In this document: one piece after another, positions 1-64,000 of the stretch
How positions within the stretch are numbered: position 1 is the first letter of the stretch
How the letters are laid out: each line of letters starts with the position of its first letter
Source of the DNA: a virus
Lineage: Duplodnaviria; Caudoviricetes
Strand: one strand, 5' to 3'
DNA: 64,000 nucleotides
IMG/VR virus record: IMGVR_UViG_3300004481_002026
Coordinates: 2,870-66,869 of that record
The notes under the pieces: generated by a model
The model's input: the letters and a program-made list of their open reading frames with translations, nothing else
What the model was told of the DNA's origin: nothing
The model's database searches: none
Translations under genes and position numbers: made by a program

Positions 1-43
1 GATGCGCGAACGCGAGTGATGCGGTCGTGACTATTGTTTGCGG

Positions 44-262
44 TCATAGCTGTGCACCTCGTATTGCGTCCCGCTTCGCTTCCGCCATTGTATTGACGCC
101 TTCCGGCGACCAGCCTTCATAGAGATAGCCGCCGTCTTTCCAGCGAACGCGAATGTAGAATTTACGATCTGGAGCGCCGGGGCAGGGATCGCGCTCGATC
201 TCGATTTCTCCGCCTTTATGGCTGCCTCGGAAGTAATTGCGCGATTTTTCAAGCACTCGCAT
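44..262 (-). CDS. Hypothetical phage protein (72 aa, start re-assigned to MRVLEK)
   Basis: ORF overlaps the upstream gene's stop region and lies in the leftward early operon. Confidence 0.6.
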   Translation of the reverse strand: MRVLEKSRNYFRGSHKGGEIEIERDPCPGAPDRKFYIRVRWKDGGYLYEGWSPEGVNTMAEAKRDAIRGAQL

Positions 263-617
263 CGGTCGAGCCCTCCGAATGGTCTGCAGGTGTGTCCCGC
301 TCCGTTGCGGACGTACCATGGGCGGGCTGGGGAGCGGCGTAGAGGGGGACCGTCCAGCGTTTGAATGGTGTGTTGGATATCTGGACATTCGATGCCCCCT
401 TGCTCATTGAGCCAAGCAATGCGATCGTGTTTTCACTCACCCACGCTACCGGCTCCTGTACTGGACGGTCGGCGGTAGCCGCATCGATCTCCATCATCAT
501 GTAGGTTGCCCACGTGCCGCCGCCTTCTTCGGCGAGTTTTGTGAAAATTCGCTTCATGGCTGGGCTGTATTCCCTGCTATCGCCCATGGCGACAGATCCG
601 TGTTCTTGCTCACTCAT
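249..617 (-). CDS. Hypothetical phage protein (MSEQEH...)
   Basis: ATGA coupling with the upstream small ORF; GAGG-type SD. Confidence 0.65.
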   Translation of the reverse strand: MSEQEHGSVAMGDSREYSPAMKRIFTKLAEEGGGTWATYMMMEIDAATADRPVQEPVAWVSENTIALLGSMSKGASNVQISNTPFKRWTVPLYAAPQPAHGTSATERDTPADHSEGSTDASA

Positions 618-724
618 TTCTTCACCTCGATTGAATAGCCAGTCCACTTCGGCATCGGGTCATAGCGAGAGCACGAGGCGAGGGCGAGGATGGCTATGGT
701 GGTGGCCACAAGGAGGCGGGTCAT
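614..724 (-). CDS. Small lipoprotein, 36 aa (MTRLLVATTIAILALASCSRYDPMPKWTGYSIEVKK)
   Basis: Hand-translated (below the ORF-track cutoff). ATGA overlaps at both ends; hydrophobic signal with lipobox LAS-C. Confidence 0.7.
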   Translation of the reverse strand: MTRLLVATTIAILALASCSRYDPMPKWTGYSIEVKK

Positions 725-1011
725 TGTGCGCCACCGTGCTTCGCAAGGAGGGCAAGCGCTGCGTCTGCGTCATCCTCATAGCCTTCCTCCCGCAACGCCT
801 TCTCAGCGGCGCGCAGACCAGCAAGTAGTTCGTCTTGGGTGGAGCGCAAATTGTCCACCTCCGAGGCAAGGGCGAAATGAAGATTGTCTGGCGGTGAGTT
901 GTCAAACGCAGGCCAATGCTCGCCGTATCGCAGTGCCGTCGTCGTCCCATCGGCGCGCATTACGTAGGTGTACTTCCCGTCGAATACGCTAACGTTCAGG
1001 ATGTCGCTCAC
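721..1011 (-). CDS. Hypothetical phage protein
   Basis: 96 aa ORF, translationally coupled to both neighbours. Confidence 0.7.
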   Translation of the reverse strand: MSDILNVSVFDGKYTYVMRADGTTTALRYGEHWPAFDNSPPDNLHFALASEVDNLRSTQDELLAGLRAAEKALREEGYEDDADAALALLAKHGGAQ

Positions 1012-1250
1012 GCCGCCACCCTCCGCTCGTTCCGGCTTCCGGAACCGTTATCATTCGAAGGCCGTCTTCTCTCGTTACGGGCAGCCGTCAAAGCGCCGGG
1101 GATTTGCAGCGTCTGGCCGGTTTGCCTGGATACGTCCCGCGCTACCTTCTCCAAAGCGGCGCGCTTAGCGGGATTGGCCGATGCGATAGACATAATGGCG
1201 CCAGCGGTCGTGCCCTGATCAATGAATTCTTGTGCGGTGAGGATTGTCAT
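1008..1250 (-). CDS. Hypothetical protein with ssrA-like C-terminus (SNDN...RVAA)
   Basis: AGGAGAC SD; coupled to the next gene. Confidence 0.7.
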   Translation of the reverse strand: MTILTAQEFIDQGTTAGAIMSIASANPAKRAALEKVARDVSRQTGQTLQIPGALTAARNERRRPSNDNGSGSRNERRVAA

Positions 1251-1279
1251 GGTTGTCTCCTGTGGTGGTGAGGGGTGGG

Positions 1280-1747
1280 TTAGATGGCGAGCGCTGAGAG
1301 AACTTTGGCTTGGTAGTAATATTCGGCTTCGCGCTGTAAACTCTGGACCAGTTCGGCTGGCGCGTCGGCGTGGCGGTCATAGCGCTTGCCATCCGGTCCG
1401 CGATGCCCCGCAACGGAAATGCTAATTCTTCCCCATGGGGTCAGTGCTCGCCAGCCGGGAATGTCGTCATTCGATCCGCCCCAGTCTTCCGCCCACTCAA
1501 GAGGCTTTACCGATGGTGTGAAAATTGAGGAAATGATCCGATCAAACTCAAGTTGCGCTGCGTCCTGTGCCTCTTCGCGTGAAACAAATGGCTTGCCGTT
1601 GTATGTCCAATTGTCGTCATGAAGATTGACGTAGAACTGGCGATGGGCGGGAGTTGCTGCGCTATAGGTCTCGGGGTCGTCGTACTCGTCTTTTGGTGTT
1701 CTGGTCCAAACAAGTGGACTAGTTGTGCCTACCGTCTTGTCGGTCAA
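1280..1747 (-). CDS. Hypothetical phage protein (TTG start, MTDKTV...)
   Basis: AAGGAGAC SD before TTG at 1747; directly downstream of the promoter at 1780-1809. Confidence 0.7.
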   Translation of the reverse strand: MTDKTVGTTSPLVWTRTPKDEYDDPETYSAATPAHRQFYVNLHDDNWTYNGKPFVSREEAQDAAQLEFDRIISSIFTPSVKPLEWAEDWGGSNDDIPGWRALTPWGRISISVAGHRGPDGKRYDRHADAPAELVQSLQREAEYYYQAKVLSALAI

Positions 1748-1779
1748 AATCGTCTCCTTCGTGGTGAATTGGTAATTCC

Positions 1780-1809
1780 GACAATAGTTTATATTTACAA
1801 AATTGTCAA
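1780..1809 (-). promoter_or_regulatory. Promoter/operator cassette copy 1 (TTGACA-N17-TATTGT)
   Basis: Reverse complement of ttgacaattttgtaaatataaactattgtc; near-identical to five other copies. Confidence 0.85.
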
Positions 1810-1812
1810 GGT

Positions 1813-1980
1813 TTAGACCCTTGCCTCCACCGCCATCTGCCGCTCGACGGCAACAGCCTGGCAGGCTGTGCCGAACAACAGCAGAAGCGCGCCGACCGCG
1901 ATAATCGCGTACATGCTGTTGCGGGCCGCTAGGGTGACGTAGGTGTCGTTGAAAGGGCGGGTGGCTGTTCTGGCCGTCAT
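1813..1980 (-). CDS. Small membrane protein (55 aa)
   Basis: AAGGAG SD; single hydrophobic stretch YAIIAVGALLLLFG. Confidence 0.6.
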   Translation of the reverse strand: MTARTATRPFNDTYVTLAARNSMYAIIAVGALLLLFGTACQAVAVERQMAVEARV

Positions 1981-2081
1981 AGCACGCGCTCCTTCTTGGC
2001 CGGCGCTGTGAGGCGCAGGTGCTGGAGCATGGCCACAATGGCGGCGAGGGTGAGTGCGGAGAAGGTTATGAGGATGGTCAT
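1977..2081 (-). CDS. Small membrane peptide (34 aa, MTILITFSALTLAAIVAMLQ...)
   Basis: Hand-translated; ATGA overlap with the downstream gene; hydrophobic N-half. Confidence 0.5.
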   Translation of the reverse strand: MTILITFSALTLAAIVAMLQHLRLTAPAKKERVL

Positions 2082-2437
2082 CAGAACACCCCCAAGACTG
2101 TGTGCAGCAGCGTGTACCAGAGCGCCCAAACAATCAGGCACGCGGCAGGCAGGCCGATCATTACGGCTAGTACGGTAATTATTGCTTTTTCTGCGCGGTA
2201 GCTCATTCCCCGCACTCCCGCTTCGAAACGCAGCGAACGCGGCGCGTCCGATCGACGCCCGCGGGACGGGGATGCTTCTTAGCCTTGTGGTCAGCGCGGC
2301 GCATGGGCTCTACGCTTCCAGCAAACATAATAGGAATATATTCTTGCGTGGTATCGTCGGGCGTGATATTGTTGGGTCTAAGGTTCATGGCTTGTTCTCC
2401 TCGGTGGTGAAGCGGCTTGGTTTGAGCCGTGAGGAGC

Positions 2438-2484
2438 GATTTAGTCCGAAATGGACTCGACTGTCAATACCGAAATGGCATAAT
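2438..2484. promoter_or_regulatory. Leftward promoter (TTGACA at 2467-2462) overlapped by two CCGAAATGG operator-like sites
   Basis: CCGAAATGG at 2446-2454 and 2470-2478; the same motif class recurs at 3153-3220. Confidence 0.65.
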
Positions 2485-2695
2485 TGAAGACACGGCTGCA
2501 CTATGCCAATAAGTGGCCTATGAGCAGAATTAGTAATTGAACGGACTATTCGTGCGGCTTAGACTGCTCGGAAAAAGGGGAGAACGTACGTGGATGCATC
2601 TATGAGAGCAAAATTCGAACGGAATCTGGCCGCCATGAATAGCGACCAGAGAAAGCGATTTGAATATGCCGTTTATTGCCTCTGTCAGCCCGATC

Positions 2696-3136
2696 CTAAT
2701 GGGATTCGGGATGCTCAAGAATCTCTTCGCTTATCTGAAGAGCCAATTCTTGTTGGATGCGCGGCTGCATCGCCAGCATCGCAATCATCTGCTCTGTCGT
2801 TAGTGGGACTTGCGCCTGCAGCCTGGCGTGAACAGCCTGTGGAGCAACCTGTTGGCGTTTAGCCTTCGCTGCTGCTTCGGCAAGAAGCGATTCCCACGGG
2901 CGGTCTTGCCCTTTGTCCGCCCCGAATCCTCGAAATGTCGCCAGTTCCTCATCCGTAAAGAGAAGGCGAGCCGGATGCGTCCCCAACACAAGCGCGAGTC
3001 GCACCGCCCATTCCTTCGTCATCTTGCGTGACCCATTTTCCAGCTTAACGATTTGCGGCTGCGAAGTCTCAGCGAGTTCGGCCAGTTCGACCTGGCTCAT
3101 CCCCATATTTTCCCTGATTTCTTTCAGTTTGTTCAT
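2696..3136 (-). CDS. XRE-family HTH repressor (repressor 1)
   Basis: MNKLKEIRENMGMSQVELAELAETSQPQIVKLENG is a classic XRE HTH; divergent promoter region upstream. Confidence 0.9.
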   Translation of the reverse strand: MNKLKEIRENMGMSQVELAELAETSQPQIVKLENGSRKMTKEWAVRLALVLGTHPARLLFTDEELATFRGFGADKGQDRPWESLLAEAAAKAKRQQVAPQAVHARLQAQVPLTTEQMIAMLAMQPRIQQELALQISEEILEHPESH

Positions 3137-3152
3137 GGGTGGATTCAATATG

Positions 3153-3226
3153 CCAAAATGAACCATATTACAAAATCCATTTTGGAATATTTTTTGTTTG
3201 ACATACCGAGTCCGATTTGGCATAAC
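3153..3226 (+). promoter_or_regulatory. Rightward promoter TTGACA-N17-CATAAC (3198-3226) with CC-N5-G(G/A) operator-like sites
   Basis: CCAAAATGA 3153, CCATTTTGG 3177, CCGATTTGG 3212; lies upstream of the Cas7-like operon. Confidence 0.7.
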
Positions 3227-3612
3227 TGAGTCACAAGAGCAAAAAGACGAACGAACAGCCAAAACGGCCACCTACCTCCCAAGCGTACCGAGTAAACCAA
3301 GCGTACCAGTAAAAACAAAATGAACGCCCCGAAATGCGGGCCAACTACAGGAGACGACGACATGCAGGAAGAACAAGCAGCGTCCAGAAGAGCGGACTTT
3401 CCTTTGGGAATGCCACCGTGACGATCAACAAGGACGCTGCCCGCTGAAATGCGGGCGGCGGGTTCCTCCAGCCAGTCCGCTCGATTGCGAGCCGATCGGG
3501 GTGGAGACACCAAGCGCCATGACGCTTTTTTTCGCGGCGCGGCGTGACGCGACACATCGTAACGTCAAGCTATTCAACGACCTTTCACCACAACCACATC
3601 GAGGAGACTAAA

Positions 3613-4209
3613 ATGGATTTTTCCGTAGCCACCGTAACACTCAGAAGCTTTTCCCCTTACAGCCAGAGCAAGCAGCATGACGAACCGTCGCTGAAGGGCG
3701 AGGGCAAAGGAGACTACGACAAGCGCACCTGGAAGGCCAAGGCGCATTTCACCAAGGAAGGCACGCTTGGCATTCCGGCGGCATCCATGACGCAGGCCAT
3801 TGCCGAAGCCGCCAAATACTCCAAGAAACAAATCCCCGGCCAGGGCAAGGCCACATGGACCGCCAAATTCAAGAGCGGTATCATGCTCGTCGATAGCTAC
3901 ATTGACACCGGCATAACACTCAAGGACAGCGACTTCGTCGACATCATGTGCGACGCTCAGGGTAAGACCGGATCAGCCGTCAGCAGCCGCGTACCGCGCC
4001 GCTTTCCGCAGGTTCCCGAATGGTCGGCCACATTCCAAGTATGGATACTCGACCCCATTATCACCGAAGAAATCTTCCGCGAGATGGTCGAGCTTGCCGG
4101 TATGTTCATCGGTATCGGCCGCTGGCGGCCCGTCATGAACGGCGGAATGAACGGTCGCTTCATCATCGACAAGCTTCAATGGGAAGATAACCGCAAGTTT
4201 GCGGCGTAA
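3613..4209 (+). CDS. Stand-alone Cas7/RAMP-like RNA-binding protein (198 aa)
   Basis: RAMP-like motifs GIPAASMTQAI, RVPRRFP..PEWSATF and a C-terminal Gly-rich loop AGMFIGIGRWRP..GG.NGRF; GAGGAG SD; no other cas genes nearby. Called by motif recognition, not by search. Confidence 0.75.
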   Translation: MDFSVATVTLRSFSPYSQSKQHDEPSLKGEGKGDYDKRTWKAKAHFTKEGTLGIPAASMTQAIAEAAKYSKKQIPGQGKATWTAKFKSGIMLVDSYIDTGITLKDSDFVDIMCDAQGKTGSAVSSRVPRRFPQVPEWSATFQVWILDPIITEEIFREMVELAGMFIGIGRWRPVMNGGMNGRFIIDKLQWEDNRKFAA

Positions 4210-4213
4210 TCAA

Positions 4214-5009
4214 CGCAGCGCCGCGTTTAGCTCGGCACGTTTACGCCGCTTTGCGCAACGCCTTGCTAGGCAGGCTCTTTCGGGAGCCTGCTCAGGGAAG
4301 GCATTGTCTTCCACTTCGCATCTACACGCCACGCTTTGCGCAGTTACGCAACGTTGCGCCGCTCATCTCAACGCAAGGAACTATCATGACTACCGTTGCC
4401 CAACTTAATCAGCCTAGAAGACCGATTGCGGTGGGCAACCGCCGCCTTCTTTCCGCTTCTCGCCATTGTGCTCCATTACGCACCGTGCCGCAGCTTAGTG
4501 AATCGCAAGTCAACTCAACGTTTCCTAGCTTGGTCGGCTCTTCATTGAGCCGCCTTGTGGTGGGAAACCGCCACTGCGCCCCGCGCCTCTACACAACATG
4601 TCGCTCCACGGCTCGTCCTGTCGTATCGCACCTCATCTCAACGAACACCAAACTCAGCAGCGACCGCATTCGTGCGGTCATTGGTGGGCTTGTCCTGCTA
4701 CTCCGATTCGCTACTTGGCGCACCACCGCTCTCTTCGTCGTTCCGCCTTGCACGTCATCTCAACGAATACCCTGCCAAGCGGAGGTTGCCTTCGGGCACC
4801 TTTCGGTTCGCAGGAACCACCCGGCTCCATATCGCGACATGGCGCGCCGCTGCACATTATTGCGCATCTCACCTCACCTCAACGGCCGCCCTTCGGGGCG
4901 GCATCCCCAAGCATTCCTGCTGGAGTGTTTCGGGATGCCGTCACTGGTATCAACCCACGCCACTCTCTGCTTCGCTCCAAAACTTTGCGCAACGTCACTC
5001 ATCTCAACG
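4214..5009 (+). ncRNA. Array of seven pentamer-periodic (CNY-NN)n tracts separated by hairpins; putative guide-RNA array
   Basis: Tracts at 4214-4268, 4312-4371, 4449-4518, 4572-4641, 4694-4763, 4818-4882, 4958-5007. Of 88 pentamers, 72 start with C and 84 have a pyrimidine at position 3. Six tracts end in CTCAACG. Confidence 0.8.
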
Positions 5010-5036
5010 CGCCTAACCACCACATGAGGAGACCCC

Positions 5037-5564
5037 ATGGCCTTTGAATCCACTCCCGCCAGATTGGCGATCAGAGACAAGCTCGTCGACGCATTCGTGC
5101 ATGTCTCAGTGCAGGGGTTAATCACCCACCAGGAAATTGCAGCCATCATTGGCAAGAAAGTAACGTCACCTGACGCGTTGAAAAATTCCGCATTCAAGGT
5201 TGCGACGGAAGAACACGGCATCGTGTTTGAGAACATCCGAGGTGCTGGCTACCGGCGTATCGCGGCCGGAGAAGTGCATCGCGTCGGCACGCAAGCCCGC
5301 CACCGCATACGCGGCACGGCAAAGCGCGGAACGAAGAAGATACTGGCCGTTCTGTCCGGAAACTCCAACAGCATGACAAATGGTGAAAAGATCAGGGCCC
5401 ACGCCGAGATTGGCACGCTTGGTATGATCCGCATGGCGGCCGGTCGTGGTGCGGCGGGGAGGGCGTACCGTGAGGCCGAACGTGCTCATGATAAAAGCCA
5501 GAAGCCGCCAGCGCAGGAAGACATCGCACGCGCCGTTATGGGCGCTCTGGTGCGGTCAGCATGA
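5037..5564 (+). CDS. Accessory protein of the Cas7-like locus, possibly winged-helix DNA-binding (175 aa)
   Basis: Follows the array; GAGGAGAC SD; ITHQEIAAIIG helix plus VFENIRGAGYRR wing-like motif; basic. Confidence 0.7.
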   Translation: MAFESTPARLAIRDKLVDAFVHVSVQGLITHQEIAAIIGKKVTSPDALKNSAFKVATEEHGIVFENIRGAGYRRIAAGEVHRVGTQARHRIRGTAKRGTKKILAVLSGNSNSMTNGEKIRAHAEIGTLGMIRMAAGRGAAGRAYREAERAHDKSQKPPAQEDIARAVMGALVRSA

Positions 5565-5715
5565 CACACTTCCCCAAGAGACACCTTTCGGCCGACACCA
5601 CTCGCAAGGTCTCTGGGGAAGTTTCCTACTAAAAAGGGCGAGGAGACTCGGCGAGAATAGGAAAATCGCCGGGACGGAAGCCCAATCTTTCGCTACTCGC
5701 CACCACAGCGAGCGC
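5565..5715 (-). ncRNA. Candidate small structured RNA
   Basis: Downstream of the leftward promoter at 5719-5748; no credible ORF; several hairpins, with GNRA loops (GCGA, GAAA) when read on the minus strand. Confidence 0.35.
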
Positions 5716-5718
5716 CGT

Positions 5719-5748
5719 AACAATAGTATTTTTGTACAATATTGTCAA
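5719..5748 (-). promoter_or_regulatory. Promoter/operator cassette copy 2 (variant)
   Basis: Minus strand reads TTGACA-atattgtacaaaaatac-TATTGT; contains the palindrome ACAATATTGT. Confidence 0.75.
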
Positions 5749-5753
5749 CCAGA

Positions 5754-6335
5754 TCAGACACGCTCGGAAAGGACGATGACATGAATTGCCTGAACACCCG
5801 TTATCGTCACGTTTCCTTCGAAGGCGTACTGGCTGATTTCAGCCTTGTCTGCGGTAAAGGACTCCAGTTTGCCTATCCAAGCAACTCCGCCCTTTCCGTA
5901 AACGAGCACATCGTTTCCAGGCTTTGCCCACAGGGATGGATCAACCCACGCCGTCTTACCCACCAAGAAGGCGGGCTCCATCACTATGGTATCCACAGAA
6001 ACCGAGTATCGGGCGCTCGGAACCTCATCGAAACGGAACTTACCAGCCTTTCGGTCGGAGACCTTTCCGCGAGGATATGCGCGGGCCAGATCGAGTGCTT
6101 TGGGAATCTTGGTTTTTCCCGTGCTTACCTTGGCCTCTGCGACAAGTTCCTCGACCATATCAGGAGAGATTCGCAGAAAGTCAGCAAGCTTACCAAACCA
6201 TTGAGCGCGAGGGATTGTCCCTGTTTTCCATTGGCTGAAAGATTGTTGCTGCCAGCCGTATTCCTTGGAAAGCGCCTTTTCCGACATCTCGCGGCGTTTC
6301 TGTTCATGGGCCAGCGTCTGGCTAAGTCGCGACAT
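5754..6335 (-). CDS. CI-like repressor 2 (XRE HTH plus S24/LexA-like C-terminal domain)
   Basis: N-terminal HTH (SEKALSKEYGWQQQSFSQWKTG); C-terminal YSVSV..MEPAFLVG....VDP...KPGNDVLV....IGKL is S24-like. Confidence 0.85.
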   Translation of the reverse strand: MSRLSQTLAHEQKRREMSEKALSKEYGWQQQSFSQWKTGTIPRAQWFGKLADFLRISPDMVEELVAEAKVSTGKTKIPKALDLARAYPRGKVSDRKAGKFRFDEVPSARYSVSVDTIVMEPAFLVGKTAWVDPSLWAKPGNDVLVYGKGGVAWIGKLESFTADKAEISQYAFEGNVTITGVQAIHVIVLSERV

Positions 6336-6361
6336 GATCGTCCTTTGAAAGCTAAAAGAAC

Positions 6362-6393
6362 TTGACAATAATGTAAATATAAACTATTGTCAA
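6362..6393. promoter_or_regulatory. Promoter/operator cassette copy 3; reads TTGACA-N17-TATTGT on both strands
   Basis: ttgacaataatgtaaatataaactattgtcaa, between the divergent repressor 2 and the gene at 6447. Confidence 0.85.
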
Positions 6394-6446
6394 ATTCCAA
6401 ATCGCGCACCGGGCGATTTATTTTTTACCACATGGAGGAGACTAAA

Positions 6447-7034
6447 ATGGCACGACTCAACAAAGTGGAACGCGAGAAATACGGTATTTCCATCCATCGC
6501 ATGTCGGAGCTTTCCGGACTGTCAGTGGACAGGGTTAAGGAAATCGAGGCCACACAACTCAGCCTTATCGGTCAAGGCGCGCCAAGGGATAGGCTTGCCA
6601 CTCCGGCTGACAGCGCACGAATGCTCGAGGTTGTCGATACCATCAAGAAAGAACAAGACGCAGTAGTCGAGGCGATGATGGGACGGCTTGTCGCCACTGG
6701 CGTCGACATTTCCCTGAAGCTAGTGGGCGTTTCATCGACGGTTCAGCCGATGTACCACGCTGAATTGTCGCAGACCACGCTTTCGGGTGGATCCCTCGTG
6801 TCGTCGGCCCGTGGACGGTCGCCGCTGTCGGCAATGACCGCGTGCATCGACACCATGCGGGAAGTAGTCGGCAATGTGTCCGGTCTGCTTCCGCTTCCTC
6901 GCGCCGAAGCTCCAGATGTTATGCACCTCGCCAATGCCGTCATGGACACCCTCGAAAAACGCCCAAGCAACTACGATATCGGCAAGGCCATTGAGGGTGC
7001 AATTCTCGCCGAACGCCAGCGACACGCCGCCTAA
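6447..7034 (+). CDS. Cro-like HTH protein with C-terminal extension
   Basis: SIHRMSELSGLSVDRVKEIE HTH; first gene divergent from repressor 2; GGAGGAG SD. Confidence 0.7.
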   Translation: MARLNKVEREKYGISIHRMSELSGLSVDRVKEIEATQLSLIGQGAPRDRLATPADSARMLEVVDTIKKEQDAVVEAMMGRLVATGVDISLKLVGVSSTVQPMYHAELSQTTLSGGSLVSSARGRSPLSAMTACIDTMREVVGNVSGLLPLPRAEAPDVMHLANAVMDTLEKRPSNYDIGKAIEGAILAERQRHAA

Positions 7035-7061
7035 CCACCACCAACCACCAGAGGAGACCCT

Positions 7062-7409
7062 ATGACAATCATCACAGATTCCGCATCTGCGGACCTGCAT
7101 GCCCGAAGAGCGGACGGCTCATCCTACCGCAAGATCGCCGAGGCGGTCGGCATGAAGACCATGACCGTCTACCAGCATCTGCGCCGCCGAGGCATCCTCA
7201 CCGCAATGCCGGTTCGCCTTGAAAGCGCCAACGACAACAACCCTGAGCGCGTCACGCGCATGTCGCCCCACAACGGCGGATGCTCCACTCTGTCTGGTAT
7301 GATGCCTGTGTCGGTCAAGCGCCTAGCAGCCAACGACAACACGCCGGACGCCGAGTCCGAACTGGCTGGCCGCGCCGTTAATGAGTACGCGATGCGGGTG
7401 GCGGCATGA
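7062..7409 (+). CDS. HTH domain protein (two ANDN motifs, ends RVAA)
   Basis: SYRKIAEAVGMKTMTVYQHL HTH; GAGGAGAC SD. Confidence 0.75.
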   Translation: MTIITDSASADLHARRADGSSYRKIAEAVGMKTMTVYQHLRRRGILTAMPVRLESANDNNPERVTRMSPHNGGCSTLSGMMPVSVKRLAANDNTPDAESELAGRAVNEYAMRVAA

Positions 7410-7714
7410 CCTCTATCCCTGAAGACATCTGCGACTGCCAGCACTTCGACGAAGGAGACTGGGTGGTCAGCCGCCTGAACGGCTCGGTATTCGGCATCGT
7501 TGTCGGCGAGTCCAGCTTCGGCCGGTTCTACGAGGTCCAACTCGTCGACACGCTGGAAATCAAGCCATTCCACGGCGTCACATTGCGCCACATGGAATTC
7601 ATGGGCGAGCCGCCGACAGAGGCCAGCATGCCTGTTGGCGACAACGTTGTGCATGTGGATTTCACAAAGCGCCGTCCGATGACGGTGGATAGCAACACGG
7701 AAGGAGCGGCGTGA
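7406..7714 (+). CDS. Hypothetical phage protein
   Basis: ATGA coupled; SH3-like FDEGDWVVSR start. Confidence 0.7.
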   Translation: MTSIPEDICDCQHFDEGDWVVSRLNGSVFGIVVGESSFGRFYEVQLVDTLEIKPFHGVTLRHMEFMGEPPTEASMPVGDNVVHVDFTKRRPMTVDSNTEGAA

Positions 7715-8538
7715 TGGGAAAGTTTAAAGTGGGCGATCGGGTTCGCCTTAAGCGGTATTCTTATGGCGGCGAAAAGGGTTTTGAAGCCATCGTCAGCAAA
7801 GTTGAGTTTTTCGGCTATGCTAAGACGTGGTGGTATTGGCTGGGTGAGAAGCGAGCATTCTCAAGCGACGGCAGTTTCCCAGAGACAGATCTCGAACTCG
7901 TCTCGCCCGTTTGGGTGCCGAAGGTAGGCGATCGGGTTCGGTCTTTGGTTGACTGGTGCGACGTGAAGAAAGGAAATGATTACTCTGTCGAGGAGATCAG
8001 CGGAACAGGCGTATGGGTCAAGGTGACTGGCGCGTACAACCACTTTATGGACTTCAAGGAGATCGAACCACCCACCGTCACCATCGAACCCGGCAAGTTC
8101 TACAAGACCCGCGACGGGCGCAAGGTGGGGCCGGTTGTTGTGGCGCAGGGTAACGGTGAGCCGTGGCCGTGGAAGCTAGAGAGCGGCACGCACTACTACA
8201 AGGAAGACGGTCATTCTTGCCCCGGTTATGCTCATCGCCACGACGATAAGGACGACCTCATCGCCGAATGGCAGGAGCCCGCCGCCACTGCTGCCGTCGT
8301 CCCGTCAGCGCAGGTTGACGCGCTGGCCGAAGAGTATGGGCCGGCTGCGACGCCGCATCCTTGGAAGCGGTATGCCGTCACAGAGCCAGTTGAAGTTGCA
8401 GCCAGCAGCGACAACAGCCGTGACCTGACAATCACCATTTCGACGGACGCCGCACAGACCAACGAAGCGCTCGACGAGATCATCACCAAGCTGAAGAAAA
8501 TCCGAAAGCTTCAGCGCGAAGTCGGTATCGCCGCCTAA
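7711..8538 (+). CDS. Hypothetical modular phage protein (repeated KVGDRVR modules)
   Basis: 275 aa ORF in the operon with an internal repeat. Confidence 0.75.
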   Translation: MMGKFKVGDRVRLKRYSYGGEKGFEAIVSKVEFFGYAKTWWYWLGEKRAFSSDGSFPETDLELVSPVWVPKVGDRVRSLVDWCDVKKGNDYSVEEISGTGVWVKVTGAYNHFMDFKEIEPPTVTIEPGKFYKTRDGRKVGPVVVAQGNGEPWPWKLESGTHYYKEDGHSCPGYAHRHDDKDDLIAEWQEPAATAAVVPSAQVDALAEEYGPAATPHPWKRYAVTEPVEVAASSDNSRDLTITISTDAAQTNEALDEIITKLKKIRKLQREVGIAA

Positions 8539-8605
8539 CCACCCCACCACCCTCACCACAACAAACCCTCCTGCTTCGGCAGGAGGGCAGAGGAGGCTTT
8601 TGCAA

Positions 8606-8794
8606 ATGAGCAGACAGACAGAACGTGCAGATGCACGCCGCCAAGCCAAAATCGACAAGGCAAACGAACGCAAGCCAGGTAGTTATCCGGCCAGCCGCGA
8701 CGTGCCGTTCCTCGCAACCGGCAAGACCTACCCGCGCAGCAGCAAGCGTGAAGCCGCTCGCCATGCTGGCGTCACCCTGCAGGCCGCAGCATGA
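8606..8794 (+). CDS. Hypothetical basic protein
   Basis: AGGAGG SD; coupled to the next gene. Confidence 0.65.
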   Translation: MSRQTERADARRQAKIDKANERKPGSYPASRDVPFLATGKTYPRSSKREAARHAGVTLQAAA

Positions 8795-9057
8795 CCCGCG
8801 TTGACCCCATCACCGAATCCATCAGACGCTACCCCGGCGATCGCGTTCCGCCAATCCCCAAACCACCGCTGGACTACGCGCCAACGGCCAAAGTCTACAA
8901 GCCGCGCCGCGGTCTGAAACGAGCCATTAAGGCCGGTCTGGTTGCGGCGCTCATCATCACAGTCGCAATCTACACGCCTTGGCTGCTTGCGTTGGCGGTG
9001 GTCGGCTACTTCGCAGTTTTGGCGTGGGGCGTCGTCCGGACAGGGTGGCCGGTGTGA
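8791..9057 (+). CDS. Hypothetical membrane protein
   Basis: C-terminal hydrophobic helices; ATGA coupling. Confidence 0.65.
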   Translation: MTRVDPITESIRRYPGDRVPPIPKPPLDYAPTAKVYKPRRGLKRAIKAGLVAALIITVAIYTPWLLALAVVGYFAVLAWGVVRTGWPV

Positions 9058-9200
9058 GCACGACAACCAGAAACCCCGGCGTCCTCGGCGACCACGTCAA
9101 CAGCCCACCGCCGCCGGACTTTCGGCGCTTCGTTCGGATCGTCGCGGTCTTTGGCGTCGCGCTCATCATGCTGGCCGCGATGTTCGGCAATGCTCATTAG
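9054..9200 (+). CDS. Small membrane protein
   Basis: GTGA coupling; C-terminal transmembrane helix. Confidence 0.5.
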   Translation: MSTTTRNPGVLGDHVNSPPPPDFRRFVRIVAVFGVALIMLAAMFGNAH

Positions 9201-9216
9201 TCGGAAAGGAATTTGA

Positions 9217-10032
9217 ATGGCAATTAACTGGACACACGGGCTCAAACGGACGAACGACCCGTTCCCGCCCATCATCGTACTTTACGGCGGTGAAGGTGAC
9301 GGCAAGACATCCTTCGGCGGAGACTGGCCGAACCCTCTGTACGTACAGACCGGCAAGCGAGAGCGGCCTGCCGCTGGATATGGCGACAAGCTTCTCTCGT
9401 GGGGCCTGACAGACAGCTACGAGGAGTTCAACGACCAGATCGACTTCATGCTGAACGCCGACCACGACCGCCTGACGTTCGTTGTCGATACGCTCGACTG
9501 CCTGGAGACGATCGTCATTGCCGAAGCGTGCCGCAGGCAAGGCTGGAGCGACATCACAGACGGCAAGTTCTCTGACCCGAAGAATGCTACGGCGCAGGTG
9601 TGGCGGGAAGTCATCGACAAGTTCGTCGATCTCAAGGAAGCGGGTTACGCCGTCATCCTGATCGCTCACGTCAAGACAAAGACCGAGCCGGGAGTGACCA
9701 CCGACAGTTACCCGCGTTATCGGCTCAACCTGCGCATGGATGACGACGCCAATTCGCTTGCCCACGCCGCCGATATCGTCGGCTTCGTTCACCAGCGTGT
9801 TTCCATCCAAAAAGAGTCCGGCGGCTTCCACAAGGACAACGTCAAGAAGCGCGGCGAAGGCAGCGGTGAGCGTCTGATCGGCGTCGAGAACCGCCCCGGC
9901 TACGTCGCCAAGAACAAATACGGCCTGAAGGGCGCACTGTCCTACAAGCAAGGCGAGGGCTTTAAGATGTTCGAGCCGCACGTCATCGCGCCGTATGGCC
10001 GCCCGCCGTCTGAAGAAGACGAGGCGGCATAA
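9217..10032 (+). CDS. AAA-family ATPase, Sak4-like single-strand annealing recombinase
   Basis: Walker A LYGGEGDGKT, Walker B FVVDTLD, ILIAH and DIVGF motifs; precedes an SSB-like gene. Confidence 0.8.
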   Translation: MAINWTHGLKRTNDPFPPIIVLYGGEGDGKTSFGGDWPNPLYVQTGKRERPAAGYGDKLLSWGLTDSYEEFNDQIDFMLNADHDRLTFVVDTLDCLETIVIAEACRRQGWSDITDGKFSDPKNATAQVWREVIDKFVDLKEAGYAVILIAHVKTKTEPGVTTDSYPRYRLNLRMDDDANSLAHAADIVGFVHQRVSIQKESGGFHKDNVKKRGEGSGERLIGVENRPGYVAKNKYGLKGALSYKQGEGFKMFEPHVIAPYGRPPSEEDEAA

Positions 10033-10077
10033 CACCAACCACCACCAAGACCACCAACCACCACAAGGAGACTACGC

Positions 10078-10713
10078 ATGGCTAGACTTGAATTTGAATA
10101 CAAGGTCGAAGAAGAAAATACCGAAAAGCAGGGCGGCAGCGGCGGCATCCTGCCCCACATGTACGCGAAGCTTGAGGCGGAGGCGATGGAAATCCTGCCG
10201 ACCGAGGATAACAAGGGCCACCGCCTGAATATCACCTTCTCAGTCATTGGCCCTGAGCAGTTCGACCGCCGCAAGTTCTGGGCCGACTGGACTATCTCCC
10301 ACCCTGATACCTACAACTACGGCCGGTACAAGTACGGCAAGCCGATGTTTGACCGGTTCATGCGGGCCGCAGGCATCGACCTTGAACTGTTCGAGCAAGA
10401 CCCTGATACCGATCACCTCATCCTTAAGTCGTTCGTTGCCGAGGTCGGCATTCAGATCGGCAGCCCCGTACCCGGCAAGCCAGGCGAGTTCTACAAGGAC
10501 AAAAACCAGATCGACCGCTTCTTCTATCCTGATGATAATGCCAAGGAGCCGATTCCAGAACTCGGCATCATTGGCGACGGCACACAGGGCAAGAAGCGCA
10601 ACGTTGCCGGATCTTCCACTCCCGCCAACGACAACCGCCCTTCCACACCAGCCGCTCGCGCTGCTGCGCCGGCCGAGAAGGGCAAGTCTCCTTGGGCTAA
10701 GAAGGCGGCGTGA
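10078..10713 (+). CDS. DUF669-like phage single-stranded DNA-binding protein
   Basis: Position after Sak4; RKFW...KNQI motifs; low-complexity tail ending PWAKKAA. Confidence 0.7.
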   Translation: MARLEFEYKVEEENTEKQGGSGGILPHMYAKLEAEAMEILPTEDNKGHRLNITFSVIGPEQFDRRKFWADWTISHPDTYNYGRYKYGKPMFDRFMRAAGIDLELFEQDPDTDHLILKSFVAEVGIQIGSPVPGKPGEFYKDKNQIDRFFYPDDNAKEPIPELGIIGDGTQGKKRNVAGSSTPANDNRPSTPAARAAAPAEKGKSPWAKKAA

Positions 10714-10790
10714 TCGTCGATTGGTTGCCGCTTGTGGTTGCTGGCTTGCTTCTCGCGGGCTTCGCAATCGAAAAGTGGCTCTACGGATAA
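10710..10790 (+). CDS. Small hydrophobic peptide (26 aa)
   Basis: Hand-translated; GTGA overlap; single transmembrane stretch. Confidence 0.4.
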   Translation: MIVDWLPLVVAGLLLAGFAIEKWLYG

Positions 10791-10842
10791 CCACCACCAA
10801 CCAAAGGCGGGCGCTTCGGCGCTCGCCATAGAGGAGACGAGT

Positions 10843-11022
10843 ATGGAATACGATGTTGAAAAGGCGACTGAATATCTGGTGACTGGCGGGCTTGGCGAAG
10901 TTATCGGCCTCGCCGATGGCGCGCGCTTTATGCAATCGCCAAAGGTGCAAATGGACACGGATATGGCCATGGCCCTCTGCCTGCTTGCCGACGAGGCGCT
11001 GAAGGCGCGAGTGGCAGTCTGA
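10843..11022 (+). CDS. Hypothetical protein
   Basis: GAGGAGAC SD; coupled to the next ORF. Confidence 0.6.
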   Translation: MEYDVEKATEYLVTGGLGEVIGLADGARFMQSPKVQMDTDMAMALCLLADEALKARVAV

Positions 11023-11426
11023 TGGGTGACAAGAATTTCAAATGGTGGATTGCCGACAGCGAGGACGCCGACTTCTATCAAGGTCCATATGCCGATCGCA
11101 ACGAGGCAATTCAGGTCGGAACCTGCGACTTCGACGGCGAGCCGTTCTACATCGTCGAGGCAGACAAGAGCGTCCTGACTTCCAACATCGACGGCGAGTC
11201 ATATGCCGAGCGCATCATGGATGACCTCTGCGAAAACAACGAAGAGTGCTTCGGTGAGGACGGCCCTGACGACCCATGGGCGGAGTACACCTTGCCGCAC
11301 AAGGCACTTGGCGACCTGATCGAGAAAGCCGTCGATGAATGGCTCAAGGTCATGCCCGCGAAGACGTGGTCTTTCGGCACGCAGCGAAACGGCGAGACGA
11401 TTACGCCGACCGCAGAAGCAGCCTAA
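11022..11426 (+). CDS. Hypothetical acidic phage protein
   Basis: 134 aa ORF in the operon. Confidence 0.7.
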   Translation: MGDKNFKWWIADSEDADFYQGPYADRNEAIQVGTCDFDGEPFYIVEADKSVLTSNIDGESYAERIMDDLCENNEECFGEDGPDDPWAEYTLPHKALGDLIEKAVDEWLKVMPAKTWSFGTQRNGETITPTAEAA

Positions 11427-11474
11427 CCACAACGGCGGGCCTCACCAGCCCGCCAACCACCCCGAGGAGACATT

Positions 11475-12527
11475 ATGAAGCTAACCATTCCTAAATCTGA
11501 TTTGTCCAGACTGATAACCGGCGTCGGCAAAGTCGTGGAATCCAGAAACACGATCCCTATCCTTTCCAACGTCCTGCTCACCGCGACAGCCGACACATTG
11601 ACGGTACGCGGCACGGATCTGGATATCGAGGCTACGGCCTCCGTTGCCGCGTCCTGCTCGCCGGGAGCAATCTGCGTCGACGCCAAGCTGTTCGCGGGCA
11701 TTGTTGCCAAGGCTGGCGGCGATATTTCCCTGCAAACGGAAGGCGACAAGCTGATCGTCAAGTCGGGCCGCTCTCGCTTTTCGTTGCAGACGCTACCCGC
11801 CGAAGACTTCCCGACAATGGCAGGCGGAACCTTCGACGCCACATTCGATATCGATCTGGCCGCGCTGTTTGCGCCGGTGGCGTTCGCTATCTCGACCGAA
11901 GAGACCCGCTATTATCTAAATGGCGTGTTCTTCCGTGGCTATGATGGCAAGACAGTCGCGGTCGCAACGGACGGCCACCGTCTCGGCCGCCACTTTGGCG
12001 CCGCCACGGCCGACTTCGAAGGCGTCATCGTTCCGCGCAAAACTGTATCGCTGCTCCCGAAAGGCACGGTATTGGTCTCGGTCTCGACCAACCGCATCCA
12101 GATTTCCAGCGCCGACTTCGTCATGACTTCCAAGCTAATCGACGGCACGTTCCCCGATTATGAGCGCGTCATTCCCAAGGCCAACGACAAGATCGTCACG
12201 GTTGATCGCGATGAAATGATGAAGGCTGCCGACCGTGTTGCGGCTGTCTCGTCGGAGCGTGGCAAGGCTGTAAAACTCAGCATCGCGCCGGGTGGCATTG
12301 CGCTTTCGGCATCGTCTGAAGTCGGACAGGCCGAAGACGAAGTTGCCGCCGAATACAGCGGCGAGCCTGCGGTTATTGGCTTTAACGCAGGCTACCTGCG
12401 CGACATCATGACTGTGCTCCCGTCTGGCTCGGTCACGCTGGCCATTGCGGATGGCGGCTCGCCTGGACTCATTACGTCGGCTGGTTTTGAGGGGCTGACG
12501 CTCGTTGCAATGCCGATGAGGGTCTGA
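11475..12527 (+). CDS. dnaN: DNA polymerase III beta sliding clamp (phage-encoded)
   Basis: Hallmark motifs TIPILSNVLL, TDLDIE, TEETRYYLNGV, VATDGHRL, SKLIDGTFPDYERVIP, IGFNAGYL, MPMRV. Confidence 0.95.
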   Translation: MKLTIPKSDLSRLITGVGKVVESRNTIPILSNVLLTATADTLTVRGTDLDIEATASVAASCSPGAICVDAKLFAGIVAKAGGDISLQTEGDKLIVKSGRSRFSLQTLPAEDFPTMAGGTFDATFDIDLAALFAPVAFAISTEETRYYLNGVFFRGYDGKTVAVATDGHRLGRHFGAATADFEGVIVPRKTVSLLPKGTVLVSVSTNRIQISSADFVMTSKLIDGTFPDYERVIPKANDKIVTVDRDEMMKAADRVAAVSSERGKAVKLSIAPGGIALSASSEVGQAEDEVAAEYSGEPAVIGFNAGYLRDIMTVLPSGSVTLAIADGGSPGLITSAGFEGLTLVAMPMRV

Positions 12528-12799
12528 TGGCGTGGCCTCCAGCAGATGGCACGCCATACATGCCAGCCAATGGCACGGAAGGTGAAATCTTTGACGAAAA
12601 CTGGTGCTCGCATTGTTCGCGAGACGCCGCCTTCCGTCTTGATATGGCCAGCAACGACGGCTGCGAAATTCTCGCCGCCGCCTACCGTGGCGAACAGCAA
12701 GCGGCATGGTCTTGGATAAAGGGCATGCCGTCGTGCGCCAACTTCAGCGACGACCCCACCAACCCCGTTCGCTGCCCGTTTACCAAGGAGATGTTTTAG
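12527..12799 (+). CDS. Hypothetical Cys-rich phage protein
   Basis: PANGTEGEIFDENWCSHC; coupled start. Confidence 0.65.
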   Translation: MAWPPADGTPYMPANGTEGEIFDENWCSHCSRDAAFRLDMASNDGCEILAAAYRGEQQAAWSWIKGMPSCANFSDDPTNPVRCPFTKEMF

Positions 12800-12800
12800 C

Positions 12801-13730
12801 TTGGCCCAAATCCCAGTCATAACCCCGTCGACAATCGCCGCCATTGATCAACACTACGTTGACGAGGCTAGTGATTGGGATTCCTTGGGCATTTCCGTGT
12901 CACTGGCGGGTGCTGAGTGCCATCGTGCGCTTTGGTACGAGTTCCGGTGGGTATCGCAGCCGGAGCCCGCCACGGGCAAACGTCAGCGGTTGTTCGAGCG
13001 CGGGCAAGACGATGAAGACAAGATGATGCGCGACCTGCGGGCCATCGGCGTCGAAGTATGGGGCGAGCAGGAGAAGGCGCGGGCCGTTCATGGCTTCGTG
13101 CGCGGCAAACTGGACGGCATTGCACTTGGATTGCGTGAGGCGCCAAAGACAACTCATGTTGTGGAATGTAAGAGCGTAAACACCAAAGGCTTTAAGGCCA
13201 TCGTAAAGGATGGGGTCAAGAAGGCCAAGCCTCTCCACTTCGCTCAGATCCAGTTATATCAACACATCATGGGCATCAACCGCGGATTCTACTATGTGAA
13301 GCGCGCGGATACGCAGGAATACTGGTCGGAGCGCGTCGAATATGATGTCGAGTTCTGCCTGCGTCTTTTGGCTAACCTTGAGCGGATCATCTTCAGTGAC
13401 GAGCCACCCGGTCGGCTATCGGAGAATCCGGAGTTCTTTGGCTGCTCGTTTTGCAAGCACCACGCCGTTTGCCATGAGGCCGCCATTCCGCGTGTGACTT
13501 GCCGCACTTGCCTTCACTTCCAGCCAGAGCGTGGTGGCGATTGCCACGTGTCGTGCCAGCGCTGGTCTAAGCCCTTGTCGATCGCAGAGCAGCGCGACTC
13601 GTGCCCTGCTCATCTATTTTTGCCGACTCTCGTCGATGGCGAACAAATCGACGTCGATCCCGAACGGGAGACAATCACCTACAAAATGAGGTCCGGCGGA
13701 ATCTGGATCGACGGCGCAACCAACGCCTGA
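12801..13730 (+). CDS. RecB/Cas4-like PD-(D/E)XK exonuclease
   Basis: GKLDG, VVECK and AQIQLY motifs; one N-terminal Cys plus C-terminal C..FCKHHAVC Fe-S-like ligands. Confidence 0.85.
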   Translation: MAQIPVITPSTIAAIDQHYVDEASDWDSLGISVSLAGAECHRALWYEFRWVSQPEPATGKRQRLFERGQDDEDKMMRDLRAIGVEVWGEQEKARAVHGFVRGKLDGIALGLREAPKTTHVVECKSVNTKGFKAIVKDGVKKAKPLHFAQIQLYQHIMGINRGFYYVKRADTQEYWSERVEYDVEFCLRLLANLERIIFSDEPPGRLSENPEFFGCSFCKHHAVCHEAAIPRVTCRTCLHFQPERGGDCHVSCQRWSKPLSIAEQRDSCPAHLFLPTLVDGEQIDVDPERETITYKMRSGGIWIDGATNA

Positions 13731-13754
13731 GCCACCACCACATGAGGAGACAAC

Positions 13755-14228
13755 ATGACCGCCACTGCCCGCCCCGCGTCCTTTGACGCCGACATCCTGA
13801 AATACCTACCCGGCTTGCGCAACCTGGCTTATCGTCTCGGCTGGCGGGAAGATGACCGGGACGAGCTTGTCAACGACACGATCGTCGATGCGCTCAACCG
13901 GTGGAAGACCTACAAAGAAGAATACGGCCTGTGGAGCTTTCTCCAGTTCGCCATGCGGTCGTTGAGCAAGGTTCGGCGGGCCAGAGCCAACCGCAATGTG
14001 TCGGTGATTGAGTTCCGTGAGGAATACAGCGCCGCCGTTGCGCCGTCTCAGCTCGACTATGCCGAACTATCCGAGACGCTGCGCCGACTGTCTGGGACGC
14101 GCGATAGCGAGGCTTTGATGCGGATATCCATGGGTGAGGAGCTTGGTGAAGTCAGCGCCGATATGGGTGTGTCAAAGCAGCGGGTTTTCCAACTTTGCCA
14201 GCGTGAGCGGGCGCGGTTGGCATGCTAG
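13755..14228 (+). CDS. Sigma-70 family (ECF-like) RNA polymerase sigma factor
   Basis: Region 2-like LPGLRNLAYRL...DELVNDT; region 4-like ELGEVSADMGVSKQRVFQL. Confidence 0.75.
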   Translation: MTATARPASFDADILKYLPGLRNLAYRLGWREDDRDELVNDTIVDALNRWKTYKEEYGLWSFLQFAMRSLSKVRRARANRNVSVIEFREEYSAAVAPSQLDYAELSETLRRLSGTRDSEALMRISMGEELGEVSADMGVSKQRVFQLCQRERARLAC

Positions 14229-15997
14229 AACTCCGCGGCTATCAAAGAGACAGCATCGACGCACTCTACTCCTACTGGCAAAATGGCGGCGGCAACGGCC
14301 TTATCGTGCTCCCAACCGGCGCCGGGAAGGCGCTCGTCATTGCCAAAATCATTGAGGAATTGCTGGCTGACTATCCGGCCATGCGCATCGTCAACGTCAC
14401 GCATTCGGCCAGCCTCGTCGAGCAGAACTTCAAGGAGTTCATTGGCTTATCGCCTTTTGCTCCTGCAGGAATTTACTCTGCCAGCCTCAACCGGCGGGAC
14501 GCGCGCGCGCAGGTGCTGTTCTGCGGCATTCAGTCGGTATGGAACAAGGTCGACCAGCTTGGCGACATTGACCTCATCCTCGTCGACGAGGCCCACGCCA
14601 TCAGCCGCAATGCCGACACTCAGTACGGCAAGTTCTTTGCGGACGTGCGCGCACGCAATCCGGATAGTCGCGTATCTGGCACCACCGCGACCGACTATCG
14701 TATGGATTCCGGCCGCCTGACGGATGGCGAGGACGAGGAAGAACTGGTCGCCGTGGACGAGGAAGGCAAGGCCGTGCTGGTCAAGCCGAAGCGCGTCAAG
14801 TTGTTCGACGATGTGGTCTATGAAATCGGCATCGCCGAGCTGATGGAGCAGGGCTATCTCACGCGCCTCACCAGCCAGAAGACCACCAGCAAGATTGACC
14901 TGAAGGGCCTGCACACACGCGGCGGCGAGTACGTCCCCGGCGAGGTGTCCGCGGCGGCAGAGAAGATCATCGAAGAGGCTGTGGCGGAAGACATGGTTAT
15001 GTCGGAAGGCCGCCGTGCTGCGCTGTTCTTCTCGACCAGCAAGGAGAACGCCAACCACATCGCCGAGGCCATCCGTCGGCACGGGCGGACCTGCGCCGTC
15101 CTGACCAGCGACAACGCGCACCAGACCAAGGAGATTTTCGAGGGCTTCCGGTCTGGCAAATACTGGGCGATTTCGTCTGTCTCGATGATCACTACCGGCA
15201 CGAACTTTCCGTTTGTGGATTTTATTTCGCTCATCTTGTCTACCAAGAGCGCTGGCAAACTCGTCCAGATTTTGGGTCGTGGAACGCGCAACTATCCCGG
15301 CAAGGATGATTGCCTCATCGCCGACCATGGCAAGAATCTGGCGTACCACGGGCCGATTGATCAGATCCGACCGAAAGACCCTGGCAGCGGTGACGGCGAG
15401 CAGCCGAAGAAGGTTTGCCCAACGGAAGAGACGGGTGGGAAGCAGGACGAGAATGGCAACTGGGGGTGCGGCGAGGCTATCCCTATCTCGTTCATGAAGT
15501 GCCATTGCTGCGGCTACATCTTCCCGCCGAATGAGGAAGAGAAGATCACGGCTGAGGCTGCGGCCGCTCCGGTGCTTTCGACGGAAAAGCCTTGGTATCC
15601 GGTATCGCTGCGTACTTTCCGTCATCATCCTGGAAAACTAGACGACAAGGGCAAGCAGAAGCCAGACTCCGTCAAGGTCACCTTCATGACGGGTATGAAG
15701 GCGGTCAATCAATGGATGTGCTGCGAGCATCCGTCTGGCTCATTCCCGAAGGCGCAGGCCGAACGTTGGTGGATCCGTCACAACGGCAAGCGTCCCGCGC
15801 CAAAGAGCGTCGTCGAGTGGCTGGAGCGTGCCAACGAACTGGATGAGACTGCGGAGATCCAGTTGGATTATAGCCGCAACCCGAAGTACCCCGACGTCAA
15901 AGACTTCCGCGTCGGCCCCGCCAACGACAATCAACCAGCGCCGGCGAACGATAACAGCAAGTGGGCGCGGGACATGGACGATTTTATACCGTTTTAG
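14222..15997 (+). CDS. SF2 DEAD/DEAH-box helicase with Zn ribbon (RadD/YejH-like)
   Basis: LPTGAGKA, DEAH, TAT, TGTNFP, QILGRGTR; CP..C, C..C..CGY. Confidence 0.9.
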   Translation: MLELRGYQRDSIDALYSYWQNGGGNGLIVLPTGAGKALVIAKIIEELLADYPAMRIVNVTHSASLVEQNFKEFIGLSPFAPAGIYSASLNRRDARAQVLFCGIQSVWNKVDQLGDIDLILVDEAHAISRNADTQYGKFFADVRARNPDSRVSGTTATDYRMDSGRLTDGEDEEELVAVDEEGKAVLVKPKRVKLFDDVVYEIGIAELMEQGYLTRLTSQKTTSKIDLKGLHTRGGEYVPGEVSAAAEKIIEEAVAEDMVMSEGRRAALFFSTSKENANHIAEAIRRHGRTCAVLTSDNAHQTKEIFEGFRSGKYWAISSVSMITTGTNFPFVDFISLILSTKSAGKLVQILGRGTRNYPGKDDCLIADHGKNLAYHGPIDQIRPKDPGSGDGEQPKKVCPTEETGGKQDENGNWGCGEAIPISFMKCHCCGYIFPPNEEEKITAEAAAAPVLSTEKPWYPVSLRTFRHHPGKLDDKGKQKPDSVKVTFMTGMKAVNQWMCCEHPSGSFPKAQAERWWIRHNGKRPAPKSVVEWLERANELDETAEIQLDYSRNPKYPDVKDFRVGPANDNQPAPANDNSKWARDMDDFIPF

Positions 15998-16015
15998 GTC
16001 GGCCGGTCTTGCGGG

Positions 16016-16046
16016 TTGACAATTTTGTAAATATAAACTATTGTCA
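16016..16046 (+). promoter_or_regulatory. Promoter/operator cassette copy 4
   Basis: ttgacaattttgtaaatataaactattgtca. Confidence 0.85.
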
Positions 16047-16077
16047 CGATTACCACACCACCACACCGAGGAGACTG

Positions 16078-16251
16078 ATGATGGCCTACTTCAACAAACT
16101 CGGAACGGTCGCGTGGGCCAAGGAGATCATGGCTATGGTCCAGCGCCTCGAATGCGAGGGTGTGAAGTTGAACATGCGCGAGACCATCGAACGACGCGAG
16201 GCCATGAGAATTATAAACACCAATGACACCACACCAAGGAGACTGATGTGA
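16078..16251 (+). CDS. Hypothetical protein
   Basis: GAGGAGAC SD after the promoter cassette. Confidence 0.6.
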   Translation: MMAYFNKLGTVAWAKEIMAMVQRLECEGVKLNMRETIERREAMRIINTNDTTPRRLM

Positions 16252-16652
16252 GCGACAGAAGACATGAAGAGGAAATGCGCCGCGCGTTAATCACCGACGG
16301 CGAAAAACTGGCGGCCTTGTCTGGTGAAGACCACGGCCCGTGGGATTTGGTGACGGAAGAGGACGCAATGATGATTGCGTCAGACATCACAGGCATGAGC
16401 CCGTGCGAGGTTCGACAGTCGTTTTTCTGGGAGTCATCCGCTCGCCGGCTGTCCGCCTATATTGTAGGCCAGACACCCGTTGCGGCTGGCAATGAATGGA
16501 TTGAGTGGGACGGCGGGGAACAGCCCGTTGCAGACGAAGTTCGCCTCGAAGTCGTGCTCCAGAATGGCATGCAGTACGAAGAGTACAGCGACGAGATTCG
16601 CTGGAATAAGAAAAACGATCGCGATGTTGGGCGCTACCGGCTCGCCACATGA
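16248..16652 (+). CDS. Hypothetical phage protein with WIEW.GG..PV domain
   Basis: Shares this domain with 57879-58076. Confidence 0.7.
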   Translation: MSDRRHEEEMRRALITDGEKLAALSGEDHGPWDLVTEEDAMMIASDITGMSPCEVRQSFFWESSARRLSAYIVGQTPVAAGNEWIEWDGGEQPVADEVRLEVVLQNGMQYEEYSDEIRWNKKNDRDVGRYRLAT

Positions 16653-16813
16653 ACTCTCCATCCCAATCCCCCTCCCAAATCATCGCCACCGAGACCGGCC
16701 CCATCAAAGCAGCAATCATTCTAGCCGCGCTTCGTGCTGCGGGTTGGGAGGTGGTGCGGAGTGATGAAGAAACCCCGATTGCCGACTTGGTTTGGAACTG
16801 GCCGAAGCAGTAA
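16649..16813 (+). CDS. Small hypothetical protein (54 aa)
   Basis: Hand-translated; ATGA overlap with the upstream gene. Confidence 0.45.
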   Translation: MNSPSQSPSQIIATETGPIKAAIILAALRAAGWEVVRSDEETPIADLVWNWPKQ

Positions 16814-16854
16814 CAGCGCCAACCAGCGCACCACCACCACAAGAGGAGATTGAA

Positions 16855-17205
16855 ATGACGGGATTTAGCGATCTGATAGGCAAGATTCTGACCGAAGTCA
16901 GAAGAGACGGCGACGAAGAAATCTATTTCACCACGTCCGATGGCGACACGTTCATGATGTACCACTCGCAAGATTGCTGCGAGTACGTCTCCATAGAGGA
17001 TATCGAAGGCGACCTGCAGTCTCTGGTTGGCAATCCGATCTTGGTCGCCGAAGAGGCCAGCAATGATGACCCGAATGCAAGCGAGAGCGGCACGTGGACA
17101 TTCTATAAACTCGCCACCATCAAGGGTCACGTCGATATCCGTTGGTACGGTTCGTCCAATGGCTACTATTCCGAATCCGTCTCGTTTGAACGGGTGTCCG
17201 CATGA
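16855..17205 (+). CDS. Conserved phage hypothetical protein (H.QDCCE...WYG.SNGYYS type)
   Basis: GAGGAG SD; distinctive motifs. Confidence 0.75.
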   Translation: MTGFSDLIGKILTEVRRDGDEEIYFTTSDGDTFMMYHSQDCCEYVSIEDIEGDLQSLVGNPILVAEEASNDDPNASESGTWTFYKLATIKGHVDIRWYGSSNGYYSESVSFERVSA

Positions 17206-17984
17206 CCGCCACCGAGTTCAACCCAATGGCCACGCGGGCTATCGAGGTCGCCGAGTTCCCGAAAGATCACAACCAGCCAGCAAACGATAACGTCGAGCCA
17301 GAAGTCTTCACCGAGATCAACGACCTCTTCGACGAAGCCAAGAACTTCGCAGACGGCGAGCCCATTGCTGACGAAGCCACGGCAGCCGCAATCACGAAGC
17401 TCTATGACGGCCTGCATGCTGCGGGCAAGCGGGCCGATGAACTGCGTATCGGCGAAAAGAAGCCACACGACGATGCGGCCGCAGCAGTGCAGGCCAAATA
17501 CAATCCCTTCATCCAGCCGAAGAAGGGCAAGGTAGACCTTGGCAAGTCGGCTTTGTCCGATCTTCTATCGGTCTGGCGCGCAGCCAAGGCCAAAGCAGCC
17601 GCCGCAGAAGCCGCCCTAGCAGCCGAGAAGGCGGCGGAGGCCACCCGCATAGCCACAGCGGCGATACAGGCGTCCAGCGGCAACCTGGCGGCAAGGGTGG
17701 AGGCCGAAGAACTACTCGCCGACGCCAAGATGTTGGAGAAACAAGCGGCCCGTGCTGACCGGCAGGCGGCGACGGGGACGGGGCTGCGCACGACGTGGGT
17801 GGCGACGCCCGACACCAAGCCGGATAGCGCCGAGCTGGCGCTCGATTGGGCCTACACCAAAGACCCCCGCCGCTTTGCCGAACTCGTCCAGCAGATGGCT
17901 GACGAGTCCACCCGTACCGGCACGCGCACAATCCCAGGATACGTCATCACCGAAACCAAAGTCGCCGCGGCGGGGAGATCATAA
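17202..17984 (+). CDS. Coiled-coil phage protein (Gam/Gp157-like, uncertain)
   Basis: Long Ala-rich helices; C-terminal IPGYVITE. Confidence 0.7.
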   Translation: MTATEFNPMATRAIEVAEFPKDHNQPANDNVEPEVFTEINDLFDEAKNFADGEPIADEATAAAITKLYDGLHAAGKRADELRIGEKKPHDDAAAAVQAKYNPFIQPKKGKVDLGKSALSDLLSVWRAAKAKAAAAEAALAAEKAAEATRIATAAIQASSGNLAARVEAEELLADAKMLEKQAARADRQAATGTGLRTTWVATPDTKPDSAELALDWAYTKDPRRFAELVQQMADESTRTGTRTIPGYVITETKVAAAGRS

Positions 17985-18415
17985 TGGCCAAGAAGATCGT
18001 AAGCATTAAGCCTGTATCCGTCACCACAGTCGCCGAAGTCCAGAAGATCATCGACACCATCCCGGCCCGTATGTGTGCGGCTGGTCTGCGCAATCCGCGG
18101 GTGGAGGTGATCATCAATGGCAACGAGCCCGTCTCCGGTCATGCCAAGTGGGATGACAAGAAGACATCATACGGCTCGAAATACGAGTGGTTCAAAGGAG
18201 ACAGCGTCGACGATATCCTCGCAAATCTCCAGGTGTGGATCGCGACACTGCCATCCGCCGAAGAGACCAACCGCAAGGAGTTCCTGACCGCACTGTCTGA
18301 CGTCATCGAACTCGGCAGACAGAACGGCATCGAAGTGGACTTCATCAATCCGTTGCAGGAGACGATGAAGAGGCTTTCCGAGAATGCTCTTGTGGATATG
18401 CGGGTGGCTGCGTGA
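17984..18415 (+). CDS. Hypothetical phage protein
   Basis: Coupled ORF ending RVAA. Confidence 0.7.
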   Translation: MAKKIVSIKPVSVTTVAEVQKIIDTIPARMCAAGLRNPRVEVIINGNEPVSGHAKWDDKKTSYGSKYEWFKGDSVDDILANLQVWIATLPSAEETNRKEFLTALSDVIELGRQNGIEVDFINPLQETMKRLSENALVDMRVAA

Positions 18416-18723
18416 TGGCAAAGCAAAGCGAACTGTCGATGGATGCCAGAGTCTTGGTCTCCTGCTTCTTCGGCTTCGGCCCGAAGACTTCCCTCAAGAT
18501 CGGCGGGAAGGGCGCGAAAAGCGTTCTCTCCGACCGCGCCGCCGTTGCCATGAAAGAGTTGATCGCGGGTGGCTACGTCACGGCCAGCGAATTCAACCAG
18601 TACGGCAAGATGGAATACGTCGGGACCGACAAGTGCCAAGCAGCCAAACTCAGCATGGCGGCCATGGAGGAGCACGGTCGCTGGTCAGCAACCATGCCGA
18701 ATCCTGAGACGGTGGCAGCATGA
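18412..18723 (+). CDS. Hypothetical phage protein
   Basis: Coupled ORF ending TVAA. Confidence 0.65.
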   Translation: MMAKQSELSMDARVLVSCFFGFGPKTSLKIGGKGAKSVLSDRAAVAMKELIAGGYVTASEFNQYGKMEYVGTDKCQAAKLSMAAMEEHGRWSATMPNPETVAA

Positions 18724-19139
18724 CCACCGTCCACGACAAGACCGGCCGTGAGATCATGGTGGGCGATGTTCTCAAGGTGTTCCACTTCACGGCAGCCGTG
18801 CGCCGGAAGAAACACTACATGTATAAGCAGGTGGTGGCCTACGACAACTTCCGAGACGGCACGCCGTACCTGAAGGTCAGCCACCTCGACATGGCGGACG
18901 ATGGCTACACGCTCATCTGCGACGGCAAGCATTTGCCGGATTACGAAATCGTCCAGTCCGTCGGCGTCGAGCGCGAGGACGAATACATGCCTATCGCTAC
19001 GGCGCGCATCGCTTGGGCAATCGGGGCCAGCACCAAGGACGAGCCGGTTGTTGCGCGTGCCCAGCCAGCAGCCCCGCCCACCAACGATCTTTTCTCAGGG
19101 GCAGCCAACGATAACGGCAAATTGGAGGTGGCGGCGTGA
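18720..19139 (+). CDS. Hypothetical phage protein (YopX-like start) ending AANDNGKLEVAA
   Basis: DKTGREIMVGDVLK start; coupled on both sides. Confidence 0.7.
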   Translation: MTTVHDKTGREIMVGDVLKVFHFTAAVRRKKHYMYKQVVAYDNFRDGTPYLKVSHLDMADDGYTLICDGKHLPDYEIVQSVGVEREDEYMPIATARIAWAIGASTKDEPVVARAQPAAPPTNDLFSGAANDNGKLEVAA

Positions 19140-19969
19140 TTGAACTTCATAATGGCGATTGCCTCGATATTATGCCGACGCTGGCTGCTGGCTCGGTGGA
19201 TATGATCCTGTGCGATCTGCCCTATGGCACTACAGCCTGCAAGTGGGATTCCGTTATCCCATTCGAGGCGCTATGGGAGGAATATAGGCGCGTTTGCAAG
19301 CCGAACGCTGCTATCGTTTTGACGGCCAGCCAGCCATTCACTAGCGCGCTCGGAGCGAGCAACCTTTCGATGCTGAAGTACGGTTGGTATTGGAGAAAAA
19401 CCCGCGCCACAGGCCACCTTAATGCCAAAAAGATGCCCATGAAGGACATCGAGGACGTGCTGGTTTTCTACGCTTCGCAGCCAACGTATAACCCACAAGG
19501 TCTGAAGCCACTCGGGGTAGTGCAAAGAAACTCCGCGAGCCATATCGCTCGCGGAGTTTCTTCCGACCCGACCAGCGTTGTGACGGGCGGCATTACCCGC
19601 GCGGAGTACGTTCAGGAGTCAACCAGCTACCCACGCCAGGTTCTTGAGTTCGCCTCAGAAGGCGCGACCGTTCACCCCACCCAAAAGCCAGTAGCCCTCA
19701 TGGAATACCTGATCCGTACCTACACCAACGAGGGCGAAACGGTCCTCGACAATACGATGGGCAGCGGCACGACCGGAGTGGCTTGCCGCAATACTGGTCG
19801 CTCTTTCATCGGAATCGAGCGCGAACCCGATTACTTTGCCATCGCCGAGCAGCGGGTCCACGACACCAACCCCCGCCCCGTTGCCGCGCAAGCGCAACCG
19901 GCTGCCAATGATAACCGCGATCTGTTCTCGCCGTTCTCCACCAACCACCACACCCAAGAGGCCGCATAA
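19136..19969 (+). CDS. DNA amino-methyltransferase (N6A/N4C, beta class)
   Basis: CDLPYG catalytic motif precedes HPTQKP and the SAM motif VLDNTMGSGTTG. Confidence 0.92.
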   Translation: MIELHNGDCLDIMPTLAAGSVDMILCDLPYGTTACKWDSVIPFEALWEEYRRVCKPNAAIVLTASQPFTSALGASNLSMLKYGWYWRKTRATGHLNAKKMPMKDIEDVLVFYASQPTYNPQGLKPLGVVQRNSASHIARGVSSDPTSVVTGGITRAEYVQESTSYPRQVLEFASEGATVHPTQKPVALMEYLIRTYTNEGETVLDNTMGSGTTGVACRNTGRSFIGIEREPDYFAIAEQRVHDTNPRPVAAQAQPAANDNRDLFSPFSTNHHTQEAA

Positions 19970-20353
19970 ATGGCGCCCCTTCCAGGAAAACCCGCCCTTC
20001 CGTTCACGCCGACAGCAGACGCCGAAGGCAACCCAACCGTATGCCGATGCTGCGGCTTCAGGAGCATCGGAATCGGCCGCAACCCCTCGCAGTCGAGGAA
20101 AGACACCGATTCCGGATTTTTATGTAAGCGCTGCATTCTCGCAATGGAGGATTTAACCAAGTTGGATAGGCTTGATCAGTATGAACTTCGCGCCCTTGAG
20201 GGTGGCGTTGAAGCCGCCGGCGAATGGCTGGGGGAACGCGGCATCACGGACCTCTCGTTGCTCGACGAACTCGACAGGCTGATGTTCTGCAAGACGATCT
20301 GGATCGGGTGCGCTCGGCAGTTGCGGAAGGAACTTCGGGGGGCGCCGTTTTGA
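19970..20353 (+). CDS. Hypothetical Zn-binding phage protein
   Basis: CRCCG...CKRC motifs. Confidence 0.7.
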   Translation: MAPLPGKPALPFTPTADAEGNPTVCRCCGFRSIGIGRNPSQSRKDTDSGFLCKRCILAMEDLTKLDRLDQYELRALEGGVEAAGEWLGERGITDLSLLDELDRLMFCKTIWIGCARQLRKELRGAPF

Positions 20354-20511
20354 TGGCCGGATGGATTTTTATGGCGGCCTTGGTTGCCGCGTGGTTCGCC
20401 GTCTTCTTTTGGCACCGCCACAACTGCCGCAAGTGGGACGAGATGACCTCGAAAGAAGACAACTCGCTCGCCGGCGCAATGGAACGGAGCAGAAGACATG
20501 CATCACGATAA
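20353..20511 (+). CDS. Small membrane protein
   Basis: N-terminal transmembrane helix; coupled. Confidence 0.5.
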   Translation: MAGWIFMAALVAAWFAVFFWHRHNCRKWDEMTSKEDNSLAGAMERSRRHASR

Positions 20512-22279
20512 CGACAACATCATCCACCCGGCGCTACGCTTTCTCTCCGTTTGCTCCGGCATCGAAGCGGCTAGCGTCGCCTTTAAACCGCTCGGCTGGG
20601 AAGCTGTGGCGTTCAGCGAAATCGAGCCTGCACCATGCTCGGTGCTTGCCCATCACTATCCGCACGTCCCCAACCATGGAGACATGACCAAATTCAAGGA
20701 GTGGCCCCACTATGGCAAAGACGGCAGCAAGCCAATTAACCTTGTTTGCGGAGGAACCCCCTGTCAGGCGTTTTCCGTCGCGGGACTTCGTGACGGCCTT
20801 AATGACCCTCGAGGCAACCTCTCACTCACATTTCTTGCAATCGTTGACAAATATCAGCCCGAATGGGTTCTTTTCGAAAACGTCCCCGGAATCCTATCCA
20901 GCGCTTGCAACAACGGCCCGGGTCCGAGTGAGCCGGAAATCGACCTGGACGCCGGTAACGGACCCGAAGACGGGGAAGAGGTCGTGGTCGATGATGAGTT
21001 CGAAGCAGACGAAAGTCACGCTTTCTCCTGCTTCCTGGCCGGACTTCAAGAACTCGGGTATGGTGTTGCCTACCGGGTTATTGACGCTCAATACGTCCGA
21101 GTGGACGGCTTTGCCGGAGCAGTTCCACAACGACGTCGGCGTGTGTTCGTTGTCGGATATCTTGGAGACTTCCGACGTGCCGCGGCGGTACTACTTGAGC
21201 CCGAAAGCTTGTCTGGGAATCCTGCGCCGAGCCGGAAAGCGGGGCAAGGAACTTCCGCACCTGTTGCGCCGTGCCTTGTCAGCAGTGGCCGGGGCAGCGA
21301 ACGGACTGGCGACACAAGGGGACAAGACCCAGTAGTTGCTGTGACCTTCGACCGCCAATCCAGCGGCGAATACGGGACCGACCCCATCGCGAGCACTGTC
21401 AGTGCTCGCGACTACAAATCGCCGTCAGATTTAGTGGTTTCCGCGGACGTCGCCGATACCATGGTCAGTAACGGAGACGCACACAGCGGCTTCCCGGAAG
21501 CCGCTGGTCTTGTGGCCAGCGCGGTAGCCCCGGCGATCACACAGAATCCATACGGCGACAACGAAAGCCGCGAAGGTCTACTCGTCGCGCACTCACTGAC
21601 GGCCAACGGCTTCGACGCATCGGAGGACGGTACGGGACGGGGACCAACGGTGTGCCCCGTCCCGTACACGCTGGCAATTCGTGGTCGCGGCGACACACAT
21701 AATCTGGAGTGGCGGCAAGATGGTACGGCGAACGCTATCCTGACTCCGAACGGCGGTCGGGCGGGCATAGGCGTGGGCGCTATTGCTGCGCCGCTGGCAA
21801 TAGGCTTTGGATGGCAGAACAGCTCAAGCCAAGGTGACAGCGTATCGGATGAAATCTCACCGACGTTAGACAAGAGTAAAGCGCCTGCCGTCGCTCACGC
21901 CATCCAAGCGGGTGCACTTCGCGAGAATCCATCATCTGGACCGGATGGCGTCGGTGTCCAAGAGGGTGTTGCCTATACCCTTGAGGCGCGCGCCGAAGTG
22001 CAGGCAGTTCAGACGGAATGGGCCGTCCGTCGCCTTACGCCAGTCGAATGCGCCCGCCTGCAGGGGTTCCCAGACGACTACCTTTCACAGGTGATCCACA
22101 ACGGCAAGCCGCTCGCCGATGGCCCGATGTACAAAGGCCTTGGTAACAGTTGGCCGGTCAACTCTGTCAGGTGGATCGGGCGTCGAATCCAGATGGTGGA
22201 GGAGATCGCGAAAGAGTTGGAAGCAGCCAACGATAACTACCAATCCACCCCCATCACGACCAAAGCCTCCCATGCGTGA
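20498..22279 (+). CDS. DNA cytosine-5 methyltransferase with a long variable region
   Basis: Motif I SVCSGIEA, IV GGTPCQAFS, VI FENVPG, VIII QRRRRVFVVG, IX RRLTPVECARLQGFP, X LGNSW. Confidence 0.93.
   Translation: MHHDNDNIIHPALRFLSVCSGIEAASVAFKPLGWEAVAFSEIEPAPCSVLAHHYPHVPNHGDMTKFKEWPHYGKDGSKPINLVCGGTPCQAFSVAGLRDGLNDPRGNLSLTFLAIVDKYQPEWVLFENVPGILSSACNNGPGPSEPEIDLDAGNGPEDGEEVVVDDEFEADESHAFSCFLAGLQELGYGVAYRVIDAQYVRVDGFAGAVPQRRRRVFVVGYLGDFRRAAAVLLEPESLSGNPAPSRKAGQGTSAPVAPCLVSSGRGSERTGDTRGQDPVVAVTFDRQSSGEYGTDPIASTVSARDYKSPSDLVVSADVADTMVSNGDAHSGFPEAAGLVASAVAPAITQNPYGDNESREGLLVAHSLTANGFDASEDGTGRGPTVCPVPYTLAIRGRGDTHNLEWRQDGTANAILTPNGGRAGIGVGAIAAPLAIGFGWQNSSSQGDSVSDEISPTLDKSKAPAVAHAIQAGALRENPSSGPDGVGVQEGVAYTLEARAEVQAVQTEWAVRRLTPVECARLQGFPDDYLSQVIHNGKPLADGPMYKGLGNSWPVNSVRWIGRRIQMVEEIAKELEAANDNYQSTPITTKASHA
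20712..21335 (+). CDS. Out-of-frame nested gene within the C5 MTase (beta-subunit-like, 207 aa)
   Basis: AAGGAG SD 10 nt upstream; protein-like sequence with CSLSDILE...RYYLSPKACLGILRRAGKRGKELP; N-terminal QLTLF. Confidence 0.6.
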   Translation: MAKTAASQLTLFAEEPPVRRFPSRDFVTALMTLEATSHSHFLQSLTNISPNGFFSKTSPESYPALATTARVRVSRKSTWTPVTDPKTGKRSWSMMSSKQTKVTLSPASWPDFKNSGMVLPTGLLTLNTSEWTALPEQFHNDVGVCSLSDILETSDVPRRYYLSPKACLGILRRAGKRGKELPHLLRRALSAVAGAANGLATQGDKTQ

Positions 22280-22431
22280 AGCAACGAGGCCACCCAAGGA
22301 GGCACGTCAGTCGTGCCAGCCTTCCATCGACGAACGGTTCGCGCGTCAACTCCAGAGTGGCGCGCGAAAGCCGTTTGCCAATTGCGACCGAACAGGGCGG
22401 TGCATCTGGTCTCAAGTTCGGAGGGTGTCAC
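22237..22431 (-). CDS. Small XRE-like HTH protein
   Basis: FARHSGVDARTVRRWKAG; similar to 25928-26149. Confidence 0.75.
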   Translation of the reverse strand: MTPSELETRCTALFGRNWQTAFARHSGVDARTVRRWKAGTTDVPPWVASLLHAWEALVVMGVDW

Positions 22432-22661
22432 AGTGCAGCAACGTAGACGTCAACAACATGAACAGTTGCGCCTGTGTCGCGGTTCAGCAGATCGCGGCCA
22501 ATCTTGCGGCTTTCGCCAACCGCATAGTTGTCGGCCTGACCGCGTGTTGCAGTGACGTGGCGGCGCGTTGTGCCATCAGCGAACAGCGTCACAACTTCAA
22601 AAGCCTTTGGTATTGCCTGCATGCGGGCGATCAGGGCGGCGGAAGCTGGGGAAAGCGACAT
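22428..22661 (-). CDS. Hypothetical protein (77 aa), first gene of an antisense two-gene cassette
   Basis: AAGGAGAC SD; own promoter at 22690-22718. Confidence 0.7.
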   Translation of the reverse strand: MSLSPASAALIARMQAIPKAFEVVTLFADGTTRRHVTATRGQADNYAVGESRKIGRDLLNRDTGATVHVVDVYVAAL

Positions 22662-22689
22662 TGTGGTGGTCTCCTTGGTTGGTGAGATC

Positions 22690-22718
22690 AAACTAGGACA
22701 TAATGACCTAACTGTCAA
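22690..22718 (-). promoter_or_regulatory. Promoter TTGACA-N17-TAGTTT with TAGG-N9-CCTA operator (22694-22710)
   Basis: TAGGACATAATGACCTA near-palindrome within the promoter. Confidence 0.65.
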
Positions 22719-22740
22719 ACGTTATTTTGGGAGAAATTGA

Positions 22741-25056
22741 ATGGCCAAACTGAATTTCAAACTACAGCCCACCACCGAAACCACTACACCACTCGACCTA
22801 GCCAAATCCTATATCGCCAACGGCTGGCCAGTATTCCCATGCCGTGAGGGCGCCGAAGAGACCGTCGACCCCACATCGGGCGAAATAATCACGCTCAACG
22901 AGAAGACTCCCCGCACGTCAAACGGATTCAATGGTGCCAGCAAAACAAAGCGCATCCTTGAACGCTGGTGGTCCGACAATCCGAGCAGTGCGGTAGGCAT
23001 ACCTACTGGCGAGAAGACAGGCGTGTTCGTGCTCGACATCGACGCCAAGCCAGGCGGGGCTAATGGATTCGAATGGCTGGAGGAGATGGAGAACGAAAAC
23101 GGGGAGCTTCCGGTCACAGCAAGAGTCACCACGCCGAACAACGGCCTGCACATCTATTTCAAGTATGTTCCCGGCACCCGCAACCGCGGTGCGCTGGGCG
23201 GCGGCGTAGACGTGAGGTCTGAAGGTGGCTATGTCCTGGCAGCCGGCAGTGTCATGGCTGACGGACGGTCATACAAGTGGACACCAGAGTCAGCCACAAT
23301 CCCGGAAATTGCAGACGCGCCGGATTGGCTTCTTGAGCTGCTGCTAACCAAACCACACACCACGACCAGCGCACCATACCAGCCGCATGCGATTGGCAAT
23401 ACGGCATACGTCAATCGCGCCATTGAACTCGAGCTTGCCGACCTGGCCGACGCCCCCCAAGGCACCCGCAACAATCGGCTCAATGATGCGGCCTTCGCGC
23501 TTGGCCAGTTCGTCGGGGCAGGGGCCATCGCCCATAGCGAGGCTGAGCGCGAGCTTCAGGCCATCGCGCAGCCGTGGGGAAACTTCCCGAAGTCGTGCGG
23601 GACTATCCGCAATGGCCTGACTGCCGGCGAAAAGCAGCCGCGTGTTATCCCGGAGCCTACCCACTACGAGGATAACACGCGCCTCGTCGACATATCGAGG
23701 ATGATTGCCAACGGTATCGCGAAGGCGAAGGCCAAGGAACTTCCTGTTGAGGAAGATTCCGTCATCGATGAAGTGAATGTTCCCGAACGGGACGGAAACG
23801 CCGCTGAGGCGACGGACAGCACCGAATCTATCCCGAACGGGATCATGGACAGCAAGTCCCCAACGGCAGCGAATGACAACCGCGCCTTTCATGCCACGCC
23901 CTTCACCTACAAAGACCCGACAACACTACCGCGGCGCGAGTTCGCATTCGGTACGCATTACATCCGCAAATACGTCTCGGTCACGGTGTCTCCAGGTGGG
24001 CTTGGCAAGACCAGCAACAGCATTGTCGAGGCGCTGGCTATGGTATCCGGCAAGCCTTTGGCCGGCACGAAACCGAAAGAGAGGCTGAACGTCTGGCTGT
24101 TCAATGCCGAAGACCCGCGCGACGAAATGGACCGGCGCATCATGGCTGCGTGTGTCCATTACAAGCTGAAGCCGGAAGACATTGAGGGAAGACTGTATCT
24201 CGACACAGGGCGAGAGCAAGAACTCATCGTCATGCACGAGGACAAGAAGACCGGCCTAAAGGTCAATGAGCCGGTGGTGGAGGCCGTAGTCGAGCAGATC
24301 GAACGGCTTGGAATCGACGTGATGATTGTCGACCCGTTCGTATCAACCCACCGCGTCAACGAGAACGATAACGGCGCGATCGACAAGGTGGCGAAGCTTT
24401 GGGCGCAGATTGCCGACTATACCAACTGCGCCGTGGACGTTGTCCACCATCTCCGGAAGCTTGCGGATAGGGAGGCGACCGTAGAGGACGCTCGAGGCGC
24501 GGTGTCGCTCATTGGCGCAGCACGATCGGTGCGTGTGCTCAACCGGATGACGGAGGAGCAGGCGACTCGCGCAGGCATGGAGAAGGACGACCGCTTCAGT
24601 TATTTCTGGATCCACCACGGCAAGGTCAATCTAACCAAGATGGACAATACCGAGCATTGGCGGAAGATGGAGTCCGTATCGTTGGGGAATGGCACAGGCG
24701 CCGGTTTCCGCTCCGAACCGCCAGACACTGCCGGCGTCGTCACGGAATGGAAGTGGCCGTCCAAGGATGAACTCGCCAGGGCCGTTCCGGACGACGCCAA
24801 GAGCATTGTTCTGGTGAAGCTTGCAAACCAGAATTACAGGCTTGATGCGCAGTCCGACGACTGGGCTGGATACGTGATCGCAGAGTCCATGGGTACGCCT
24901 TTGGACGTCGCTAAAGCACTCACACCAGAGAAGCGCAAGATAAAATCCGTGCTGGAATCGTGGATTGGAAACGGCATTCTTGCGGTTGTTCCGGAGGACG
25001 ACCCTAAGCGCATAGGACGAAAAATAAAGTACGTTCGACCTGCGCAGGCGGCTTGA
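22741..25056 (+). CDS. Bifunctional primase-polymerase plus RepA/AAA_25 helicase
   Basis: Prim-pol motifs GWPVFPC, VLDID, TPNNGLHIYF, GVDVRSEGGYV; Walker A SPGGLGKT, NAED, IVDPFVS, VVHHLRK. Confidence 0.92.
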   Translation: MAKLNFKLQPTTETTTPLDLAKSYIANGWPVFPCREGAEETVDPTSGEIITLNEKTPRTSNGFNGASKTKRILERWWSDNPSSAVGIPTGEKTGVFVLDIDAKPGGANGFEWLEEMENENGELPVTARVTTPNNGLHIYFKYVPGTRNRGALGGGVDVRSEGGYVLAAGSVMADGRSYKWTPESATIPEIADAPDWLLELLLTKPHTTTSAPYQPHAIGNTAYVNRAIELELADLADAPQGTRNNRLNDAAFALGQFVGAGAIAHSEAERELQAIAQPWGNFPKSCGTIRNGLTAGEKQPRVIPEPTHYEDNTRLVDISRMIANGIAKAKAKELPVEEDSVIDEVNVPERDGNAAEATDSTESIPNGIMDSKSPTAANDNRAFHATPFTYKDPTTLPRREFAFGTHYIRKYVSVTVSPGGLGKTSNSIVEALAMVSGKPLAGTKPKERLNVWLFNAEDPRDEMDRRIMAACVHYKLKPEDIEGRLYLDTGREQELIVMHEDKKTGLKVNEPVVEAVVEQIERLGIDVMIVDPFVSTHRVNENDNGAIDKVAKLWAQIADYTNCAVDVVHHLRKLADREATVEDARGAVSLIGAARSVRVLNRMTEEQATRAGMEKDDRFSYFWIHHGKVNLTKMDNTEHWRKMESVSLGNGTGAGFRSEPPDTAGVVTEWKWPSKDELARAVPDDAKSIVLVKLANQNYRLDAQSDDWAGYVIAESMGTPLDVAKALTPEKRKIKSVLESWIGNGILAVVPEDDPKRIGRKIKYVRPAQAA

Positions 25057-25099
25057 GCAAACCACCATAGATTGCCAAAAACACGATGCGCACGTTGTC

Positions 25100-25378
25100 T
25101 GCCACCACCTCACCACCTAGGTGGCAGAGGTGGTTCGCCACCACCTCAAACGTGGGGTGGCAGAGGTGGCGAAACCACCACCTAAAAAGCCACTTTTGGG
25201 GTGGTGGCGAGACTTCACCACGACTGCGAAATTTCCTTCTCCACCACCACCTCCTCCCCTTTAGGGGGGAGGGTGGTGTGAAGGAGGAGGATGTAGGTAG
25301 AAAACCAAACCACCTCGCCACCTCACCACCACCTCAGAATTTTACCACCCCGCCACCCCGCCAAAAACCACCACCAAG
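25100..25378. repeat. GGTGG/CCACC-rich direct and inverted repeats; candidate replication origin
   Basis: GGTGGCAGAGGTGG at 25120-25133 and 25156-25169, each followed by CCACCACCT; directly downstream of the primase-helicase gene. Confidence 0.55.
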
Positions 25379-25389
25379 GAGACACCCCC

Positions 25390-25899
25390 ATGGCCCGTAC
25401 CCGCACTACCCAGCAAACGACGAGATACAACGGGAAGCGAGTGGTTCTGAAAACCACTACCGGCAAAGACGGAGAGGTGAGCGTGAAGATGACAGAGGCG
25501 CCTGTCGAGGAATGGGTTCTTCAGTCGGAGCAAGTGAGGCGGCTAAGAGCGATGCCAGAATACGGCAAGCTCTTCCTACTCGTAGGTGGGATGGAGGCAG
25601 GCAGGCGCGGAATGCGTGAGCAGATGAAGATGAAGGCAACGGGACTGACAGCCGGCCAGCCGGACCTAACCATCTTCCTCCCGAACGGCAGGGTAGCGAT
25701 GATCGAAAACAAGAACGCGGCAGGCAGACTATCGCCAGAGCAAAAAGAACGGCACGCTGCGCTTAAGGCAATAGGTCACACGGTTGAAGTCATTAAGACT
25801 GGAGACAAGGACGATGCAGCCAATCAGGCTGTTAATTTGGTGCGATCCTGGATTGCCGACAACGATAATAATAAATCATCACTCGCCATTGAATTCTAG
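25390..25899 (+). CDS. VRR-NUC domain nuclease
   Basis: EWVLQSEQV, GLTAGQPDL, IENKNAAGRLSPEQK. Confidence 0.85.
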   Translation: MARTRTTQQTTRYNGKRVVLKTTTGKDGEVSVKMTEAPVEEWVLQSEQVRRLRAMPEYGKLFLLVGGMEAGRRGMREQMKMKATGLTAGQPDLTIFLPNGRVAMIENKNAAGRLSPEQKERHAALKAIGHTVEVIKTGDKDDAANQAVNLVRSWIADNDNNKSSLAIEF

Positions 25900-25917
25900 G
25901 CCCAATGGGCCTATATA
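25889..25917 (+). promoter_or_regulatory. Promoter TTGAAT-N17-TATATA with palindrome TAGGCCCAATGGGCCTA (25897-25913)
   Basis: Perfect inverted repeat between the -35 and -10 elements, upstream of an HTH gene. Confidence 0.7.
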
Positions 25918-25927
25918 GGAGATAACG

Positions 25928-26149
25928 ATGAACGCAAAAGACTTCCGACAGGCGCGAGCCTCGCTTGGGCTTTCTGCATCACAGATGGCCCGCATTTTAA
26001 ACGTTGACCCGCGCACAGTGCGCAAGTGGGAAAGCGACGACGGGACACGGCCACCAAACGCCGTGGCCATTCGCGTCGTCGAGTGGATGTTATCAGGATA
26101 TAGGCCGCCCCAGTGGCCGGGAGACAAGAATGGAATTGCCGACCCATAA
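25928..26149 (+). CDS. Small XRE-family HTH regulator
   Basis: ARASLGLSASQMARILNVDPRTVRKWE. Confidence 0.85.
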   Translation: MNAKDFRQARASLGLSASQMARILNVDPRTVRKWESDDGTRPPNAVAIRVVEWMLSGYRPPQWPGDKNGIADP

Positions 26150-26810
26150 GACTTGCAGTCGATGCAAAGAATCCAAGAAATTAGAAGAATTCTATAAAAA
26201 GGAACGGGAATTTCTTGGAGTTAGGAACATGTGCAAGGAGTGCTGCAAAGAGGACCACAAGAAGTGGCGCGAGAAAAACCCTGGAAAAGATGCCGAAGCG
26301 ATAAAGAAAAGGCGCAAGGAAAATCCAGCGCAAGAGCGGGGATACCGAGAGAAGTACAGGGTAAACAACGCTGAGAAAGAACGATTGAGGGCGGAAAAAT
26401 ATAGGATTGAGAACAGGGAAAAATACAGGGAATCTGGTAAAAAATCTCAGGCGCGTATTAGGTCAACAGTTAAGGGTAAGCTTACAGACAATTTCCGCAG
26501 GTCCATGAGGCGGATGATTTTATCGAAAAATGGACAATCAACGTTTTCTTTGGTTGGTTATACCGTTGACGATCTTCGCTCACACCTTGAGAGCCTATTC
26601 ACCGATGGAATGACTTGGGATAACTACGGCTTATACGGCTGGCACATAGACCACAAAATCCCGCTTGTTGCCTTTAACTACGAAAAGCCAACCGATACAG
26701 ACTTCAAGAAGGCTTGGTGTCTATCCAACCTCCAGCCATTATGGGCCTTCGACAACCTAACCAAGGGTGATCGTTTATCGGTGCCATTCCAGCCTTCATT
26801 CGCGCTATAG
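26130..26810 (+). CDS. HNH homing endonuclease-like protein
   Basis: KTCSRCKE...CKEC Zn finger, KR-rich linker, WHIDHKIPL...NLQPLWAFDNLTKG; AT-richer than flanks. Confidence 0.88.
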   Translation: MELPTHKTCSRCKESKKLEEFYKKEREFLGVRNMCKECCKEDHKKWREKNPGKDAEAIKKRRKENPAQERGYREKYRVNNAEKERLRAEKYRIENREKYRESGKKSQARIRSTVKGKLTDNFRRSMRRMILSKNGQSTFSLVGYTVDDLRSHLESLFTDGMTWDNYGLYGWHIDHKIPLVAFNYEKPTDTDFKKAWCLSNLQPLWAFDNLTKGDRLSVPFQPSFAL

Positions 26811-26834
26811 GCCAACAGAGCAGCATAGCAGACC

Positions 26835-26865
26835 TTGACAATTTTGTAAATATAAACTACTGTGA
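26835..26865 (+). promoter_or_regulatory. Promoter/operator cassette copy 5
   Basis: ttgacaattttgtaaatataaactactgtga. Confidence 0.8.
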
Positions 26866-26898
26866 AACACAACCACCACACCACATGAGGAGGCCACC

Positions 26899-27798
26899 TT
26901 GTCCAGACACGCATCGCTTGCCGACCAGCTTAAGGGCGTCTTGGCCTACCGCAATCGGCCGGAGACCGAAGAACCGCTCCAGCCCATGCAGACGAATTGG
27001 CGCACTACAGCAGCAAACGATAACGCCCCTGAAGACCTGATCGAGTTGGCGCAGGACCGCAAGCGAATCGTGACTCCGTCTATCGCTGAGATCATGCGGC
27101 AGGTCGAGGATGGGCCGGTTGTCACCAACGACGAAGGCCAGATCATCGCCATAGGCCAACTGCAGTTCAGTGACGGCACGCAGACAGAGAAAGCCTATCG
27201 CCGCACCATAGACGGCAAACTTGAGCGCTATCAGGCCCGCATGCCGACGGGCGCAATGCTCAATTCAAGGGACACGTCTGACGTTGCCTTGGGTAGTGGC
27301 GCAACCAACCATGGTGGCAGCAATTCATTCTTTCGGGATGTGTTCAAGACCGAGCCGCATAAATACGTTACCAGCGGCAAGAAGCGCAAAGGCCGGAACT
27401 TCACCAATGACGAGGCGCAGGCCATCCTGGATGAGGCGATCGCCAACACGCCTGTCATGCCAGCCGTAAAGCGCTACCCTGACGGTCTGCCATACGGCAC
27501 GGCACGCGTTGCTGATAACTTCATCGGCATGAAGAAGACCACGAAGGCAGGTGGCGGAACGATCGCCTGGCAGGATTTATCGACGCTGATGTCGGAGCGT
27601 GAATTGTGGGCCAGCGTCATGGCTGAACTCGAAACGGCGGATGTGGAGGTTCTTAACACGGCCACCAATGCTAACACGATGACTGATATCGGCGTTTCCA
27701 TGGGCTACGGCGGCAAGAGGGCGGAACGGCGAGGAAAGCGAGCGTTGCTGGCAGCAAATGACAATCTGATGCAGGCAATAAGGCGTTATGCGTCATAA
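26899..27798 (+). CDS. Hypothetical protein, possible late-gene regulator (two AANDN motifs)
   Basis: GAGGAGG SD with TTG start; last gene before the ncRNA/tRNA/packaging region; C-terminal HTH-like TMTDIGVSMGY. Confidence 0.75.
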   Translation: MSRHASLADQLKGVLAYRNRPETEEPLQPMQTNWRTTAANDNAPEDLIELAQDRKRIVTPSIAEIMRQVEDGPVVTNDEGQIIAIGQLQFSDGTQTEKAYRRTIDGKLERYQARMPTGAMLNSRDTSDVALGSGATNHGGSNSFFRDVFKTEPHKYVTSGKKRKGRNFTNDEAQAILDEAIANTPVMPAVKRYPDGLPYGTARVADNFIGMKKTTKAGGGTIAWQDLSTLMSERELWASVMAELETADVEVLNTATNANTMTDIGVSMGYGGKRAERRGKRALLAANDNLMQAIRRYAS

Positions 27799-27818
27799 CC
27801 GTCCCTTTTTGCGAAGTT

Positions 27819-28521
27819 GGAGAGAGTACTATGAAGGGGTGGTGCATAGCGCATTTCCCCACTCTCTTCCGTGCGCTTATGCGACGGACCCATCGCCATG
27901 CTGCATTTAGTGCAGTCTCTGAGCTTTGGGTAACTCTTGGCAATGGCGATGGATTTCTAGTTACCCAGGCTTGCCGAACTAACAACGAAGATGCCGCGAC
28001 CCAGTGATGGTGTTCGTCTTGGCTGCGAGTGGGATTAACGAGCCCTAGCGCAGCAACCCCGCATAGTGGTGCTCGTTCCACGACGCCATCTTCGTTTACT
28101 TATTCTAGGTCCACTGGCGCGGCGCGATTGATCATCGCTTCGGGTTCGATCCCTGATTGGTTTGGTGGTGTCGAGAGCCACGCCTAGATACCTCGTAAGC
28201 CGTGGCCTTGCCTCTGCGCCTAGTATGCGCCCACGGTGCTGGATAGGACGTAATGCTTCTGCTTGCAGGGCTAGCGTCTGGCCGCTTCGGCGGCTGCGAA
28301 CACAGCGAGGCAGCGCGTTGTACCCGCTGCATAGGCCCACAGAAGCCGTTCCTTGCTGTTACCAAGTCGGCTAGGCCCGCAAGGGCTGACGCAGGAGCCC
28401 TGACAGACGGCGAGATAGTCTGTCGCCTATTCCCCCATCGCTGCCTGCTCCGTCTCCTCGGTGCGCAGCGGTCCTGCGGCCTGCTCTCCTTGATCTTCAC
28501 TGATCGGATTGAGCGGGCCGC
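27819..28521 (+). ncRNA. Large structured non-coding RNA candidate (GOLLD/ROOL-like context)
   Basis: Many nested helices, two apparent pseudoknots, UUCG and GNRA tetraloops and a T-arm mimic; no credible ORF; abuts the tRNA cluster. Confidence 0.6.
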
Positions 28522-28532
28522 GTTTGTATTTC

Positions 28533-28609
28533 TGCGCGGTAGAGAAGCACGGTATCTCGCCAGCCTCATAAGCTGGAGAACGGCGGTTCAAATCCGTCCT
28601 GCGCAACCA
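28533..28609 (+). tRNA. tRNA-Met (CAT), initiator-like D-arm
   Basis: Acceptor TGCGCGG/CTGCGCA, anticodon arm CCAGC-CTCATAA-GCTGG, T-loop TTCAAAT, encoded CCA. Confidence 0.9.
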
Positions 28610-28615
28610 ACTAAC

Positions 28616-28688
28616 GGGCCACGCTCAGGGTAAGCATGCGATCCTTGCAAGATTGCTGAGTTCGGTTCGAGTCCGAAGCGGTCCACCA
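28616..28688 (+). tRNA. tRNA-Ala (TGC), atypical short D region
   Basis: G3:U70 pair, A73, loop CTTGCAA, T-loop TTCGAGT, CCA; one A:C mismatch in the acceptor stem. Confidence 0.7.
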
Positions 28689-28706
28689 TATACGCCTACC
28701 ATATAC

Positions 28707-28782
28707 GCCGACATAGCTCAGCAGGCAGAGCGCCTCATTTGTAACGAGGATGTCGCTGGTTCAATTCCGGCTGTCGGCTCCA
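28707..28782 (+). tRNA. tRNA-Thr (TGT)
   Basis: GCCGACA/TGTCGGC acceptor, loop TTTGTAA, CCA end. Confidence 0.93.
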
Positions 28783-28789
28783 TCATCAT

Positions 28790-28867
28790 CTATGTGTAGC
28801 TCAGCCTGGTCAGAGTACTGCACTTGGACTGCGGGAGCCGCTGGTTCGAATCCAGCCACGTAGACCA
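28790..28867 (+). tRNA. tRNA-Pro (TGG), with A37
   Basis: C1:G72, stem CTGCA/TGCGG, loop CTTGGAC, T-loop TTCGAAT, CCA. Confidence 0.88.
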
Positions 28868-28872
28868 TATCA

Positions 28873-28947
28873 GCACGTCTAGCCTAGTGGTAAGGCAACG
28901 GTCTCCAAAACTGTCAAGGATGGTTCGATTCCATCGGCGTCGCGCCA
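28873..28947 (+). tRNA. tRNA-Trp (CCA), bulged acceptor stem
   Basis: ACGGT-CTCCAAA-ACTGT anticodon arm, T-loop TTCGATT, G73-CCA; 8-nt 3' acceptor strand. Confidence 0.85.
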
Positions 28948-28960
28948 GTTCGAGGTTGGC

Positions 28961-29245
28961 ATGCACCCATCGCGCCCATGGCTCAAGCTATACAAGACAG
29001 CACGATGGCGTGCTCTTCGTGAGCGCCAGTTGGGCGAGCATCCGCTATGCGAATGGTGTCTTGAGCGAGAAGAGATCACAGAGGCCAATGAGGTGCACCA
29101 TGTGCATCAGCACCAAGGCGACCTTGACCTGTTCTGGGGTGGGCCATTCATCTCAACCTGCAAGCCTTGCCACTCATCGAGAGGGCAGCGCGAGGACGCG
29201 GGGCAGACGGTGGTGGTCTATGGCGCCGATGGGTGGCCGATTTGA
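28961..29245 (+). CDS. Terminase-associated HNH endonuclease
   Basis: PLCEWC...VHHV...CKPCHS; immediately upstream of terS. Confidence 0.9.
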   Translation: MHPSRPWLKLYKTARWRALRERQLGEHPLCEWCLEREEITEANEVHHVHQHQGDLDLFWGGPFISTCKPCHSSRGQREDAGQTVVVYGADGWPI

Positions 29246-29460
29246 TGATAAAATACTTCAATAAATCGACATAATATCATATTTTTATTGGATTTTGTTG
29301 TTGACAGGTCGATATGGACGTGATATGATGGAAGGTTTGCCGATGGGGGTGCCTCGAAAGTCGACGATCGGTCGGCACCGGGAAACGGCGTTGGGCAAAC
29401 GCACGCAACGCCGCGATTGAGATGTTGACCCTTACCGCATGATAATTCCTAATTTTGAAA
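29246..29460 (+). promoter_or_regulatory. Putative cos/packaging region with sigma70-type promoter TTGACA-N17-TATGAT (29301-29329)
   Basis: AT-rich block, then a G-run/GC-rich stretch (GGGGGTGCCTCGAAAGT) between HNH and terS. The cos assignment is positional only. Confidence 0.5.
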
Positions 29461-29473
29461 GTTGAGGATGCGC

Positions 29474-29863
29474 ATGGCCAGACCAAGAACGCCGAAGGCA
29501 AAAGCCGCGGCAACTGGCCGGGATAAGCGAGATCCGGCCCGTTTTGAGCCCCGCAACGAACCCATCGTTCCAGATGGCGTTGGCGATCCCCACTCGTGGC
29601 TTAAAGAGCATGCGCAGCTTGCCTGGCGCGAAATCGCCGCGGAAATCCCGTGGCTGAATCATTCACATCGAGGCCACTTGGCAATCGCGGCACAGATCCG
29701 CGGACGCATGATGGCCGGCGAAGACTGCGGAGTGCAAGCGCTCAACCTGCTTCGCCAGTGCTACGGCCAGATGGGCGCGACGCCGGCCGACGCAAGCAAG
29801 GCCGGAGCGCAGCCAGATGGCGAGACAGAAGATCCAGCCGAAAAGTACTTTCGCGGCCGGTAA
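29474..29863 (+). CDS. terS: Terminase small subunit
   Basis: MARPRTP start, C-terminal QMGATPADASK; position before terL. Confidence 0.8.
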   Translation: MARPRTPKAKAAATGRDKRDPARFEPRNEPIVPDGVGDPHSWLKEHAQLAWREIAAEIPWLNHSHRGHLAIAAQIRGRMMAGEDCGVQALNLLRQCYGQMGATPADASKAGAQPDGETEDPAEKYFRGR

Positions 29864-31805
29864 GCTTGCCGCAGCCCCAAAGGGCGACATCATTGACCCG
29901 AAATACCCGACTGGGCCTGTTGACGAGTACGCAGAAGCTGTAATCAGCGGCGCGATCGTGGCTGGTCCGCATGTTCGCAATGCTTGCCGCAGGCACCGTG
30001 ATGACCGAAAACATGGCGGCAAGCGCGGCCTTCGGTTCAATCTCAGTGCAGCGCTCGACAAGATCGGGTTCTTTGAGGACGTATTGAAGCTGAACGGCGG
30101 CCAGTTCGAGGGGCGACCGTTCATTCTGCATATTTCGCAGAAGTTCAAGGTTGGCTCGCTGTTCGGCTGGGAGAAGGTCACGCCGGAAGGCGACTGGCTC
30201 CGAAGGTTCCGCCGGTATTACGGCGAAGAAGGAAAAGGGAACGGCAAGTCTCCTTTTGCAGGTGGCATAGGCCTAATCGGCATGATGTACGACAGCGAGG
30301 AGCGCGCCGAGATTTATGCGGCAGGCAAGGACAAGGCTCAGGCCATGGTCCTGTTTCGCGATGCTGTCGCGATGGTCGATCAATCGCCGGCTCTTGCCAG
30401 GAGAATTACTAAATCAGGCGGCAATCCCGTCTGGAATTTGGCTGACCTGAAGACTGGTTCGTTTTTCCGTCCGATCTCGCGCGAAGGGGCCAGTTCTGGC
30501 CCGCGTCCATACATTGCACTTTGCGACGAGTTGCACGAGCATCCGAACGGCGACGTCATTGAGATGCTTGAGCGCGGCTTCAAGTTCCGTCGCTCGCCGC
30601 TGTTGTTGATGATTACGAACTCCGGTTCTGACCGCAACAGCATCTGCTGGGCGGAGCATCAGCATGCTATCAAGGTAGCGGCCGGCACGCAAACACCTGA
30701 CGACGACTTCACCTATGTCGGTGAGACGTGGGAGGGTAGCGACGACACGTTCTCATACGTTTGTGCCCTCGACAAGGACGACGACCCGCTAACGGACCCG
30801 ACTTGCTGGATTAAGGCAAATCCGCTCCTCGGCGTCATCCTGAAGTACGAATACCTTGAGGGCGTAGTTGCGCAGGCGAAGGACATCCCTTCGAAGCGTA
30901 ACGGCATCTTGCGGCTTCACTTTTGCGTCTGGACCGAATCCGACACAAGCTGGATACCGCGGCCCATCCTTGAAAAAGTGATGTTCGATTTCGATCCGTA
31001 CGTCGAGCACAAAGGCAAGCAGATCACGACCGCAGGGCTCGACTTGTCCGGCGCGAAGGATTTGACCGCCGCCACTTTCTGCATTGAGACTGGCACGAAG
31101 CGGGTTGTCCGAGCTGACGGCAGTGAGGCTGATCTTCCGACTTACGACTTGTGGCTCGAGGCTTTTACGCCGCGCGACACGATGGATGAGCGATCGAAGG
31201 TTGACCATGTTCCGTATCGACTTTGGAATGAGACGTTTCACAAGGATGCAGCCGGCAATCCTACCAAGCAGCCATACATAAATGCTCCAGAGGGCAAGAG
31301 GGTGCGCTACGACCATGTCGCGGCATTGTTCTCTCGCATCAATACTGAGCACGGCATCGGTCTGCTTGCCTTCGATAAATACGCCTTCGACAAGTTCGAA
31401 GAGGAGTTGGACTCCTATGGCGTGGATATCCCATCAGTAAGCCACCCGCAGGGCGGCAAGAGACGCGCTAAGCCCAGCGAAGAGAAGGTTGAGGCAGCCA
31501 AGGCTGCCGGCCTTCCTGCTCCACTAGGGCTCTGGATGCCAGGATCTGTCTCGGCTCTTGAAACCCTCATCCTTGAGGAGCGCATCAGGCTTCGCCGGTC
31601 TCCGGTTTTGCTTGGCGCTCTAATGGGTGTGGCAATTGAGACAGATCCGCTGATGGGCAATCAATGGTTCTCAAAAAAGAAGTCGACGGTTCGAATTGAC
31701 CCTGCTGTGGCTGCGGCAATGGCTGTTGGCGCCGCAACTGATGGCGCTACGGCTGCCGGTCCCGACATCGGCGACTTTATCGACAATATGGTGATGGTGA
31801 TTTGA
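29817..31805 (+). CDS. terL: Terminase large subunit
   Basis: Walker A GKGNGKS, CDELHEH, LHFCVW, GLDLS, RIDPAVA. Confidence 0.95.
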   Translation: MARQKIQPKSTFAAGKLAAAPKGDIIDPKYPTGPVDEYAEAVISGAIVAGPHVRNACRRHRDDRKHGGKRGLRFNLSAALDKIGFFEDVLKLNGGQFEGRPFILHISQKFKVGSLFGWEKVTPEGDWLRRFRRYYGEEGKGNGKSPFAGGIGLIGMMYDSEERAEIYAAGKDKAQAMVLFRDAVAMVDQSPALARRITKSGGNPVWNLADLKTGSFFRPISREGASSGPRPYIALCDELHEHPNGDVIEMLERGFKFRRSPLLLMITNSGSDRNSICWAEHQHAIKVAAGTQTPDDDFTYVGETWEGSDDTFSYVCALDKDDDPLTDPTCWIKANPLLGVILKYEYLEGVVAQAKDIPSKRNGILRLHFCVWTESDTSWIPRPILEKVMFDFDPYVEHKGKQITTAGLDLSGAKDLTAATFCIETGTKRVVRADGSEADLPTYDLWLEAFTPRDTMDERSKVDHVPYRLWNETFHKDAAGNPTKQPYINAPEGKRVRYDHVAALFSRINTEHGIGLLAFDKYAFDKFEEELDSYGVDIPSVSHPQGGKRRAKPSEEKVEAAKAAGLPAPLGLWMPGSVSALETLILEERIRLRRSPVLLGALMGVAIETDPLMGNQWFSKKKSTVRIDPAVAAAMAVGAATDGATAAGPDIGDFIDNMVMVI

Positions 31806-33034
31806 TGGGTTCGTTTTTTGACCGGTGGCGCGGAACGCCCATCAAATTGACCGACGGTGCGTTTTGGCGTGGATTTTTCGGCCTCGGAACTACCTCTGGC
31901 GAGGTTGTGACGATGGAAACTGCGCTGCAGCTTGATGCTGTATGGGCGTGCGTCAACCTAATCCGGAACGCTATCGTCATGCTGCCTTGCCTTGTTTACA
32001 AGGATGACGGCGTGACGGTCGATAAATCGTCGGATTTGTACCAACTTCTGCATGATATGCCGAATTTGGACGACACAGCTTCCGATTTCTGGGCCATGGT
32101 CGCTCTCTGCCTGTGCCTAGACGGCAATTTCTTCGCCGAGAAAAAGTACAACGGTACGAAGTTGATTGCGCTGAACCCATTGGCGCCGCTGGACGTGAAC
32201 GTCTGCCGTGACAAGAGCAACAATCGCTTCTACGAGGTGACTGAATCGGGGAAAGTCCGGAAAATCCCGGAAAACAAGATGTTCCACGTTCGTGGAGCTG
32301 TCCTGCCTGGCTGTGACCGCGGCATGTCGCCGATCGGAGTTTGCCGCAACACGGTCGGAAATGCGCTGGCCGGTGAGCGCGTGGCTGGCAAGATGTTTGC
32401 CAACGGCTTTCAGGTTGCGGGCATCCTTTCTTCTGACCAGATACTGAAGCCTGAGCAGCGCAAGCAGCTCGGCGAGACGCTTCAGCAGTTCGCTGGCTCC
32501 GATCGCGCCGGCAAAGTCGCGGTTCTTGAAGCGGGCCTGAAATATCAGCAGCTGACGATCGATCCAAAAGACGCGCAGATGCTCGAGACGCGCCAATACA
32601 GCGTTGAGCAGATTTGCCGCATTTTTGGCGTTCCTCCGGTGATGATTGGCCACGCTTCAAACGGCACGACCACTTGGGGATCTGGAATCGAGCAGTTGAT
32701 TCTGCAGTTCATCAAGACGTGCATTGGCCCGATGGTCAAAAGCATCGAGTCTGCCGTCTATCGCGACCTTCTCGACAGCAAAACCCGGAAAACCACATCG
32801 GTAAAGTTTGGCCTCGAAGGATTACTTAGAGGTGATAGCGGCGCCCGCGCCGACTTTGTCTCCAAGATGATCCAGTCCGGCGTTTACACGGTCAACGAGG
32901 GTCGAGCCTACGAAAACAAGGCTCCAGTGACGGGCGGCGAGAAGTCAATCGTCAACAGCACAATGACCCCGCTCGAAAAGCTTGGCGAAGAGCCAGTAAC
33001 GGCCCCTGCCGCGCCACTGAAGGCCGCTGCTTAA
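31805..33034 (+). CDS. HK97-family portal protein
   Basis: VWACVNLI, GMSPI, AGKVAVLEAG, ICRIFGVPP, TVNEGR. Confidence 0.95.
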   Translation: MGSFFDRWRGTPIKLTDGAFWRGFFGLGTTSGEVVTMETALQLDAVWACVNLIRNAIVMLPCLVYKDDGVTVDKSSDLYQLLHDMPNLDDTASDFWAMVALCLCLDGNFFAEKKYNGTKLIALNPLAPLDVNVCRDKSNNRFYEVTESGKVRKIPENKMFHVRGAVLPGCDRGMSPIGVCRNTVGNALAGERVAGKMFANGFQVAGILSSDQILKPEQRKQLGETLQQFAGSDRAGKVAVLEAGLKYQQLTIDPKDAQMLETRQYSVEQICRIFGVPPVMIGHASNGTTTWGSGIEQLILQFIKTCIGPMVKSIESAVYRDLLDSKTRKTTSVKFGLEGLLRGDSGARADFVSKMIQSGVYTVNEGRAYENKAPVTGGEKSIVNSTMTPLEKLGEEPVTAPAAPLKAAA

Positions 33035-33043
33035 GGAAACCAC

Positions 33044-34159
33044 ATGAAATACGCACACATTCTCTCGGCTTTCGCGGCCGAGCCGTGGGCCATGCAGCCG
33101 GAAAAGCTGGGTGCGCTGACGCGGTTTCTTGCCTTTAAGGCCGCCGGCGGAGTTTATAGCGCTGAAGAGGTTGCCGCGGTGATTGATCGGGCAAAATCCG
33201 AGGAAATCGCCCGAAAAGAAGGTGCTGTCGGGGTTATCCCCGTTTACGGCGTCCTTTCGCAGCGGATGGGCATGATGTCCGAAATGAGCGGCGGCACGTC
33301 TTACCAGACGCTGGCCCGCTCGCTTCATCAGGCCATTGCCGACCCGGAAATCAAGGCGATCGTGCTTGATATCGACAGCCCCGGCGGCTCGGTTCCGGGC
33401 ACGGAGGAGCTTGGCGCGGAAATCAGGCGGCTGCGAGGCGGTGACAAGCCGATTATCGCGCAGGTCAATAGCCTGGCGGCAAGCGCGGCCTACTGGATCG
33501 CCGCGTCGGCCGACGAGATCGTCGTGACGCCATCCGGTAGAGCCGGCTCCATCGGCGTGTACACTGTCCACGACGACGTTTCCAAGGCCTTGGCTGAAGA
33601 AGGCGTCACGCGCACTTACATTTCGTCCACGCCTGAAAAGGTCGAGGGCAACGAGGCCGAGCCGCTGTCGAAAGATGCACAGGCCTTCATTCAGGAGCGT
33701 GTAAATCGGTCATACGACCGGTTTGTCGCTGCTGTGGCTGACGGTCGGGGTGTTTCCAAATCGAAGGTTCTCGACGGATTCGGTAAGGGCCGCGTGTTCT
33801 TCGCCGAAGAGTTGCTTGACCGCGGCATGGCCGACAGCATCGCGACACTGGACGAGACGCTGGCCCGATTTGGAGCGTCCACCGCTCCGGAGCCGGTGCG
33901 TCGTCTGCGTGCTTCCAATTCCTCCCGCGCTGAGGCCGCCAATGAACTGGCTGCCAAGATGCGGACGGGAGAACCCATCACCAAACGTGAGTTTGAAAAC
34001 GGCCTCAAGGGACTTGTTGGCCTTTCGAACTCAGAGGCAGAGCGGGCCGCTCGGCTCTACCTCAAGACTGATCAGGGGGCTCCTGACGAGACGGATGCTG
34101 CTGCTTTGGCAGCCATAGAACGGCTTTTGGCCGAAGCAAACACACCCATCAAAATCTAA
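33044..34159 (+). CDS. Prohead protease, S49 family
   Basis: LDIDSPGG, AASAAYWIA, GSIGVY. Confidence 0.92.
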   Translation: MKYAHILSAFAAEPWAMQPEKLGALTRFLAFKAAGGVYSAEEVAAVIDRAKSEEIARKEGAVGVIPVYGVLSQRMGMMSEMSGGTSYQTLARSLHQAIADPEIKAIVLDIDSPGGSVPGTEELGAEIRRLRGGDKPIIAQVNSLAASAAYWIAASADEIVVTPSGRAGSIGVYTVHDDVSKALAEEGVTRTYISSTPEKVEGNEAEPLSKDAQAFIQERVNRSYDRFVAAVADGRGVSKSKVLDGFGKGRVFFAEELLDRGMADSIATLDETLARFGASTAPEPVRRLRASNSSRAEAANELAAKMRTGEPITKREFENGLKGLVGLSNSEAERAARLYLKTDQGAPDETDAAALAAIERLLAEANTPIKI

Positions 34160-34171
34160 AGGAGTCACCTC

Positions 34172-35380
34172 ATGGTTGACAACGTACTTGCCGACAAGAT
34201 CGGCGAGCTTGGTACTTCGCTTGCGTCCATCAAGGAGCAGGTCCAGAATCTGGGCTCTGACCTGACCGCAAAGGTCAAGGCTGGCGGCGAAGCATCGGCT
34301 GAACTGAAGACCGCGACCGATAAGGCGCTTTCCGAACTTGGCGACGTTACCACGCGCCTGAGCGATCTGGAAAAGCGCGCCGCTCGTGAAAAAGAAGCCG
34401 CAGAAGATGGCTTCAAGTCGATCGGCGACATGGTCATCGAGTCCGCAGCCTACAAGGCTGGCAACCTGACCGGCGCATCGCGCGCTGCGATCAAGGTTTC
34501 CATGGATCGCGCCGCGATCACCTCGGCCAACACCACTGTCGGCGCAGGCCGCTCGGTTGGCACGTCTCTGATCCCCGGCCAGCGCGTCGCAGGCATCTTC
34601 GGCCTTCCGGAGCGCCAGCTTACCATCCGCGACCTCCTGCTTCCTGGCCAGACGTCGTCCAACAGCGTCGAATACGTCAAGGAAACCGGCTACACGAACT
34701 CGGCCGCTCCGGTTGCTGAAACGACTGCCAAGCCGTACTCGGATCTGACGTTCGATATGGCTACTGCGCCGGTTCGCACGCTGGCCCACCTGTTCAAGGC
34801 ATCGCGCCAGATTCTCGACGACGCTCCGGCGCTGAAGAGCTACATCGACGCGCGCGCTCGCTATGGTCTGAAGTTCGTCGAAGAGAACCAGCTTCTCAAC
34901 GGCTCCGGCTCTGGCCAGAACATCCTCGGCCTCGTGCCGCAGGCCACAGCATTCGCCCCGGCCTTCACGCCTGCCGATGCAACCGCCATCGACCGCCTCC
35001 GCCTTGCCGTTCTCCAGGTCATCCTGGCTGAATACCCGGCAACCGCGTTTGTTCTGAACCCGATCGACTGGGCCAAGATCGAGCTGACCAAGGACGCCGG
35101 CGGCAACTACATCATCGGTAATCCGCAGGGTGCGCTTTCGCCAACCCTCTGGAACCTTCCGGTTGTTTCGACGCAGGCAATGGCGGCAGGCGACTTCCTG
35201 ACCGGCGCCTTCTCCTACGCGGCTCAGATTTTCGACCGCATGGAAATCGAAGTTCTGCTTTCGAGCGAGAACGTCGACGACTTCGAGAAGAACATGTTCA
35301 CGATCCGCGCCGAAGAGCGTCTGGGTCTGGCCGTGTATCGTCCGGAAGCCTTCGTGACAGGCGACGTCAATCCTGCCTAA
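34172..35380 (+). CDS. HK97-fold major capsid protein
   Basis: N-terminal coiled-coil scaffold; AETTAKP, ASRQILDD, FEKNMFTIRAEER. Confidence 0.95.
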   Translation: MVDNVLADKIGELGTSLASIKEQVQNLGSDLTAKVKAGGEASAELKTATDKALSELGDVTTRLSDLEKRAAREKEAAEDGFKSIGDMVIESAAYKAGNLTGASRAAIKVSMDRAAITSANTTVGAGRSVGTSLIPGQRVAGIFGLPERQLTIRDLLLPGQTSSNSVEYVKETGYTNSAAPVAETTAKPYSDLTFDMATAPVRTLAHLFKASRQILDDAPALKSYIDARARYGLKFVEENQLLNGSGSGQNILGLVPQATAFAPAFTPADATAIDRLRLAVLQVILAEYPATAFVLNPIDWAKIELTKDAGGNYIIGNPQGALSPTLWNLPVVSTQAMAAGDFLTGAFSYAAQIFDRMEIEVLLSSENVDDFEKNMFTIRAEERLGLAVYRPEAFVTGDVNPA

Positions 35381-35386
35381 TTGATC

Positions 35387-35410
35387 GGGGCGCTTCGGCG
35401 CCCCTTTCTT
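35387..35410 (+). terminator. Rho-independent terminator after the capsid gene
   Basis: GGGGCGC-TTCG-GCGCCCC followed by TTTCTT. Confidence 0.75.
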
Positions 35411-35429
35411 CCCACCGATGGAGGATTGC

Positions 35430-35720
35430 ATGGCGGAAGTATCCGTAAAGCCGAAGCGCACGTTTTGGCACGATGAAATCAAGACGAAACGCAGTCCTGC
35501 ATTCGACGTCGAAGTTGGCGTCGCGCATGAACTGAAAGAGCTTGGCCTGGTAGAGATTGAGGGCGCCGTTGAGGCTGCCGAAGTCGAAGCCGACGAAGTC
35601 AAGGTTGGCGATGACAAGGCTGACGAGGTCAATGTCGTCGAAGAGACGGTTGTTGTTGATGCGGTTGTGCCCGCGCAGAAAAAGAAGGGCAAAGCCAATG
35701 CTGTCGACAAAGACTCGTAA
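35430..35720 (+). CDS. Head-associated hypothetical protein
   Basis: GGAGG SD; usual post-capsid position. Confidence 0.7.
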   Translation: MAEVSVKPKRTFWHDEIKTKRSPAFDVEVGVAHELKELGLVEIEGAVEAAEVEADEVKVGDDKADEVNVVEETVVVDAVVPAQKKKGKANAVDKDS

Positions 35721-36039
35721 GCGGCGAGCCGCAAGTTATATCGGGGCGGGCGTCATTGACGGCAGCTTTGCCCCATCCAATTCGGTTGCCCCGACGATTA
35801 CCGGAACGGCGCAGGTTGGTCAGGCGCTGACATCCACCACGGGCACTTGGGATGAAGCCCCTGTGCTCACACGGCAGTGGAAAGCGGCTGGCGTAGCGAT
35901 TGTTGGGGCCACGGCTGCCACATACGTGCCACTGGTTGGCGATGTCGGCAAGGTCATCACCGTGACGGTTACTGGCACGAACGAGCGCGGCTCGGCATCT
36001 GTCACCAGCGCTGCAACGGCAGCAGTAATCGCGGCTTAA
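35698..36039 (+). CDS. Ig-like domain structural protein
   Basis: APTITGTAQVGQALT...RQW...TYVP...ITVTVTG. Confidence 0.7.
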   Translation: MLSTKTRKRRAASYIGAGVIDGSFAPSNSVAPTITGTAQVGQALTSTTGTWDEAPVLTRQWKAAGVAIVGATAATYVPLVGDVGKVITVTVTGTNERGSASVTSAATAAVIAA

Positions 36040-36040
36040 G

Positions 36041-36403
36041 ATGGCACTGGTTGATCTGGAGTTGGCGCGCAAGCAATTGCGCGTCTTTCATGAGGATGAG
36101 AACGCTGAAATCGCGCTCTATCTGGCTGCGGCAGAATCCATCGTCGTTGAGTACCTAGATCGGCCCGTTCTTGCCGCTGACGAGACACTGCCTGAGCCCG
36201 AGGACGAGGGTTACGACGCGACCACTATGCTTGTGACGTCGCCGATCGTGGCTGCCATCCTGCTTGTGATGAGTGACCTGTATGAAAACAGGCAAACGCC
36301 TGAGAAGGATGCTGGCGAGGCTATTTTGCCTCCGACCGTCCGTCGGCTGCTGGCCCCTTGGCGGGTGTGGCGAACCTTTGAAGAGGACGACACATGCGCG
36401 TGA
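36041..36403 (+). CDS. Head-tail connector (gp6-like)
   Basis: LELARKQLRV, AAILLVMSDLYENR. Confidence 0.9.
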   Translation: MALVDLELARKQLRVFHEDENAEIALYLAAAESIVVEYLDRPVLAADETLPEPEDEGYDATTMLVTSPIVAAILLVMSDLYENRQTPEKDAGEAILPPTVRRLLAPWRVWRTFEEDDTCA

Positions 36404-36567
36404 GATTCACCGCCGACTTCGACTGGAAACAGCCAGGGTTCACCGTCGCTTTTAAAAAGGGGATGGTTGAAAACGTCCGCCGGATTTGCGGCGACGAGGC
36501 TATCGCGGCTGGCAAGGCTGAGTTAGCCGGCAAGCGGGAGGTGACTGCGGATGGCGAAAAAACCTAG
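36394..36567 (+). CDS. Small conserved phage protein (MRVRFTADFDW...AIAAGKA)
   Basis: Hand-translated; GAGG SD; lies between connector genes. Confidence 0.6.
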   Translation: MRVRFTADFDWKQPGFTVAFKKGMVENVRRICGDEAIAAGKAELAGKREVTADGEKT

Positions 36568-36904
36568 CGCGGGAGCCATGCGCCAGAAGGTCTACTTCCA
36601 GCGTCGTGTTGAAGTTGAGGATGATTTCGGAAACACCGTCGCTGATTTCCAGACCATATTCACCGATGCTGCCGAGTTCATCCCCTTAAGGGGTGGTGAG
36701 GGCGTGCAGGCAGCCCGCCTGACGGGCATCCAACCATATATCGTCCGTGTACGCAGTTCGGTTCAAACGCGCGCTGTAGGGGCTGACTGGCAGATTGTGG
36801 ACGCTCGCTCCGGCGTTGTCTACGCGATTACGGCGCCTCCGACGAACCAAGACCAGAAGAACGCTTGGCTGGACATTATGGTTACGCAGGGTGTTGCGGG
36901 GTAG
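36551..36904 (+). CDS. Head closure / head-tail adaptor
   Basis: AGAMRQKVYFQR...DDFG, IVRVR, YAI. Confidence 0.88.
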   Translation: MAKKPSAGAMRQKVYFQRRVEVEDDFGNTVADFQTIFTDAAEFIPLRGGEGVQAARLTGIQPYIVRVRSSVQTRAVGADWQIVDARSGVVYAITAPPTNQDQKNAWLDIMVTQGVAG

Positions 36905-36907
36905 GTT

Positions 36908-37402
36908 ATGGCGCTGAAGACCCGGATCATTGGCCGTGAAGCACTGATGGCCAGACTGAATAGGCTCGCGCCTAACGTCGAGACAGAAGTCGCGCTTGTT
37001 AAACTTCAGGTCATGAAGGATGTGGCAAGCGCTATTTCGGCAAACGCCCCGACCGGCGCGACCCTTGAATACATGGAAAGCATCGAGGCGGACTACATCA
37101 GGAACCGCCCACACCAAGAACTGACCGGCATTCAAGAGACAAAAGACCCATCGGCTGCAGCTGTTTTCGCGCCTTTCTATTGGCGGTTTTTGGAATTTGG
37201 TACTGATCCCCACAGCACGGCAAAAGGTGGTGGAACGGTAGCTGGGAAAAAACTTGCAGCCACGAAAACGACTGGTATGCACCCCGGCACAACCGCGCAG
37301 CCGCATATCTTTCACGTCTGGCGCGCCATGAAAAAGAAAGCCAAGCAGCGGATTAACCGCGCTGTCGGCAAGGCTGTAAAACTTGCGATGGAAAAAAGAT
37401 AA
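36908..37402 (+). CDS. HK97 gp10-like neck/tail protein
   Basis: WRFLEFGT...AQPHIF motif. Confidence 0.85.
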   Translation: MALKTRIIGREALMARLNRLAPNVETEVALVKLQVMKDVASAISANAPTGATLEYMESIEADYIRNRPHQELTGIQETKDPSAAAVFAPFYWRFLEFGTDPHSTAKGGGTVAGKKLAATKTTGMHPGTTAQPHIFHVWRAMKKKAKQRINRAVGKAVKLAMEKR

Positions 37403-37818
37403 TGGCCGCACCAGAGCTTGAACTTCAGGGAGCTATGCTCGCCAGACTTAAGGCAGACACGACTCTGACTCCTCTCGTAAATGGTGTTTATGACCAGCCG
37501 CCCGATAATCGATGGGCCACGCCCAAGGAAGGTTATGTCACGATTGGAGAGGCGCAAACACTTCGTGATGATGCGACGTGCCTTGAGGGTGGGCAGATTT
37601 ACTTAACTCTTCATGCGTGGTCGAGGAAGGTAGGTTATTCGGCGGTCAAGGCTATTGCCGATGCGGCGGTAGAATCTCTCCACTTAGCGCCACTAACGCT
37701 TCCCACCAACAGGCTAATTTCATTGATGCACCGACAGACGCGGGCTTTCCGCGACACAGACGGATCAACCAGTCACGCGGTCATAGAGTTTATCGCTAAC
37801 TTCGACAAGCCTGCATAG
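37402..37818 (+). CDS. Tail terminator (DUF3168-like)
   Basis: ELQGAMLARL, VYDQPP, YVTIGE, LHAWSR, HAVI. Confidence 0.85.
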   Translation: MAAPELELQGAMLARLKADTTLTPLVNGVYDQPPDNRWATPKEGYVTIGEAQTLRDDATCLEGGQIYLTLHAWSRKVGYSAVKAIADAAVESLHLAPLTLPTNRLISLMHRQTRAFRDTDGSTSHAVIEFIANFDKPA

Positions 37819-37890
37819 CCTCCACCACAAAAATCACCACACCACCACGCCTGGCCATGTGCCGGGTTTTTTGTTTTAAGGAACCTACAC

Positions 37891-38322
37891 ATGCCACAGC
37901 AACTCGGTCGCCTGCTTCTTATCCAGATTGGCAACGGCGAAGATCCCGGCCCTGAGACATTCACGAACCTGTGCGGCTTGAAAACGCGCAGCTTCAGCCT
38001 TTCGGCTAACCAGATCGACACATCGATTCCTTCCTGCACCAATCCCGGCGATGAGGTTATCAAGACGTCGCGTCCCGGCATGGTAGACAGGACGTTTACC
38101 GGCTCTGGTGCATTCGTTTCGTCCGTCGTGATGTCGGCATTCATGGAGAAAGTTATCAATGCCGAGGTCTTCAACGCGAAGATTATCGTCCCAGGCGTCG
38201 GCACTTTCTCCGGCCCGTTCTTCGTTACCGACTTCGAAGCTTCTGGCGACATGGAAAACAACATGGAATTCAGCGCCACGTTCGTTCCTGGCGATGCCGT
38301 CACTTTTGTGGCCGAGGTGTAA
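37891..38322 (+). CDS. Major tail tube protein
   Basis: GRLLLIQIG, CGLKTRSFSL, GTFSGPF, siphovirus/GTA-type. Confidence 0.9.
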   Translation: MPQQLGRLLLIQIGNGEDPGPETFTNLCGLKTRSFSLSANQIDTSIPSCTNPGDEVIKTSRPGMVDRTFTGSGAFVSSVVMSAFMEKVINAEVFNAKIIVPGVGTFSGPFFVTDFEASGDMENNMEFSATFVPGDAVTFVAEV

Positions 38323-38325
38323 CGC

Positions 38326-38676
38326 ATGGCGGAACCTGTAAACGGAGCGCGCGGCGAGGTCTCGCTTAAGATCGACGACGTCGAACTGGTTATTGCGGCG
38401 ACGATGGGCGGCCTTGCGGCCGTCTCCACTCGCCTGCAGTGCAAGTCTATGTCCGATCTGTTCCTTCGCCTGGCCAACGTTGAAATTGCAGCAACTCTTG
38501 TTGCGATTGATCTGCTGACCATCAAGGGCGACAAGGACGCAGCATTGTCAAAGCTTAATATCAGGCATTTCGGCGACGTTGCCGCTGCCTTTGAGGCTGC
38601 TCTATCTGCCCACATGGGCGACGACGCGGGAAACGAACCAGCCGTCGAGGCAAAAGCCAAGACGGCGAAGAAATAG
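38326..38676 (+). CDS. Tail assembly chaperone G (GTA gp10-like)
   Basis: NGARGEV motif; between tail tube and tape measure genes. Confidence 0.85.
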   Translation: MAEPVNGARGEVSLKIDDVELVIAATMGGLAAVSTRLQCKSMSDLFLRLANVEIAATLVAIDLLTIKGDKDAALSKLNIRHFGDVAAAFEAALSAHMGDDAGNEPAVEAKAKTAKK

Positions 38677-38867
38677 ACGATATCGTTTCCATCGTCAGGG
38701 CGTGGTCGAAAACTGCGCATAAAATCGGGTGGCGGCCGGCAGATTTCTGGCCGTCCACCTTGCGCGAGTTCTTTGACGCTATTGACGCTCAAAACGAGAT
38801 GGGCGGAGATGACGGCTCGGCTCCCACAGAGACGGAGACGCAGAAGCTGATCGCCAAGTATGGCTAA
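38628..38867 (+). other. Programmed -1 frameshift (G GGA AAC at 38628-38634) giving the GT-type chaperone extension
   Basis: Slippery heptamer is in frame; the -1 frame is open to TAA at 38865-38867 and encodes GWRPADFWPSTLREF. Confidence 0.85.
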
Positions 38868-39115
38868 AGCAAAGATTCCGGCAGGCAGGCTACCGAACCG
38901 TAGCCGGTTTCTTCGTTGTATGTTCCCAAGGCTTGGGCGACAATTTTCAGGTCGCGTTTTCTTTCTTCGCACTCGCTTTTTGTGAGATTGCGCGCTGATT
39001 CGCGCTCTGAATTACCTATCGCTTGAACTAGTCGATAGGTTTCTGCGTGGGCTCTCGATCCTGTCATGGCGGTCGTAGCCAGCAGCAAGCAGCCGAGTCT
39101 TCGGTATCTTCTCAT
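38864..39115 (-). CDS. Small secreted moron protein (signal peptide, two Cys in the mature part)
   Basis: MRRYRRLGCLLLATTAMTGSRAHA signal-like; antisense between chaperone and tape measure. Confidence 0.6.
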   Translation of the reverse strand: MRRYRRLGCLLLATTAMTGSRAHAETYRLVQAIGNSERESARNLTKSECEERKRDLKIVAQALGTYNEETGYGSVACLPESLL

Positions 39116-39179
39116 AGCCATCCCAATCATTGAGCCCGCCTTAGCGCGGGCTTTTCCATTTTTATAAGGCGATGCGCTG

Positions 39180-42100
39180 ATGTCAGACAAGACCGACGAC
39201 CTGATTATTTCCGTCAGCACGGACGTCGCTACCCTCCGTCGGTCTTTGAAGAAGATTGAAGCGGCGATCGGCGAGACCAGCACGGTTGCGGTCAAGAAGT
39301 TCGACAAACTCGGCCAGGATATCGACCGATCGACGACACGAAGCCTTAAGGGCATCGAAAATGCCTATTCGAACCTCGGTCGGAAGATCGCAGGCGTTTT
39401 TGCGGTAATCGGATCCGCGCGCGGTGCGCAGCAGTTGATCGATTCCGCCATTGGAATTCAGAACGCACTTAAGGTTGCTGGCCTTGAGGGCGCGAACCTC
39501 ACGAAGGTTTACAATTCTCTCTTTGCTTCGGCTCAAAAGAATGCCGCTCCAGTTGAGGCGCTTGTCTCGCTGTATAGCAAGCTGGCGCTTAACCAGAAGG
39601 AACTTGGCGCATCTCAGGCCGACCTTCTAAATTTCACGGACAAGATTTCGCTGGCCCTCCGTGTCGGCGGGACGTCTGCGACGGAAGCCAGCGGAGCGCT
39701 CCTTCAATTGAGTCAGGCGCTCGGCAGCGGCGTTGTCAGGGCGGAAGAATTCAACTCCATTCTGGAAGGCGCTCCGACCATCCTGCAGGCAGCAGCGGCT
39801 GGTATTGCGGAAGCGGGCGGCTCTGTCGCTAAGCTTCGCAAGATCATGCTGGACGGCAACCTGTCGTCGAAGGCGCTGTTCGAAGGCACCATTGCAGGCG
39901 CAGCAAGCCTTGAGGCCAAGCTTAAGGGTTCGGAGTCGACGATATCGCAGCGCCTCGTGCGGCTGCAGAACGTCCTCCTCGATACGGCCGGCGAGTTCAA
40001 CTCGTCGACAAAAGCGGGAGAGGTGTTCGGTACGGCGATTGATGATCTTGCCAAAGATATTGGCGATATCGACTTCGACGGACTGATCAGAAAGATTCAG
40101 GGTGTCGTAAAGGCACTCAACAACGGCGCCTCAGACCTGAAGAGTTGGGCTAAGGCCGCCGGCGAGGCAACTGGTGCCGCCAACATCGGTCGGGCGCTTG
40201 CCGGACCTACGGGCACCCGTGACGTCTTTGCTGGCACGCCGCTTGAAGGTTCATTCGTTATCAAAACTCTGGACACTCCAGAGCAGCGCGCGCTTGCATT
40301 GAGCGAGAAGCGCCTTGATGTCGAGAAGAAGATCAAGGAACTGCAGGTCAACGGCGACGCGCCATTGACTGCGGACAGCCCGATTATCAAGGGCAGGATT
40401 GCCGACCTACAGAAGCAGTTGGCCGCTTTGCCCACCGAGGCAGAGGTTGCCAATAAGCCAGCGTTCAAATATCCGGCGCGGCCGTTTACGCCAACGCCTG
40501 TCAACGTCAAGACGGTTTCCATTAAGGATTATCCGGTCGATGGCGACGGCAAGACGAAGAGTAAGGAAGAGAAAGCCGCGTCTAGCGCCAAAAAGGCATA
40601 CGACGCGCTTGTCAAATCAGCCGACGACCGCATTGGCCAGCTTCGGCTGGAATCGGAACTGCTCGGCGAATACGGCGCGGCGACCGATGCGGCGCGCTTC
40701 CGGTTGGATCTGCTCCAGCAGTCCGAGGACAAGGGGCGCAGCCTAAACGAAAAACAAAAAGCCGAGATTGAAGCCAAGGTCGAGCTTTATAAGAAATACT
40801 CGGAAGCACTCGGCCAAGCCAAGCTAAAGCAGGACATGCTGGACGACGCGAAGTTCGCGGGTATGTCGAAGCAGGATCAGGCCATAACGCAGCGCTTGCG
40901 CAGCTACGGGCTTTCCGAAGACCTCGGCGGCGATAATGCCAAGTCTATCCGCAACCGCTTCCAGCAGGAAGAAATCGCGGATGCGACGAAGTCTTTCCTT
41001 TCCGACTTCAGCTCCGGCGTTGTGTCGGGCGGCAAGGATATCGGCGAGGCTTTTGTCGACGCAGTCAAGAATGCCGCTGCCAACGCCATGCAGAAGTCGC
41101 TGGACGCATTGTTCGAGCAGATCGGCAACGGTCTGGCTTCGGCGTTGTTGGGCGGTAAGGCGGCTGCAGCGGCTTCGCCGGTTGGTGCGGCCGCATCCGC
41201 CCTTGCTGCATTCCCCGCCGCACCAGGCAAGGCGGCCTCGGCACTGACATCATTCAATCCAGCCGGCGTATCAAAGACTGGCGTCGGCCTGTCCACGATC
41301 AGCACTGCAAGCGGCCTGACGGCGGATGTAAATGCGAAGTACGCTTCGCAGTTTCAATCGCTGGTCAAAGACCTTGAGGGCACGGGCTACGACATCAAGT
41401 CGATCGGCGGCTACAACTACCGCAACATCGCTGGCACGAACAAGCTATCCAACCACGCGCTCGGCAATGCCATCGACATCAATCCGATGGCAAACCCGGA
41501 CACGGGGCGAGGCGGTCGGCTCATTACCGACATGCCAGCGGGCATCGGCGAGATTGCAAATCGCAATGGTTTCGACTGGGGCGGCGACTGGAAGTCCAAA
41601 AAAGACGCGATGCACTTCGAGGTGTCGTCGGCGAAGTCTGCCTCTGCGGCGCTAGACAAGTTGGCCGGCGCATCCACCGAAACCACCAAGGGCCTTGGGA
41701 GTCTGGCGAGTAGCCTTGCTTCTGGTGGCGCGGCTGGTGGTGGAGGCGGATGGCTGTCGTTCCTCTCCGGAACCTCATTCGGCGGCTCTAAGCAGCTTGC
41801 CGCTTCTGGCGGTATCGGTCTCTTTGATTCCGGCGGCTACACCGGCCCCGGCGGCAAGATGACGCCAGCCGGTATTGTACACAAGGGCGAGTACGTCTTT
41901 GACGCAAAGACCGTCAGCAAACTCGGCATTGGCACACTCGACAAGCTCCGAGGCTATGCAGACGGCGGCCTCGTGGGTGCCCCAGTAGCCCCACGCCTCA
42001 ACGGTCGCCAGTCAGCCGCAGCCAGCAGCAACGGGCCATCGTCCATGGTCGTCCAAATTCAGGGCGCTTCCGGCGATCCGCATGTTCGCGAACTGGTTCG

Positions 42101-42197
42101 GCAGGGTGTTGCGCAGGCTCTTACAGAGAAGAACGACAACGACCGTCGCGGTGGTTGGGGAACACAGCAACAGCGGTACACGTCGCAGAAGGGCTAA
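39180..42197 (+). CDS. Tape measure protein with embedded M15-family peptidoglycan peptidase domain
   Basis: Tape-measure domain ([19 protein letters not shown]); [10 protein letters not shown]...[12 protein letters not shown]...WGGDW...DAMHFE. Confidence 0.93.
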
Positions 42198-42198
42198 C

Positions 42199-42957
42199 AT
42201 GGCCGGATATCTCAACGTCAAGACGCTTGAAGCTAATTTCCTTAACCCGGTGAAGGCAACCTTCGACGTGCAGGGAAGCGGGCTTGAAGGTGGCCGTAAC
42301 GGCAACGGCGAGTCCGTAAGCATGGAAATGACGGGCGGCGGTATTGTTACCGCCGTCTATGAGAACTGCCTTATCAAGGATAAAGAGCAATACGAGTATG
42401 TGAACTGGCTCGGTGCGCGACTGAATGGCTCGTTCCGCTATATCAACGTCCCAATTATCACCGACTGGTTTGGACCATTCCCGACCATTGGCGGCTTGCC
42501 TACTCCGATCGCAAGCGGCATACCGCATTCCGACGGCTCATACTTCGACGACGGCTCCGGCTACAGCCAAGCGACCGTCTACGGCAAGGTACTTGAGAAT
42601 GCAGGGCTGAATTCGGGCACTCTTAAGCTCAGGCTTTATGGCGCAAGCCGTGACATTCGCTGGTCGGAATGGTTTTCGATTTACCACCCTGTCAAGGGGT
42701 GGCGGGCCTACCGAAACTGGGACGTCGTCACCAAGAGCGCCGCCGGTTCCGAAGTCGTGAGTGGCGCAACGTTGGTCTTCAAGGACTACACGCTGGCGCT
42801 TGCTCCACCTCTTCGTGAGGCGGTAACGGCCGGCACCCGCGTCGAGTTCGCGCGCCCTCGCTTTGTCGCCAAGTTCCCAACTGGATTTACGCTGCCATCG
42901 GTCGTTGAGGCGTTCTTTGTGACGCAGCAGACGATGCAGTTTGTGGAGGCTTTTTGA
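42199..42957 (+). CDS. Distal tail / baseplate protein
   Basis: Immediately follows the tape measure gene; start re-assigned to MAGYLN. Confidence 0.75.
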   Translation: MAGYLNVKTLEANFLNPVKATFDVQGSGLEGGRNGNGESVSMEMTGGGIVTAVYENCLIKDKEQYEYVNWLGARLNGSFRYINVPIITDWFGPFPTIGGLPTPIASGIPHSDGSYFDDGSGYSQATVYGKVLENAGLNSGTLKLRLYGASRDIRWSEWFSIYHPVKGWRAYRNWDVVTKSAAGSEVVSGATLVFKDYTLALAPPLREAVTAGTRVEFARPRFVAKFPTGFTLPSVVEAFFVTQQTMQFVEAF

Positions 42958-43154
42958 TGACGAAACGTGACGAGTGGCTGAATGAACTGCGCAACGACAA
43001 TGTCGAAGGCGTCCCGGCGAGCGGGCCTTACAACCCTCGCAAGGACGTGATTCAAGAAATGTGTGGTGCTCTTGGCGTCGCCTTTCCTTTTAATGAGCCG
43101 GTTTTGAAGTCGGATCTGCGCAGCAAGGTCAACGAGTTCTTCGGCTCCCGCTAA
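42957..43154 (+). CDS. Small hypothetical protein
   Basis: TGATG coupling. Confidence 0.55.
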   Translation: MTKRDEWLNELRNDNVEGVPASGPYNPRKDVIQEMCGALGVAFPFNEPVLKSDLRSKVNEFFGSR

Positions 43155-43220
43155 CCACCACCCACCCCCATTCAAAGGCTCGCTCACGCGGGCCTTCTTC
43201 ATTTCTAGTCAGGAATAATC

Positions 43221-43820
43221 ATGGGTTGGGTTCCCGACAACGTCATCGCCGCCTTGGGCCAAAGCCATCAGCTCGGAATCTTCCTCCGCATCGCCACGAC
43301 GCCGGCCTTGCATCTTTGGATGGGGGTCAACGATGTACCGATCGGCTTCGACAGCATCGACCCAGACGGCACGGTCTACATGGGCGGTGGTCGTCTGGTC
43401 GGCGTTCCGACGCTCGAGGTTCTGGTCAACGGCACGTCGGACTCGGTGGAATTCACCATTTCCGGCGTGGATCCAGCAACCGGCGCGAAGATGATCGATA
43501 GCCTGCCAGCCGTTCGCGGTTGCGCGGTGCAAATGGGCCTGACGACGCTAGACGAATACTTCCAGCCGATGTCGGATGTCATTCCGATTTGGAATGGTTC
43601 GGCCAGCCACATCGGCGAGTCGAGCACGGCAGTGCAGGGCACCTCAAGCGCGACGTTGACGCTGTCTTTGTCCGTTGTGACCGGGGAGAACACCCGGTCC
43701 CGTGCGGCTCGTGCTGTCTGGTCGTCTGCCCAGCAGAAGGCCTTTAGCCCTACCGACAAGTTCTGTGATGCGACCGCCCGCCTTGCGCGCGGCGTCGCTC
43801 CAGTTTGGCCGAATTACTAG
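43221..43820 (+). CDS. Baseplate hub-like tail protein
   Basis: AGGA SD; conserved tail-tip position. Confidence 0.75.
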   Translation: MGWVPDNVIAALGQSHQLGIFLRIATTPALHLWMGVNDVPIGFDSIDPDGTVYMGGGRLVGVPTLEVLVNGTSDSVEFTISGVDPATGAKMIDSLPAVRGCAVQMGLTTLDEYFQPMSDVIPIWNGSASHIGESSTAVQGTSSATLTLSLSVVTGENTRSRAARAVWSSAQQKAFSPTDKFCDATARLARGVAPVWPNY

Positions 43821-43847
43821 CCGCCAAGGCCACCCCAAGGACATCAT

Positions 43848-44264
43848 ATGGATTTGCGAGAATTTCTCGCCTTGCCACACCTGTTCGGGTGGGGCGGGGT
43901 GGTCGGCGACGACTGCACGACATGGTGCGCCTCATGGGTGCGCGAGCGCACTGGAATCGACCCGGCGGCCGCCCTGCGCGGCAGCTACTCGACTGAGATC
44001 GGCGCTCACCGCCTCATAGCGAGGGCAGGAGGGCTTGTCGCTCTGGTCGAGCCGACACTGTTGCCTATCGGTCTGGAGCGCACTGACGAGCCCACCGACG
44101 GCGACGTGGCCATCGTTCGTGCAGCGTCATTCGACGGCACCACAGTCTCCGAAATCTCAGCAATCAAATTTGGGCCGCTGTGGGCGATGCTTTCTCCCGG
44201 CCGTGTGGTCGCGAAGAAGGCTGACCTCGTGGCCGCGTGGAGGTTTCCTCATGCTGCGCGATGA
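43848..44264 (+). CDS. NlpC/P60-like tail-associated protein
   Basis: FGWG....DDCTTWCASWV...TGIDP motif. Confidence 0.8.
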   Translation: MDLREFLALPHLFGWGGVVGDDCTTWCASWVRERTGIDPAAALRGSYSTEIGAHRLIARAGGLVALVEPTLLPIGLERTDEPTDGDVAIVRAASFDGTTVSEISAIKFGPLWAMLSPGRVVAKKADLVAAWRFPHAAR

Positions 44265-46470
44265 ACGGTTTTACCTCAATTCGTATAGCGACCCGGCGCA
44301 GCGGCTAATCTGGGAATACACACTCAGGCGCACCAGCACACTTTACCCCGTTGCTCGCCGAGACCCAATCTTTACCCCGATTTTTACGGCGGTTCTTGGC
44401 TCCGGCGGATTCGCCATCGGTGCCACCACGATCACCTACGCCTCGATCGCCTCTGCCATAGCCACCACTGCGCTCGGCATCCTTCTCACGCCGACAGCGC
44501 CAAAGCCGCCAAAGCCTGAGGACGGCAAGGTTCCGAAGACGCAGTCGATCCCTTATCGCGCGTGGGCCGTTGGCCGGATGCGTGTCGGCGGCTCCTACAT
44601 GCTGTGGGAGGCCAAGGGGCGTAACCTCATGGCCGTTCAGGCCGTAGCCGGTCACCGCGTTTCGGCTTATCGGGGGTTCTGGCTTCACGACAACCGAATT
44701 GATCTTTCTGACCTAGACGTAAACGGGTTCACGACCTTCGCAAGCGGCGATCGGTACGGGAACAACGTTCGGATTCTGACGCGAGTTGGTCTGCCAACCG
44801 AGACGGCGTATGCCCCGATTACGAACATTCTTTCTGCCGAAGGTATCTGGACGTCAGCGCATAGAGGAGACGGACAAGCATCGATCGCAATGATCGTGCA
44901 GTCGGTCGATCCGCAGAACCAGCAAAAACGCTTCCCCTACGGCGCGCCGGTTCTTTCAACGGAACTCGATGGCGCCTTGTGCTGGGATTTTCGCGATCCC
45001 GAACAAAGTCCGGCCAACCCTTCTACTTGGGTATGGACACGCAACGCCGCGCTCATCATGTGCTGGCACCAGTGCTTCAACGAGTTCGGACACAAGCGGG
45101 ACTACACCAAGGCCATCCTGCCCGTGCTCGACATGTGGAAGGAAGAGGCCGACATTTGCGACGAGGACGTACCTCTTGCGGGCGGTGGCACTGAGAAGCG
45201 CTACGAATGCAACGGATATGACACAGCCGAGAATGGCCCGAAGGTTGGCACCAACGCTATTCTGGCGGCGTGCGACGGCTGGATTTGTGAGCGGGGCGAT
45301 GGAGCTTTGCTGTTCACGGTCGGCAAGTTTCGTGAAAGCCGCTGCGGCGTCCTGACTGATGCCGACATTGTCGGGCACCAGATCCAGTATGACGTTCTGC
45401 CGGAAGATGCGGTCAACCAATTGGTCCCGCGCTTCACGTATCCGCCCACCGACTACACCACAAGCGATACCGACTTCTTTGAGGATGTGGCTGCTCAAGT
45501 AGAGTATGGGCGCATCCTGCGACAGGAAGCCGATTACGGCTGGTGTCACCAGTGGCGGCAGGCTCGGCGCTTGGGTATTCGCGACTGGCGACGGCTTCAG
45601 CAAAAGAAGCGCGGTTCGATCGACGTTCGGTTCTCTGGCATCAACGCGATCTACTCTCGTTGGGTTCGACTGGCGACACCGAACCGGATACCGTCGCTGA
45701 ATGGGGCCATTGTCGAAAACCGTCGTTCTGTCCTCGCGCTCATGCGCGGTGGCTTTCAGATGGACATTGTCAAGCACCCCGACAACATCGACGACTGGAA
45801 TCCAGCAGTAGATGAGGGCTCTCAGCCTCCGGTGCCAGATGCGCCTGACGCAGGCGAACTCGTTGTTCCTGTCATCAACGTCGTGCAGGCGAAACCTAGC
45901 GGCGGGTCAGTCTATATTCGTGTGGTCATTATCGACCCTGCTGATGATTCCCTTACACCCGTCGTTCGCTATCGTCTTGCGGACAATGGAACCGGAAGTC
46001 CTGGCGCGTGGATTGAACAAGAGTTTCCAACGTTCACTGCATCGGGTGGTTACATCAGCCTGAACACGAACCCAGTTCCGAGTGACAATAACATCGAAAT
46101 TGAGGTCGCCTTTAAAGTGGTCGGCGGCGATTATTCTGACTGGTCGGTTACCGCGAATGTGACATCGACAGTTGACCCTGTAGCACCCGGCACGCCTGTC
46201 AACATGACCGCGCCGAACTCAGTAGTGGCTGTTCCGGTTAGCGCCAAGGCAGCCAACGACAATACACATTACCTCGTGTTCAAGCGGGGAACGACGGTGC
46301 AGAGCTTCGCAGCGGCAACTCTGTTGAGCCGATACAACGCCACAGCCAACCAGACCATATCTTTCACCGACGCCCCCGGAGCAGGGACGTGGAAATATTG
46401 GTGCGGCGCTGAAAATCTATCTGGAATTGCCTCCGCTGCGCAGGCGTCCTCTACGGCAGTCGTCACCTGA
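44251..46470 (+). CDS. Central tail tip / host-specificity protein
   Basis: GRMRVGG, WTRNAAL, KRYECNG, VNQLVPRF; C-terminal FN3-like segments. Confidence 0.85.
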   Translation: MLRDERFYLNSYSDPAQRLIWEYTLRRTSTLYPVARRDPIFTPIFTAVLGSGGFAIGATTITYASIASAIATTALGILLTPTAPKPPKPEDGKVPKTQSIPYRAWAVGRMRVGGSYMLWEAKGRNLMAVQAVAGHRVSAYRGFWLHDNRIDLSDLDVNGFTTFASGDRYGNNVRILTRVGLPTETAYAPITNILSAEGIWTSAHRGDGQASIAMIVQSVDPQNQQKRFPYGAPVLSTELDGALCWDFRDPEQSPANPSTWVWTRNAALIMCWHQCFNEFGHKRDYTKAILPVLDMWKEEADICDEDVPLAGGGTEKRYECNGYDTAENGPKVGTNAILAACDGWICERGDGALLFTVGKFRESRCGVLTDADIVGHQIQYDVLPEDAVNQLVPRFTYPPTDYTTSDTDFFEDVAAQVEYGRILRQEADYGWCHQWRQARRLGIRDWRRLQQKKRGSIDVRFSGINAIYSRWVRLATPNRIPSLNGAIVENRRSVLALMRGGFQMDIVKHPDNIDDWNPAVDEGSQPPVPDAPDAGELVVPVINVVQAKPSGGSVYIRVVIIDPADDSLTPVVRYRLADNGTGSPGAWIEQEFPTFTASGGYISLNTNPVPSDNNIEIEVAFKVVGGDYSDWSVTANVTSTVDPVAPGTPVNMTAPNSVVAVPVSAKAANDNTHYLVFKRGTTVQSFAAATLLSRYNATANQTISFTDAPGAGTWKYWCGAENLSGIASAAQASSTAVVT

Positions 46471-46536
46471 TCTTTCAAAAAATTGAAAAGCAACCCTCTG
46501 GCTGTGGGCTGGAGGGGTTTTGCATGGAGAATCCAT

Positions 46537-48534
46537 ATGGCTGAACGAGCCTCTGTAATTTGGGCGGACGGTCCGACAATCAGGCCGACTCAGCCGGATA
46601 AATCCAAAATCCGTGCGTGGGGAACTCTTGTCGAGCAACAGGCGTCCATCGTTAATTCACCGTTGACGTATGATGCCTCCGGCGACGGCGCAACCGACGA
46701 CGCGGCAAACTACGCGGTGGCGGAATCGGATAATGACAGCATCTTTTTGGCCGCCGATACCATTTTCAACCTGAACGCATCGAAACCGACGAAGCCAATC
46801 TACGGACCCGGCGCGGTTATGATATCTGGCGTCTTGCTCGGCAAGGCCAACCCACTCGTGGATATGGTACAGGGAAACGTCTCGTTCACCCCTGACAGTT
46901 ATTCGGAGCTGGTGCGCGGGGAAACTCAAACTCCGGGCACGTCGGTTGTAAACTACTTTAACACATTTATCGGGAGTGGGTCCGGTCGGCCTGTAGACCT
47001 GACAAAACTTGTCACGCGCTCAACAGGTGTCGGCTCCGCAATTGGCGAGAGGGCGATCAACTGGGAAAGAGTTGACGCGTTCGGCAACGGCGCAATGCGC
47101 TTTGCCCCATATGCTGACCGAGTGACCGCAATCGGCACGCTGGCGTTCCAGTGGGCTGGCGGCACCTCTCAGCAGTTCCTGAAGGATACCTACCACGATT
47201 TGTGGCTAAAAACAGCCTTTACGGGGATGTTGTATCCGGGCGAGGAGGGGCCATCGAAAACAATTACGGGCATTACCAACGCAAGCCCCGGCTACGTGAC
47301 GATCGCCAATCACGGTTTCACAAACGGGCAGTCAGTCAAATTAACGTCGATTGGCGGGATGACGCAGCTGAACGGCGGCGTCTATATTGTGAGGGGGGCT
47401 GGAACGAACGAATTCCGCCTCGAGGATGGGTGGGGCCTTCCTGTTGATACTACGGGTTTCGGCGTTTACACCAGTGGCGGCGTCGCGAAACTCCAGTGGA
47501 ATTTCCAAGGCATGGAAAGCCGCGCTCCCGGTCTTGGGGCGGTGCTTGCAGCCTTCTCATCTTACCCCACAACCAAGGACGACTTCACGCTAAACATAGC
47601 CGTTGGCCGCGACGCTGGGCTGCACGCTATCAAGGGAACGGGGTTGAACTTCCTCGGATACCAGGCCGGCACCAACGCCTTCAATGCCGATTCTCTCGTC
47701 GGTATTGGTACCTATGCACTGCGGGATGCGGTGTTCCTTAGCCAAACAGTGGGCATTGGCAACTACGCCGGTATTTTCTGGCAAACCGGCACACGCAATC
47801 TCATCGCGGGCCACAACGCAGCGCCGACAGTTGTTGACGGTTCCAACAATACGATTGTTGGCCCTTATGCTGCCAACGGCCCAACGAAGGTCGATAATTC
47901 GGTCCTCTTGGGTTATCAGGCCGGCATCGGATGGGGCTCAATTCTTTCTGAGGTTCTGGCAATTCAGCGCGGCGCAAGTCGTGCCCCGCTTATTGGCGGC
48001 AAGTTTGACGTAGGATTTGTCGGCATTAACCCGCCGTCTCTTGGTGCGATCGCCCAGCCTTTCAAGGTGTGGGACTTTGCGGGAGCTGAACGTTTCGGCG
48101 TCGAAAATGGCGGCTTTTTCTCTTTCAGTCATTCCGATGATGGTGCTGGGGTTGGACCAGTGGTCGAGTTACGTAGGCTCAGCGCCTCGCCGGCGGCAAG
48201 TGATCTCATTGCCGCTCTTCGGTTTGTTGGTTTCGACAGCGCCGCCAACACGACAAACTACGCCGATATCTTCGGGACTATCATCACCGCCACTGATGGC
48301 GCTGAAGCCTCTCGCTTGACGCTCCGCACGATGGTTGCTGGCGCGCTTTCTTCCGCAATTCAGATTGACGATCTGGTTAGATTGAGCAGGCCGCTAGTGG
48401 TCTCCCCAGCCGCATCTGTAACGCCGGCTACAAACGGCGACGTGATGTTCCAGCTTACGTCAAACACCTCGCTCACGTTCAAGGTCAAGGGTTCGGACGG
48501 GGTTGTCCGCTCTGGCTCGATCGCACTCTCGTAA
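46537..48534 (+). CDS. Tail spike/fiber 1 (beta-helix repeats, FCCH-like insertion)
   Basis: N-terminal anchor, GDGATDD, Gly-rich 14-16 aa repeats, ITGITNASPG..HGFTNG insertion. Confidence 0.85.
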   Translation: MAERASVIWADGPTIRPTQPDKSKIRAWGTLVEQQASIVNSPLTYDASGDGATDDAANYAVAESDNDSIFLAADTIFNLNASKPTKPIYGPGAVMISGVLLGKANPLVDMVQGNVSFTPDSYSELVRGETQTPGTSVVNYFNTFIGSGSGRPVDLTKLVTRSTGVGSAIGERAINWERVDAFGNGAMRFAPYADRVTAIGTLAFQWAGGTSQQFLKDTYHDLWLKTAFTGMLYPGEEGPSKTITGITNASPGYVTIANHGFTNGQSVKLTSIGGMTQLNGGVYIVRGAGTNEFRLEDGWGLPVDTTGFGVYTSGGVAKLQWNFQGMESRAPGLGAVLAAFSSYPTTKDDFTLNIAVGRDAGLHAIKGTGLNFLGYQAGTNAFNADSLVGIGTYALRDAVFLSQTVGIGNYAGIFWQTGTRNLIAGHNAAPTVVDGSNNTIVGPYAANGPTKVDNSVLLGYQAGIGWGSILSEVLAIQRGASRAPLIGGKFDVGFVGINPPSLGAIAQPFKVWDFAGAERFGVENGGFFSFSHSDDGAGVGPVVELRRLSASPAASDLIAALRFVGFDSAANTTNYADIFGTIITATDGAEASRLTLRTMVAGALSSAIQIDDLVRLSRPLVVSPAASVTPATNGDVMFQLTSNTSLTFKVKGSDGVVRSGSIALS

Positions 48535-48543
48535 GGAATCCAC

Positions 48544-48693
48544 ATGCAGAAATTTACTGTCCCCGCCAACGTTCTCCAGGCTGTCGCGGAATATCTCTCT
48601 ACGCGTCCTTTCAAGGAAGTCGCAGGCCTAATTCAGGCCCTCTCGCAGGCTGAGCCCGTTGCGGAAGCCGCGGCAGAACCGGACGTCGACTAA
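48544..48693 (+). CDS. Small fiber-associated protein A (49 aa)
   Basis: Hand-translated; AAGGA SD; paralog of 50856-51029. Confidence 0.7.
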   Translation: MQKFTVPANVLQAVAEYLSTRPFKEVAGLIQALSQAEPVAEAAAEPDVD

Positions 48694-48737
48694 CCACCCA
48701 ATCCGCCCAGCGCACTCTTTTTCCACGGAGAAAACCA

Positions 48738-49088
48738 ATGGCGGATACGCCCAATTCAGTGATCCGCGGTTATAGCTGGTCGCAAGAGTTCATTTGCCCC
48801 GACGGCACGCTTGAATCGTTTGACGACGTCGTATCCGAGATCGAATGGTATCGGATCGGCTTCGCTCATCCCATTGGCCGTATGACATGCAGCACAATGG
48901 CCGGTGACATTATCACGGACGGCCAGATGATCACCATAACCATAGAAGAGGGGCGAACCGCTCTCTTGCTGGACGGTGAGCGAATCAGGTTCGACTTCAA
49001 ACGCATTCGCGATGGAGCCGAGGTCTATCTCGGCGTTCGGGTTAATGTCCCAATTATTGAGCCGATTACAAAGGGAGCGCTCGGATGA
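48738..49088 (+). CDS. BppU-like adaptor / hypothetical tail protein
   Basis: GGAG SD; IRGYSWSQEF start; precedes spike 2. Confidence 0.65.
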   Translation: MADTPNSVIRGYSWSQEFICPDGTLESFDDVVSEIEWYRIGFAHPIGRMTCSTMAGDIITDGQMITITIEEGRTALLLDGERIRFDFKRIRDGAEVYLGVRVNVPIIEPITKGALG

Positions 49089-50845
49089 GTTGCGCAATTA
49101 AACTTGAGCCGGTATCCGGCGTTCCAGGCTCCGTTGGTCTTCGCGGTTGGACTCCTGTGCTCGCGCTGGAAGACGACGGCGTACGCAGGATCATGAAGGT
49201 TTCCGACTGGACCGGAAGCGGCGGAACAAAGCCAGCGGTGGGCGTCTACGTCTCTGCGACTGGCTTTACAGCAATTAAGGCCTTGGCTGTTGATGTCAGG
49301 GGTCCGGAAACAGTTAACATGGCACGCATAAATGTTGTGCCTGCGTTCGGCAATTCCGTTCCTCGGTCTCCCTTGGAGTACGGCGCAACTGGCGACGGGG
49401 CGACCGTGGACACGACCGACTATCAGGCGGCTGAGGCAGTTCAGAGCGCGGTTTTTCTACCGAATGGTTCTGTGTTTAACCTTGGCTCGGACTTCCCGGC
49501 AAAGCCCGTGCATGGTCCTGGGTTTTTGAAGCTTGGAGCGGACACATACGGCGGCGCTCAACTTGTTTATGACCCTTACCGTACATCACTGCGGTATTCT
49601 CCTGACAGCTACTATGACAAGACTGGGAATTTCCCGAGCGGGTCGGATGACCATCTTACGGTGGCCATTTCTCCTGGGTCGCATAAGTCGGGGATTTTGA
49701 ACCGCGTTACGGCCGTAGGCGCATTGCAGTTCCAGCGAGCTATTAACATCGACCGATCCGAGGTTTTTGGCGTCAACGGCATGCAGTTCACCTCGTATGC
49801 CAACCGCGTGACCGCGATCGGCGCCAATGCTGGGCAGTGGTTTGGGTGCGTCAACCCGATTGCTGATGAGCACCCGATGTACCTATCCAACGGGTTCAAT
49901 CCTGGCCAAGTCGGGTGGGACTATGACGGGTTGGAAACTCGTAACCCGGGTATCGGCACAAAGATTGCAGCCATTACTGTTACCTCCGATTTGGATGCGT
50001 ACCAGACAGTCATCATCGGCCGGGATTGCCTTGGCGGGGTCAAAGCCAAATACACCGTTGCCATTGGCTACCACTCTCTCTCTGCAGGTTCCGATGTCGA
50101 AGGCGTCACCTCTGTAGGTGTTGAAACCTTCCATGATGGCGTGCTGCTCAAGTATTCGTCAGGCTTTGGTTACGGTGCAGGCAAGCTTTGGCAGGAGGGC
50201 CAGCGCAACCTCCTTGCCGGTAGCGATGCTGGCAGGACAGCCATTAGGGGCTCCTACAACACGCTGCTGGGACCGTTCGCTGGCTCCGATGCCATACAGC
50301 ATGACGATAACGTGCTGCTAGGCTACAGCGCGGGCAACAGTTTTGGGGCGGTGGCCGTCTCGGGCATCCTCTCCGTTAGCAACCGAAACAAAGCGGATCT
50401 TATCTCAGGATCGTTTGCGAACGGTTATGTCGGTATCGGAGGTATCCGGGGCGATCTCGCTTTGGGCTCACTGCACGTTGTCACAGGTGGCGTGAGGGCC
50501 GCAGGCGCACCCGCTTCCTATAGCGCTGGAAACCGGTCTTTTATTGTGGAAAACAACGGCCAGGTCAGCATGACTATGCAGGGCGTGTCCTCGTCGGTTG
50601 CAATCATCAATGCATACGCAGGTAGCCTGAAAGGCTTTCTCAAGTATGATTTCACTGATGATAGTTGGTCGATCGGCAACAACAACGTCACCCGAATGAG
50701 GGTTACGCCAACCGGGATGGGGTTCAACGGTTCCGCAGCAACTGCCAAGCCAACGATTACGGGCGCCAAAGGGGGTAATGCTGCGTTGACCTCATTGCTC
50801 AGCCAGCTTGCAACAATGGGTCTTCTTACAGACAGCACGACATAG
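49085..50845 (+). CDS. Tail spike/fiber 2
   Basis: GATGDGATVDT; repeats homologous to spike 1. Confidence 0.85.
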   Translation: MSCAIKLEPVSGVPGSVGLRGWTPVLALEDDGVRRIMKVSDWTGSGGTKPAVGVYVSATGFTAIKALAVDVRGPETVNMARINVVPAFGNSVPRSPLEYGATGDGATVDTTDYQAAEAVQSAVFLPNGSVFNLGSDFPAKPVHGPGFLKLGADTYGGAQLVYDPYRTSLRYSPDSYYDKTGNFPSGSDDHLTVAISPGSHKSGILNRVTAVGALQFQRAINIDRSEVFGVNGMQFTSYANRVTAIGANAGQWFGCVNPIADEHPMYLSNGFNPGQVGWDYDGLETRNPGIGTKIAAITVTSDLDAYQTVIIGRDCLGGVKAKYTVAIGYHSLSAGSDVEGVTSVGVETFHDGVLLKYSSGFGYGAGKLWQEGQRNLLAGSDAGRTAIRGSYNTLLGPFAGSDAIQHDDNVLLGYSAGNSFGAVAVSGILSVSNRNKADLISGSFANGYVGIGGIRGDLALGSLHVVTGGVRAAGAPASYSAGNRSFIVENNGQVSMTMQGVSSSVAIINAYAGSLKGFLKYDFTDDSWSIGNNNVTRMRVTPTGMGFNGSAATAKPTITGAKGGNAALTSLLSQLATMGLLTDSTT

Positions 50846-50855
50846 GAGAACTTGC

Positions 50856-51029
50856 GTGAAATATTTCCTTATTGAGACCAGGGCAGCACAGGCAATAGCC
50901 GACTACCTCACCACAAAGCCATATAGAGAGGTTGCTGGCCTTATTTCAATTCTAGAGCAACTTCGTCCAAGTGAACCTGACCCCGCGTTTAGGGAACAGG
51001 ATCAAGCAGAGGCGGGGGATAAGTCCTGA
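50856..51029 (+). CDS. Small fiber-associated protein B
   Basis: AIADYLTTKPYREVAGLISIL matches AVAEYLSTRPFKEVAGLIQAL. Confidence 0.65.
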   Translation: MKYFLIETRAAQAIADYLTTKPYREVAGLISILEQLRPSEPDPAFREQDQAEAGDKS

Positions 51030-51196
51030 ATAATGGCCTCGATCTGGGAAATAACTTCCTCATCTTCTTCGTCGTGAGAAACCTCCCCATAGAGCAGCTT
51101 TTCATCGTCGTTTAGATGGGAGTTCGCGCTTGGGGTGAGTAAATTAAATATTCGATACGCTGCTTCTCGCGCCGGGGATTTTGCTTCTTGTGTCAT
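51002..51196 (-). CDS. Small acidic moron protein
   Basis: AAGAAGGG SD-like; AT-rich block, divergent from the glycosyltransferase. Confidence 0.5.
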   Translation of the reverse strand: MTQEAKSPAREAAYRIFNLLTPSANSHLNDDEKLLYGEVSHDEEDEEVISQIEAIIQDLSPASA

Positions 51197-51269
51197 CTTG
51201 AGCCCTTCTTTTTTTTGAGAAACTTCGTTATCAGTACCGCGATCGGGGTTCAATAAGATAGGGGCAATA

Positions 51270-52205
51270 ATGACTGACGACACTGGTTTGAATGATATTT
51301 TGATTTCGCTTAAGCAGGTCTTGCGTCGTGAGGTTGTTGCCGAGCATGAAGCCACTGTGTTGCGAGAACTGGCCACCATCATTGATCGTCAGAAGAAAAT
51401 GGAAGACACGCTCCGGGGTTTGATGGAGTTGCAGGAGCGGACGCTTCGAGCAGCAACGGCTGGGATGCGCGTTGAAATAGCGGAATTCCTGGCTCAAACA
51501 CAACTAAGCATGGTCGATACGGTTAAGCACCTCAAAACCAACCGCCTCAGTTTTTCTCGCTACGGCGACGGCGAGCTGGAAACGATGGTTTATTTCTCCC
51601 ATGGCATCAAGTTTCAGGTGGCTTCAGCTGAACTGTCGGCTGATCTAAAGGCCGTCATCACTTTTGATGGTTACGATCGCGAAAAACTGATGATTGGTCT
51701 GCCGGACTTGATGCCAGGAAACACCGTCTGGGAGGCGAAGTGGCCGCTGTTGTGGCCACCACTGAAGCTGATGCTTGACGATCAGGTAACATACGGGAAC
51801 GCGATGGTTTCGCGGCCTCAGTTCTTCCGGCATTTTGGTGAAAGCGCCGTAAAGGCTTGGCGTGAACTTTGGGAGGGGGAGGACATCTGCTTCATTACGG
51901 GTGAGGGATCTCGGTTCGAGCCGGTTGAGGGGCTTTTCTCAAACTCTCGAAGTCAAACAGAGATATTTTCCACGCCGGTAAACGCCTATGACGACCTTGA
52001 GCGCGTCATCGACGTGGTTAAGCAGACCGTACCTAGGCAGACGCTTTGCTTGATTGCTCTAGGGCCAGCAGGAACCATACTCGCTGCAAAACTTAGTAAC
52101 GCTGGGTATTGGGCGTTAGATGTGGGCCATATCAGCAATAGTTACAGCCAGATATTTGAGGGCAAGGCTAAGCCGGAAAAGTTGCCGGTCGCCCGCAAGG
52201 TGTGA
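51270..52205 (+). CDS. GT-D fold (DUF1792-like) glycosyltransferase with N-terminal coiled coil
   Basis: SFSRYGDGE, LIALGPAGTILA, ALDVGHI motifs. Confidence 0.8.
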   Translation: MTDDTGLNDILISLKQVLRREVVAEHEATVLRELATIIDRQKKMEDTLRGLMELQERTLRAATAGMRVEIAEFLAQTQLSMVDTVKHLKTNRLSFSRYGDGELETMVYFSHGIKFQVASAELSADLKAVITFDGYDREKLMIGLPDLMPGNTVWEAKWPLLWPPLKLMLDDQVTYGNAMVSRPQFFRHFGESAVKAWRELWEGEDICFITGEGSRFEPVEGLFSNSRSQTEIFSTPVNAYDDLERVIDVVKQTVPRQTLCLIALGPAGTILAAKLSNAGYWALDVGHISNSYSQIFEGKAKPEKLPVARKV

Positions 52206-52297
52206 ACCAATCAGGGCCGTCCGACAGAGTGACGGCCCTTCAAGCGTTTAGCCTCATGAATAAGCTGTAAAACTTAGAGTTTCCGGGCTATACGTGG

Positions 52298-52510
52298 CTA
52301 TGTCGTAGCGCGCGGGCGGAGGGCCCAGTTGTCTATTCTCGGGTCGAGGCGGTCCGCTTCCTTGTCTTCGTCTGGCAAAAAGTCCGGGTCAACTTCTGGA
52401 ATGGCCGGTTTAGCTTCCCGCCCCCGAAACCAAAGTACCGCGAACATCCCGGCGGTTGTGGCCAAAATCGCATTGGTGATAACCAAAATCAAATGCGCGG
52501 TGGTAAGCAT
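52298..52510 (-). CDS. Small single-pass membrane protein
   Basis: GAGGAGG SD; N-terminal transmembrane helix, acidic tail. Confidence 0.6.
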   Translation of the reverse strand: MLTTAHLILVITNAILATTAGMFAVLWFRGREAKPAIPEVDPDFLPDEDKEADRLDPRIDNWALRPRATT

Positions 52511-52667
52511 TCTTGCCTCCTCGTCGAGTGTCTTGGCGTGCCTTGCATCGCAGGGCGCCTTAGCTTTTTTAACCCTCACTCAATCTCTAATTGCTGTCAA
52601 GTAACCACCACCACATCACAGGAGAACCCAACGGGTTCCCTGACCACACCCACCACAAGGAATAACC

Positions 52668-53201
52668 ATGACCGCAACCTTACAGGCACTGCCTGCCGGG
52701 TGGCTCCCGGCTGCGAAAATGCAGCGGGTCATCTGCCACTGGACCGCTGGCCACCACAAGGCGAGCGAGAATGACAAGGCGCATTATCACATTCTGATCG
52801 AGGACGGTGGCGACGTAGTCCGCGGCAAGCCGACGATCGACATGAACGCCGCGCCAAAGAAGAAGGGTTATGCCGCCCACACGCTGAACTGCAACACAGG
52901 CTCGATTGGTGTCTCGCTCTGCTGCATGGCGCTGGCAACGGAAAGCCCGTTCAATCCCGGCAAGGCCCCGATGACCAAGGCGCAGTGGGATAAGCTGGCT
53001 GTCGTTGTCGCTGACCTTTGCCGTTTCTACGGCATTCCGGTTACGGCCAAGACGGTGTTGAGCCACGCGGAAGTGCAGGGAACTCTAGGGATTCAGCAGC
53101 GCGGCAAGTGGGATTTCACCCGTCTTGCATTCGCTCCGGAGGTCAAGGGCGCCAAAGCGTGCGGCGATCTGCTGCGGGCTGCCGTCGCCAGGCTGTTGTA
53201 A
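52668..53201 (+). CDS. Endolysin, N-acetylmuramoyl-L-alanine amidase (Amidase_2)
   Basis: ICHWTAG, AHYH, AAHT..CNTGSIGV, SHAE, KWD. Confidence 0.92.
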   Translation: MTATLQALPAGWLPAAKMQRVICHWTAGHHKASENDKAHYHILIEDGGDVVRGKPTIDMNAAPKKKGYAAHTLNCNTGSIGVSLCCMALATESPFNPGKAPMTKAQWDKLAVVVADLCRFYGIPVTAKTVLSHAEVQGTLGIQQRGKWDFTRLAFAPEVKGAKACGDLLRAAVARLL

Positions 53202-53202
53202 A

Positions 53203-53505
53203 ATGCGGTTCTTCATGGACCACAAGGCATCGCCCGACTGGGCGGTGCGCCGGCGCATCATCATCATCTCGATGCTCTGGGAAGCCATCGCCATCACGAT
53301 CATCATTGCGTGGGCGATGTTGCGGGCCGTTACCAATCCGCTGCTGGACGTCGCGCTCATCAATCTCTCGACGCTCTTTGGCGGCACGCTGGGCAGTTAT
53401 GTCTTCGGCGCGGTCTGGGATCGAAAGAATGAGTTGAAGGCCGATGTCGCGCAGTCCGCCGTCGATAATCCCGACACCACCACCAACGTGACAGTGGAGC
53501 AGTGA
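53203..53505 (+). CDS. Holin
   Basis: Two transmembrane helices; GSYVFGAVWD; follows the endolysin. Confidence 0.75.
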   Translation: MRFFMDHKASPDWAVRRRIIIISMLWEAIAITIIIAWAMLRAVTNPLLDVALINLSTLFGGTLGSYVFGAVWDRKNELKADVAQSAVDNPDTTTNVTVEQ

Positions 53506-53873
53506 TGTCCTTATTGTTTAGCAAGCCCTTTGGGTATGTCCTAGCCGCGCTGGCCGCCGTTGTCGTGTTGTGGGGCGTCTACGCCTACATCGACCACCAA
53601 GGCTACCAGCGGGCGGCTGTGGAGTATCAGGCGCGGTACGACAAGCTGGTGGCCGAATACAACGACGCTCGCACCAAGGAAATCATGCGGCAGGCTGCTG
53701 CGAACAACGCGGCCAAGGCTCTCGAGGCCGCCCGCATTGCCGAATTGCAGGCCGCCAACTCCGAACTAGAAACACGAATCAAGGAGCTGGCCGATGAAGC
53801 CGATAAAGACCCTGATGCTGGCAAGCCTGCTCTTGGCGCTGCCGGGGTGCGCCGTATCAACTCGATCCGTTAG
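53505..53873 (+). CDS. Inner-membrane spanin (Rz-like)
   Basis: N-terminal transmembrane helix, coiled coil, overlaps a lipoprotein gene. Confidence 0.8.
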   Translation: MSLLFSKPFGYVLAALAAVVVLWGVYAYIDHQGYQRAAVEYQARYDKLVAEYNDARTKEIMRQAAANNAAKALEAARIAELQAANSELETRIKELADEADKDPDAGKPALGAAGVRRINSIR

Positions 53874-54087
53874 TCCTGCGGTTCGTCCGCAGATCGCAAC
53901 GATTGATTCCGCGCTGCTCCAGAAGTGCGACCTGCCAATCGATCTCGGCACGAACGCCTTGGCGCAGGCGCAGCTTGAAAAGCTCTGGATTTCCGACCGT
54001 AAACGCTTGCTGACCTGTTATCGCCGCCATCTGGCGCTGCGTGACGTGGTCGTGGCGCGTGACGCCGGTTTGAGGGGTGATCCATGA
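53794..54087 (+). CDS. Outer-membrane spanin lipoprotein (Rz1-like)
   Basis: Lipobox LPG-C; overlaps the 3' end of the i-spanin. Confidence 0.8.
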   Translation: MKPIKTLMLASLLLALPGCAVSTRSVSPAVRPQIATIDSALLQKCDLPIDLGTNALAQAQLEKLWISDRKRLLTCYRRHLALRDVVVARDAGLRGDP

Positions 54088-54503
54088 ACGCTGAACTATG
54101 GACGCAGCTCGTTGGCGGCGCGATATTCTTCATCACCGTTTCCGGCGCCCTGTGGGGCATCTGGTGGCGCATTGAGGGCAAGGTGGATACAGCGCGCCGG
54201 GATGCACTGGAACGCGTGGAGGCGGCGCGCAAGGAGGCTGCTGAACGTGTCGATGTCGCCCGCAAGGAAGCCAATGACAGGGCCGGGATTGCTATTGCCG
54301 AAGCCGCCAACGCACGCATTGATTTGGCGGCTCACCGCCTTCACTGTTCCGAAGTATTCGCCACGAAGCAAGGCATGCAAGAGCAGACTGCGCAATTGCT
54401 TCGCGCTATCGAGAGTGTTGGAAATCGCATTGAGGGTATGAACGAACGGCTAGACCGTGCTTTTGAGCAGCCAGTCGCGCCCGCCCGCCGCCGCGCTACT
54501 TAG
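54084..54503 (+). CDS. Membrane-anchored coiled-coil protein (lysis cassette)
   Basis: N-terminal transmembrane helix plus repeated coiled coil. Confidence 0.7.
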   Translation: MNAELWTQLVGGAIFFITVSGALWGIWWRIEGKVDTARRDALERVEAARKEAAERVDVARKEANDRAGIAIAEAANARIDLAAHRLHCSEVFATKQGMQEQTAQLLRAIESVGNRIEGMNERLDRAFEQPVAPARRRAT

Positions 54504-54729
54504 GCCAACGACCCGGAACTGTCCGCAATATGCTCCTCGCATTTACCGAACTGGTCCCCGGCCGTCCGCACTGGCTGCATCGGAACGTTCTGTTCAAAGC
54601 GGAATCGTTCGGCGGCATTTTCGCCATGTCGATCTCGGCGTGCCTCTCGCACGGTTCGCAATAGACGAAATACTGCAGGTCCATTGCGATCATGCCCGCC
54701 CATGTGGCGTTGCTGGTGTGTTTGGTCAT
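54496..54729 (-). CDS. Small Zn-ribbon protein
   Basis: CEPC...CSQCG. Confidence 0.6.
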   Translation of the reverse strand: MTKHTSNATWAGMIAMDLQYFVYCEPCERHAEIDMAKMPPNDSALNRTFRCSQCGRPGTSSVNARSILRTVPGRWPK

Positions 54730-54740
54730 TTTCTAAATAT

Positions 54741-54776
54741 AAGCCCGCTTGCCGTAACTGGCGAGCGGGCTTTTTT
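54741..54776 (+). terminator. Rho-independent terminator
   Basis: GCCCGCTTGCC...GGCGAGCGGGC followed by TTTTTT. Confidence 0.75.
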
Positions 54777-54794
54777 GCGTTCTGGCGAATTTCC

Positions 54795-54826
54795 TTGACA
54801 ATTTTGTAAATATAAGCTATTGTCAA
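54795..54826 (+). promoter_or_regulatory. Promoter/operator cassette copy 6
   Basis: ttgacaattttgtaaatataagctattgtcaa. Confidence 0.85.
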
Positions 54827-54883
54827 GATAACCAAACCACGACTCCACCGGCCTCACCAGCCATCACCACAGAGGAGACCAAC

Positions 54884-55528
54884 ATGAGACGATATCTCTA
54901 TGGATTTCTTGCCGCCATCACACTAGTCGCGGCCACCCTCTATTCAACATCGGCCGGCTCTGTCCCGCCGCCTGTCACGTCCTCATTCTCCATCAAGATC
55001 GTCCTACCGGCTGGCCACGGAAGCGGCACGCACATCGGATCCGGCTACATCGTGACGGCAGCGCATGTCGTTAAGGGCAAGGCGTCTGTGGTGATCAAGA
55101 CCACTCGCGGCAATCCGCGGTACGCTCGCGTCTTGTGGGTCAATGACGCATACGACATCGCGCTCTTGCGCACCGAGCCACAGGGAATCGCCGTAGCGCA
55201 TATGTCCTGCCGCTCCTTGAAAGAAGGAGACTCCGTTCGCGCCGACGGTAATCCCCTGAATATTGAGTTCGTCTCTTCATCCGGCAAGATATCCGGAGCC
55301 GCGCGCCAGACCCCAATGCACAAGCTAACCTACATCACCGACATGACGACCGTCATGGGAATGTCAGGTGGCGGCCTGTTTGACAGCAAGGGCGATCTGG
55401 TCGGCGTTACCTCCGCCGTTGCTTTGGCACCGCTGCCGCTTGGCAAGAACTACGTGCCTAGCCTGACTGGTTTTGGCATGGCGGTTCCGACGTCTGCGGT
55501 CTGTGAACTTATGGGAAGGGGCGTGTGA
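54884..55528 (+). CDS. Secreted trypsin-like serine protease
   Basis: Signal/transmembrane N-terminus; catalytic TAAHV, DIAL, GMSGGG. Confidence 0.88.
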   Translation: MRRYLYGFLAAITLVAATLYSTSAGSVPPPVTSSFSIKIVLPAGHGSGTHIGSGYIVTAAHVVKGKASVVIKTTRGNPRYARVLWVNDAYDIALLRTEPQGIAVAHMSCRSLKEGDSVRADGNPLNIEFVSSSGKISGAARQTPMHKLTYITDMTTVMGMSGGGLFDSKGDLVGVTSAVALAPLPLGKNYVPSLTGFGMAVPTSAVCELMGRGV

Positions 55529-55701
55529 TGGGGAACGCTTGGAAGGAATACGAGAACGACTTCAACGCCCTGTCGGACGATCAGATCGAACGAGAGTGCG
55601 AGTCGGCTCGATTGGAGTTCGAAGAGGCGGAAAGTTGGCTTGAGGCGGTTGCGCTGTGGCGCGCGGCTGGTAGCCCGAGAAGCGGAGATGCAGCACAATG
55701 A
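55528..55701 (+). CDS. Small acidic protein (57 aa)
   Basis: Hand-translated; coupled on both sides. Confidence 0.55.
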   Translation: MGNAWKEYENDFNALSDDQIERECESARLEFEEAESWLEAVALWRAAGSPRSGDAAQ

Positions 55702-56168
55702 CCGACACCCTCCCAACCCACCTCGATTACCACACCCCCAAGCCGCTCTCTGGCGTCACCGCAAAACTTATCGTCCTCAACGTCTGCTGGGCCGCGCTGG
55801 TCGTGTGGGCAGCTGTGATGGGCTACGTTTCGTTCGTTTTCACTCATGACGTGTCGAACATCAGCTACGTCATTTCGGCGGTTCTTGTCGTGGCGCTGGG
55901 CTCGGCATTCGTCGGGCACACGCGTATCCTGCCGCACGCGAAGGTCTGGGCAGTCATGCTTGGCCTTGTAGGGAATCTGATCGGATTCGTGATCGCCATC
56001 CAAGGAATGGGCAGCGGCGACATGGCAAGCGCGGCTGGCCTTCTGAAGCTAGGCACATCCCTGATTGACGGGATGAGCGTGGCGTTCTGCTCAACGCTGG
56101 TCGGCGCGATCTCCGCACTATGGATCGGAACGGTCGGCTACGTTCTTCATATGGATGCTGGCGAATGA
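55698..56168 (+). CDS. MotA/TolQ/ExbB-like membrane protein
   Basis: Four hydrophobic segments; LGLVGNLIGF...GMSVAFCSTLVG. Confidence 0.7.
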   Translation: MTDTLPTHLDYHTPKPLSGVTAKLIVLNVCWAALVVWAAVMGYVSFVFTHDVSNISYVISAVLVVALGSAFVGHTRILPHAKVWAVMLGLVGNLIGFVIAIQGMGSGDMASAAGLLKLGTSLIDGMSVAFCSTLVGAISALWIGTVGYVLHMDAGE

Positions 56169-56713
56169 TTAGGACCGTCATCCAAGACACGCTTCTGGCA
56201 ATGTTGCTGGCTGCGGTCGCCATCCTGATGTTCTTCTTGCCGTCAATCAATCCAATCGCCGCCCAAGAAGACCCACTATCTCCACCCGGCAATCTCATCG
56301 CCAGCATAACCTGGCCCGCCGGGAGCATAGACGTCGACCTTCGCGTCGGCGCACCGAACGACGGCCCGGTGGACTATTCTCGCCGCTCCGGACGTACGTG
56401 GTCGTTGCTACGCGATGATCTCGGCACGGCCAATGACGACACGCCGTTGAACATGGAATCAGCCTTCACACGCGGTCTCCCCGACGGAGAGTACGCCATC
56501 AACGTTCGCTGCTTTGGCTGCGCTGGGCGCGTTCCAGTATTGGTCAATGTGGAAGTTCGGCTCGCCGACGGTGGGCTGATCTGGACCGGACCGGTTTCGC
56601 TGGAGCGGGACAAGCAGGAAAAAACAGCAATCCGCTTTCGCATGGCGGGCGGTAAGGTTGTGGCCGGATCGGCGAATATGGTGTTCAAGATGATGAAATC
56701 GGAGGGGAAGTGA
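56165..56713 (+). CDS. Membrane-anchored periplasmic protein (YfaP-like beta domain)
   Basis: N-terminal transmembrane DTLLAMLL; ITWPAG..DVDL..LLRDDLG..N.E..DGEY.INV. Confidence 0.7.
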   Translation: MIRTVIQDTLLAMLLAAVAILMFFLPSINPIAAQEDPLSPPGNLIASITWPAGSIDVDLRVGAPNDGPVDYSRRSGRTWSLLRDDLGTANDDTPLNMESAFTRGLPDGEYAINVRCFGCAGRVPVLVNVEVRLADGGLIWTGPVSLERDKQEKTAIRFRMAGGKVVAGSANMVFKMMKSEGK

Positions 56714-56973
56714 TGGACCTGTTCTTGATAATTGCCGCTTGGCTGGCGAGCGGCCTGCTTGGCTCTTACCTTGCTATCGAAACATTCTGGCGGCGCGGCT
56801 CGGTGCCAATGGATATCGATTTGATGGATCTAGGGTTCTTTGCCTTTATGGCCCTTCTGGGCCCGCTCAATCTGCTTGTTGGAACAGCGTTTCTCGTTGG
56901 CTGGCTCTGGGGTTTTGCTTGGAAGATGACGGGCATCGAACCGCGCCAGCCAATCATCAGGAGGCCGTCATGA
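56713..56973 (+). CDS. Membrane protein
   Basis: Two hydrophobic helices; coupled. Confidence 0.6.
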   Translation: MDLFLIIAAWLASGLLGSYLAIETFWRRGSVPMDIDLMDLGFFAFMALLGPLNLLVGTAFLVGWLWGFAWKMTGIEPRQPIIRRPS

Positions 56974-57401
56974 CCCCCGCCATCACCCTCTGGCTAATCC
57001 TGACCCTATCCATCGGCGCAATCACATGGTTCGGCACAAGACGGCAAGCCATCGCCTTCACGGTCGTTTCCATCATAACCGGCTTTGCCGTCACCATCCC
57101 ACTAGGCCACGCCGCCCCATGGCAACCCGCACCCGGCCACTACACGGTGCTGGGCGCCAAGATCGAAGTCGATGTTGCGATCTACGTGCTGCTCGACAGT
57201 TCCGAAGGCCCGCGCTTCTACCGCCTGCCGTACACCACCGGCACGGCTAACGCCTTGCAGGCTTCTTTGGATGCCGCGCTCGGCAGTGGCGGCACGGTCG
57301 GCGCTGACATCGATGGCGAGGGTTCGCCTGGATTTGCGGAAGAAGGTGGCGGTGCGGCTGGGGAAGTGAAAGAGCAGGGGCGGGAGGTGCCACTACTATG
57401 A
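56970..57401 (+). CDS. Membrane protein with periplasmic domain
   Basis: Two N-terminal transmembrane helices; IYVLL...PRFYRLP. Confidence 0.7.
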   Translation: MTPAITLWLILTLSIGAITWFGTRRQAIAFTVVSIITGFAVTIPLGHAAPWQPAPGHYTVLGAKIEVDVAIYVLLDSSEGPRFYRLPYTTGTANALQASLDAALGSGGTVGADIDGEGSPGFAEEGGGAAGEVKEQGREVPLL

Positions 57402-57571
57402 TTCCTATGCGAGGTTCTGGCCGTGACCAGCAGATGACGGAAGAAGAAATGATCGCGGCGGCAGTGGCCAACATCCGCGCCGACTACCGCGAAAAGAAGA
57501 TTACTAAGGATCGCTTCCAGATGGAAATGCTCATCGTTGCGCGGTCTCGATCGCAGGAGGCCAAAACATGA
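57398..57571 (+). CDS. Small hypothetical protein
   Basis: Hand-translated; ATGA coupled. Confidence 0.45.
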   Translation: MIPMRGSGRDQQMTEEEMIAAAVANIRADYREKKITKDRFQMEMLIVARSRSQEAKT

Positions 57572-57687
57572 CCCCCGAAATGTGGACGCACGTTTACTGG
57601 CTGCTGACATCGATCGCCATCTTTGGCCTGATCATTGGCTTCGGCTGTTGGTACGGATTGAAGCAACTGCCGCTAGAGGAGGATTGA
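57568..57687 (+). CDS. Small membrane peptide (39 aa)
   Basis: AGGAGG SD; single transmembrane helix. Confidence 0.55.
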   Translation: MTPEMWTHVYWLLTSIAIFGLIIGFGCWYGLKQLPLEED

Positions 57688-57882
57688 ATGAACCTCGACA
57701 TGAGCAACGCCCCAAAAGATGGGCCTCTGATTATTGCCAGCCAGTGCGGCAAGGTAATCAAGAGTTACTGGGTCAAGCCGACGAAGCAAGAGGCGGGCCG
57801 CTGGGCTGGGTTCTCCGTCAATTCAAAGCCTGACGGCTGGTGGCCTTGGCCGAAGCATCCGAACGGGAAGGCGGGGGAATGA
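57688..57882 (+). CDS. Hypothetical phage protein (DMSNAPKDG family)
   Basis: GAGGAGG SD; APKDG..W..WP motif. Confidence 0.7.
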   Translation: MNLDMSNAPKDGPLIIASQCGKVIKSYWVKPTKQEAGRWAGFSVNSKPDGWWPWPKHPNGKAGE

Positions 57883-58076
57883 GCGACTGGATTGAATGGA
57901 GCGGCGGGCCGTGTCCGGTTTCTGATGAGACAAAGGTGGAAATCAGAATGGAGACGTTAGCCCAGTGGACCGGAGAGGCCAGCGAGTTCAGTTGGGTGAA
58001 GATGGGCGATGACGCCGACATAACCGAATATCGCATTATACAGGAGACACCCATTGCCACAACCACCATTGACTAA
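57879..58076 (+). CDS. Hypothetical phage protein (WIEW.GG..PV domain)
   Basis: Paralogous to the C-half of 16248-16652. Confidence 0.7.
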   Translation: MSDWIEWSGGPCPVSDETKVEIRMETLAQWTGEASEFSWVKMGDDADITEYRIIQETPIATTTID

Positions 58077-59322
58077 CGAACAGATCCAAGAAGCAGTCGA
58101 CGCACTGGCCGAACACGGCACGCAGTCCGCTGCAGCCTCGGCGCTGGGGCTGGCTAGATCGAGCTTTCAGGGCCGCTTAAATAGAGCGGCGGAGCGGGGG
58201 CTGCTGGGGACGAAGCCGGTGCTTCCTGGGTTTCGCTTGACAAAGACGACAGCCGTAACCAACGAGAACGGCGACGTCGTGCGCGAGTTCGTCCAGCAGC
58301 GGTCAGAAGCCGGCGTTGAGTTCGAGCTGATGGCTGGGCATACCATCAAGGGTGTCTCTGCCCTCGTCGATCCATCCGGCCGTATTATGCAGCAATGGAT
58401 TAAGACGCGCGAACAGCCCTCGGCTGTCGACATTGCCGAGACGCTGAAGGAAGCCTTCAAGGACTACGAACACGGAGCAATCCCACAGCCTGCGCCTGCC
58501 GTGTCAGACCTTGACCTTCTGACACTCATCCCCTGCAACGACTGGCACGTGAATCTTCTGACATGGGAACGGGAAACCGGCACGAACTGGGATCTCAAGA
58601 TCGCCGAGCGCGTCATCGGGCAGGGCATTGAGGATGCAATCTCACGGACGGCCAAGGCCGGACATGCCATCGTCTTGGGTGGAGGTGACCTGCTCCACGC
58701 GGATAATAACGAAAGCCGCACGGCGCGCAGCAACAACGTGCTCGATACAGACGGCAGGCACCAGAAGGGTCTTGAGGTTGCCGGCCGTCTTATGGTCAGA
58801 ACGATCGATGCTGCTCTTCGCAATAACCGGGCTGTGACAGTCCGCATTCTTCAGGGCAACCACGATGAACACACGTCGGTCGCCATCGGCTATTTCCTGC
58901 TGGCTTGGTATCGCAACGAGCCTCGCGTCTTCGTTGACGTGGATGCCTCTTTGTTCTTCTGGCATCGCTTCGGAGCGGTCATGCTTGGTGCGACGCACGG
59001 GCATACCGTCAAGCTCAAGGACATGGCCAGCATCATGGCTCATCGGCGGGCCGAAGATTGGGGCGCAACGAAGTTCAGATATGTCCATGGGTTTCATATT
59101 CACCACGCCAGCAAGTTCCAGACGGAAGGCAACGGCGTGATTATGGAATCGCATCAGGCGCCAATTCCGCAAGATGCCTGGCACTTCGGCGCGGGCTTCC
59201 TTTCGGGCCGCTCCGTCCAGACCGTGACCTACCATCGGCTGTTCGGCGAGATTTCCCGCGTTCGGGTGGCCATGCTGGACGCGGCTGCGAATGACAATCA
59301 AAAGATGGGGGTGGCGGCGTGA
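58054..59322 (+). CDS. HTH plus calcineurin-like metallophosphoesterase
   Basis: N-terminal HTH (GTQSAAASALGLARSS); NDWH, GGDLLH, GNHD, HGH, GFHIHH. Confidence 0.85.
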   Translation: MPQPPLTNEQIQEAVDALAEHGTQSAAASALGLARSSFQGRLNRAAERGLLGTKPVLPGFRLTKTTAVTNENGDVVREFVQQRSEAGVEFELMAGHTIKGVSALVDPSGRIMQQWIKTREQPSAVDIAETLKEAFKDYEHGAIPQPAPAVSDLDLLTLIPCNDWHVNLLTWERETGTNWDLKIAERVIGQGIEDAISRTAKAGHAIVLGGGDLLHADNNESRTARSNNVLDTDGRHQKGLEVAGRLMVRTIDAALRNNRAVTVRILQGNHDEHTSVAIGYFLLAWYRNEPRVFVDVDASLFFWHRFGAVMLGATHGHTVKLKDMASIMAHRRAEDWGATKFRYVHGFHIHHASKFQTEGNGVIMESHQAPIPQDAWHFGAGFLSGRSVQTVTYHRLFGEISRVRVAMLDAAANDNQKMGVAA

Positions 59323-59477
59323 AGTATCTGACAAATGGATGGATTTTGTGGCTCTCCGCCTCGGCGCTCGCCGGAATCGGAGCCGCTTGTGAACTGAGCA
59401 TTGGCCACGGCTTTACCACGGCCGCCGTAGGTCTCGGCATTGCATCAATGGCTTCTGTCATCATTGCCACCACCTAA
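59319..59477 (+). CDS. Small membrane protein (52 aa)
   Basis: Hand-translated; GTGA overlap; two hydrophobic segments. Confidence 0.45.
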   Translation: MKYLTNGWILWLSASALAGIGAACELSIGHGFTTAAVGLGIASMASVIIATT

Positions 59478-59523
59478 GCCCCACCAAGGCAGCCTAACCA
59501 CCACACCACATGAGGAGACGAAA

Positions 59524-59745
59524 ATGGACTACGAAACAGAGATCAAAAAGCTTGCGATAGAGGATGGCGACATCATCGTTATCCGATCGCAGAAGAGAAT
59601 CAGCACGGAGCAGGCAAGGCACCTCCACAACGGAATTAGTGGAATTCTGCGCGATATCGGCAAAGAGGTGAAGGCAATCGTCTTGGACGACGGCCTGACC
59701 CTTGAGGTTCTGAAGACGTCCAACCTCAAGGATGTCGCAGCATGA
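59524..59745 (+). CDS. Hypothetical protein
   Basis: GAGGAGAC SD; ends DVAA. Confidence 0.7.
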   Translation: MDYETEIKKLAIEDGDIIVIRSQKRISTEQARHLHNGISGILRDIGKEVKAIVLDDGLTLEVLKTSNLKDVAA

Positions 59746-60473
59746 GCGTTATACCGGAATCCCAAAACAGTATAACGACCGGCCCGCTCGACAAGTACGT
59801 GGCAGCGAATGATAACGCGCCTGTCGCGGAGGTCGTCAACCTTACCGGCGGCCAGTACATCGGCCTGACGCGCGGCGAGCGTGACGCGGCCGACAAGCTG
59901 CGTAACCAGCATCGCCACCGAACCGGCGACTTCATGCAAACCTACACAGGACGCGCCTTCTGGCCTCTGGATCCGCGCGCCGACGAAGTCTTCATCGAGG
60001 ACATAGCCCATAGCCTGTCCTTGCAATGCAGATTTGCAGGCCACTGCGTCAAGTTCTATTCGGTGGCGGAACACTCTGTTCTGATTGCCCGCTGGCTGCT
60101 TGACCGCTACGGCCCGCAAATCGCCCTCCACGGCCTTCTCCACGATGCGCCTGAAGCATACGTCGTCGACGTGCCGCGGCCGCTGAAGCCATTCCTTGCC
60201 AACTACAAGGGGATTGAAGCAGGAGTTATGGCGGCGATCTCGGCCCGTTACGGACTGGCCGCCGACATGCCGGACGCAGTGCACGAAGCCGACGGACGAA
60301 TCATCTGCGACGAACTTGTCAACCTGTTGCCGATGTTCTGGCACGGCAAGCATGACGACCCGCTCGGCGTCACCTTGGAATACTGGTCGCCGGAAGAGGC
60401 GGAAGTCGAGTTCCTGGCTGCGTTCGATGCTCTGACGGGGATTGTTGGTGATGAGGGGAGGATGGCGGCTTGA
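59742..60473 (+). CDS. HD-domain 5'-deoxynucleotidase (YfbR-like)
   Basis: IEDIAHSLS..CRFAGH, YSVAEHS, LLHDAPEAYVVD. Confidence 0.88.
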   Translation: MSVIPESQNSITTGPLDKYVAANDNAPVAEVVNLTGGQYIGLTRGERDAADKLRNQHRHRTGDFMQTYTGRAFWPLDPRADEVFIEDIAHSLSLQCRFAGHCVKFYSVAEHSVLIARWLLDRYGPQIALHGLLHDAPEAYVVDVPRPLKPFLANYKGIEAGVMAAISARYGLAADMPDAVHEADGRIICDELVNLLPMFWHGKHDDPLGVTLEYWSPEEAEVEFLAAFDALTGIVGDEGRMAA

Positions 60474-60700
60474 TGACTCACCGACAGCGGGAGGCTTTAT
60501 CGTGGCTGCGATGGCGGCACGTTAAGTTCCCCACACACGCCAACTTCGCCACCGTCCATCTTGGGGTGGATACGACTGCGCTTCTGCGCAAGCTCGTTCC
60601 CCTTGGTCTCGTGTCGGCCACGAAAGGCGGAAGTGGTTCACGACAGTTCTTTGCCATCACCGATGCGGGTCTCGCCGCACTGCAGGAGGCCGCGGCATGA
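60473..60700 (+). CDS. Small winged-helix-like protein
   Basis: LLRKLVPLGLV...FAITDAG. Confidence 0.6.
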   Translation: MTHRQREALSWLRWRHVKFPTHANFATVHLGVDTTALLRKLVPLGLVSATKGGSGSRQFFAITDAGLAALQEAAA

Positions 60701-60984
60701 AGCGCGGAGACAAAGTCGTCTGCATCAACGACAAGGTGCCGCTTGCTGGAGGCGCCGTGGTTAAGGACGCGAACCTGACGGAAGGCGAAGTCTATGTCGT
60801 GCGCTGGTACGGCAAGGAGGTGCATTACACGCTCGGCACCTACTACGGCGTCAAGCTGGAGGGCATCGACAGCAAGTTCGGCGATGCGTGGGCCACGCCA
60901 GACTGCGCCTATGACGCCAACCGCTTCCGCCCGGTCGTCGAGCCGAAGATCGAAACCAAGATCAAACTGGAGGAGAAGGTATGA
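60697..60984 (+). CDS. Hypothetical phage protein
   Basis: MKRGDKVVCIND start; coupled. Confidence 0.7.
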   Translation: MKRGDKVVCINDKVPLAGGAVVKDANLTEGEVYVVRWYGKEVHYTLGTYYGVKLEGIDSKFGDAWATPDCAYDANRFRPVVEPKIETKIKLEEKV

Positions 60985-61130
60985 TGTGGCCATGGAAAAA
61001 TAGCGAGGCTGCATTCTCGCCTATGCAAATGCAGTCGGCGTGGGAGGCGGCTCAACGAGCGGCCCGCCAGAGATTTGAAGATTACGCCGCCGAATACAGG
61101 AAGCGCGCAGCACTGGAGGAGACACAATGA
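60981..61130 (+). CDS. Small hypothetical protein (49 aa)
   Basis: Hand-translated; ATGA overlaps at both ends. Confidence 0.5.
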   Translation: MMWPWKNSEAAFSPMQMQSAWEAAQRAARQRFEDYAAEYRKRAALEETQ

Positions 61131-61987
61131 ACAACACCGACACATGGAGCCCATGGAATACCGAAGGCTGCCTGACGGACCTTCCGTCCAATTCCCAAGT
61201 TGCTGCGCTCGGCGCGGCAATCGGGAAGACAGATTACGAGGCATTGGGACAGGCGGTGATGGACAGGTTCCCCAAGACGCTTGCGGCGCTGGCCGAATCA
61301 GAGCGCCGGCTCCCCGACCTCCCAGACGAAGCCTACCCAGACGAAAGCATTCTTCTTCCGGCCGGTATTATGCCGATCGTCTATCCGCGCTCTGCGGCCA
61401 ATGACAACAAGCCTCCGATGATTGGAATCACTGGCAAGCGGAACGTCGGCAAATCGACCGTCGCCACGCTTCTGGAAAGCAAGTTCGGATTCTCTCGCGC
61501 ACACGCTTTCGATGGCGGGAAGCTGGCGGCGGAAACCTACTTCCGGCACGTCACGGGCAGCGCCTTGGAGGCGCAACAGATGGTCTACGGCTATCTCAAA
61601 GACATTCCATCGCCACACCTGCCTGGCAACGTTGCGCCGCGTTTCTTCCTCGAGAAGTTCGGTCACTTCATGGGCGTTGACATGGGCGTCGAATGGACAC
61701 TGGCGATGGAGATCAATCGTCTGCGGCGCGAATCGCCTAAGTCGCCAATCGTTGTCGAATCGCTGGTGTATGAAGCACCGTGGTTCCAGGCTGCCGGCGG
61801 CTATGTCCTGCGGCTGGAGCGTCCGGATCATGACGGGCCGGAAGGCATTGCGAGCGACAGCGTGCAAGCCACCATCAAGGCTGATGCAGTAATCTCGGCG
61901 CGGTCAGTCGAGGAGCTGGAGGACAAGGCACTCCGCCTTATCGATAGTCTCGTCGGAGAACAGGAGGTGCGGCGGTGGTCGGCTTGA
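61127..61987 (+). CDS. Deoxynucleoside monophosphate kinase (phage dNMP kinase family) with N-terminal extension
   Basis: IGITGKRNVGKST P-loop, PRFFLEKFG, LRLER..H..SD. Confidence 0.85.
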   Translation: MNNTDTWSPWNTEGCLTDLPSNSQVAALGAAIGKTDYEALGQAVMDRFPKTLAALAESERRLPDLPDEAYPDESILLPAGIMPIVYPRSAANDNKPPMIGITGKRNVGKSTVATLLESKFGFSRAHAFDGGKLAAETYFRHVTGSALEAQQMVYGYLKDIPSPHLPGNVAPRFFLEKFGHFMGVDMGVEWTLAMEINRLRRESPKSPIVVESLVYEAPWFQAAGGYVLRLERPDHDGPEGIASDSVQATIKADAVISARSVEELEDKALRLIDSLVGEQEVRRWSA

Positions 61988-62190
61988 TTCCGGAGGGGGT
62001 GAAGGCGACTGCTCTCGCGGTATGCCGGGATATTGGCATTGGCAATCTGGTCGCTTGGCCAGAGGACGTGGCCACCGCCATCCTCGCAGAGCGTCAGCGT
62101 TGCTCGGAGGTGGTGGACAGTTGGTCGACGACCGACCCTTCACTGAAGACCAACCTGCACTTTGTCGCAGCGGCCATCCTCAACCCATAA
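61975..62190 (+). CDS. Hypothetical protein
   Basis: AGGAGG SD; AILAERQRC motif shared with 6447-7034. Confidence 0.6.
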   Translation: MVGLIPEGVKATALAVCRDIGIGNLVAWPEDVATAILAERQRCSEVVDSWSTTDPSLKTNLHFVAAAILNP

Positions 62191-62202
62191 CCCACAAACA
62201 CC

Positions 62203-62233
62203 AACCCCGCTTGCTCGCGCAGGCGGGGTTTTT
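62203..62233 (+). terminator. Terminator between the rightward operon and the convergent integrase
   Basis: CCCCGCTTGC...GCAGGCGGGG followed by TTTTT. Confidence 0.75.
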
Positions 62234-62239
62234 CGTTGA

Positions 62240-63559
62240 CTACTCCGGCCAATCGAACCTGATCGTCTCAAGAAACTCCTGCCGCCGCTTCATCTCCGCG
62301 CCATCGCCATATGTCGGACGTCCGAATTCGTGGCCCATGAGGTCCGCCTGCATCCGGTCGGAGCAGTTGGCGTTTTCGATTCGGTCCTGAAAAGTGTGGC
62401 GCAACGAATAGACCGTGTGCCGCTTCGTTGGACGAAGATTGTTCTTATTCATTATCTTGTTGATGATCGCAGACGCGGAGTCGGCCTTGTCTTGGTAGCG
62501 CGGGAAGCCGTTCTGGCGTTGCTTCATGGCCCAGAGCGCAACCCCGACGAGCGGCACACGGCGGATCGAATAATCAGTCTTCTGCCTGCGGTCGTCCCGG
62601 TCGGCAACTTCGACATGCGGCACCTCGTCATCGATGCGGATATCTTGCGGACGAAGATTGCATACCTCGCCTAGCCGCATGCCGGTCTCCACCATCGTAT
62701 AGATGATGAGGCGGCCGTCTTCGTTTAGGTTGTCGAGCGCACCTTGCTTCAGGATTTCATTCTGAACCCATTCGACCGAGAACGGAATGCGCTTCTCGAG
62801 CTTTGTGGCGTTGGTTTCCTTGAGCCGCACCTTGTCCCATGCTGTTCGGTAACTGGTGTGCAGCGCGTCGTCTATGACGGTAAGCATGCCCTTGATGTCG
62901 CTAAAACTGCGGTTGGCGCTATACGCCTTCAGTTTTTCCTTGTCGATTTTGTCAGTCCACCAATCGCGGAACCGCAAGACGTCGTTGCGGGTGATCTTCG
63001 CCAAATGGGAGTCACCCAAGACATCGGTGAGATATTTCACGGCACGCTCGCGAGAAACCTTGTGCTTCTCGGTCTGCCGAGGCGACATCCCCCGCATCGC
63101 GGCCCTGCTGTATTTTTCATACATCTCCCAGATATTGCTAACGCGCGGGGCAGGGTCTGGCGCGGTTCCTGTCACTCCCTGCACGATCGACACTGAGGAA
63201 ATATTCTCAAAGGCCGCGCCAAGCCGCCGGTCGAACTCGCCGCGTGGGAGTTTCGACGCCTCTTCGGCCGGAAGATAAGTGAAGCCTATAGACTGTGCCG
63301 CCTTCACCGCCGCCTCATACTGCTGCAGCGCAGTGGCGTTATCGTTCTCGGTGACGAGCACCCGCCAAAGCGTTCGAAGCGCCCTATGTATCGTCTCTGC
63401 CCGTTCCAGAGCCTCTTTATGATTCGTGGTCTTCAGGCTTTTCTTTATGTGCTTCGGACCGCGCTTCACTTCCCACACTTCTGTCGGGACGCGGCGGTAA
63501 TAACGATAAACGTCACTGCCTGGAGCCTTCTGCACGTACTTCGACACATCATCAGACAC
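62240..63559 (-). CDS. int: Tyrosine recombinase/integrase with N-terminal arm-binding domain
   Basis: YRYYRRVP N-terminus; GMRLGEV (R), SLRH (R), MGH, PTYG (Y); GGAG SD with GTG start at 63559. Confidence 0.93.
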   Translation of the reverse strand: MSDDVSKYVQKAPGSDVYRYYRRVPTEVWEVKRGPKHIKKSLKTTNHKEALERAETIHRALRTLWRVLVTENDNATALQQYEAAVKAAQSIGFTYLPAEEASKLPRGEFDRRLGAAFENISSVSIVQGVTGTAPDPAPRVSNIWEMYEKYSRAAMRGMSPRQTEKHKVSRERAVKYLTDVLGDSHLAKITRNDVLRFRDWWTDKIDKEKLKAYSANRSFSDIKGMLTVIDDALHTSYRTAWDKVRLKETNATKLEKRIPFSVEWVQNEILKQGALDNLNEDGRLIIYTMVETGMRLGEVCNLRPQDIRIDDEVPHVEVADRDDRRQKTDYSIRRVPLVGVALWAMKQRQNGFPRYQDKADSASAIINKIMNKNNLRPTKRHTVYSLRHTFQDRIENANCSDRMQADLMGHEFGRPTYGDGAEMKRRQEFLETIRFDWPE

Positions 63560-63571
63560 TAGAAGACTCCT

Positions 63572-63602
63572 TTGTAGCCAAAATTGTAGCCGTAATGTAG
63601 GC
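63572..63602. repeat. Probable integrase arm-type sites (TTGTAGCC x2, ATGTAGGC)
   Basis: Direct repeats at 63572, 63584 and 63595, between int and the tRNA. Confidence 0.55.
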
Positions 63603-63661
63603 GAGCGAAAACGACACCGCAAGAGAAAAGTTCAATAAAATCAAGGAAGGTATTGAAACAA

Positions 63662-63698
63662 AAGAAAAACCCACGACGCTTTCACATCGTGGGTTTCT
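63662..63698 (-). terminator. Terminator downstream of tRNA-Asn
   Basis: AAACCCACGA...TCGTGGGTTT hairpin followed by a U-run on the minus strand. Confidence 0.8.
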
Positions 63699-63703
63699 AA
63701 AGC

Positions 63704-63778
63704 TGGCTCCCCGGGCCGGATTCGAACCGGCGACCTGTCGATTAACAGTCGAATGCTCTACCGCTGAGCTACCAGGGA
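63704..63778 (-). tRNA. Host tRNA-Asn (GTT), probable attachment site
   Basis: TCCCTGG acceptor, loop CTGTTAA, TTCGAAT T-loop, encoded CCA. Confidence 0.97.
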
Positions 63779-63814
63779 TAATCTGCGGCGCTGTGTGCTG
63801 CAGAAGTGAGGCTG

Positions 63815-63843
63815 CTAATACAAATGCTTTTCCGATTTGCCAA
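63815..63843 (-). promoter_or_regulatory. Likely host tRNA promoter TTGGCA-N17-TATTAG
   Basis: Correct spacing, about 30 nt upstream of the tRNA 5' end. Confidence 0.55.
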
Positions 63844-64000
63844 GCGGTTTTTCAAAAAAAACGCACAATCTTGTCTGATTGTGGACAACTCCCCATGTGA
63901 GAGGTTGAAGCATGCTGTTGATCTGCCGGGTATCGGCCTGCACGATGGCAGCGATCGCGGACACTGGTGCGCGGTAAAAATTTGGCAGGTGGAGATTTGA

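Follow-up and report, generated by a model that had tools for sequence, protein, structure and literature searches.

Why does a peptide that matches the first residues of the host tmRNA tag recur in so many proteins of a single temperate phage? The question arose in a window of 64,000 nt (positions 2,870 to 66,869 of IMGVR_UViG_3300004481_002026, Caudoviricetes), where a first-pass annotation had counted exact Ala-Asn-Asp-Asn (ANDN) 16 times in 13 probable proteins. The window is a temperate provirus that belongs to the 16-3 group of phages and resides in a member of the Rhizobiaceae; the insertion site is a tRNA-Asn gene, not ssrA. We found no published description of phage proteins copying a host tmRNA tag. 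Judged from sequence, selection maintains a short linear peptide that copies the first five residues of the completed host tag, and such tag-like motifs probably tie the lifetimes of phage DNA-handling proteins to host SspB-ClpXP.

Enrichment of ANDN and Ala-Ala ends in the window

A six-frame scan recovered the 16 copies at every position first listed and none in the other five frames of the window. According to a codon-model gene call, all lie on the plus strand, in the coding frame of long open frames belonging to 13 genes (Table 1). Composition predicts 0.154 copies in 17,467 amino acids, and within-protein shuffles (n = 5000) gave a mean of 0.157 and a maximum of 3, an observed excess of about 100-fold. 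When all tetrapeptides were ranked by over-representation, ANDN came first and AAND second (11 versus 0.49 expected). The annotation had also described synonymous codon variation, and 11 distinct 12-mers indeed encode the 16 copies, with usage close to genome-wide values, which argues for selection on the peptide rather than on a DNA repeat. The variants it listed, SNDN in a minus-strand gene and DNDN at 25858, are both present.

Placement in linkers or tails, another early observation, holds as well: 9 of the 16 copies are within 25 residues of a stop. Four are in the first 40 residues of the called protein; those at 17280, 27013 and 59805 precede a conserved domain, and the one at 7227 directly follows an N-terminal HTH. 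Two mark domain boundaries, in the primase (Prim-Pol/AAA_25) and at the start of kinase homology in the dNMP kinase. Only the tail-fibre copy falls in a conserved structural region; it is not conserved in the tail fibres of 16-3 and X2_25 and is possibly incidental. The virion module holds 1 ANDN and 1 Ala-Ala end in 23 proteins, and the non-virion proteins (n = 59) hold 15 and 18.

The Ala-Ala ends were absent from the first-pass annotation. They close 19 of 82 called proteins versus 1.06 expected, 18 of them non-virion, and they use all four Ala codons; 11 of the 19 genes do not overlap the next gene. VAA is the end in 7 of the 19, and among relatives V is the commonest residue before AA, followed by E, A, R, G and L. 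A C-terminus scan found ten non-virion AA-ending genes without ANDN, within 3544-18723 and at 59440-59745, and 6 of the 13 ANDN carriers lack an AA end. A C-terminal AA is a hallmark of Caulobacter ClpXP substrates, which become more stable when AA is replaced by DD (PMC5324124).

Table 1. ANDN carriers, Ala-Ala-ending genes and related features of the window
Coordinates	Strand	Product	Motif positions	C-terminus or context
1008-1250	-	80-aa protein	SNDN 1047-1058	motif 12 aa before VAA end
3544-4209	+		no ANDN	AA end
6387-7034	+		no ANDN	AA end
7062-7409	+	HTH protein, 115 aa	7227-7238, 7329-7340	VAA end
7406-7714	+		no ANDN	AA end
7711-8538	+		no ANDN	AA end
8600-8794	+		no ANDN	AA end
9217-10032	+	Sak4-like	no ANDN	AA end
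10078-10713	+	phrog_2300 protein, 211 aa	10624-10635	motif 25 aa from end; AA end
11022-11426	+		no ANDN	AA end
11475-12527	+	phage beta sliding clamp		all three DnaN domains
14222-15997	+	SF2 helicase, 591 aa	15920-15931, 15944-15955 (tandem)	acidic ...IPF tip
17202-17984	+	exonuclease (phrog_10477), 260 aa	17280-17291	motif near N-terminus
17984-18415	+		no ANDN	AA end
18412-18723	+		no ANDN	AA end
18720-19139	+	139-aa protein, no family assigned	DLF 19086-19094; AANDN (ANDN 19104-19115)	VAA end
19136-19969	+	N6/N4 DNA methyltransferase, 277 aa	19904-19915; DLF 19919-19927	AA end
20498-22279	+	C5 DNA methyltransferase, 593 aa	22226-22237	motif 13 aa from end; single-Ala end
22741-25056	+	primase-polymerase/helicase, 771 aa	23869-23880	AA end
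26899-27798	+	phrog_36072 protein, 299 aa	27013-27024, 27754-27765	second motif 10 aa from end
44035-46470	+	tail fibre, 811 aa	46252-46263	only virion copy
58054-59322	+	SbcD-like repair exonuclease, 422 aa	AANDN (ANDN 59287-59298)	VAA end
59440-59745	+		no ANDN	AA end
59742-60473	+	dNMP phosphatase (HD family), 243 aa	59805-59816	motif in N-terminal extension; AA end
61127-61987	+	dNMP kinase, 286 aa	61397-61408	motif at kinase domain boundary

Host tags and the SspB adaptor

That rhizobial tmRNA tags begin with ANDN had been stated in the first-pass annotation, and it proved correct in all nine related host genomes (Rhizobiales/Rhizobiaceae), where every tag also ends in LAA. In the four genomes closest to the provirus flank the tag is ANDNYAEARLAA; the rhizobial versions found were (A)ANDNYAEARLAA or (A)ANDNNAKEYALAA. 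Set against the first five rhizobial tag residues, 11 of 16 window copies read AANDN and the remaining 5 match in ANDN, and positions 6-7 are not copied. In E. coli, SspB binds the first seven tag residues (PMC9963277), and rhizobial SspB-alpha may differ.

SspB (PF04386) is encoded by 113 of 121 sampled alphaproteobacteria and by all five prophage hosts examined, each with an SspB-alpha orthologue. The host proteins are orthologues of those with solved structures from Agrobacterium (2NYS) and Caulobacter (2QAS/2QAZ); one shows close similarity to 2NYS over its full length (E 5e-89), with 2QAS/2QAZ at about E 1e-35, and the conserved C-terminal LDxFRKK is the ClpX-binding tail. The first-pass annotation had named an equal motif frequency in host proteins as evidence against its reading. 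Host DNA outside prophages, scanned for the coding pattern, contains about 4 copies per Mb versus 250 per Mb in the phage and is thus about 60 times less dense in ANDN.

Carrier proteins and motif surroundings

The consensus is [Ala/Pro]-Ala-Asn-Asp-Asn, with Pro replacing the Ala before ANDN in 30% of copies, as it never does in a real tag; the residues that follow are mostly Arg or Val and then Pro in the phage motifs and Phe in the Caulobacter tag. Native tags place 8-9 residues between ANDN and the C-terminus. Fewer than 7 residues separate the two in only 4 of 250 contexts, with a sharp onset at 7, and about one-third of copies lie more than 40 residues from the C-terminus.

Two families hold ANDN constant, or almost so, within an otherwise variable tail or linker of low AlphaFold2 confidence, and in the two carriers modelled, pLDDT around ANDN is 41-56. 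Across 28 orthologues of the phrog_2300 protein, whose relatives are annotated DUF669, A183, N184 and N186 never vary, and D185 is conserved in at least 90%, amid an indel-rich tail; the core is modelled at pLDDT 84-95 and tail residues 171-211 at 41-54, without secondary structure. All 13 aligned orthologues of the HTH protein (37-96% identity) keep NDN and the terminal VAA. Its HTH is confidently modelled (residues 6-43), residues 44-96 with both ANDN copies have pLDDT 44-56, and the last 18 residues form a low-confidence helix.

The two near-complete tag C-termini are as first described. The 139-aa protein ends in AANDN followed by 7 residues to VAA, and the last 12 residues of the SbcD-like exonuclease form the same arrangement. 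An RHph_X2_26 orthologue of the exonuclease (55% identity) ends exactly where these 12 residues start; by this comparison the tag copy extends a C-terminus that is otherwise conserved. The same helicase tail retains one or two copies or near-copies in the orthologues from 16-3, X2_25 and five prophages, and the RHph_X2_26 helicase has no ANDN. The primase copy sits between the Prim-Pol domain and AAA_25, which starts at residue 392; orthologues in an Agrobacterium prophage and X2_25 have ANDN at the equivalent place (residue 350) and others lack it. The 16-3 dNMP kinase keeps ANDN at the same site, and several phrog_10477 orthologues end in VAA where the window protein has VAA plus four more residues.

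Some of these tails also carry clamp-like motifs. The two DLF motifs of the window lack the Gln of the clamp-binding motif, and relatives have full QLSLF, QADLF and QPVADLF adjoining ANDN. A layout of D[LM]F, ANDN and AA recurs in methylase tails of several unrelated lengths, [DS]LF is found 29 times within 30 residues of the C-terminus versus 12 expected under an even spread, and 22 tails in the phage group contain clamp-motif-like QxxDLF or QLSLF together with degradation-tag elements. The DLF motifs adjoining ANDN might be read by the phage beta sliding clamp.

Distribution among relatives

ANDN and Ala-Ala ends are both present in phage 16-3 (18 ANDN copies), RHph_X2_25 (12 copies), five prophages (6-11 copies per 21 kb by six-frame scan) and 38 viral contigs (209 copies in 185 kaa, AA ends in 239 of 818 proteins). 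RHph_X2_26, from the same host genus, has 0 ANDN and an AA end in only 4 of 117 proteins. In minus-strand genes of 16-3 the motif is likewise in the coding frame and follows gene orientation. Altogether 45 unrelated protein families carry ANDN. Of the 22 larger carrier families, 17 are mixed, a sign of repeated gain and loss. Counts pooled over relatives, which are inflated by common ancestry, place an AA end on 99 of 216 ANDN carriers versus 203 of 862 non-carriers (odds ratio 2.7).

Discussion

On balance we favor the view that these motifs are encoded ssrA-tag mimics that would bind SspB and deliver their carriers to ClpXP. The Ala carried by tmRNA and the encoded ANDN would together correspond to the phage motif, which lies in predicted disordered tails and linkers of non-virion proteins and often has a free C-terminal Ala-Ala as partner, at or beyond native spacing. 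The ANDN head would dock on the substrate groove of host SspB-alpha, whose conserved C-terminal tail would tether the cargo to the ClpX N-domain; ClpX would then engage the Ala-Ala end, or another weak degron brought near by the tether, and ClpXP would degrade the protein. Replication, recombination, methylation and nucleotide-metabolism proteins would thereby acquire short, host-protease-dependent lifetimes, so that leaky expression in lysogens would be cleared and early functions would be transient. The benefit to a phage of constantly degrading its replication enzymes is not obvious. With about a third of copies so far from the C-terminus, and with carriers that have no AA end, a single model of a copied tag misses some sites.

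A pattern with no functional peptide signal, left by chance, composition, a DNA-level repeat or scars of ssrA recombination or gene fusion, is very improbable. Phage integration at or near ssrA is frequent and high-GC phages commonly have low-complexity Ala/Pro tails, but this provirus occupies a tRNA-Asn gene, and the excess over shuffles, the 11 DNA versions, the restriction to coding frames on both strands in 16-3, the empty RHph_X2_26 genome and the invariance of the motif amid variable tails all contradict such a reading. A decoy is harder to dismiss, though we think it unlikely. Motifs and AA ends would then mainly occupy SspB and ClpXP during lytic growth, stabilizing other proteins (tmRNA-tagged, host regulators or phage) or blunting a host response, and turnover of the carriers would be a by-product. 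Many abundant early proteins carry ANDN, several of them twice, and one copy in three lies a long way from any C-terminal degron. A Pseudomonas phage encoding its own SspB has been reported (PMC5587285), which indicates that phages do interfere with this adaptor. Yet one abundant decoy would be cheaper than motifs maintained in 45 families, the strict minimum spacing and the AA association point to productive ClpX engagement, and the joint invariance of VAA and ANDN in the small HTH regulator resembles control of the regulator itself. Of the two purposes proposed in the first-pass annotation, the widespread AA ends and their co-occurrence with ANDN favor ClpXP turnover over pure titration of SspB.

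About as doubtful as a decoy is a different reader, in which ANDN would dock its carriers on another hub and the likeness to the tag head would be convergent or secondary. A phage protein, the phage or host sliding clamp, an SSB-like protein, ClpA or SspB itself might serve, the last as a dimeric scaffold gathering replication and nucleotide enzymes. Nearly all carriers are DNA-metabolism enzymes, the phage encodes its own clamp, DLF often adjoins ANDN, the helicase has an SSB-tip-like end, and Pro before ANDN is unlike the real tag. However, five-residue identity to the tag head together with AA-end enrichment would be a double coincidence, clamp motifs are hydrophobic and occur in these tails as separate elements, and no candidate phage reader was identified.

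A bolder and rather improbable reading is a saturable self-destruct code, written by proteome-wide tag mimicry and interleaved with clamp motifs in DNA enzymes. Under such a code, non-virion proteins would stay near zero in lysogens and accumulate once expression exceeded SspB-ClpXP capacity, so that the switch between lysis and lysogeny would have a threshold set after translation. Binding to the clamp and proteolysis would work either against each other or together, in what would be the equivalent of PIP degrons in a bacterial virus, and a whole temperate phage lineage would use mimicry of the host ribosome-rescue tag.

Comparison with known systems

The closest likeness is to the native ssrA tag (AANDENYALAA in E. 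coli), with its AANDN head, Ala-Ala end and place on an unstructured C-terminal tail, such as is predicted for the phage proteins, and with 8-9 residues of spacing against 7-10 in the phage; two window proteins carry head, end and spacing together. The phage copies differ in being encoded by genes rather than added by trans-translation, in lacking the tag middle, in having mostly Val, Glu or Ala instead of Leu before AA, and in being often internal or N-terminal, with Pro frequently preceding ANDN. RseA(1-108) is reportedly a natural non-ssrA cargo of E. coli SspB (Flynn et al. 2004, cited in PMC5587285) and likewise pairs a gene-encoded SspB-binding peptide with a C-terminal VAA engaged by ClpX, but it is a single host protein, cleavage exposes its degron and its peptide is unlike the tag head, whereas dozens of phage families copy that head itself. 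Lambda O and the Mu transposase and repressor are the classical phage substrates of ClpXP. They too are replication or transposition proteins governed by the host protease through terminal peptides; their signals are individual, none mimics the tag head, and no common adaptor motif runs through a proteome.

In eukaryotic PIP degrons, a PCNA-bound PIP box is read by CRL4-Cdt2. The 22 phage-group tails that join a clamp-like motif with tag elements resemble these purely by analogy, drawn from sequence. Among host proteins, CdnL, FtsZ and CtrA are alphaproteobacterial ClpXP substrates with C-terminal Ala-Ala degrons (PMC5324124). Like the phage proteins, these regulators and replication or division proteins end in a free AA or VA, but they are single proteins for which SspB use is not reported, whereas about one-fourth of the phage proteome ends in AA, in association with ANDN. 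Finally, the engineered tags DAS and DAS+4 (used in PMC3064785) keep the SspB-binding head and weaken the ClpX-binding end, which makes degradation adaptor dependent. Those tags are synthetic, single and always C-terminal, and the phage ends VAA, EAA, RVA, KCA and others resemble natural versions of them.

Results

The first-pass annotation reported 16 copies of the tetrapeptide Ala-Asn-Asp-Asn (ANDN), the start of the rhizobial tmRNA (ssrA) tag, and all 16 are present in the window, in the frame of 13 plus-strand genes; the five other reading frames hold 0 copies. Composition alone predicts 0.154 copies, and 5,000 within-protein shuffles gave a mean of 0.157 with none above 3. When tetrapeptides are ranked by enrichment, ANDN comes first and AAND second. 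The same annotation held that selection acts on the peptide and not on a DNA repeat, a view that our data bear out. The 16 copies are written with 11 different 12-mers, their synonymous codon use is in line with the genome average, and in the related phage 16-3 the copies change strand together with the genes; the signal is therefore the peptide. Within the window, 11 copies have Ala just before ANDN, 4 have Pro, and one has Ser. Its carriers are an HTH regulator, a phrog_2300 protein (relatives annotated DUF669), an SF2 helicase, two exonucleases, an N6 and a C5 DNA methylase, a primase-helicase, a dNMP phosphatase, a dNMP kinase, two proteins of unknown function, and one tail fibre.

The other end of the tag, Ala-Ala, is a second recurrent feature, missed in the first pass. 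Ala-Ala ends 19 of the 82 called proteins versus 1.06 expected, and 27 of the 82 have a C-terminal Ala. Gene calls came from a codon-usage model, with approximate start codons and with stops, hence C-termini, that are independent of those starts. Non-virion proteins make up 18 of the 19, while among the 23 proteins of the virion block only the portal ends in Ala-Ala and only a tail fibre has ANDN; 7 of the 13 ANDN carriers also end in Ala-Ala. A DNA-level cause is unlikely because each of the four Ala codons occurs at these ends and the majority of the genes have no overlap with their downstream neighbor. We rejected it, as the 4-nt overlap with the next start found in 8 of the 19 genes constrains only the last base. 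One window exonuclease has four extra residues after VAA, where several orthologues (16-3 and two prophages) stop, and its Ala-Ala end is masked in this phage.

The 66.9-kb record, of which the window covers 64 kb, is classed as a provirus in IMG/VR. The tRNA-Asn gene beside the integrase marks one prophage end, and no second att copy of that end was found within the 66.9-kb record. Gene content and order group the window with RHph_X2_25 and with phage 16-3, a temperate phage of Sinorhizobium. Relatives were found via protein search; a megablast query with the terminase-portal region returned no matches from the phage collection. The 222 nt past the tRNA align over their full length to a Rhizobiaceae-family genome at 84% identity, which points to a Rhizobiaceae host not closely represented in our sample. 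Neither an SspB gene nor a tmRNA gene was found in the provirus, and its single ClpP-like match, weak and below the cut-off, lies in the head maturation protease gene. An internal segment of the tape measure protein (residues about 576-827) matches endolysin/lysozyme PHROG families.

Features of the window and of host loci (window positions unless a locus or genome code is given)
Feature	Position	Strand	Remark
Early, replication, and recombination block	roughly 3.5-28 kb	+	
Conserved block of HTH protein	7272-7310		between ANDN and VAA
Pro-Trp of phrog_2300 protein	10690-10695		downstream of ANDN
Helicase acidic stretch and [IV]PF	15974-15994		directly after ANDN copies
Exonuclease C-terminal extension	17970-17984		
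Tail with clamp-like motif	19086-19136		DLF 19086-19094
Tail with clamp-like motif	19904-19966		DLF 19919-19927
tRNA cluster (Met, Thr, Pro, Trp)	28533-28943		four genes, between early block and terminase
Virion block	29.8 kb to about 50.8 kb		terminase to tail fibres
Tape measure protein	39180-42197		
Endolysin	52.7 kb		after virion block
Second non-virion block	57-62 kb		
Prophage end	62240-64000		
Integrase	62240-63622	-	adjoins tRNA-Asn gene
sspB beside tmRNA gene	L011/L016; L013/L017; L014/L018; L015/L020		genomes G002; G004; G005; G001
Double tmRNA match, Metarhizobium album	G001:C2:81635-82362		locus L015

Conservation among relatives

Six-frame counts gave 18 ANDN copies in 16-3, 12 in RHph_X2_25 (49 kb), and 6-11 per 21-kb prophage stretch. 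Across 38 related viral contigs, 185,415 amino acids contained 209 copies, with roughly 1.6 expected at window composition, and 239 of 818 proteins ended in Ala-Ala. A natural negative control is RHph_X2_26 (loci L001 and L002), whose host, Sinorhizobium americanum, is of the same genus as that of RHph_X2_25. It has several replication genes in common with the window at 37-55% identity, its homologues including the helicase, primase, exonuclease, and dNMP kinase; its annotation lists neither integrase nor repressor. There are 0 copies of ANDN in its 68.5 kb, and Ala-Ala ends, seen in 4 of its 117 proteins, are near background. Because this phage is without both features, ANDN and Ala-Ala travel together and are tied to phage lineage, not to host composition. 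The SbcD-like exonuclease of the window amounts to the RHph_X2_26 orthologue plus an added 12-residue copy of the tag.

Pooled relatives carry ANDN in 45 sequence-unrelated families, and the finding that 17 of the 22 larger carrier families have it in only some members suggests repeated gain and loss. Across 28 sequences of the phrog_2300/DUF669 family, with identities as low as 29%, the Ala and both Asn residues of the motif never vary and the Asp is at least 90% conserved, within a tail full of indels. This family also has an invariant Pro-Trp a few residues before the C-terminus. All 13 sequences of the HTH family keep both NDN and the terminal VAA, and in this family a near-invariant N-G-G-C-S-T..S-G..P-V block, located in a segment of low AlphaFold2 confidence, separates ANDN from VAA.

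Geometry of the motif and neighboring peptides

The consensus over 250 distinct contexts is [A 51% / P 30%]-ANDN-[R, V and others]-[P 40%], and roughly two thirds of these copies lie at most 40 residues from the C-terminus. Fewer than 7 residues follow ANDN in just 4 of the 250, with a sharp rise at 7; native tags have 8 or 9. Among 60 distinct tails with 4-12 residues after the motif, 38 end in Ala-Ala, most of the others place an Ala at the final or penultimate residue, and a few are nearly identical to the native tag. Ala-Ala ends are found in 99 of 216 ANDN carriers versus 203 of 862 non-carriers (odds ratio, 2.7, inflated by shared ancestry). AlphaFold2 models of two proteins, built with family alignments, had confident cores and, around the motifs, segments of low confidence without modelled structure (pLDDT 41-54 and 44-56).

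Other short peptides share these tails. DLF, DMF, or SLF peptides resembling the beta-clamp-binding motif adjoin ANDN in methylase and other tails of the window, which has two such tails, and of relatives (L058-L095). The window also encodes its own three-domain beta clamp. Within the group, 22 distinct tails combine ANDN, an Ala-Ala end, and a clamp-motif-like QxxDLF peptide in either order, one of them with the exact textbook QLSLF; methylases of several architectures share this layout. In the helicase and all its 16-3-group orthologues, ANDN copies are directly followed by an acidic stretch and [IV]PF, and this acidic ...IPF end resembles the C-terminal tip of bacterial SSB. The tails look like strings of several docking motifs.

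Host tags and SspB

A helicase search led to five prophages in Rhizobiales genomes (Metarhizobium, two Rhizobium, Agrobacterium, and Brucella pituitosa). ARAGORN identified four tmRNA tag variants in these hosts, every one starting with ANDN and ending with LAA, and the four genomes nearest the provirus flank all have the tag ANDNYAEARLAA. The tmRNA itself donates an alanine ahead of the encoded tag, so the completed tag begins AANDN, which is also how the phage motif most often reads.

SspB (PF04386), the adaptor that hands ssrA-tagged cargo to the protease ClpXP, is encoded by all five prophage hosts. In four of the five genomes, sspB and the tmRNA gene share a strand and sspB starts no more than about 200 nt downstream; in Brucella pituitosa the two are about 15 kb apart. 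One host SspB has close, full-length similarity to the solved Agrobacterium protein 2NYS (E 5e-89) and is clearly homologous to Caulobacter SspB-alpha (2QAS/2QAZ). A C-terminal LDxFRKK peptide, which we take to be the ClpX-binding tail of SspB, is conserved across 34 alphaproteobacterial sequences. SspB is present in 113 of 121 sampled alphaproteobacteria, a tally that counts one unpublished genome (G045) on which no other result rests. Metarhizobium album has a pair of neighboring tmRNA-model matches (254 and 172 bits), both with an ANDN-coding stretch of their own; they may represent a full or partial duplication of ssrA, of the sort that an element integrating there leaves behind.

Equal motif frequency in the host, named in the first-pass annotation as an outcome that would count against its reading, was not found: once matches in prophages and in the tmRNA gene are set aside, host DNA has about 4 per Mb versus 250 per Mb in the window. 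Host genomes of 5-7 Mb contain 34-54 matches to the ANDN DNA pattern in all frames. Closer inspection of two genomes placed 13 of 34 and 19 of 38 matches inside prophage stretches, and one further match in each is the tmRNA gene itself.

Discussion

Adaptor-assisted ClpXP proteolysis and ssrA-like degrons are textbook subjects. To our knowledge, however, such degrons come from single proteins, and not from a viral proteome that copies both parts of the tag in dozens of unrelated families. Our literature search (the motif, ssrA-like phage degrons, and 16-3 with ClpX or tmRNA) found no description of tag mimicry. Encoded mimicry of the ssrA tag across a phage proteome was unexpected, and at the sequence level it is strongly supported. 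If confirmed, it would clearly exemplify how a bacterial virus can mimic a short linear motif, would supply alphaproteobacteria with naturally occurring SspB-dependent degrons of graded strength, and would point to prophage leakiness and early-gene timing being controlled post-translationally. The rule to be expected in that case, a motif matching the host tag head, could also help phage-host assignment. The idea is directly testable, since phage 16-3 with Sinorhizobium meliloti is an experimentally tractable pairing.

Chance, DNA repeats, and recombination scars are excluded as sources of ANDN by the enrichment, coding, and lineage tests. Both conserved parts of the host tag are copied onto flexible segments of phage proteins, and the carriers are of a class whose brief lifetime or tight restraint would suit a temperate phage. 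The interpretation offered in the first pass, hard-coded adaptor-docking sites, is partly supported. Internal copies, Pro-ANDN, and carriers without Ala-Ala do not fit a simple tag copy. Two alternatives remain: the motifs could act as decoys that saturate SspB-ClpXP, or ANDN could dock on another hub. The simplest reader of the tag head would be SspB, and that of the Ala-Ala end ClpX. We lean toward SspB-assisted ClpXP turnover of the carriers, at slightly better than even confidence and with every mechanistic step inferred, because both tag parts are copied and because each has a precedent in E. coli SspB or Caulobacter Ala-Ala ends.

E. coli SspB binds the tag at its first seven residues and keeps the cargo tethered to ClpX (PMC9963277). 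ClpXP substrates of Caulobacter characteristically carry Ala-Ala at the C-terminus, and mutating it stabilizes them (PMC5324124). A Pseudomonas phage has been reported to encode SspB itself (PMC5587285). Phage ends weaker than LAA would make degradation adaptor-dependent, much as in engineered DAS tags, to which we liken them.

What the first reader, a model, noticed from the sequence alone, without database searches (positions are those of the whole stretch)
3613..5564. Stand-alone Cas7/RAMP-like gene plus pentamer-code RNA array plus accessory gene: candidate RNA-guided system
Seen: a solitary gene with RAMP/Cas7-like motifs (IPAASM..AI; RRFP..PEW; GIGRWRP..GG.NGRF) is followed 5 nt after its stop by about 800 nt of non-CRISPR array, then one wHTH-like gene. 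There is no Cas1/2/3/5/6, nuclease or canonical CRISPR repeat. Established: Cas7-group RAMPs polymerise along RNA with a fixed nucleotide step. From memory (unverified here), phage systems called VIPR pair a Cas7-like protein with RNAs of alternating GGY/NN units, whose NN dinucleotides specify a gapped DNA target. Inference: this is such a system, but with a different constant triplet (CNY, mostly CGC/CTC/CAC; it is not GGY on either strand), so possibly a distinct subtype. With no nuclease present, it would likely act by silencing competing phages rather than cutting.
Basis: partly seen in the sequence, partly recalled or inferred. Interest (0 to 1): 0.96.

Follow-up and report, generated by a model that had tools for sequence, protein, structure and literature searches.

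The report
Prophage VIPR system with C-G/T-C guides
A Rhizobium prophage carries a genuine VIPR system, the CRISPR-like RNA-guided DNA silencer first described in 2026. Its guide RNAs use the constant letters C-G/T-C instead of the published G-G-Y, so it is a real but not new kind of system.

Summary

- **Protein.** ORF 3613-4209 encodes a 198-aa minimal Cas7-like RAMP. Its best match by sequence among solved structures is the SUSP1 Vipr protein, and its predicted fold matches Csm3, Cmr4 and type VII Cas7.
- **Array.** The 827-nt gap to the next gene holds seven tracts of 9-15 pentamers, each with three constant bases (C, G/T, C) and two free bases. Six tracts end in CTCAACG, and hairpin linkers separate them. 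An eighth tract lies upstream of the gene, outside the reported coordinates.
- **Accessory gene.** ORF 5037-5564 encodes a winged-helix-like protein with weak profile similarity to SUSP1 Vap1.
- **Conservation.** The order vipr, array, vap recurs in about 60 of 75 homologous loci. Scaffolds are conserved there, while the free dinucleotides and the number of repeats vary strongly.
- **Variation between clades.** Sister clades use CAC, GAC, GTC or GGC as the constant triplet. The middle base tracks one G-loop residue: Arg goes with G, and Gln, Phe, Ser and others go with A.
- **Targets.** I found no natural target for this window's guides.
- **Novelty.** VIPR, its non-canonical repeat units and guides against rival vipr genes were all published in 2026 preprints. 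This scan has already noted VIPR-like loci in at least 234 other genomes. This is a new member of a known kind.

The parts
3527..3592 (+). Candidate upstream vrRNA (U0): about 8-10 pentamers of CGY-NN ending in TTCAACGACC, just before the vipr ribosome-binding site
   Evidence: A tract scan finds it. L012 and L001 have a tract at the same place ending in CAACGCAACGACC, but with different NN. SUSP1 also has one vrRNA upstream.
3613..4209 (+). vipr: 198-aa minimal Cas7-like RAMP with thumb motif RVPRRFP and G-loop GIGRWRP
   Evidence: Best PDB sequence hit is SUSP1 Vipr 36pp (E 0.05 with the single sequence, 4e-4 with a profile). hhalign against the Alf5 Vipr gives prob 92.5%, E 4.9e-7. The AF2 model has pLDDT 79. 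Foldseek E 9e-7 to type VII Cas7, Cmr4 and Csm3. VIA Z 9.7-9.9.
4210..4260 (+). vrRNA tract U1: TCAACG, then 9 pentamers, ending in CAACG
4261..4313 (+). Linker 1 (hairpin)
   Evidence: MFE -29.5 kcal/mol. Conserved in L001.
4314..4373 (+). vrRNA tract U2: 12 pentamers, ending in CATCTCAACG
4374..4445 (+). Linker 2 (hairpin with GGTGGGCAAC)
   Evidence: This linker folds better on the minus strand.
4446..4520 (+). vrRNA tract U3: 15 pentamers, ending in CAACTCAACG
4521..4573 (+). Linker 3 (two hairpins)
4574..4643 (+). vrRNA tract U4: 14 pentamers, ending in CATCTCAACG
4644..4700 (+). Linker 4 (hairpin). Nearly identical in L001.
4701..4765 (+). vrRNA tract U5: 13 pentamers, ending in CATCTCAACG
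4766..4824 (+). Linker 5 (hairpin with TTCG loop)
4825..4884 (+). vrRNA tract U6: 12 pentamers, ending in CACCTCAACG. This unit is absent from L001.
4885..4954 (+). Linker 6 (long hairpin with 5 G-U pairs on the + strand)
   Evidence: -39.0 kcal/mol on the + strand against -32.4 on the - strand.
4955..5009 (+). vrRNA tract U7: 11 pentamers, ending in CATCTCAACG, followed by the vap ribosome-binding site (GAGGAG at 5026-5031)
5037..5564 (+). vap-like accessory gene: 175 aa, an N-terminal winged helix plus C-terminal long helices
   Evidence: AF2 pLDDT 87 with topology H-E-H-H-E-E. Foldseek hits are weak (E >= 0.03) and go to GntR, MarR and ArsR regulators. hhalign against SUSP1-clade Vap1 gives prob 62%, E 7.6e-5, with a shared VGYR motif. 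A homologue follows the array in nearly all CGC and CAC loci.

Best explanation
This is a VIPR (Viral Interference Programmable Repeat) system of a temperate Rhizobium phage.

**Inferred mechanism, by analogy with SUSP1.** The operon is transcribed on the + strand. Vipr protomers polymerise on each pentamer tract, one protomer per pentamer. They hold the constant C-G/T-C bases and present the two free bases. The filament then reads double-stranded DNA by a gapped code in which two bases pair and one is skipped, and it blocks transcription of a rival mobile element. The Vap1-like winged-helix protein assists. The hairpin linkers and the conserved CTCAACG end probably mark the borders of each vrRNA, or the sites where it is processed.

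**What is shown and what is inferred.** Shown here are the homology and fold of the protein, the grammar of the array, the conservation of that grammar across relatives together with hypervariable guide positions, and the strand. Inferred are transcription and processing, formation of the RNA-protein complex, the one-base skip rule in this clade, and silencing of rival phages.
For: **Protein.**
- The best PDB sequence hit is SUSP1 Vipr.
- hhalign to a SUSP1-clade Vipr gives 92.5% probability.
- The predicted fold is Cas7-like.
- Distant relatives at 27-46% identity carry canonical GGY-NN arrays.

**Array.**
- The period-5 signal has z = 9.7.
- Tracts have 9-15 units, within the published range of 9-16.
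- Across family tracts the NN positions are close to uniform in base composition. The constant positions are C 93%, C 93% and G 78% / T 17%, although these three figures are inflated by the way the tracts were detected.

**Conservation.**
- About 60 of 75 homologous loci have such tracts directly after the stop codon, followed by the vap homologue.
- Against L001, linkers and handles are nearly identical, while the tracts differ in NN and in the number of repeats.

**Strand.**
- In L008 the linker hairpins sum to -204.6 kcal/mol on the + strand against -128 on the - strand, with 2-6 G-U pairs each and differing inner stems.
- SUSP1-clade arrays lie on the same strand as vipr.

**Setting.**
- The source is a virus record.
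- The 97%-identical IMG/VR record is a complete provirus.
- No guide matches the phage's own genome, as reported for published VIPRs.
Against: - The constant triplet is not the GGY that defines characterised VIPRs.
- SUSP1's three residues that contact G1 and G2 (H17, R138, D177) align with S19, F131 and R170 here, so RNA recognition cannot simply be assumed.
- Sequence similarity to SUSP1 Vipr covers only the C-terminal third.
- No natural target was found for guides U2-U6 by exact 1-nt-skip patterns in IMG/VR. U4 was also absent from JGI metagenomes and, at up to 3 mismatches, from 401 genomes of the family of the L001 host genome (Rhizobium ruizarguesonis).
- In this window the two strands fold about equally well (-208.7 against -203.7 kcal/mol), and linker 2 folds better on the minus strand.
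- There are no expression data.
Confidence: 0.88

Rival explanations
1. It is a Vipr-like RNA-protein filament with a different job. It might bind RNA or regulate the phage's own genes, for example as part of the lysis-lysogeny circuit in which it is embedded, rather than fight rival elements.
For: The locus lies between two HTH repressor genes, 2696-3136 (-) and 5754-6368 (-). No external target was found. SUSP1 VIPR can also pair with RNA in vitro.
Against: No guide matches the phage's own 66.9-kb genome better than chance under skip 0, 1 or 2. Guide positions turn over fast between close relatives, which is typical of conflict rather than self-regulation. In a relative, L040, one guide spells the conserved vipr motif of other systems.
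Confidence: 0.08
2. The period-5 region is not a guide RNA. It could be a DNA-level element such as iterons or binding sites for the winged-helix protein, or a repetitive coding sequence (ORF 4251-5027, 258 aa).
For: An ORF of 258 aa runs through the array. A DNA-binding protein gene lies next to it.
Against: A period of 5 does not fit codons. Insertions and deletions against L001 are not in threes, and they fall in the tracts. The tracts always lie on the vipr strand next to a Cas7-like RNA-binding protein in about 60 of 75 loci. G-U pairs favour an RNA hairpin on the + strand in L008.
Confidence: 0.03
3. It is a decayed or orphan remnant of a CRISPR-Cas class 1 effector (a lone Cas7).
For: The closest solved folds are Cas7 proteins of types III and VII.
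Against: There are no CRISPR repeats, and PADLOC and Pfam find no Cas family. The protein is the size of a single RRM. The family is large (2275 representatives at E <= 1e-3), is carried by phages and has its own conserved array type.
Confidence: 0.01

Closest known systems
Type II VIPR of Escherichia phage SUSP1 / Felixounavirus and the Pseudomonas fulva prophage (bioRxiv 10.64898/2026.04.26.720920, .720927; PDB 36pp)
   Same: Both have a minimal RAMP of about 200 aa with a thumb and a G-loop (G-x-G-x-W-R-P). Both have pentamer arrays on the same strand with 3 constant and 2 variable bases and 9-16 units, one vrRNA upstream and several downstream. Both have a small DNA-binding accessory gene with weak profile similarity to Vap1. 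Both are phage-borne and neither targets its own genome.
   Different: The constant triplet is C-G/T-C, not GGY. The residues that read G1 and G2 in SUSP1 are replaced (H17 to S, R138 to F, D177 to R). The gene order is vipr, array, vap rather than vipr, vap, array. The 3' end is a short CTCAACG handle with hairpins between tracts, not a pseudoknot tail. Protein similarity is detectable only over the C-terminal third.
Non-canonical VIPR arrays found by entropy periodicity (bioRxiv 10.64898/2026.10.21.760802: 21 clusters, e.g. CAC/NN, GAC/NN, WGT/NN, TGH/NN), and the YNNNG consensus in the discovery paper's methods
   Same: These are fixed trinucleotides other than GGY next to Vipr-like folds. 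I found CAC/NN and GAC/NN in sister clades of this very family. C-NN-C-G fits YNNNG.
   Different: CGC/CTC is not named in the text I could read, and the figures and tables are not held. Neither text mentions hairpin-separated units or the link between a G-loop residue and the middle base.
Class 1 CRISPR backbone subunits (Csm3, Cmr4, type VII Cas7)
   Same: They share the RRM/RAMP fold, thumb and G-loop (Foldseek E 1e-6 to 1e-4, VIA Z about 9.8), and they polymerise on RNA with a fixed step.
   Different: Here there is no CRISPR array and there are no other cas genes. The step is 5 nt rather than 6 nt. The guide is non-contiguous.

Membership tests
VIPR | Vipr protein: a minimal single-RRM RAMP with thumb and G-loop, homologous to described Vipr | tested here: met
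   The best PDB sequence hit is SUSP1 Vipr (E 4e-4 with a profile). hhalign gives 92.5%. The fold is Cas7-like. Homology by sequence covers only the C-terminal third.
VIPR | vrRNA: tandem pentamers of three constant and two hypervariable bases, about 9-16 units, next to vipr on the same strand | tested here: met
   Seven tracts of 9-15 units plus one upstream. The NN positions are close to uniform in composition and differ between close relatives.
VIPR | Constant triplet is GGY (canonical consensus) | tested here: not met
   The triplet is C-G/T-C on the gene strand and G-C/A-G on the other strand. The authors accept a 'related consensus', and non-canonical triplets are published, so this does not exclude membership of the wider family.
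VIPR | Conserved structured 3' tail that caps the tract | tested here: inconclusive
   A conserved CTCAACG(C) handle ends nearly every tract. Hairpins lie only between tracts and are absent from single-tract loci and after the last tract. I saw no pseudoknot.
VIPR | Accessory vap gene that acts on DNA | tested here: met
   A conserved neighbour has winged-helix topology. The link to Vap1 is weak (hhalign 62%, E 7.6e-5).
VIPR | Encoded by a phage or provirus | tested here: met
   The source is a virus record. The 97%-identical IMG/VR record is a provirus rated 100% complete. 67 viral contigs carry relatives.
VIPR | Targets follow the 1-nt skip rule, with skipped bases at codon wobble positions | tested here: inconclusive
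   No target was found for this window's guides. In the relative L040, one guide matches the vipr motif V.ILDPIIT at 17-18 of 20 NN positions with the skips on wobble bases. This is a single post-hoc case.
VIPR | vrRNAs are expressed, are processed and co-purify with Vipr, and the complex represses transcription | not testable with these tools
   This needs small-RNA sequencing, a pull-down and a reporter assay.
CRISPR-Cas class 1 | CRISPR repeat-spacer array and further cas genes (Cas5, Cas6, large subunit, Cas1-Cas2) | tested here: not met
   There are no CRISPR-type repeats in 4150-5100. Pfam and PADLOC find no Cas family for either protein. The neighbours are HTH regulators and replication genes.

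The most novel reading that the evidence does not exclude
One G-loop residue of Vipr (R170 here, aligned with SUSP1 D177) may set the middle base of the vrRNA's constant triplet. Arg goes with G (or U). Gln, Phe, Ser, Ala, Val and Met go with A. If so, natural VIPR lineages have repeatedly rewritten the protein-RNA 'grip'. That would create mutually orthogonal scaffolds that rival phages' or satellites' solo vrRNAs cannot hijack. This would be a simple, engineerable specificity code for orthogonal VIPR tools.
Probability: 0.4. Interest if true: 0.65.

Novelty: new member of a known kind. Interest (0 to 1): 0.4.

Why it matters
VIPR is a months-old class of RNA-guided DNA binder, and only GGY-type systems from enterobacterial and Pseudomonas phages have been characterised.

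This locus shows a widespread alphaproteobacterial prophage clade that keeps the architecture but uses C-G/T-C. It has tidy units separated by hairpins.

The comparison across about 150 related loci suggests which protein position sets the constant RNA base. That can be tested directly by swapping R170Q together with CGC to CAC. It bears on building orthogonal VIPR tools and on understanding arms races over guide hijacking.

As a discovery in itself it is not new. The family, its odd repeat units and guides against rival vipr genes are already in preprints, and this scan has met many such loci.

Tried and rejected
**Dead ends in the databases**
- Rfam at E <= 10 found no hammerhead or any other family in the linkers, only a chance DicF match inside the gene.
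- Pfam and PADLOC found nothing for either protein. PHROGs gave only phrog_4652, of unknown function.

**Target searches under the 1-nt skip rule**
- Own genome, skips 0 to 3: nothing above chance.
- 0.5 Mb of related loci plus 120 kb around the L001 prophage: nothing.
- U4 at up to 3 mismatches in 401 genomes of the family of the L001 host genome (Rhizobium ruizarguesonis): nothing.
- Exact patterns for U4, the U3 core, U5, U2 and U6 in IMG/VR: nothing.
- U4 in metagenomes: nothing.
- U3 at up to 3 mismatches in the genomes behind L001 and L002 and in the L012 provirus: nothing.
- The U3 core gave 6 metagenome hits, 4 of them independent, all encoding LLAVYDQA(K/N)(D/E) in the wobble-aligned frame. 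Two sit in a conserved stretch of what looks like an ATP-dependent DNA ligase gene; that identification is from reading the translated sequence, not from a family search. The flanking NN positions match only at chance level, and the number of hits is about what a 20-base pattern should give. I therefore treat these as chance.
- The U7 hits (18 specified bases, 5 jumbo-phage contigs) were not analysed.
- All-against-all test of 244 guides: skip 1 gave 8 hits, against 2-4 for the other skips and for reversed guides. That is too few to establish the rule.

**Readings I dropped**
- A strict one-to-one reading of SUSP1's D177-G1 contact onto this family. L071 has Arg with GGC, and the residue tracks the middle base, not the first.
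- Assignment to one of the seven published types. The figures and tables are not held.
Full report
**What is there**

On the + strand, ORF 3613-4209 (198 aa) is followed directly by 827 non-coding bases (4210-5036) and then by ORF 5037-5564 (175 aa). Each ORF has a GAGGAG ribosome-binding site.

The intergenic stretch is strongly 5-periodic. Identity at lags 5 and 10 is 0.35 and 0.36, against 0.21-0.24 at lags 4 and 6. This is z = 9.7 against 307 windows of the same size from the same record.

Aligned on the recurring word TCAACG, the pentamers read Y-N-N-C-K, which gives a constant triplet C-G/T-C and two free bases. There are seven tracts of 9-15 pentamers. Six end in C(A/C)(T/C)CTCAACG. Six linkers of 53-72 nt separate them and fold into hairpins.

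An eighth, more degenerate tract lies upstream of the gene at about 3527-3592. Tracts with different free bases occupy the same position in two relatives. The 258-aa ORF that runs through the array is an artefact of its composition.

**The protein**

Pfam and PADLOC are silent. PHROGs gives only phrog_4652, of unknown function.

- **Sequence.** Against all PDB sequences the best hit is 'SUSP1 Vipr protein' (36pp), at E 0.05 with the single sequence and 4e-4 with a 34-member profile. The alignment is co-linear and covers the last strand, a helix and the G-loop (GIGRWRP against GVGDWRP). hhalign against the Vipr of a SUSP1-clade Felixounavirus (Alf5) gives 92.5% probability and E 4.9e-7.
- **Fold.** An AlphaFold model (pLDDT 79, pTM 0.74) matches type VII Cas7, Cmr4, Csm3 and Cas7-11 domains. 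Foldseek gives E 9e-7 to 1e-4 at probability 1.0, and VIA-align gives Z 9.7-9.9 over about 150 residues.
- **Family size.** There are 698 hits at E <= 1e-3 in one library and 2275 cluster representatives at 50% identity in another. The nearest named relatives are from Rhizobium leucaenae (97%) and Ancylobacter (63%).

**Conservation of the system**

All 10 genomic loci and most of the 67 viral loci that encode relatives have tracts of the same kind starting within a few bases of the vipr stop codon. That is about 60 of 75 loci scored. A homologue of the 175-aa protein follows. The number of tracts ranges from 1 to 12.

Single-tract loci have no hairpin, so the minimal unit is a tract plus CTCAACGC.

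Against the Rhizobium ruizarguesonis prophage L001 (Vipr 84% identical), the linkers and the handle are almost identical. The tracts differ in nearly every free base and in the number of repeats, and the window has one extra unit. This is the pattern of conserved scaffold and variable guide expected of programmable RNAs.

**Strand**

- The array lies inside a + strand operon.
- SUSP1-clade arrays are on the vipr strand.
- In the Massilia locus L008, the seven linker hairpins sum to -204.6 kcal/mol on the + strand against -128 on the - strand. Each has 2-6 G-U pairs, and the inner stems differ in sequence but keep pairing.
- In this window the two strands are nearly equal (-208.7 against -203.7), so the call on strand rests mostly on the relatives and the context.

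**Accessory protein**

The model (pLDDT 87) has the helix-strand-helix-helix-strand-strand order of a winged helix, followed by long helices. Foldseek hits are weak (E >= 0.03) but are almost all winged-helix regulators. A profile of 20 homologues aligns with SUSP1-clade Vap1 at 62% probability and E 7.6e-5, sharing a VGYR motif. This is suggestive, not firm.

**Constant triplets differ between clades and track one residue**

Within the window's protein family I found CGC (most loci), CTC (L008), CGA (L016) and CAC (seven loci). More distant relatives have canonical GGY. A second scan of a neighbouring clade added GGC, GAC, GTC, GTT, CGC and CTC arrays.

The residue x in the G-loop G-x-G-[x]-aromatic-R-P co-varies with the middle base. 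Counts are over 85 protein clusters at 85% identity:

| Middle base | Arg | Asp | Other residues |
|---|---|---|---|
| G | 57 | 2 | 0 |
| A | 2 | 0 | 16 (Gln, Phe, Ser, Ala, Val, Met) |
| T | 6 | 0 | 2 |

On a quick tree the Gln/CAC rows fall in at least two separate places. The non-Arg residues paired with GAC are of five different kinds. Several independent switches are therefore likely. The counts are not phylogenetically independent, and I ran no formal test.

In SUSP1, H17 and D177 read G1, R138 and W178 hold G2, and R179 helps form the pyrimidine pocket. In my alignment H17, R138 and D177 correspond to S19, F131 and R170 here. They are kept in the GGY-type relatives L075 and L077. W and R of the G-loop are conserved throughout. 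This fits a change in the first two constant bases with the third kept as a pyrimidine. The N-terminal part of that alignment is less certain.

**Targets**

None of the eight guides matches the phage's own 66.9-kb genome above chance under skips 0 to 3. Published systems behave the same way.

All the target searches for this window's guides are listed under Tried and rejected. They gave nothing except six metagenome matches to a 20-base U3 core, which I judge to be chance.

An all-against-all test of 244 guides from the related loci gave one notable case. [quoted passage not shown] It matches 17-18 of 20 positions in four other loci and 15 of 20 in its own gene, with every skipped base on a wobble position. 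This agrees with published reports of vrRNAs aimed at rivals' vipr genes. It is a single post-hoc observation.

**Context**

The source is a 66,869-nt virus record. A 97%-identical IMG/VR record is a provirus rated complete. The locus lies between two divergently oriented HTH repressor genes, upstream of replication and recombination genes (AAA_24, sliding clamp). This is the early or immunity region.

**Comparison with what is known**

Three 2026 preprints cover the class:
- the discovery paper, which describes the seven types;
- the cryo-EM paper;
- the paper on competition between phage and satellite.

A fourth preprint reports 21 clusters of non-canonical arrays, including CAC/NN and GAC/NN. 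The discovery paper's alternative consensus YNNNG fits C-NN-C-G. I could not see the figures or tables, so I cannot say whether this clade is already typed.

This scan's own notes list VIPR-like loci in at least 234 other genomes, several with other non-GGY triplets.

**Verdict**

The locus is a new member of a known kind. The link between the G-loop residue and the middle base, and the hairpin-delimited unit structure, are the parts I did not find in the texts.

**Limits**

There are no expression or binding data. Sequence homology to SUSP1 Vipr is partial. The tract composition figures are partly circular, because the tracts were detected by the C..CK rule.

Noticed in passing
L040:1930-1989 (guide); targets L067:2921-2956, L056:2918-2953, L051:2912-2947, L009:3412-3447: [quoted passage not shown] It matches 17-18 of 20 NN positions in other systems and 15 of 20 in its own gene, with the skipped bases on wobble positions. 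It is probably a guide against rival VIPR systems.
   Followed up: partly
L085:3994-4022, L086:11873-11901, L088:998-1026 (metagenome contigs): The 10-NN core of window guide U3 (4451-4500) matches exactly the first two bases of codons for LLAVYDQA(K/N)(D/E). In L085 and L086 this sits in a conserved stretch of what looks like an ATP-dependent DNA ligase gene (judged from the translated sequence, not from a family search). The flanking guide positions do not match, so this is probably chance.
   Followed up: partly
L096-L175 and L016, L039, L055, L057, L065-L067, L072: Relatives of this Vipr carry arrays with constant triplets GAC, GTC, GTT, CAC, CGA and CTC as well as GGC and CGC. The G-loop residue is Arg whenever the middle base is G and is mostly not Arg when it is A.
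   Followed up: partly
L008:3591-4480 (Massilia sp. MAG): An eight-unit CTC-NN array in a betaproteobacterium has near-identical GUCGC...GCGAC linker hairpins. These are rich in G-U pairs and have compensatory changes in the inner stem. It is the clearest evidence for + strand RNA structure between tracts.
   Followed up: partly
window 3512-3527: A terminator-like hairpin with a run of seven T lies directly before the upstream tract U0. It may insulate the VIPR operon from upstream transcription, or it may be part of a linker-like module (3437-3530 folds at -48 kcal/mol).
   Followed up: no
OQ594955.1:4897-5346 (Pseudomonas phage vB_Pae_LESphi2): The only match in the GenBank phage collection is a hypothetical protein of this Pseudomonas aeruginosa phage (23% identity, E 5e-4). 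It may be another unannotated Vipr.
   Followed up: no
window 4251-5027: A 258-aa open frame runs through the array only because the C-rich pentamers lack stop codons. It should not be annotated as a gene.
   Followed up: yes

Follow-up and report, generated by a model that had tools for sequence, protein, structure and literature searches.

A temperate-phage array of C-N-Y/NN pentamer tracts, very probably the guide array of a VIPR system

Genes and features of the locus

The stretch of DNA analysed here, referred to as the window, is 64,000 nucleotides long and covers almost all of a 66.9-kb virus record (IMGVR_UViG_3300004481_002026). The gene order at the locus is a cI-like repressor, a 198-aa gene, an array of short periodic tracts, a 175-aa gene and then the recombination genes, including a Sak4-like one. 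The array lies in the early operon, and the phage is a temperate one. The features are given below by window position; the names vipr, vap and vrRNA are those of the published VIPR systems, which are introduced further on.

2696-3271, minus strand: gene for a cI-like HTH repressor
3533-3579, plus strand: putative upstream vrRNA tract of 9 pentamers (C at position 1 in 7/9, pyrimidine at position 3 in 9/9) with a TTCAACG end; hairpins at 3440-3530 come before it
3613-4209, plus strand: predicted vipr gene (P0002), 198 aa, minimal RAMP with the G-loop GIGRWRP; R170 at the position of D177 in SUSP1
4219-4260, plus strand: tract v0, short and degenerate, 8 pentamers, CGCAACG end
4261-4301, plus strand: inter-tract hairpin, stem 4270-4292, UUCG-type loop
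4302-4373, plus strand: tract v1, 14 pentamers, ending CTCAT CTCAA CG
4374-4438, plus strand: extended inter-tract hairpin that includes GCGGT-gggca-ACCGC; compensatory GTGGT/ACCAC in the related locus L009
4439-4520, plus strand: tract v2, 16 pentamers, the final three degenerate, CTCAACG end
4521-4571, plus strand: inter-tract hairpins GGCTC..GAGCC and GTGGT-gggaa-ACCGC
4572-4643, plus strand: tract v3, 14 perfect C-N-Y-NN pentamers, CTCAACG end
4644-4678, plus strand: inter-tract hairpin GACCGCA-ttcg-TGCGGTC
4679-4765, plus strand: tract v4, 17 in-phase pentamers, those at the 5' side degenerate, CTCAACG end
4766-4822, plus strand: extended inter-tract hairpin, CCTGC..GCAGG around a UUCG-capped stem
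4823-4884, plus strand: tract v5, 12 pentamers, ending CTCAC CTCAC CTCAA CG
4885-4947, plus strand: long inter-tract hairpin, -39 kcal/mol, kept in L009 with paired changes
4948-5009, plus strand: tract v6, 12 pentamers, ending CTCAT CTCAA CG, with the ribosome-binding site of the next gene directly after it
5037-5564, plus strand: accessory gene resembling vap (P0001), 175 aa; the modelled product shows a winged-helix topology at its N-terminus, plus four long helices
9217-10032: Sak4-like gene, among the recombination genes

Two further repeats lie outside the array proper. Nearly the same 20-nt block (ACCAC..CACAT.GAGGAGAC) is present before the start codons of both vipr and vap (3583-3612 and 5012-5036), and both of its copies sit directly after a tract with a TCAACG end. 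The intergenic region between the repressor and vipr carries an 18-nt direct repeat in two copies (CCAAGCGTACCGAGTAAA, 3279-3313), which may be an operator or another regulatory repeat.

The product of the 175-aa gene has no Pfam or PHROG family. Its structural model (pLDDT 91) has a winged-helix topology, and the structural matches to wHTH regulators are weak (E > 0.03). A homologue is found downstream of vipr, after the array, in 45 of 73 related loci. No CRISPR-type direct repeats of 24-48 nt were found at the array, whose neighbours are the repressor, vap and the recombination genes. A BLAST search of the locus against phage records gave no match. Similarly, Tandem Repeats Finder did not detect the array, and an Rfam search of the window array and ten related loci returned no ribozyme or known family between the tracts.

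Pentamer grammar and its turnover among relatives

Between 4210 and 5009, seven tracts of period-5 C-N-Y-N-N sequence are separated by stable hairpins, and six of them end in CTCAACG. These six ends had been placed by the first-pass annotation at 4373, 4520, 4643, 4765, 4884 and 5009, and all of them were reproduced exactly. The motif is concentrated here, as its six copies lie within the 800 nt of the array while the plus strand of the other 63 kb holds seven. An eighth tract, that at 3533-3579, lies upstream of the 198-aa gene, and thus the plus strand carries one tract upstream and seven downstream.

The same annotation had described a mostly constant first base, a pyrimidine at the third position and variable fourth and fifth bases, and had suggested autocorrelation and position-specific entropy at period 5 as checks. 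Both measures bear out the description. Within the array, the autocorrelation of C has its maxima at lags 5, 10, 15 and 20 (0.19, 0.23, 0.12 and 0.11), with negative values at the neighbouring lags. When the phase of the pentamers is set backwards from each CTCAA, the seven downstream tracts yield 93 pentamers. Position 1 is C in 78% of these and a pyrimidine in 89%; position 3 is a pyrimidine in 94% (87/93); position 2 is a mixture (G 45, T 30, A 18 and C 6%). The entropies of positions 1 to 5 in the window tracts are 1.06, 1.74, 1.23, 1.89 and 1.99 bits, so that positions 4 and 5 are near-uniform. The tracts range from 8 to 17 pentamers, and that at 4572-4641, earlier called perfect, does follow the pattern in 14 of 14. 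The tract detector finds 6 tracts in the real array, against 0.3 per 800 nt (at most 2 in 200 runs) in simulated sequences with the dinucleotide content of the array itself.

The tracts are composed of 36-44% C and 10-21% G and are largely unstructured, while the whole inter-tract elements fold at -17 to -39 kcal/mol. The hairpins that had been pointed out at 4270-4292, 4428-4442, 4662-4679 and 4885-4902 are all present as stable folds. In every array the hairpin elements number one less than the tracts; they may be 3' tails, 5' handles, processing spacers, filament caps or loading signals. At their 3' side the tracts are conserved as C(T/G)CAACG, extended hairpins lie between them, and a pseudoknot is not demonstrable in the tracts. 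The 4210-5009 region is taken as non-coding because its dominant signal has a period of 5, which is incompatible with coding, and the coding reading was therefore dropped.

Loci encoding homologues of P0002 were collected for comparison, 8 of them genomic and 65 viral (IMG/VR contigs), making 73 in total. Across the family, the pentamer is C (.97), then G (.69; A.14, T.15), then C (.89) or T (.09), followed by two free bases; the detector fixed positions 1 and 3 in this logo and left position 2 free. Tracts usually close with the pentamer CGCAA and then CG or GG, in agreement with the CTCAACG of the window.

Two relatives are close enough for a comparison of the array unit by unit. The Vipr proteins of L009 and L001 are 97% and 84% identical to that of the window, respectively, and orthologous units are present in both. 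Among the orthologous units of the window, L009 and L001, identity is 74% in the inter-tract elements and 70, 53, 57, 36 and 31% at tract positions 1 to 5. The values of 36 and 31% at positions 4 and 5, set against 74% between the tracts, indicate that the NN slots have been randomised while the scaffold was kept. Such turnover of NN against a fixed scaffold was one of the checks that the first-pass annotation had proposed, by comparison with related prophages. The stems also carry compensatory changes among relatives, such as GCGGT/ACCGC to GTGGT/ACCAC.

Several observations on individual relatives may be added. The fifth tract of L001 (5172-5229) shares much of its NN string with v3 of the window (4572-4641), with a flanking hairpin that comes from another slot; guides thus appear to move between the slots of an array. 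L034 (2040-4560) has about 18 very regular CGC/NN tracts, each with CGCAA repeats at its end, and the spacers between them are a conserved double-hairpin element of ~75 nt without an Rfam match. In L067, a GTG/NN tract (2749-2793) lies upstream of vipr on the vipr strand and is the reverse complement of the downstream CAC/NN tracts; it may be an oppositely oriented vrRNA. In L071, sRNA-Xcc1 (RF02221, 55 bits, above the gathering score) is found at 888-975, some hundreds of bases ahead of a vipr gene of the GGY type.

The Vipr-like protein and the guide-array reading

P0002 belongs to PHROG 4652 and is without a Pfam family. Around 700 homologues are present in public data; most are metagenomic, and Rhizobium leucaenae and Ancylobacter are among the sources. 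A profile built from 37 homologues matches one solved structure, PDB 36pp (36pp_D, 'SUSP1 Vipr protein'), with an E value of 5.9e-4 over residues 114-183, which is the segment from the thumb to the G-loop. With the AlphaFold (AF2) model of P0002 (pLDDT 86.6), Foldseek retrieves the RAMP proteins Cas7 (type VII), Csm3 and Cmr4 at E values of 1e-7 to 1e-5, the best being 1.5e-7. The profile match to SUSP1 Vipr, along with the Foldseek matches to RAMPs, indicates that P0002 is a minimal RAMP and a predicted homologue of Vipr.

VIPR (Viral Interference Programmable Repeat), first described in 2026, is a CRISPR-like, RNA-guided DNA silencer of phages that consists of Vipr, the vrRNAs and an accessory vap gene (10.64898/2026.04.26.720920,.720927). 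A vrRNA is ~100 nt long; behind its 9-16 GGY/NN pentamers comes a structured tail that does not vary. Vipr forms a filament on it, one protomer to each pentamer, and sequesters the GGY. Pairing with DNA is left to the NN bases and passes over each third base of the target, and the complex acts to silence rival phages, satellites or prophages (10.64898/2026.04.26.720920,.720927). Other repeats, namely NNNGG, YNNNG and NNNNG, have been published (10.64898/2026.04.26.720920), as have the other triplets GAC/NN, CAC/NN, WGT/NN and TGH/NN (10.64898/2026.10.21.760802).

The locus shares a good deal with the type II exemplars of VIPR, which are Escherichia phage SUSP1 and a Pseudomonas fulva prophage (10.64898/2026.04.26.720920,.720927, 10.64898/2026.10.15.759431; PDB 36pp). 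Common to both are a stand-alone minimal RAMP gene, a small accessory gene that is possibly of DNA-binding type, tracts of ~9-16 pentamers in which three letters are constrained and two hypervariable, a single vrRNA before the gene and the array behind it, a location in a phage or prophage, and the lack of self-targets. However, the triplet of the window is C-N-Y (C-G-Y in the wider clade) and not G-G-Y; in comparison with SUSP1 Vipr, the G-loop Asp177 is replaced by Arg and the thumb Arg138 by Phe, and the similarity between the two sequences is detectable by profile only. The array lies between vipr and vap, whereas in the published systems both genes precede the array. Its units terminate in C(T/G)CAACG, and extended hairpins stand between the tracts in place of a demonstrated 3' pseudoknot tail like that of the SUSP1 clade. 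The non-canonical VIPR arrays likewise have a period of 5, another fixed triplet and an adjacent Vipr-like fold (10.64898/2026.04.26.720920, 10.64898/2026.10.21.760802). The published CAC/NN form is present in sister loci of the window protein family, and the published 'YNNNG' description is fitted by Y-NN-C-G. In the available text of the VIPR preprints, neither CGY/NN nor C-N-Y/NN is named.

Similarly, the backbone of class 1 CRISPR-Cas (Cas7, Csm3, Cmr4) has the RAMP fold, G-loop and thumb in common with the window protein, and there too one protomer covers a short RNA segment with periodically flipped bases. The period in class 1 systems is 6 nt with one sequestered base, against 5 nt with three in the window. 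The window lacks CRISPR repeats and spacers, other cas genes and an adaptation module, and its guide information is interleaved, whereas that of class 1 CRISPR-Cas is contiguous. Another point of comparison is TRAP, the trp RNA-binding attenuation protein, which binds 11 (G/U)AG triplets with spacers of 2-3 nt in unstructured RNA. Its sites resemble the window tracts in having a triplet, a two-base spacer and about 11 repeats. The protein fold is, however, unrelated; the TRAP spacers carry no information, and arrays of units and a phage context are missing.

The array is, very probably, the vrRNA guide array of a phage-encoded VIPR system. The locus is an ordinary member of the class except for its constant triplet, C-N-Y (C-G-Y family-wide) against the published G-G-Y; its membership stands despite this, because the VIPR preprints allow 'a related consensus' as well as non-canonical triplets. 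The first-pass annotation had proposed a constant scaffold with variable slots, each unit of ~120 nt being a guide. This proposal gains support from the Vipr homology, the locus layout, the strand bias, the NN turnover and the published homologous systems, and by that analogy the units would act as guides. Some features count against the assignment, namely the triplet that is not GGY, the loose position 2, the lack of a demonstrable 3' pseudoknot and the hairpins that number one fewer than the tracts in each array. Off-pattern pentamers in v0, the 5' part of v4 and v6, which are possibly decayed, count against it as well.

The last point leads to a variant in which the VIPR array is partly decayed, with v1, v2, v3 and v5 as working guides and v0, v6 and the 5' part of v4 as relics. 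The counts of C at position 1 (5/8 in v0, 12/17 in v4, 9/12 in v6) favour it, and internal degeneracy of vrRNAs has been published as frequent (10.64898/2026.04.26.720920). The published systems tolerate such degeneracy, however, and 87 of the 93 pentamers retain their position-3 pyrimidine. Partial decay is possible and somewhat unlikely.

The sense of the RNA was also considered. A transcript from the opposite strand would carry the repeat NN/R-N-G and a 5' handle CGTTGAG, and NNNNG-type repeats are indeed published (10.64898/2026.04.26.720920). Against this, the flanking genes and the operon are all on the plus strand. Further, C-N-Y/NN tracts in 74 loci, both upstream and downstream, number 305 on the vipr strand and 9 on the other, so that 305 of 314 are co-oriented with the gene. 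Canonical GGY/NN is found in the distant relatives L071-L073, members of this protein family, where it lies on the strand of vipr, and the position-3 pyrimidine of the canonical GGY is kept in the sense reading only. Because of these last two points, the RNA is most likely made from the plus strand, as judged from sequence, and an antisense origin is very improbable.

The tracts could instead be protein-binding scaffolds without a guide function, such as autoregulatory or packaging sites of the RAMP, rut-like decoys for Rho loading, or TRAP-like ring sites at 5 nt per subunit. Their C-rich, G-poor (C 36-44%, G 10-21%) and largely unstructured composition is like that of rut sites, and triplets at period 5 recall the sites of TRAP. 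A scaffold would nevertheless not need positions 4 and 5 to be randomised between close relatives with positions 1-3 kept, and the associated protein is homologous to one that was shown to guide by exactly such a grammar; a scaffold role is accordingly given very little credence. A function at the level of DNA, as iterons, an origin or a centromere-like protein array with half-turn spacing, would suit the position in the early/replication region upstream of the Sak4-like gene, but it is barely credible in view of the strict strand asymmetry across 74 loci, the compensatory changes in the inter-tract stems, the lack of inverted or double-strand symmetric sites and an RNA-binding RAMP as the protein partner. 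The Rho/rut, TRAP-like, iteron and coding readings had all been considered at the outset and were dropped.

As a vrRNA array of a VIPR system, the locus may be pictured to work as follows. The plus-strand transcript of the early operon would be cut into units, each with one tract of ~9-16 pentamers, the conserved 3' end C(T/G)CAACG and a flanking hairpin. Vipr (3613-4209) would polymerise on the tract with one protomer per pentamer, burying C-N-Y and presenting positions 4 and 5. The NN dinucleotides would then pair with double-stranded DNA read as NNxNNx..., with one base skipped per pentamer, and a rival phage, satellite or prophage would thereby have its transcription repressed. The accessory protein of predicted winged-helix topology (5037-5564) would assist. 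In this picture, the processing of the RNA, the formation of a filament, the one-base skip and the silencing itself are all carried over from the published systems.

The natural targets of the guides were searched for widely. In the phage's own genome, guides at skips of 0-3 matched no better than shuffled guides and gave no self-target; an absence of self-targets is reported for VIPR too (10.64898/2026.04.26.720920,.720927). The 206 guides of all loci showed no enrichment against all loci at any skip length, and a search under the skip rule in the sister phages G174 and G175 found nothing. For v3, 173 Rhizobium genomes gave 0 hits with <=3 mismatches under the skip rule; for v1, five related records also gave 0. 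Exact seeds of v1-v6 in IMG/VR had 0-4 hits each, with no extension past the seed, and two metagenome seed scans gave 0 and 6 hits, the six being in unrelated genes. The best match pairs v2 at 21/24 with a PTH2-like gene that lies in a foreign provirus, and the skipped bases there fall on wobble positions; it was rejected because its homologues score lower and the number of seed hits equals chance. When the guides were read as codons, no motif was found in the proteomes of the phage or its sisters.

The fixed triplet and the G-loop residue

In SUSP1, D177 recognises G1 of the triplet, R138 together with W178 recognises G2, and a pocket with R179 holds Y3 (10.64898/2026.04.26.720920,.720927). 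An HMM alignment places R170, W171 and R172 of P0002 at D177, W178 and R179, respectively, and F131 at R138. Sorted by the residue that occupies the D177 position, the 73 loci include 60 that combine R and CGY/CTY, 8 that combine Q and CAC (L036, L052, L054, L060-L062, L067 and L068) and 3 in which D, together with a thumb R, goes with GGY.

Two loci depart from this pattern. In L066 (3708-3750) the pentamers read GGC/N[G or C] and look like the canonical GGY, though R instead of D stands in its G-loop; this locus is the only clear exception. L013 (2857-2980 and 3638-3690) also has R in the G-loop and carries CGA/NN pentamers; the purine at position 3 breaks the pyrimidine rule that holds in all published motifs.

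When the G-loop columns are left out of the tree, the loci with Q and CAC are scattered over it, which would mean up to six switches, of which the well-supported branches force only one. The switches between R and Q and between CGY and CAC are concordant in 8 of 8 cases. The triplet appears to track a single G-loop residue; this is a matter of correlation and structural reasoning from alignments and models, and not of proof. Nor does the available text of the VIPR preprints connect the triplet with the G-loop residue.

It is tentatively proposed that the triplet is a programmable 'dialect' set by one or two residues of the G-loop and thumb, with D177/R138 for GGY, R/F for CGY and Q/F for CAC. 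Dialects may switch repeatedly because a switch would insulate the Vipr of a phage from rival 'solo' vrRNAs that would otherwise hijack it. This idea is possible, and at present rather doubtful. If it holds, the R-W-R variant of the window phage, with its free position 2, would be a relaxed reader.

The locus is not the discovery of a new kind of system, as the class was published in 2026. It does confirm that VIPR extends to temperate phages in Rhizobium and further Alphaproteobacteria, the homologues in public data numbering ~700, and it makes available a series, found in nature, of Vipr proteins reading different fixed triplets. If the Arg/Gln/Asp position does set the triplet, it would give orthogonal pairs of Vipr and vrRNA for multiplexed DNA silencing, and would also open a way to study how the guides of one phage are avoided by its rivals.
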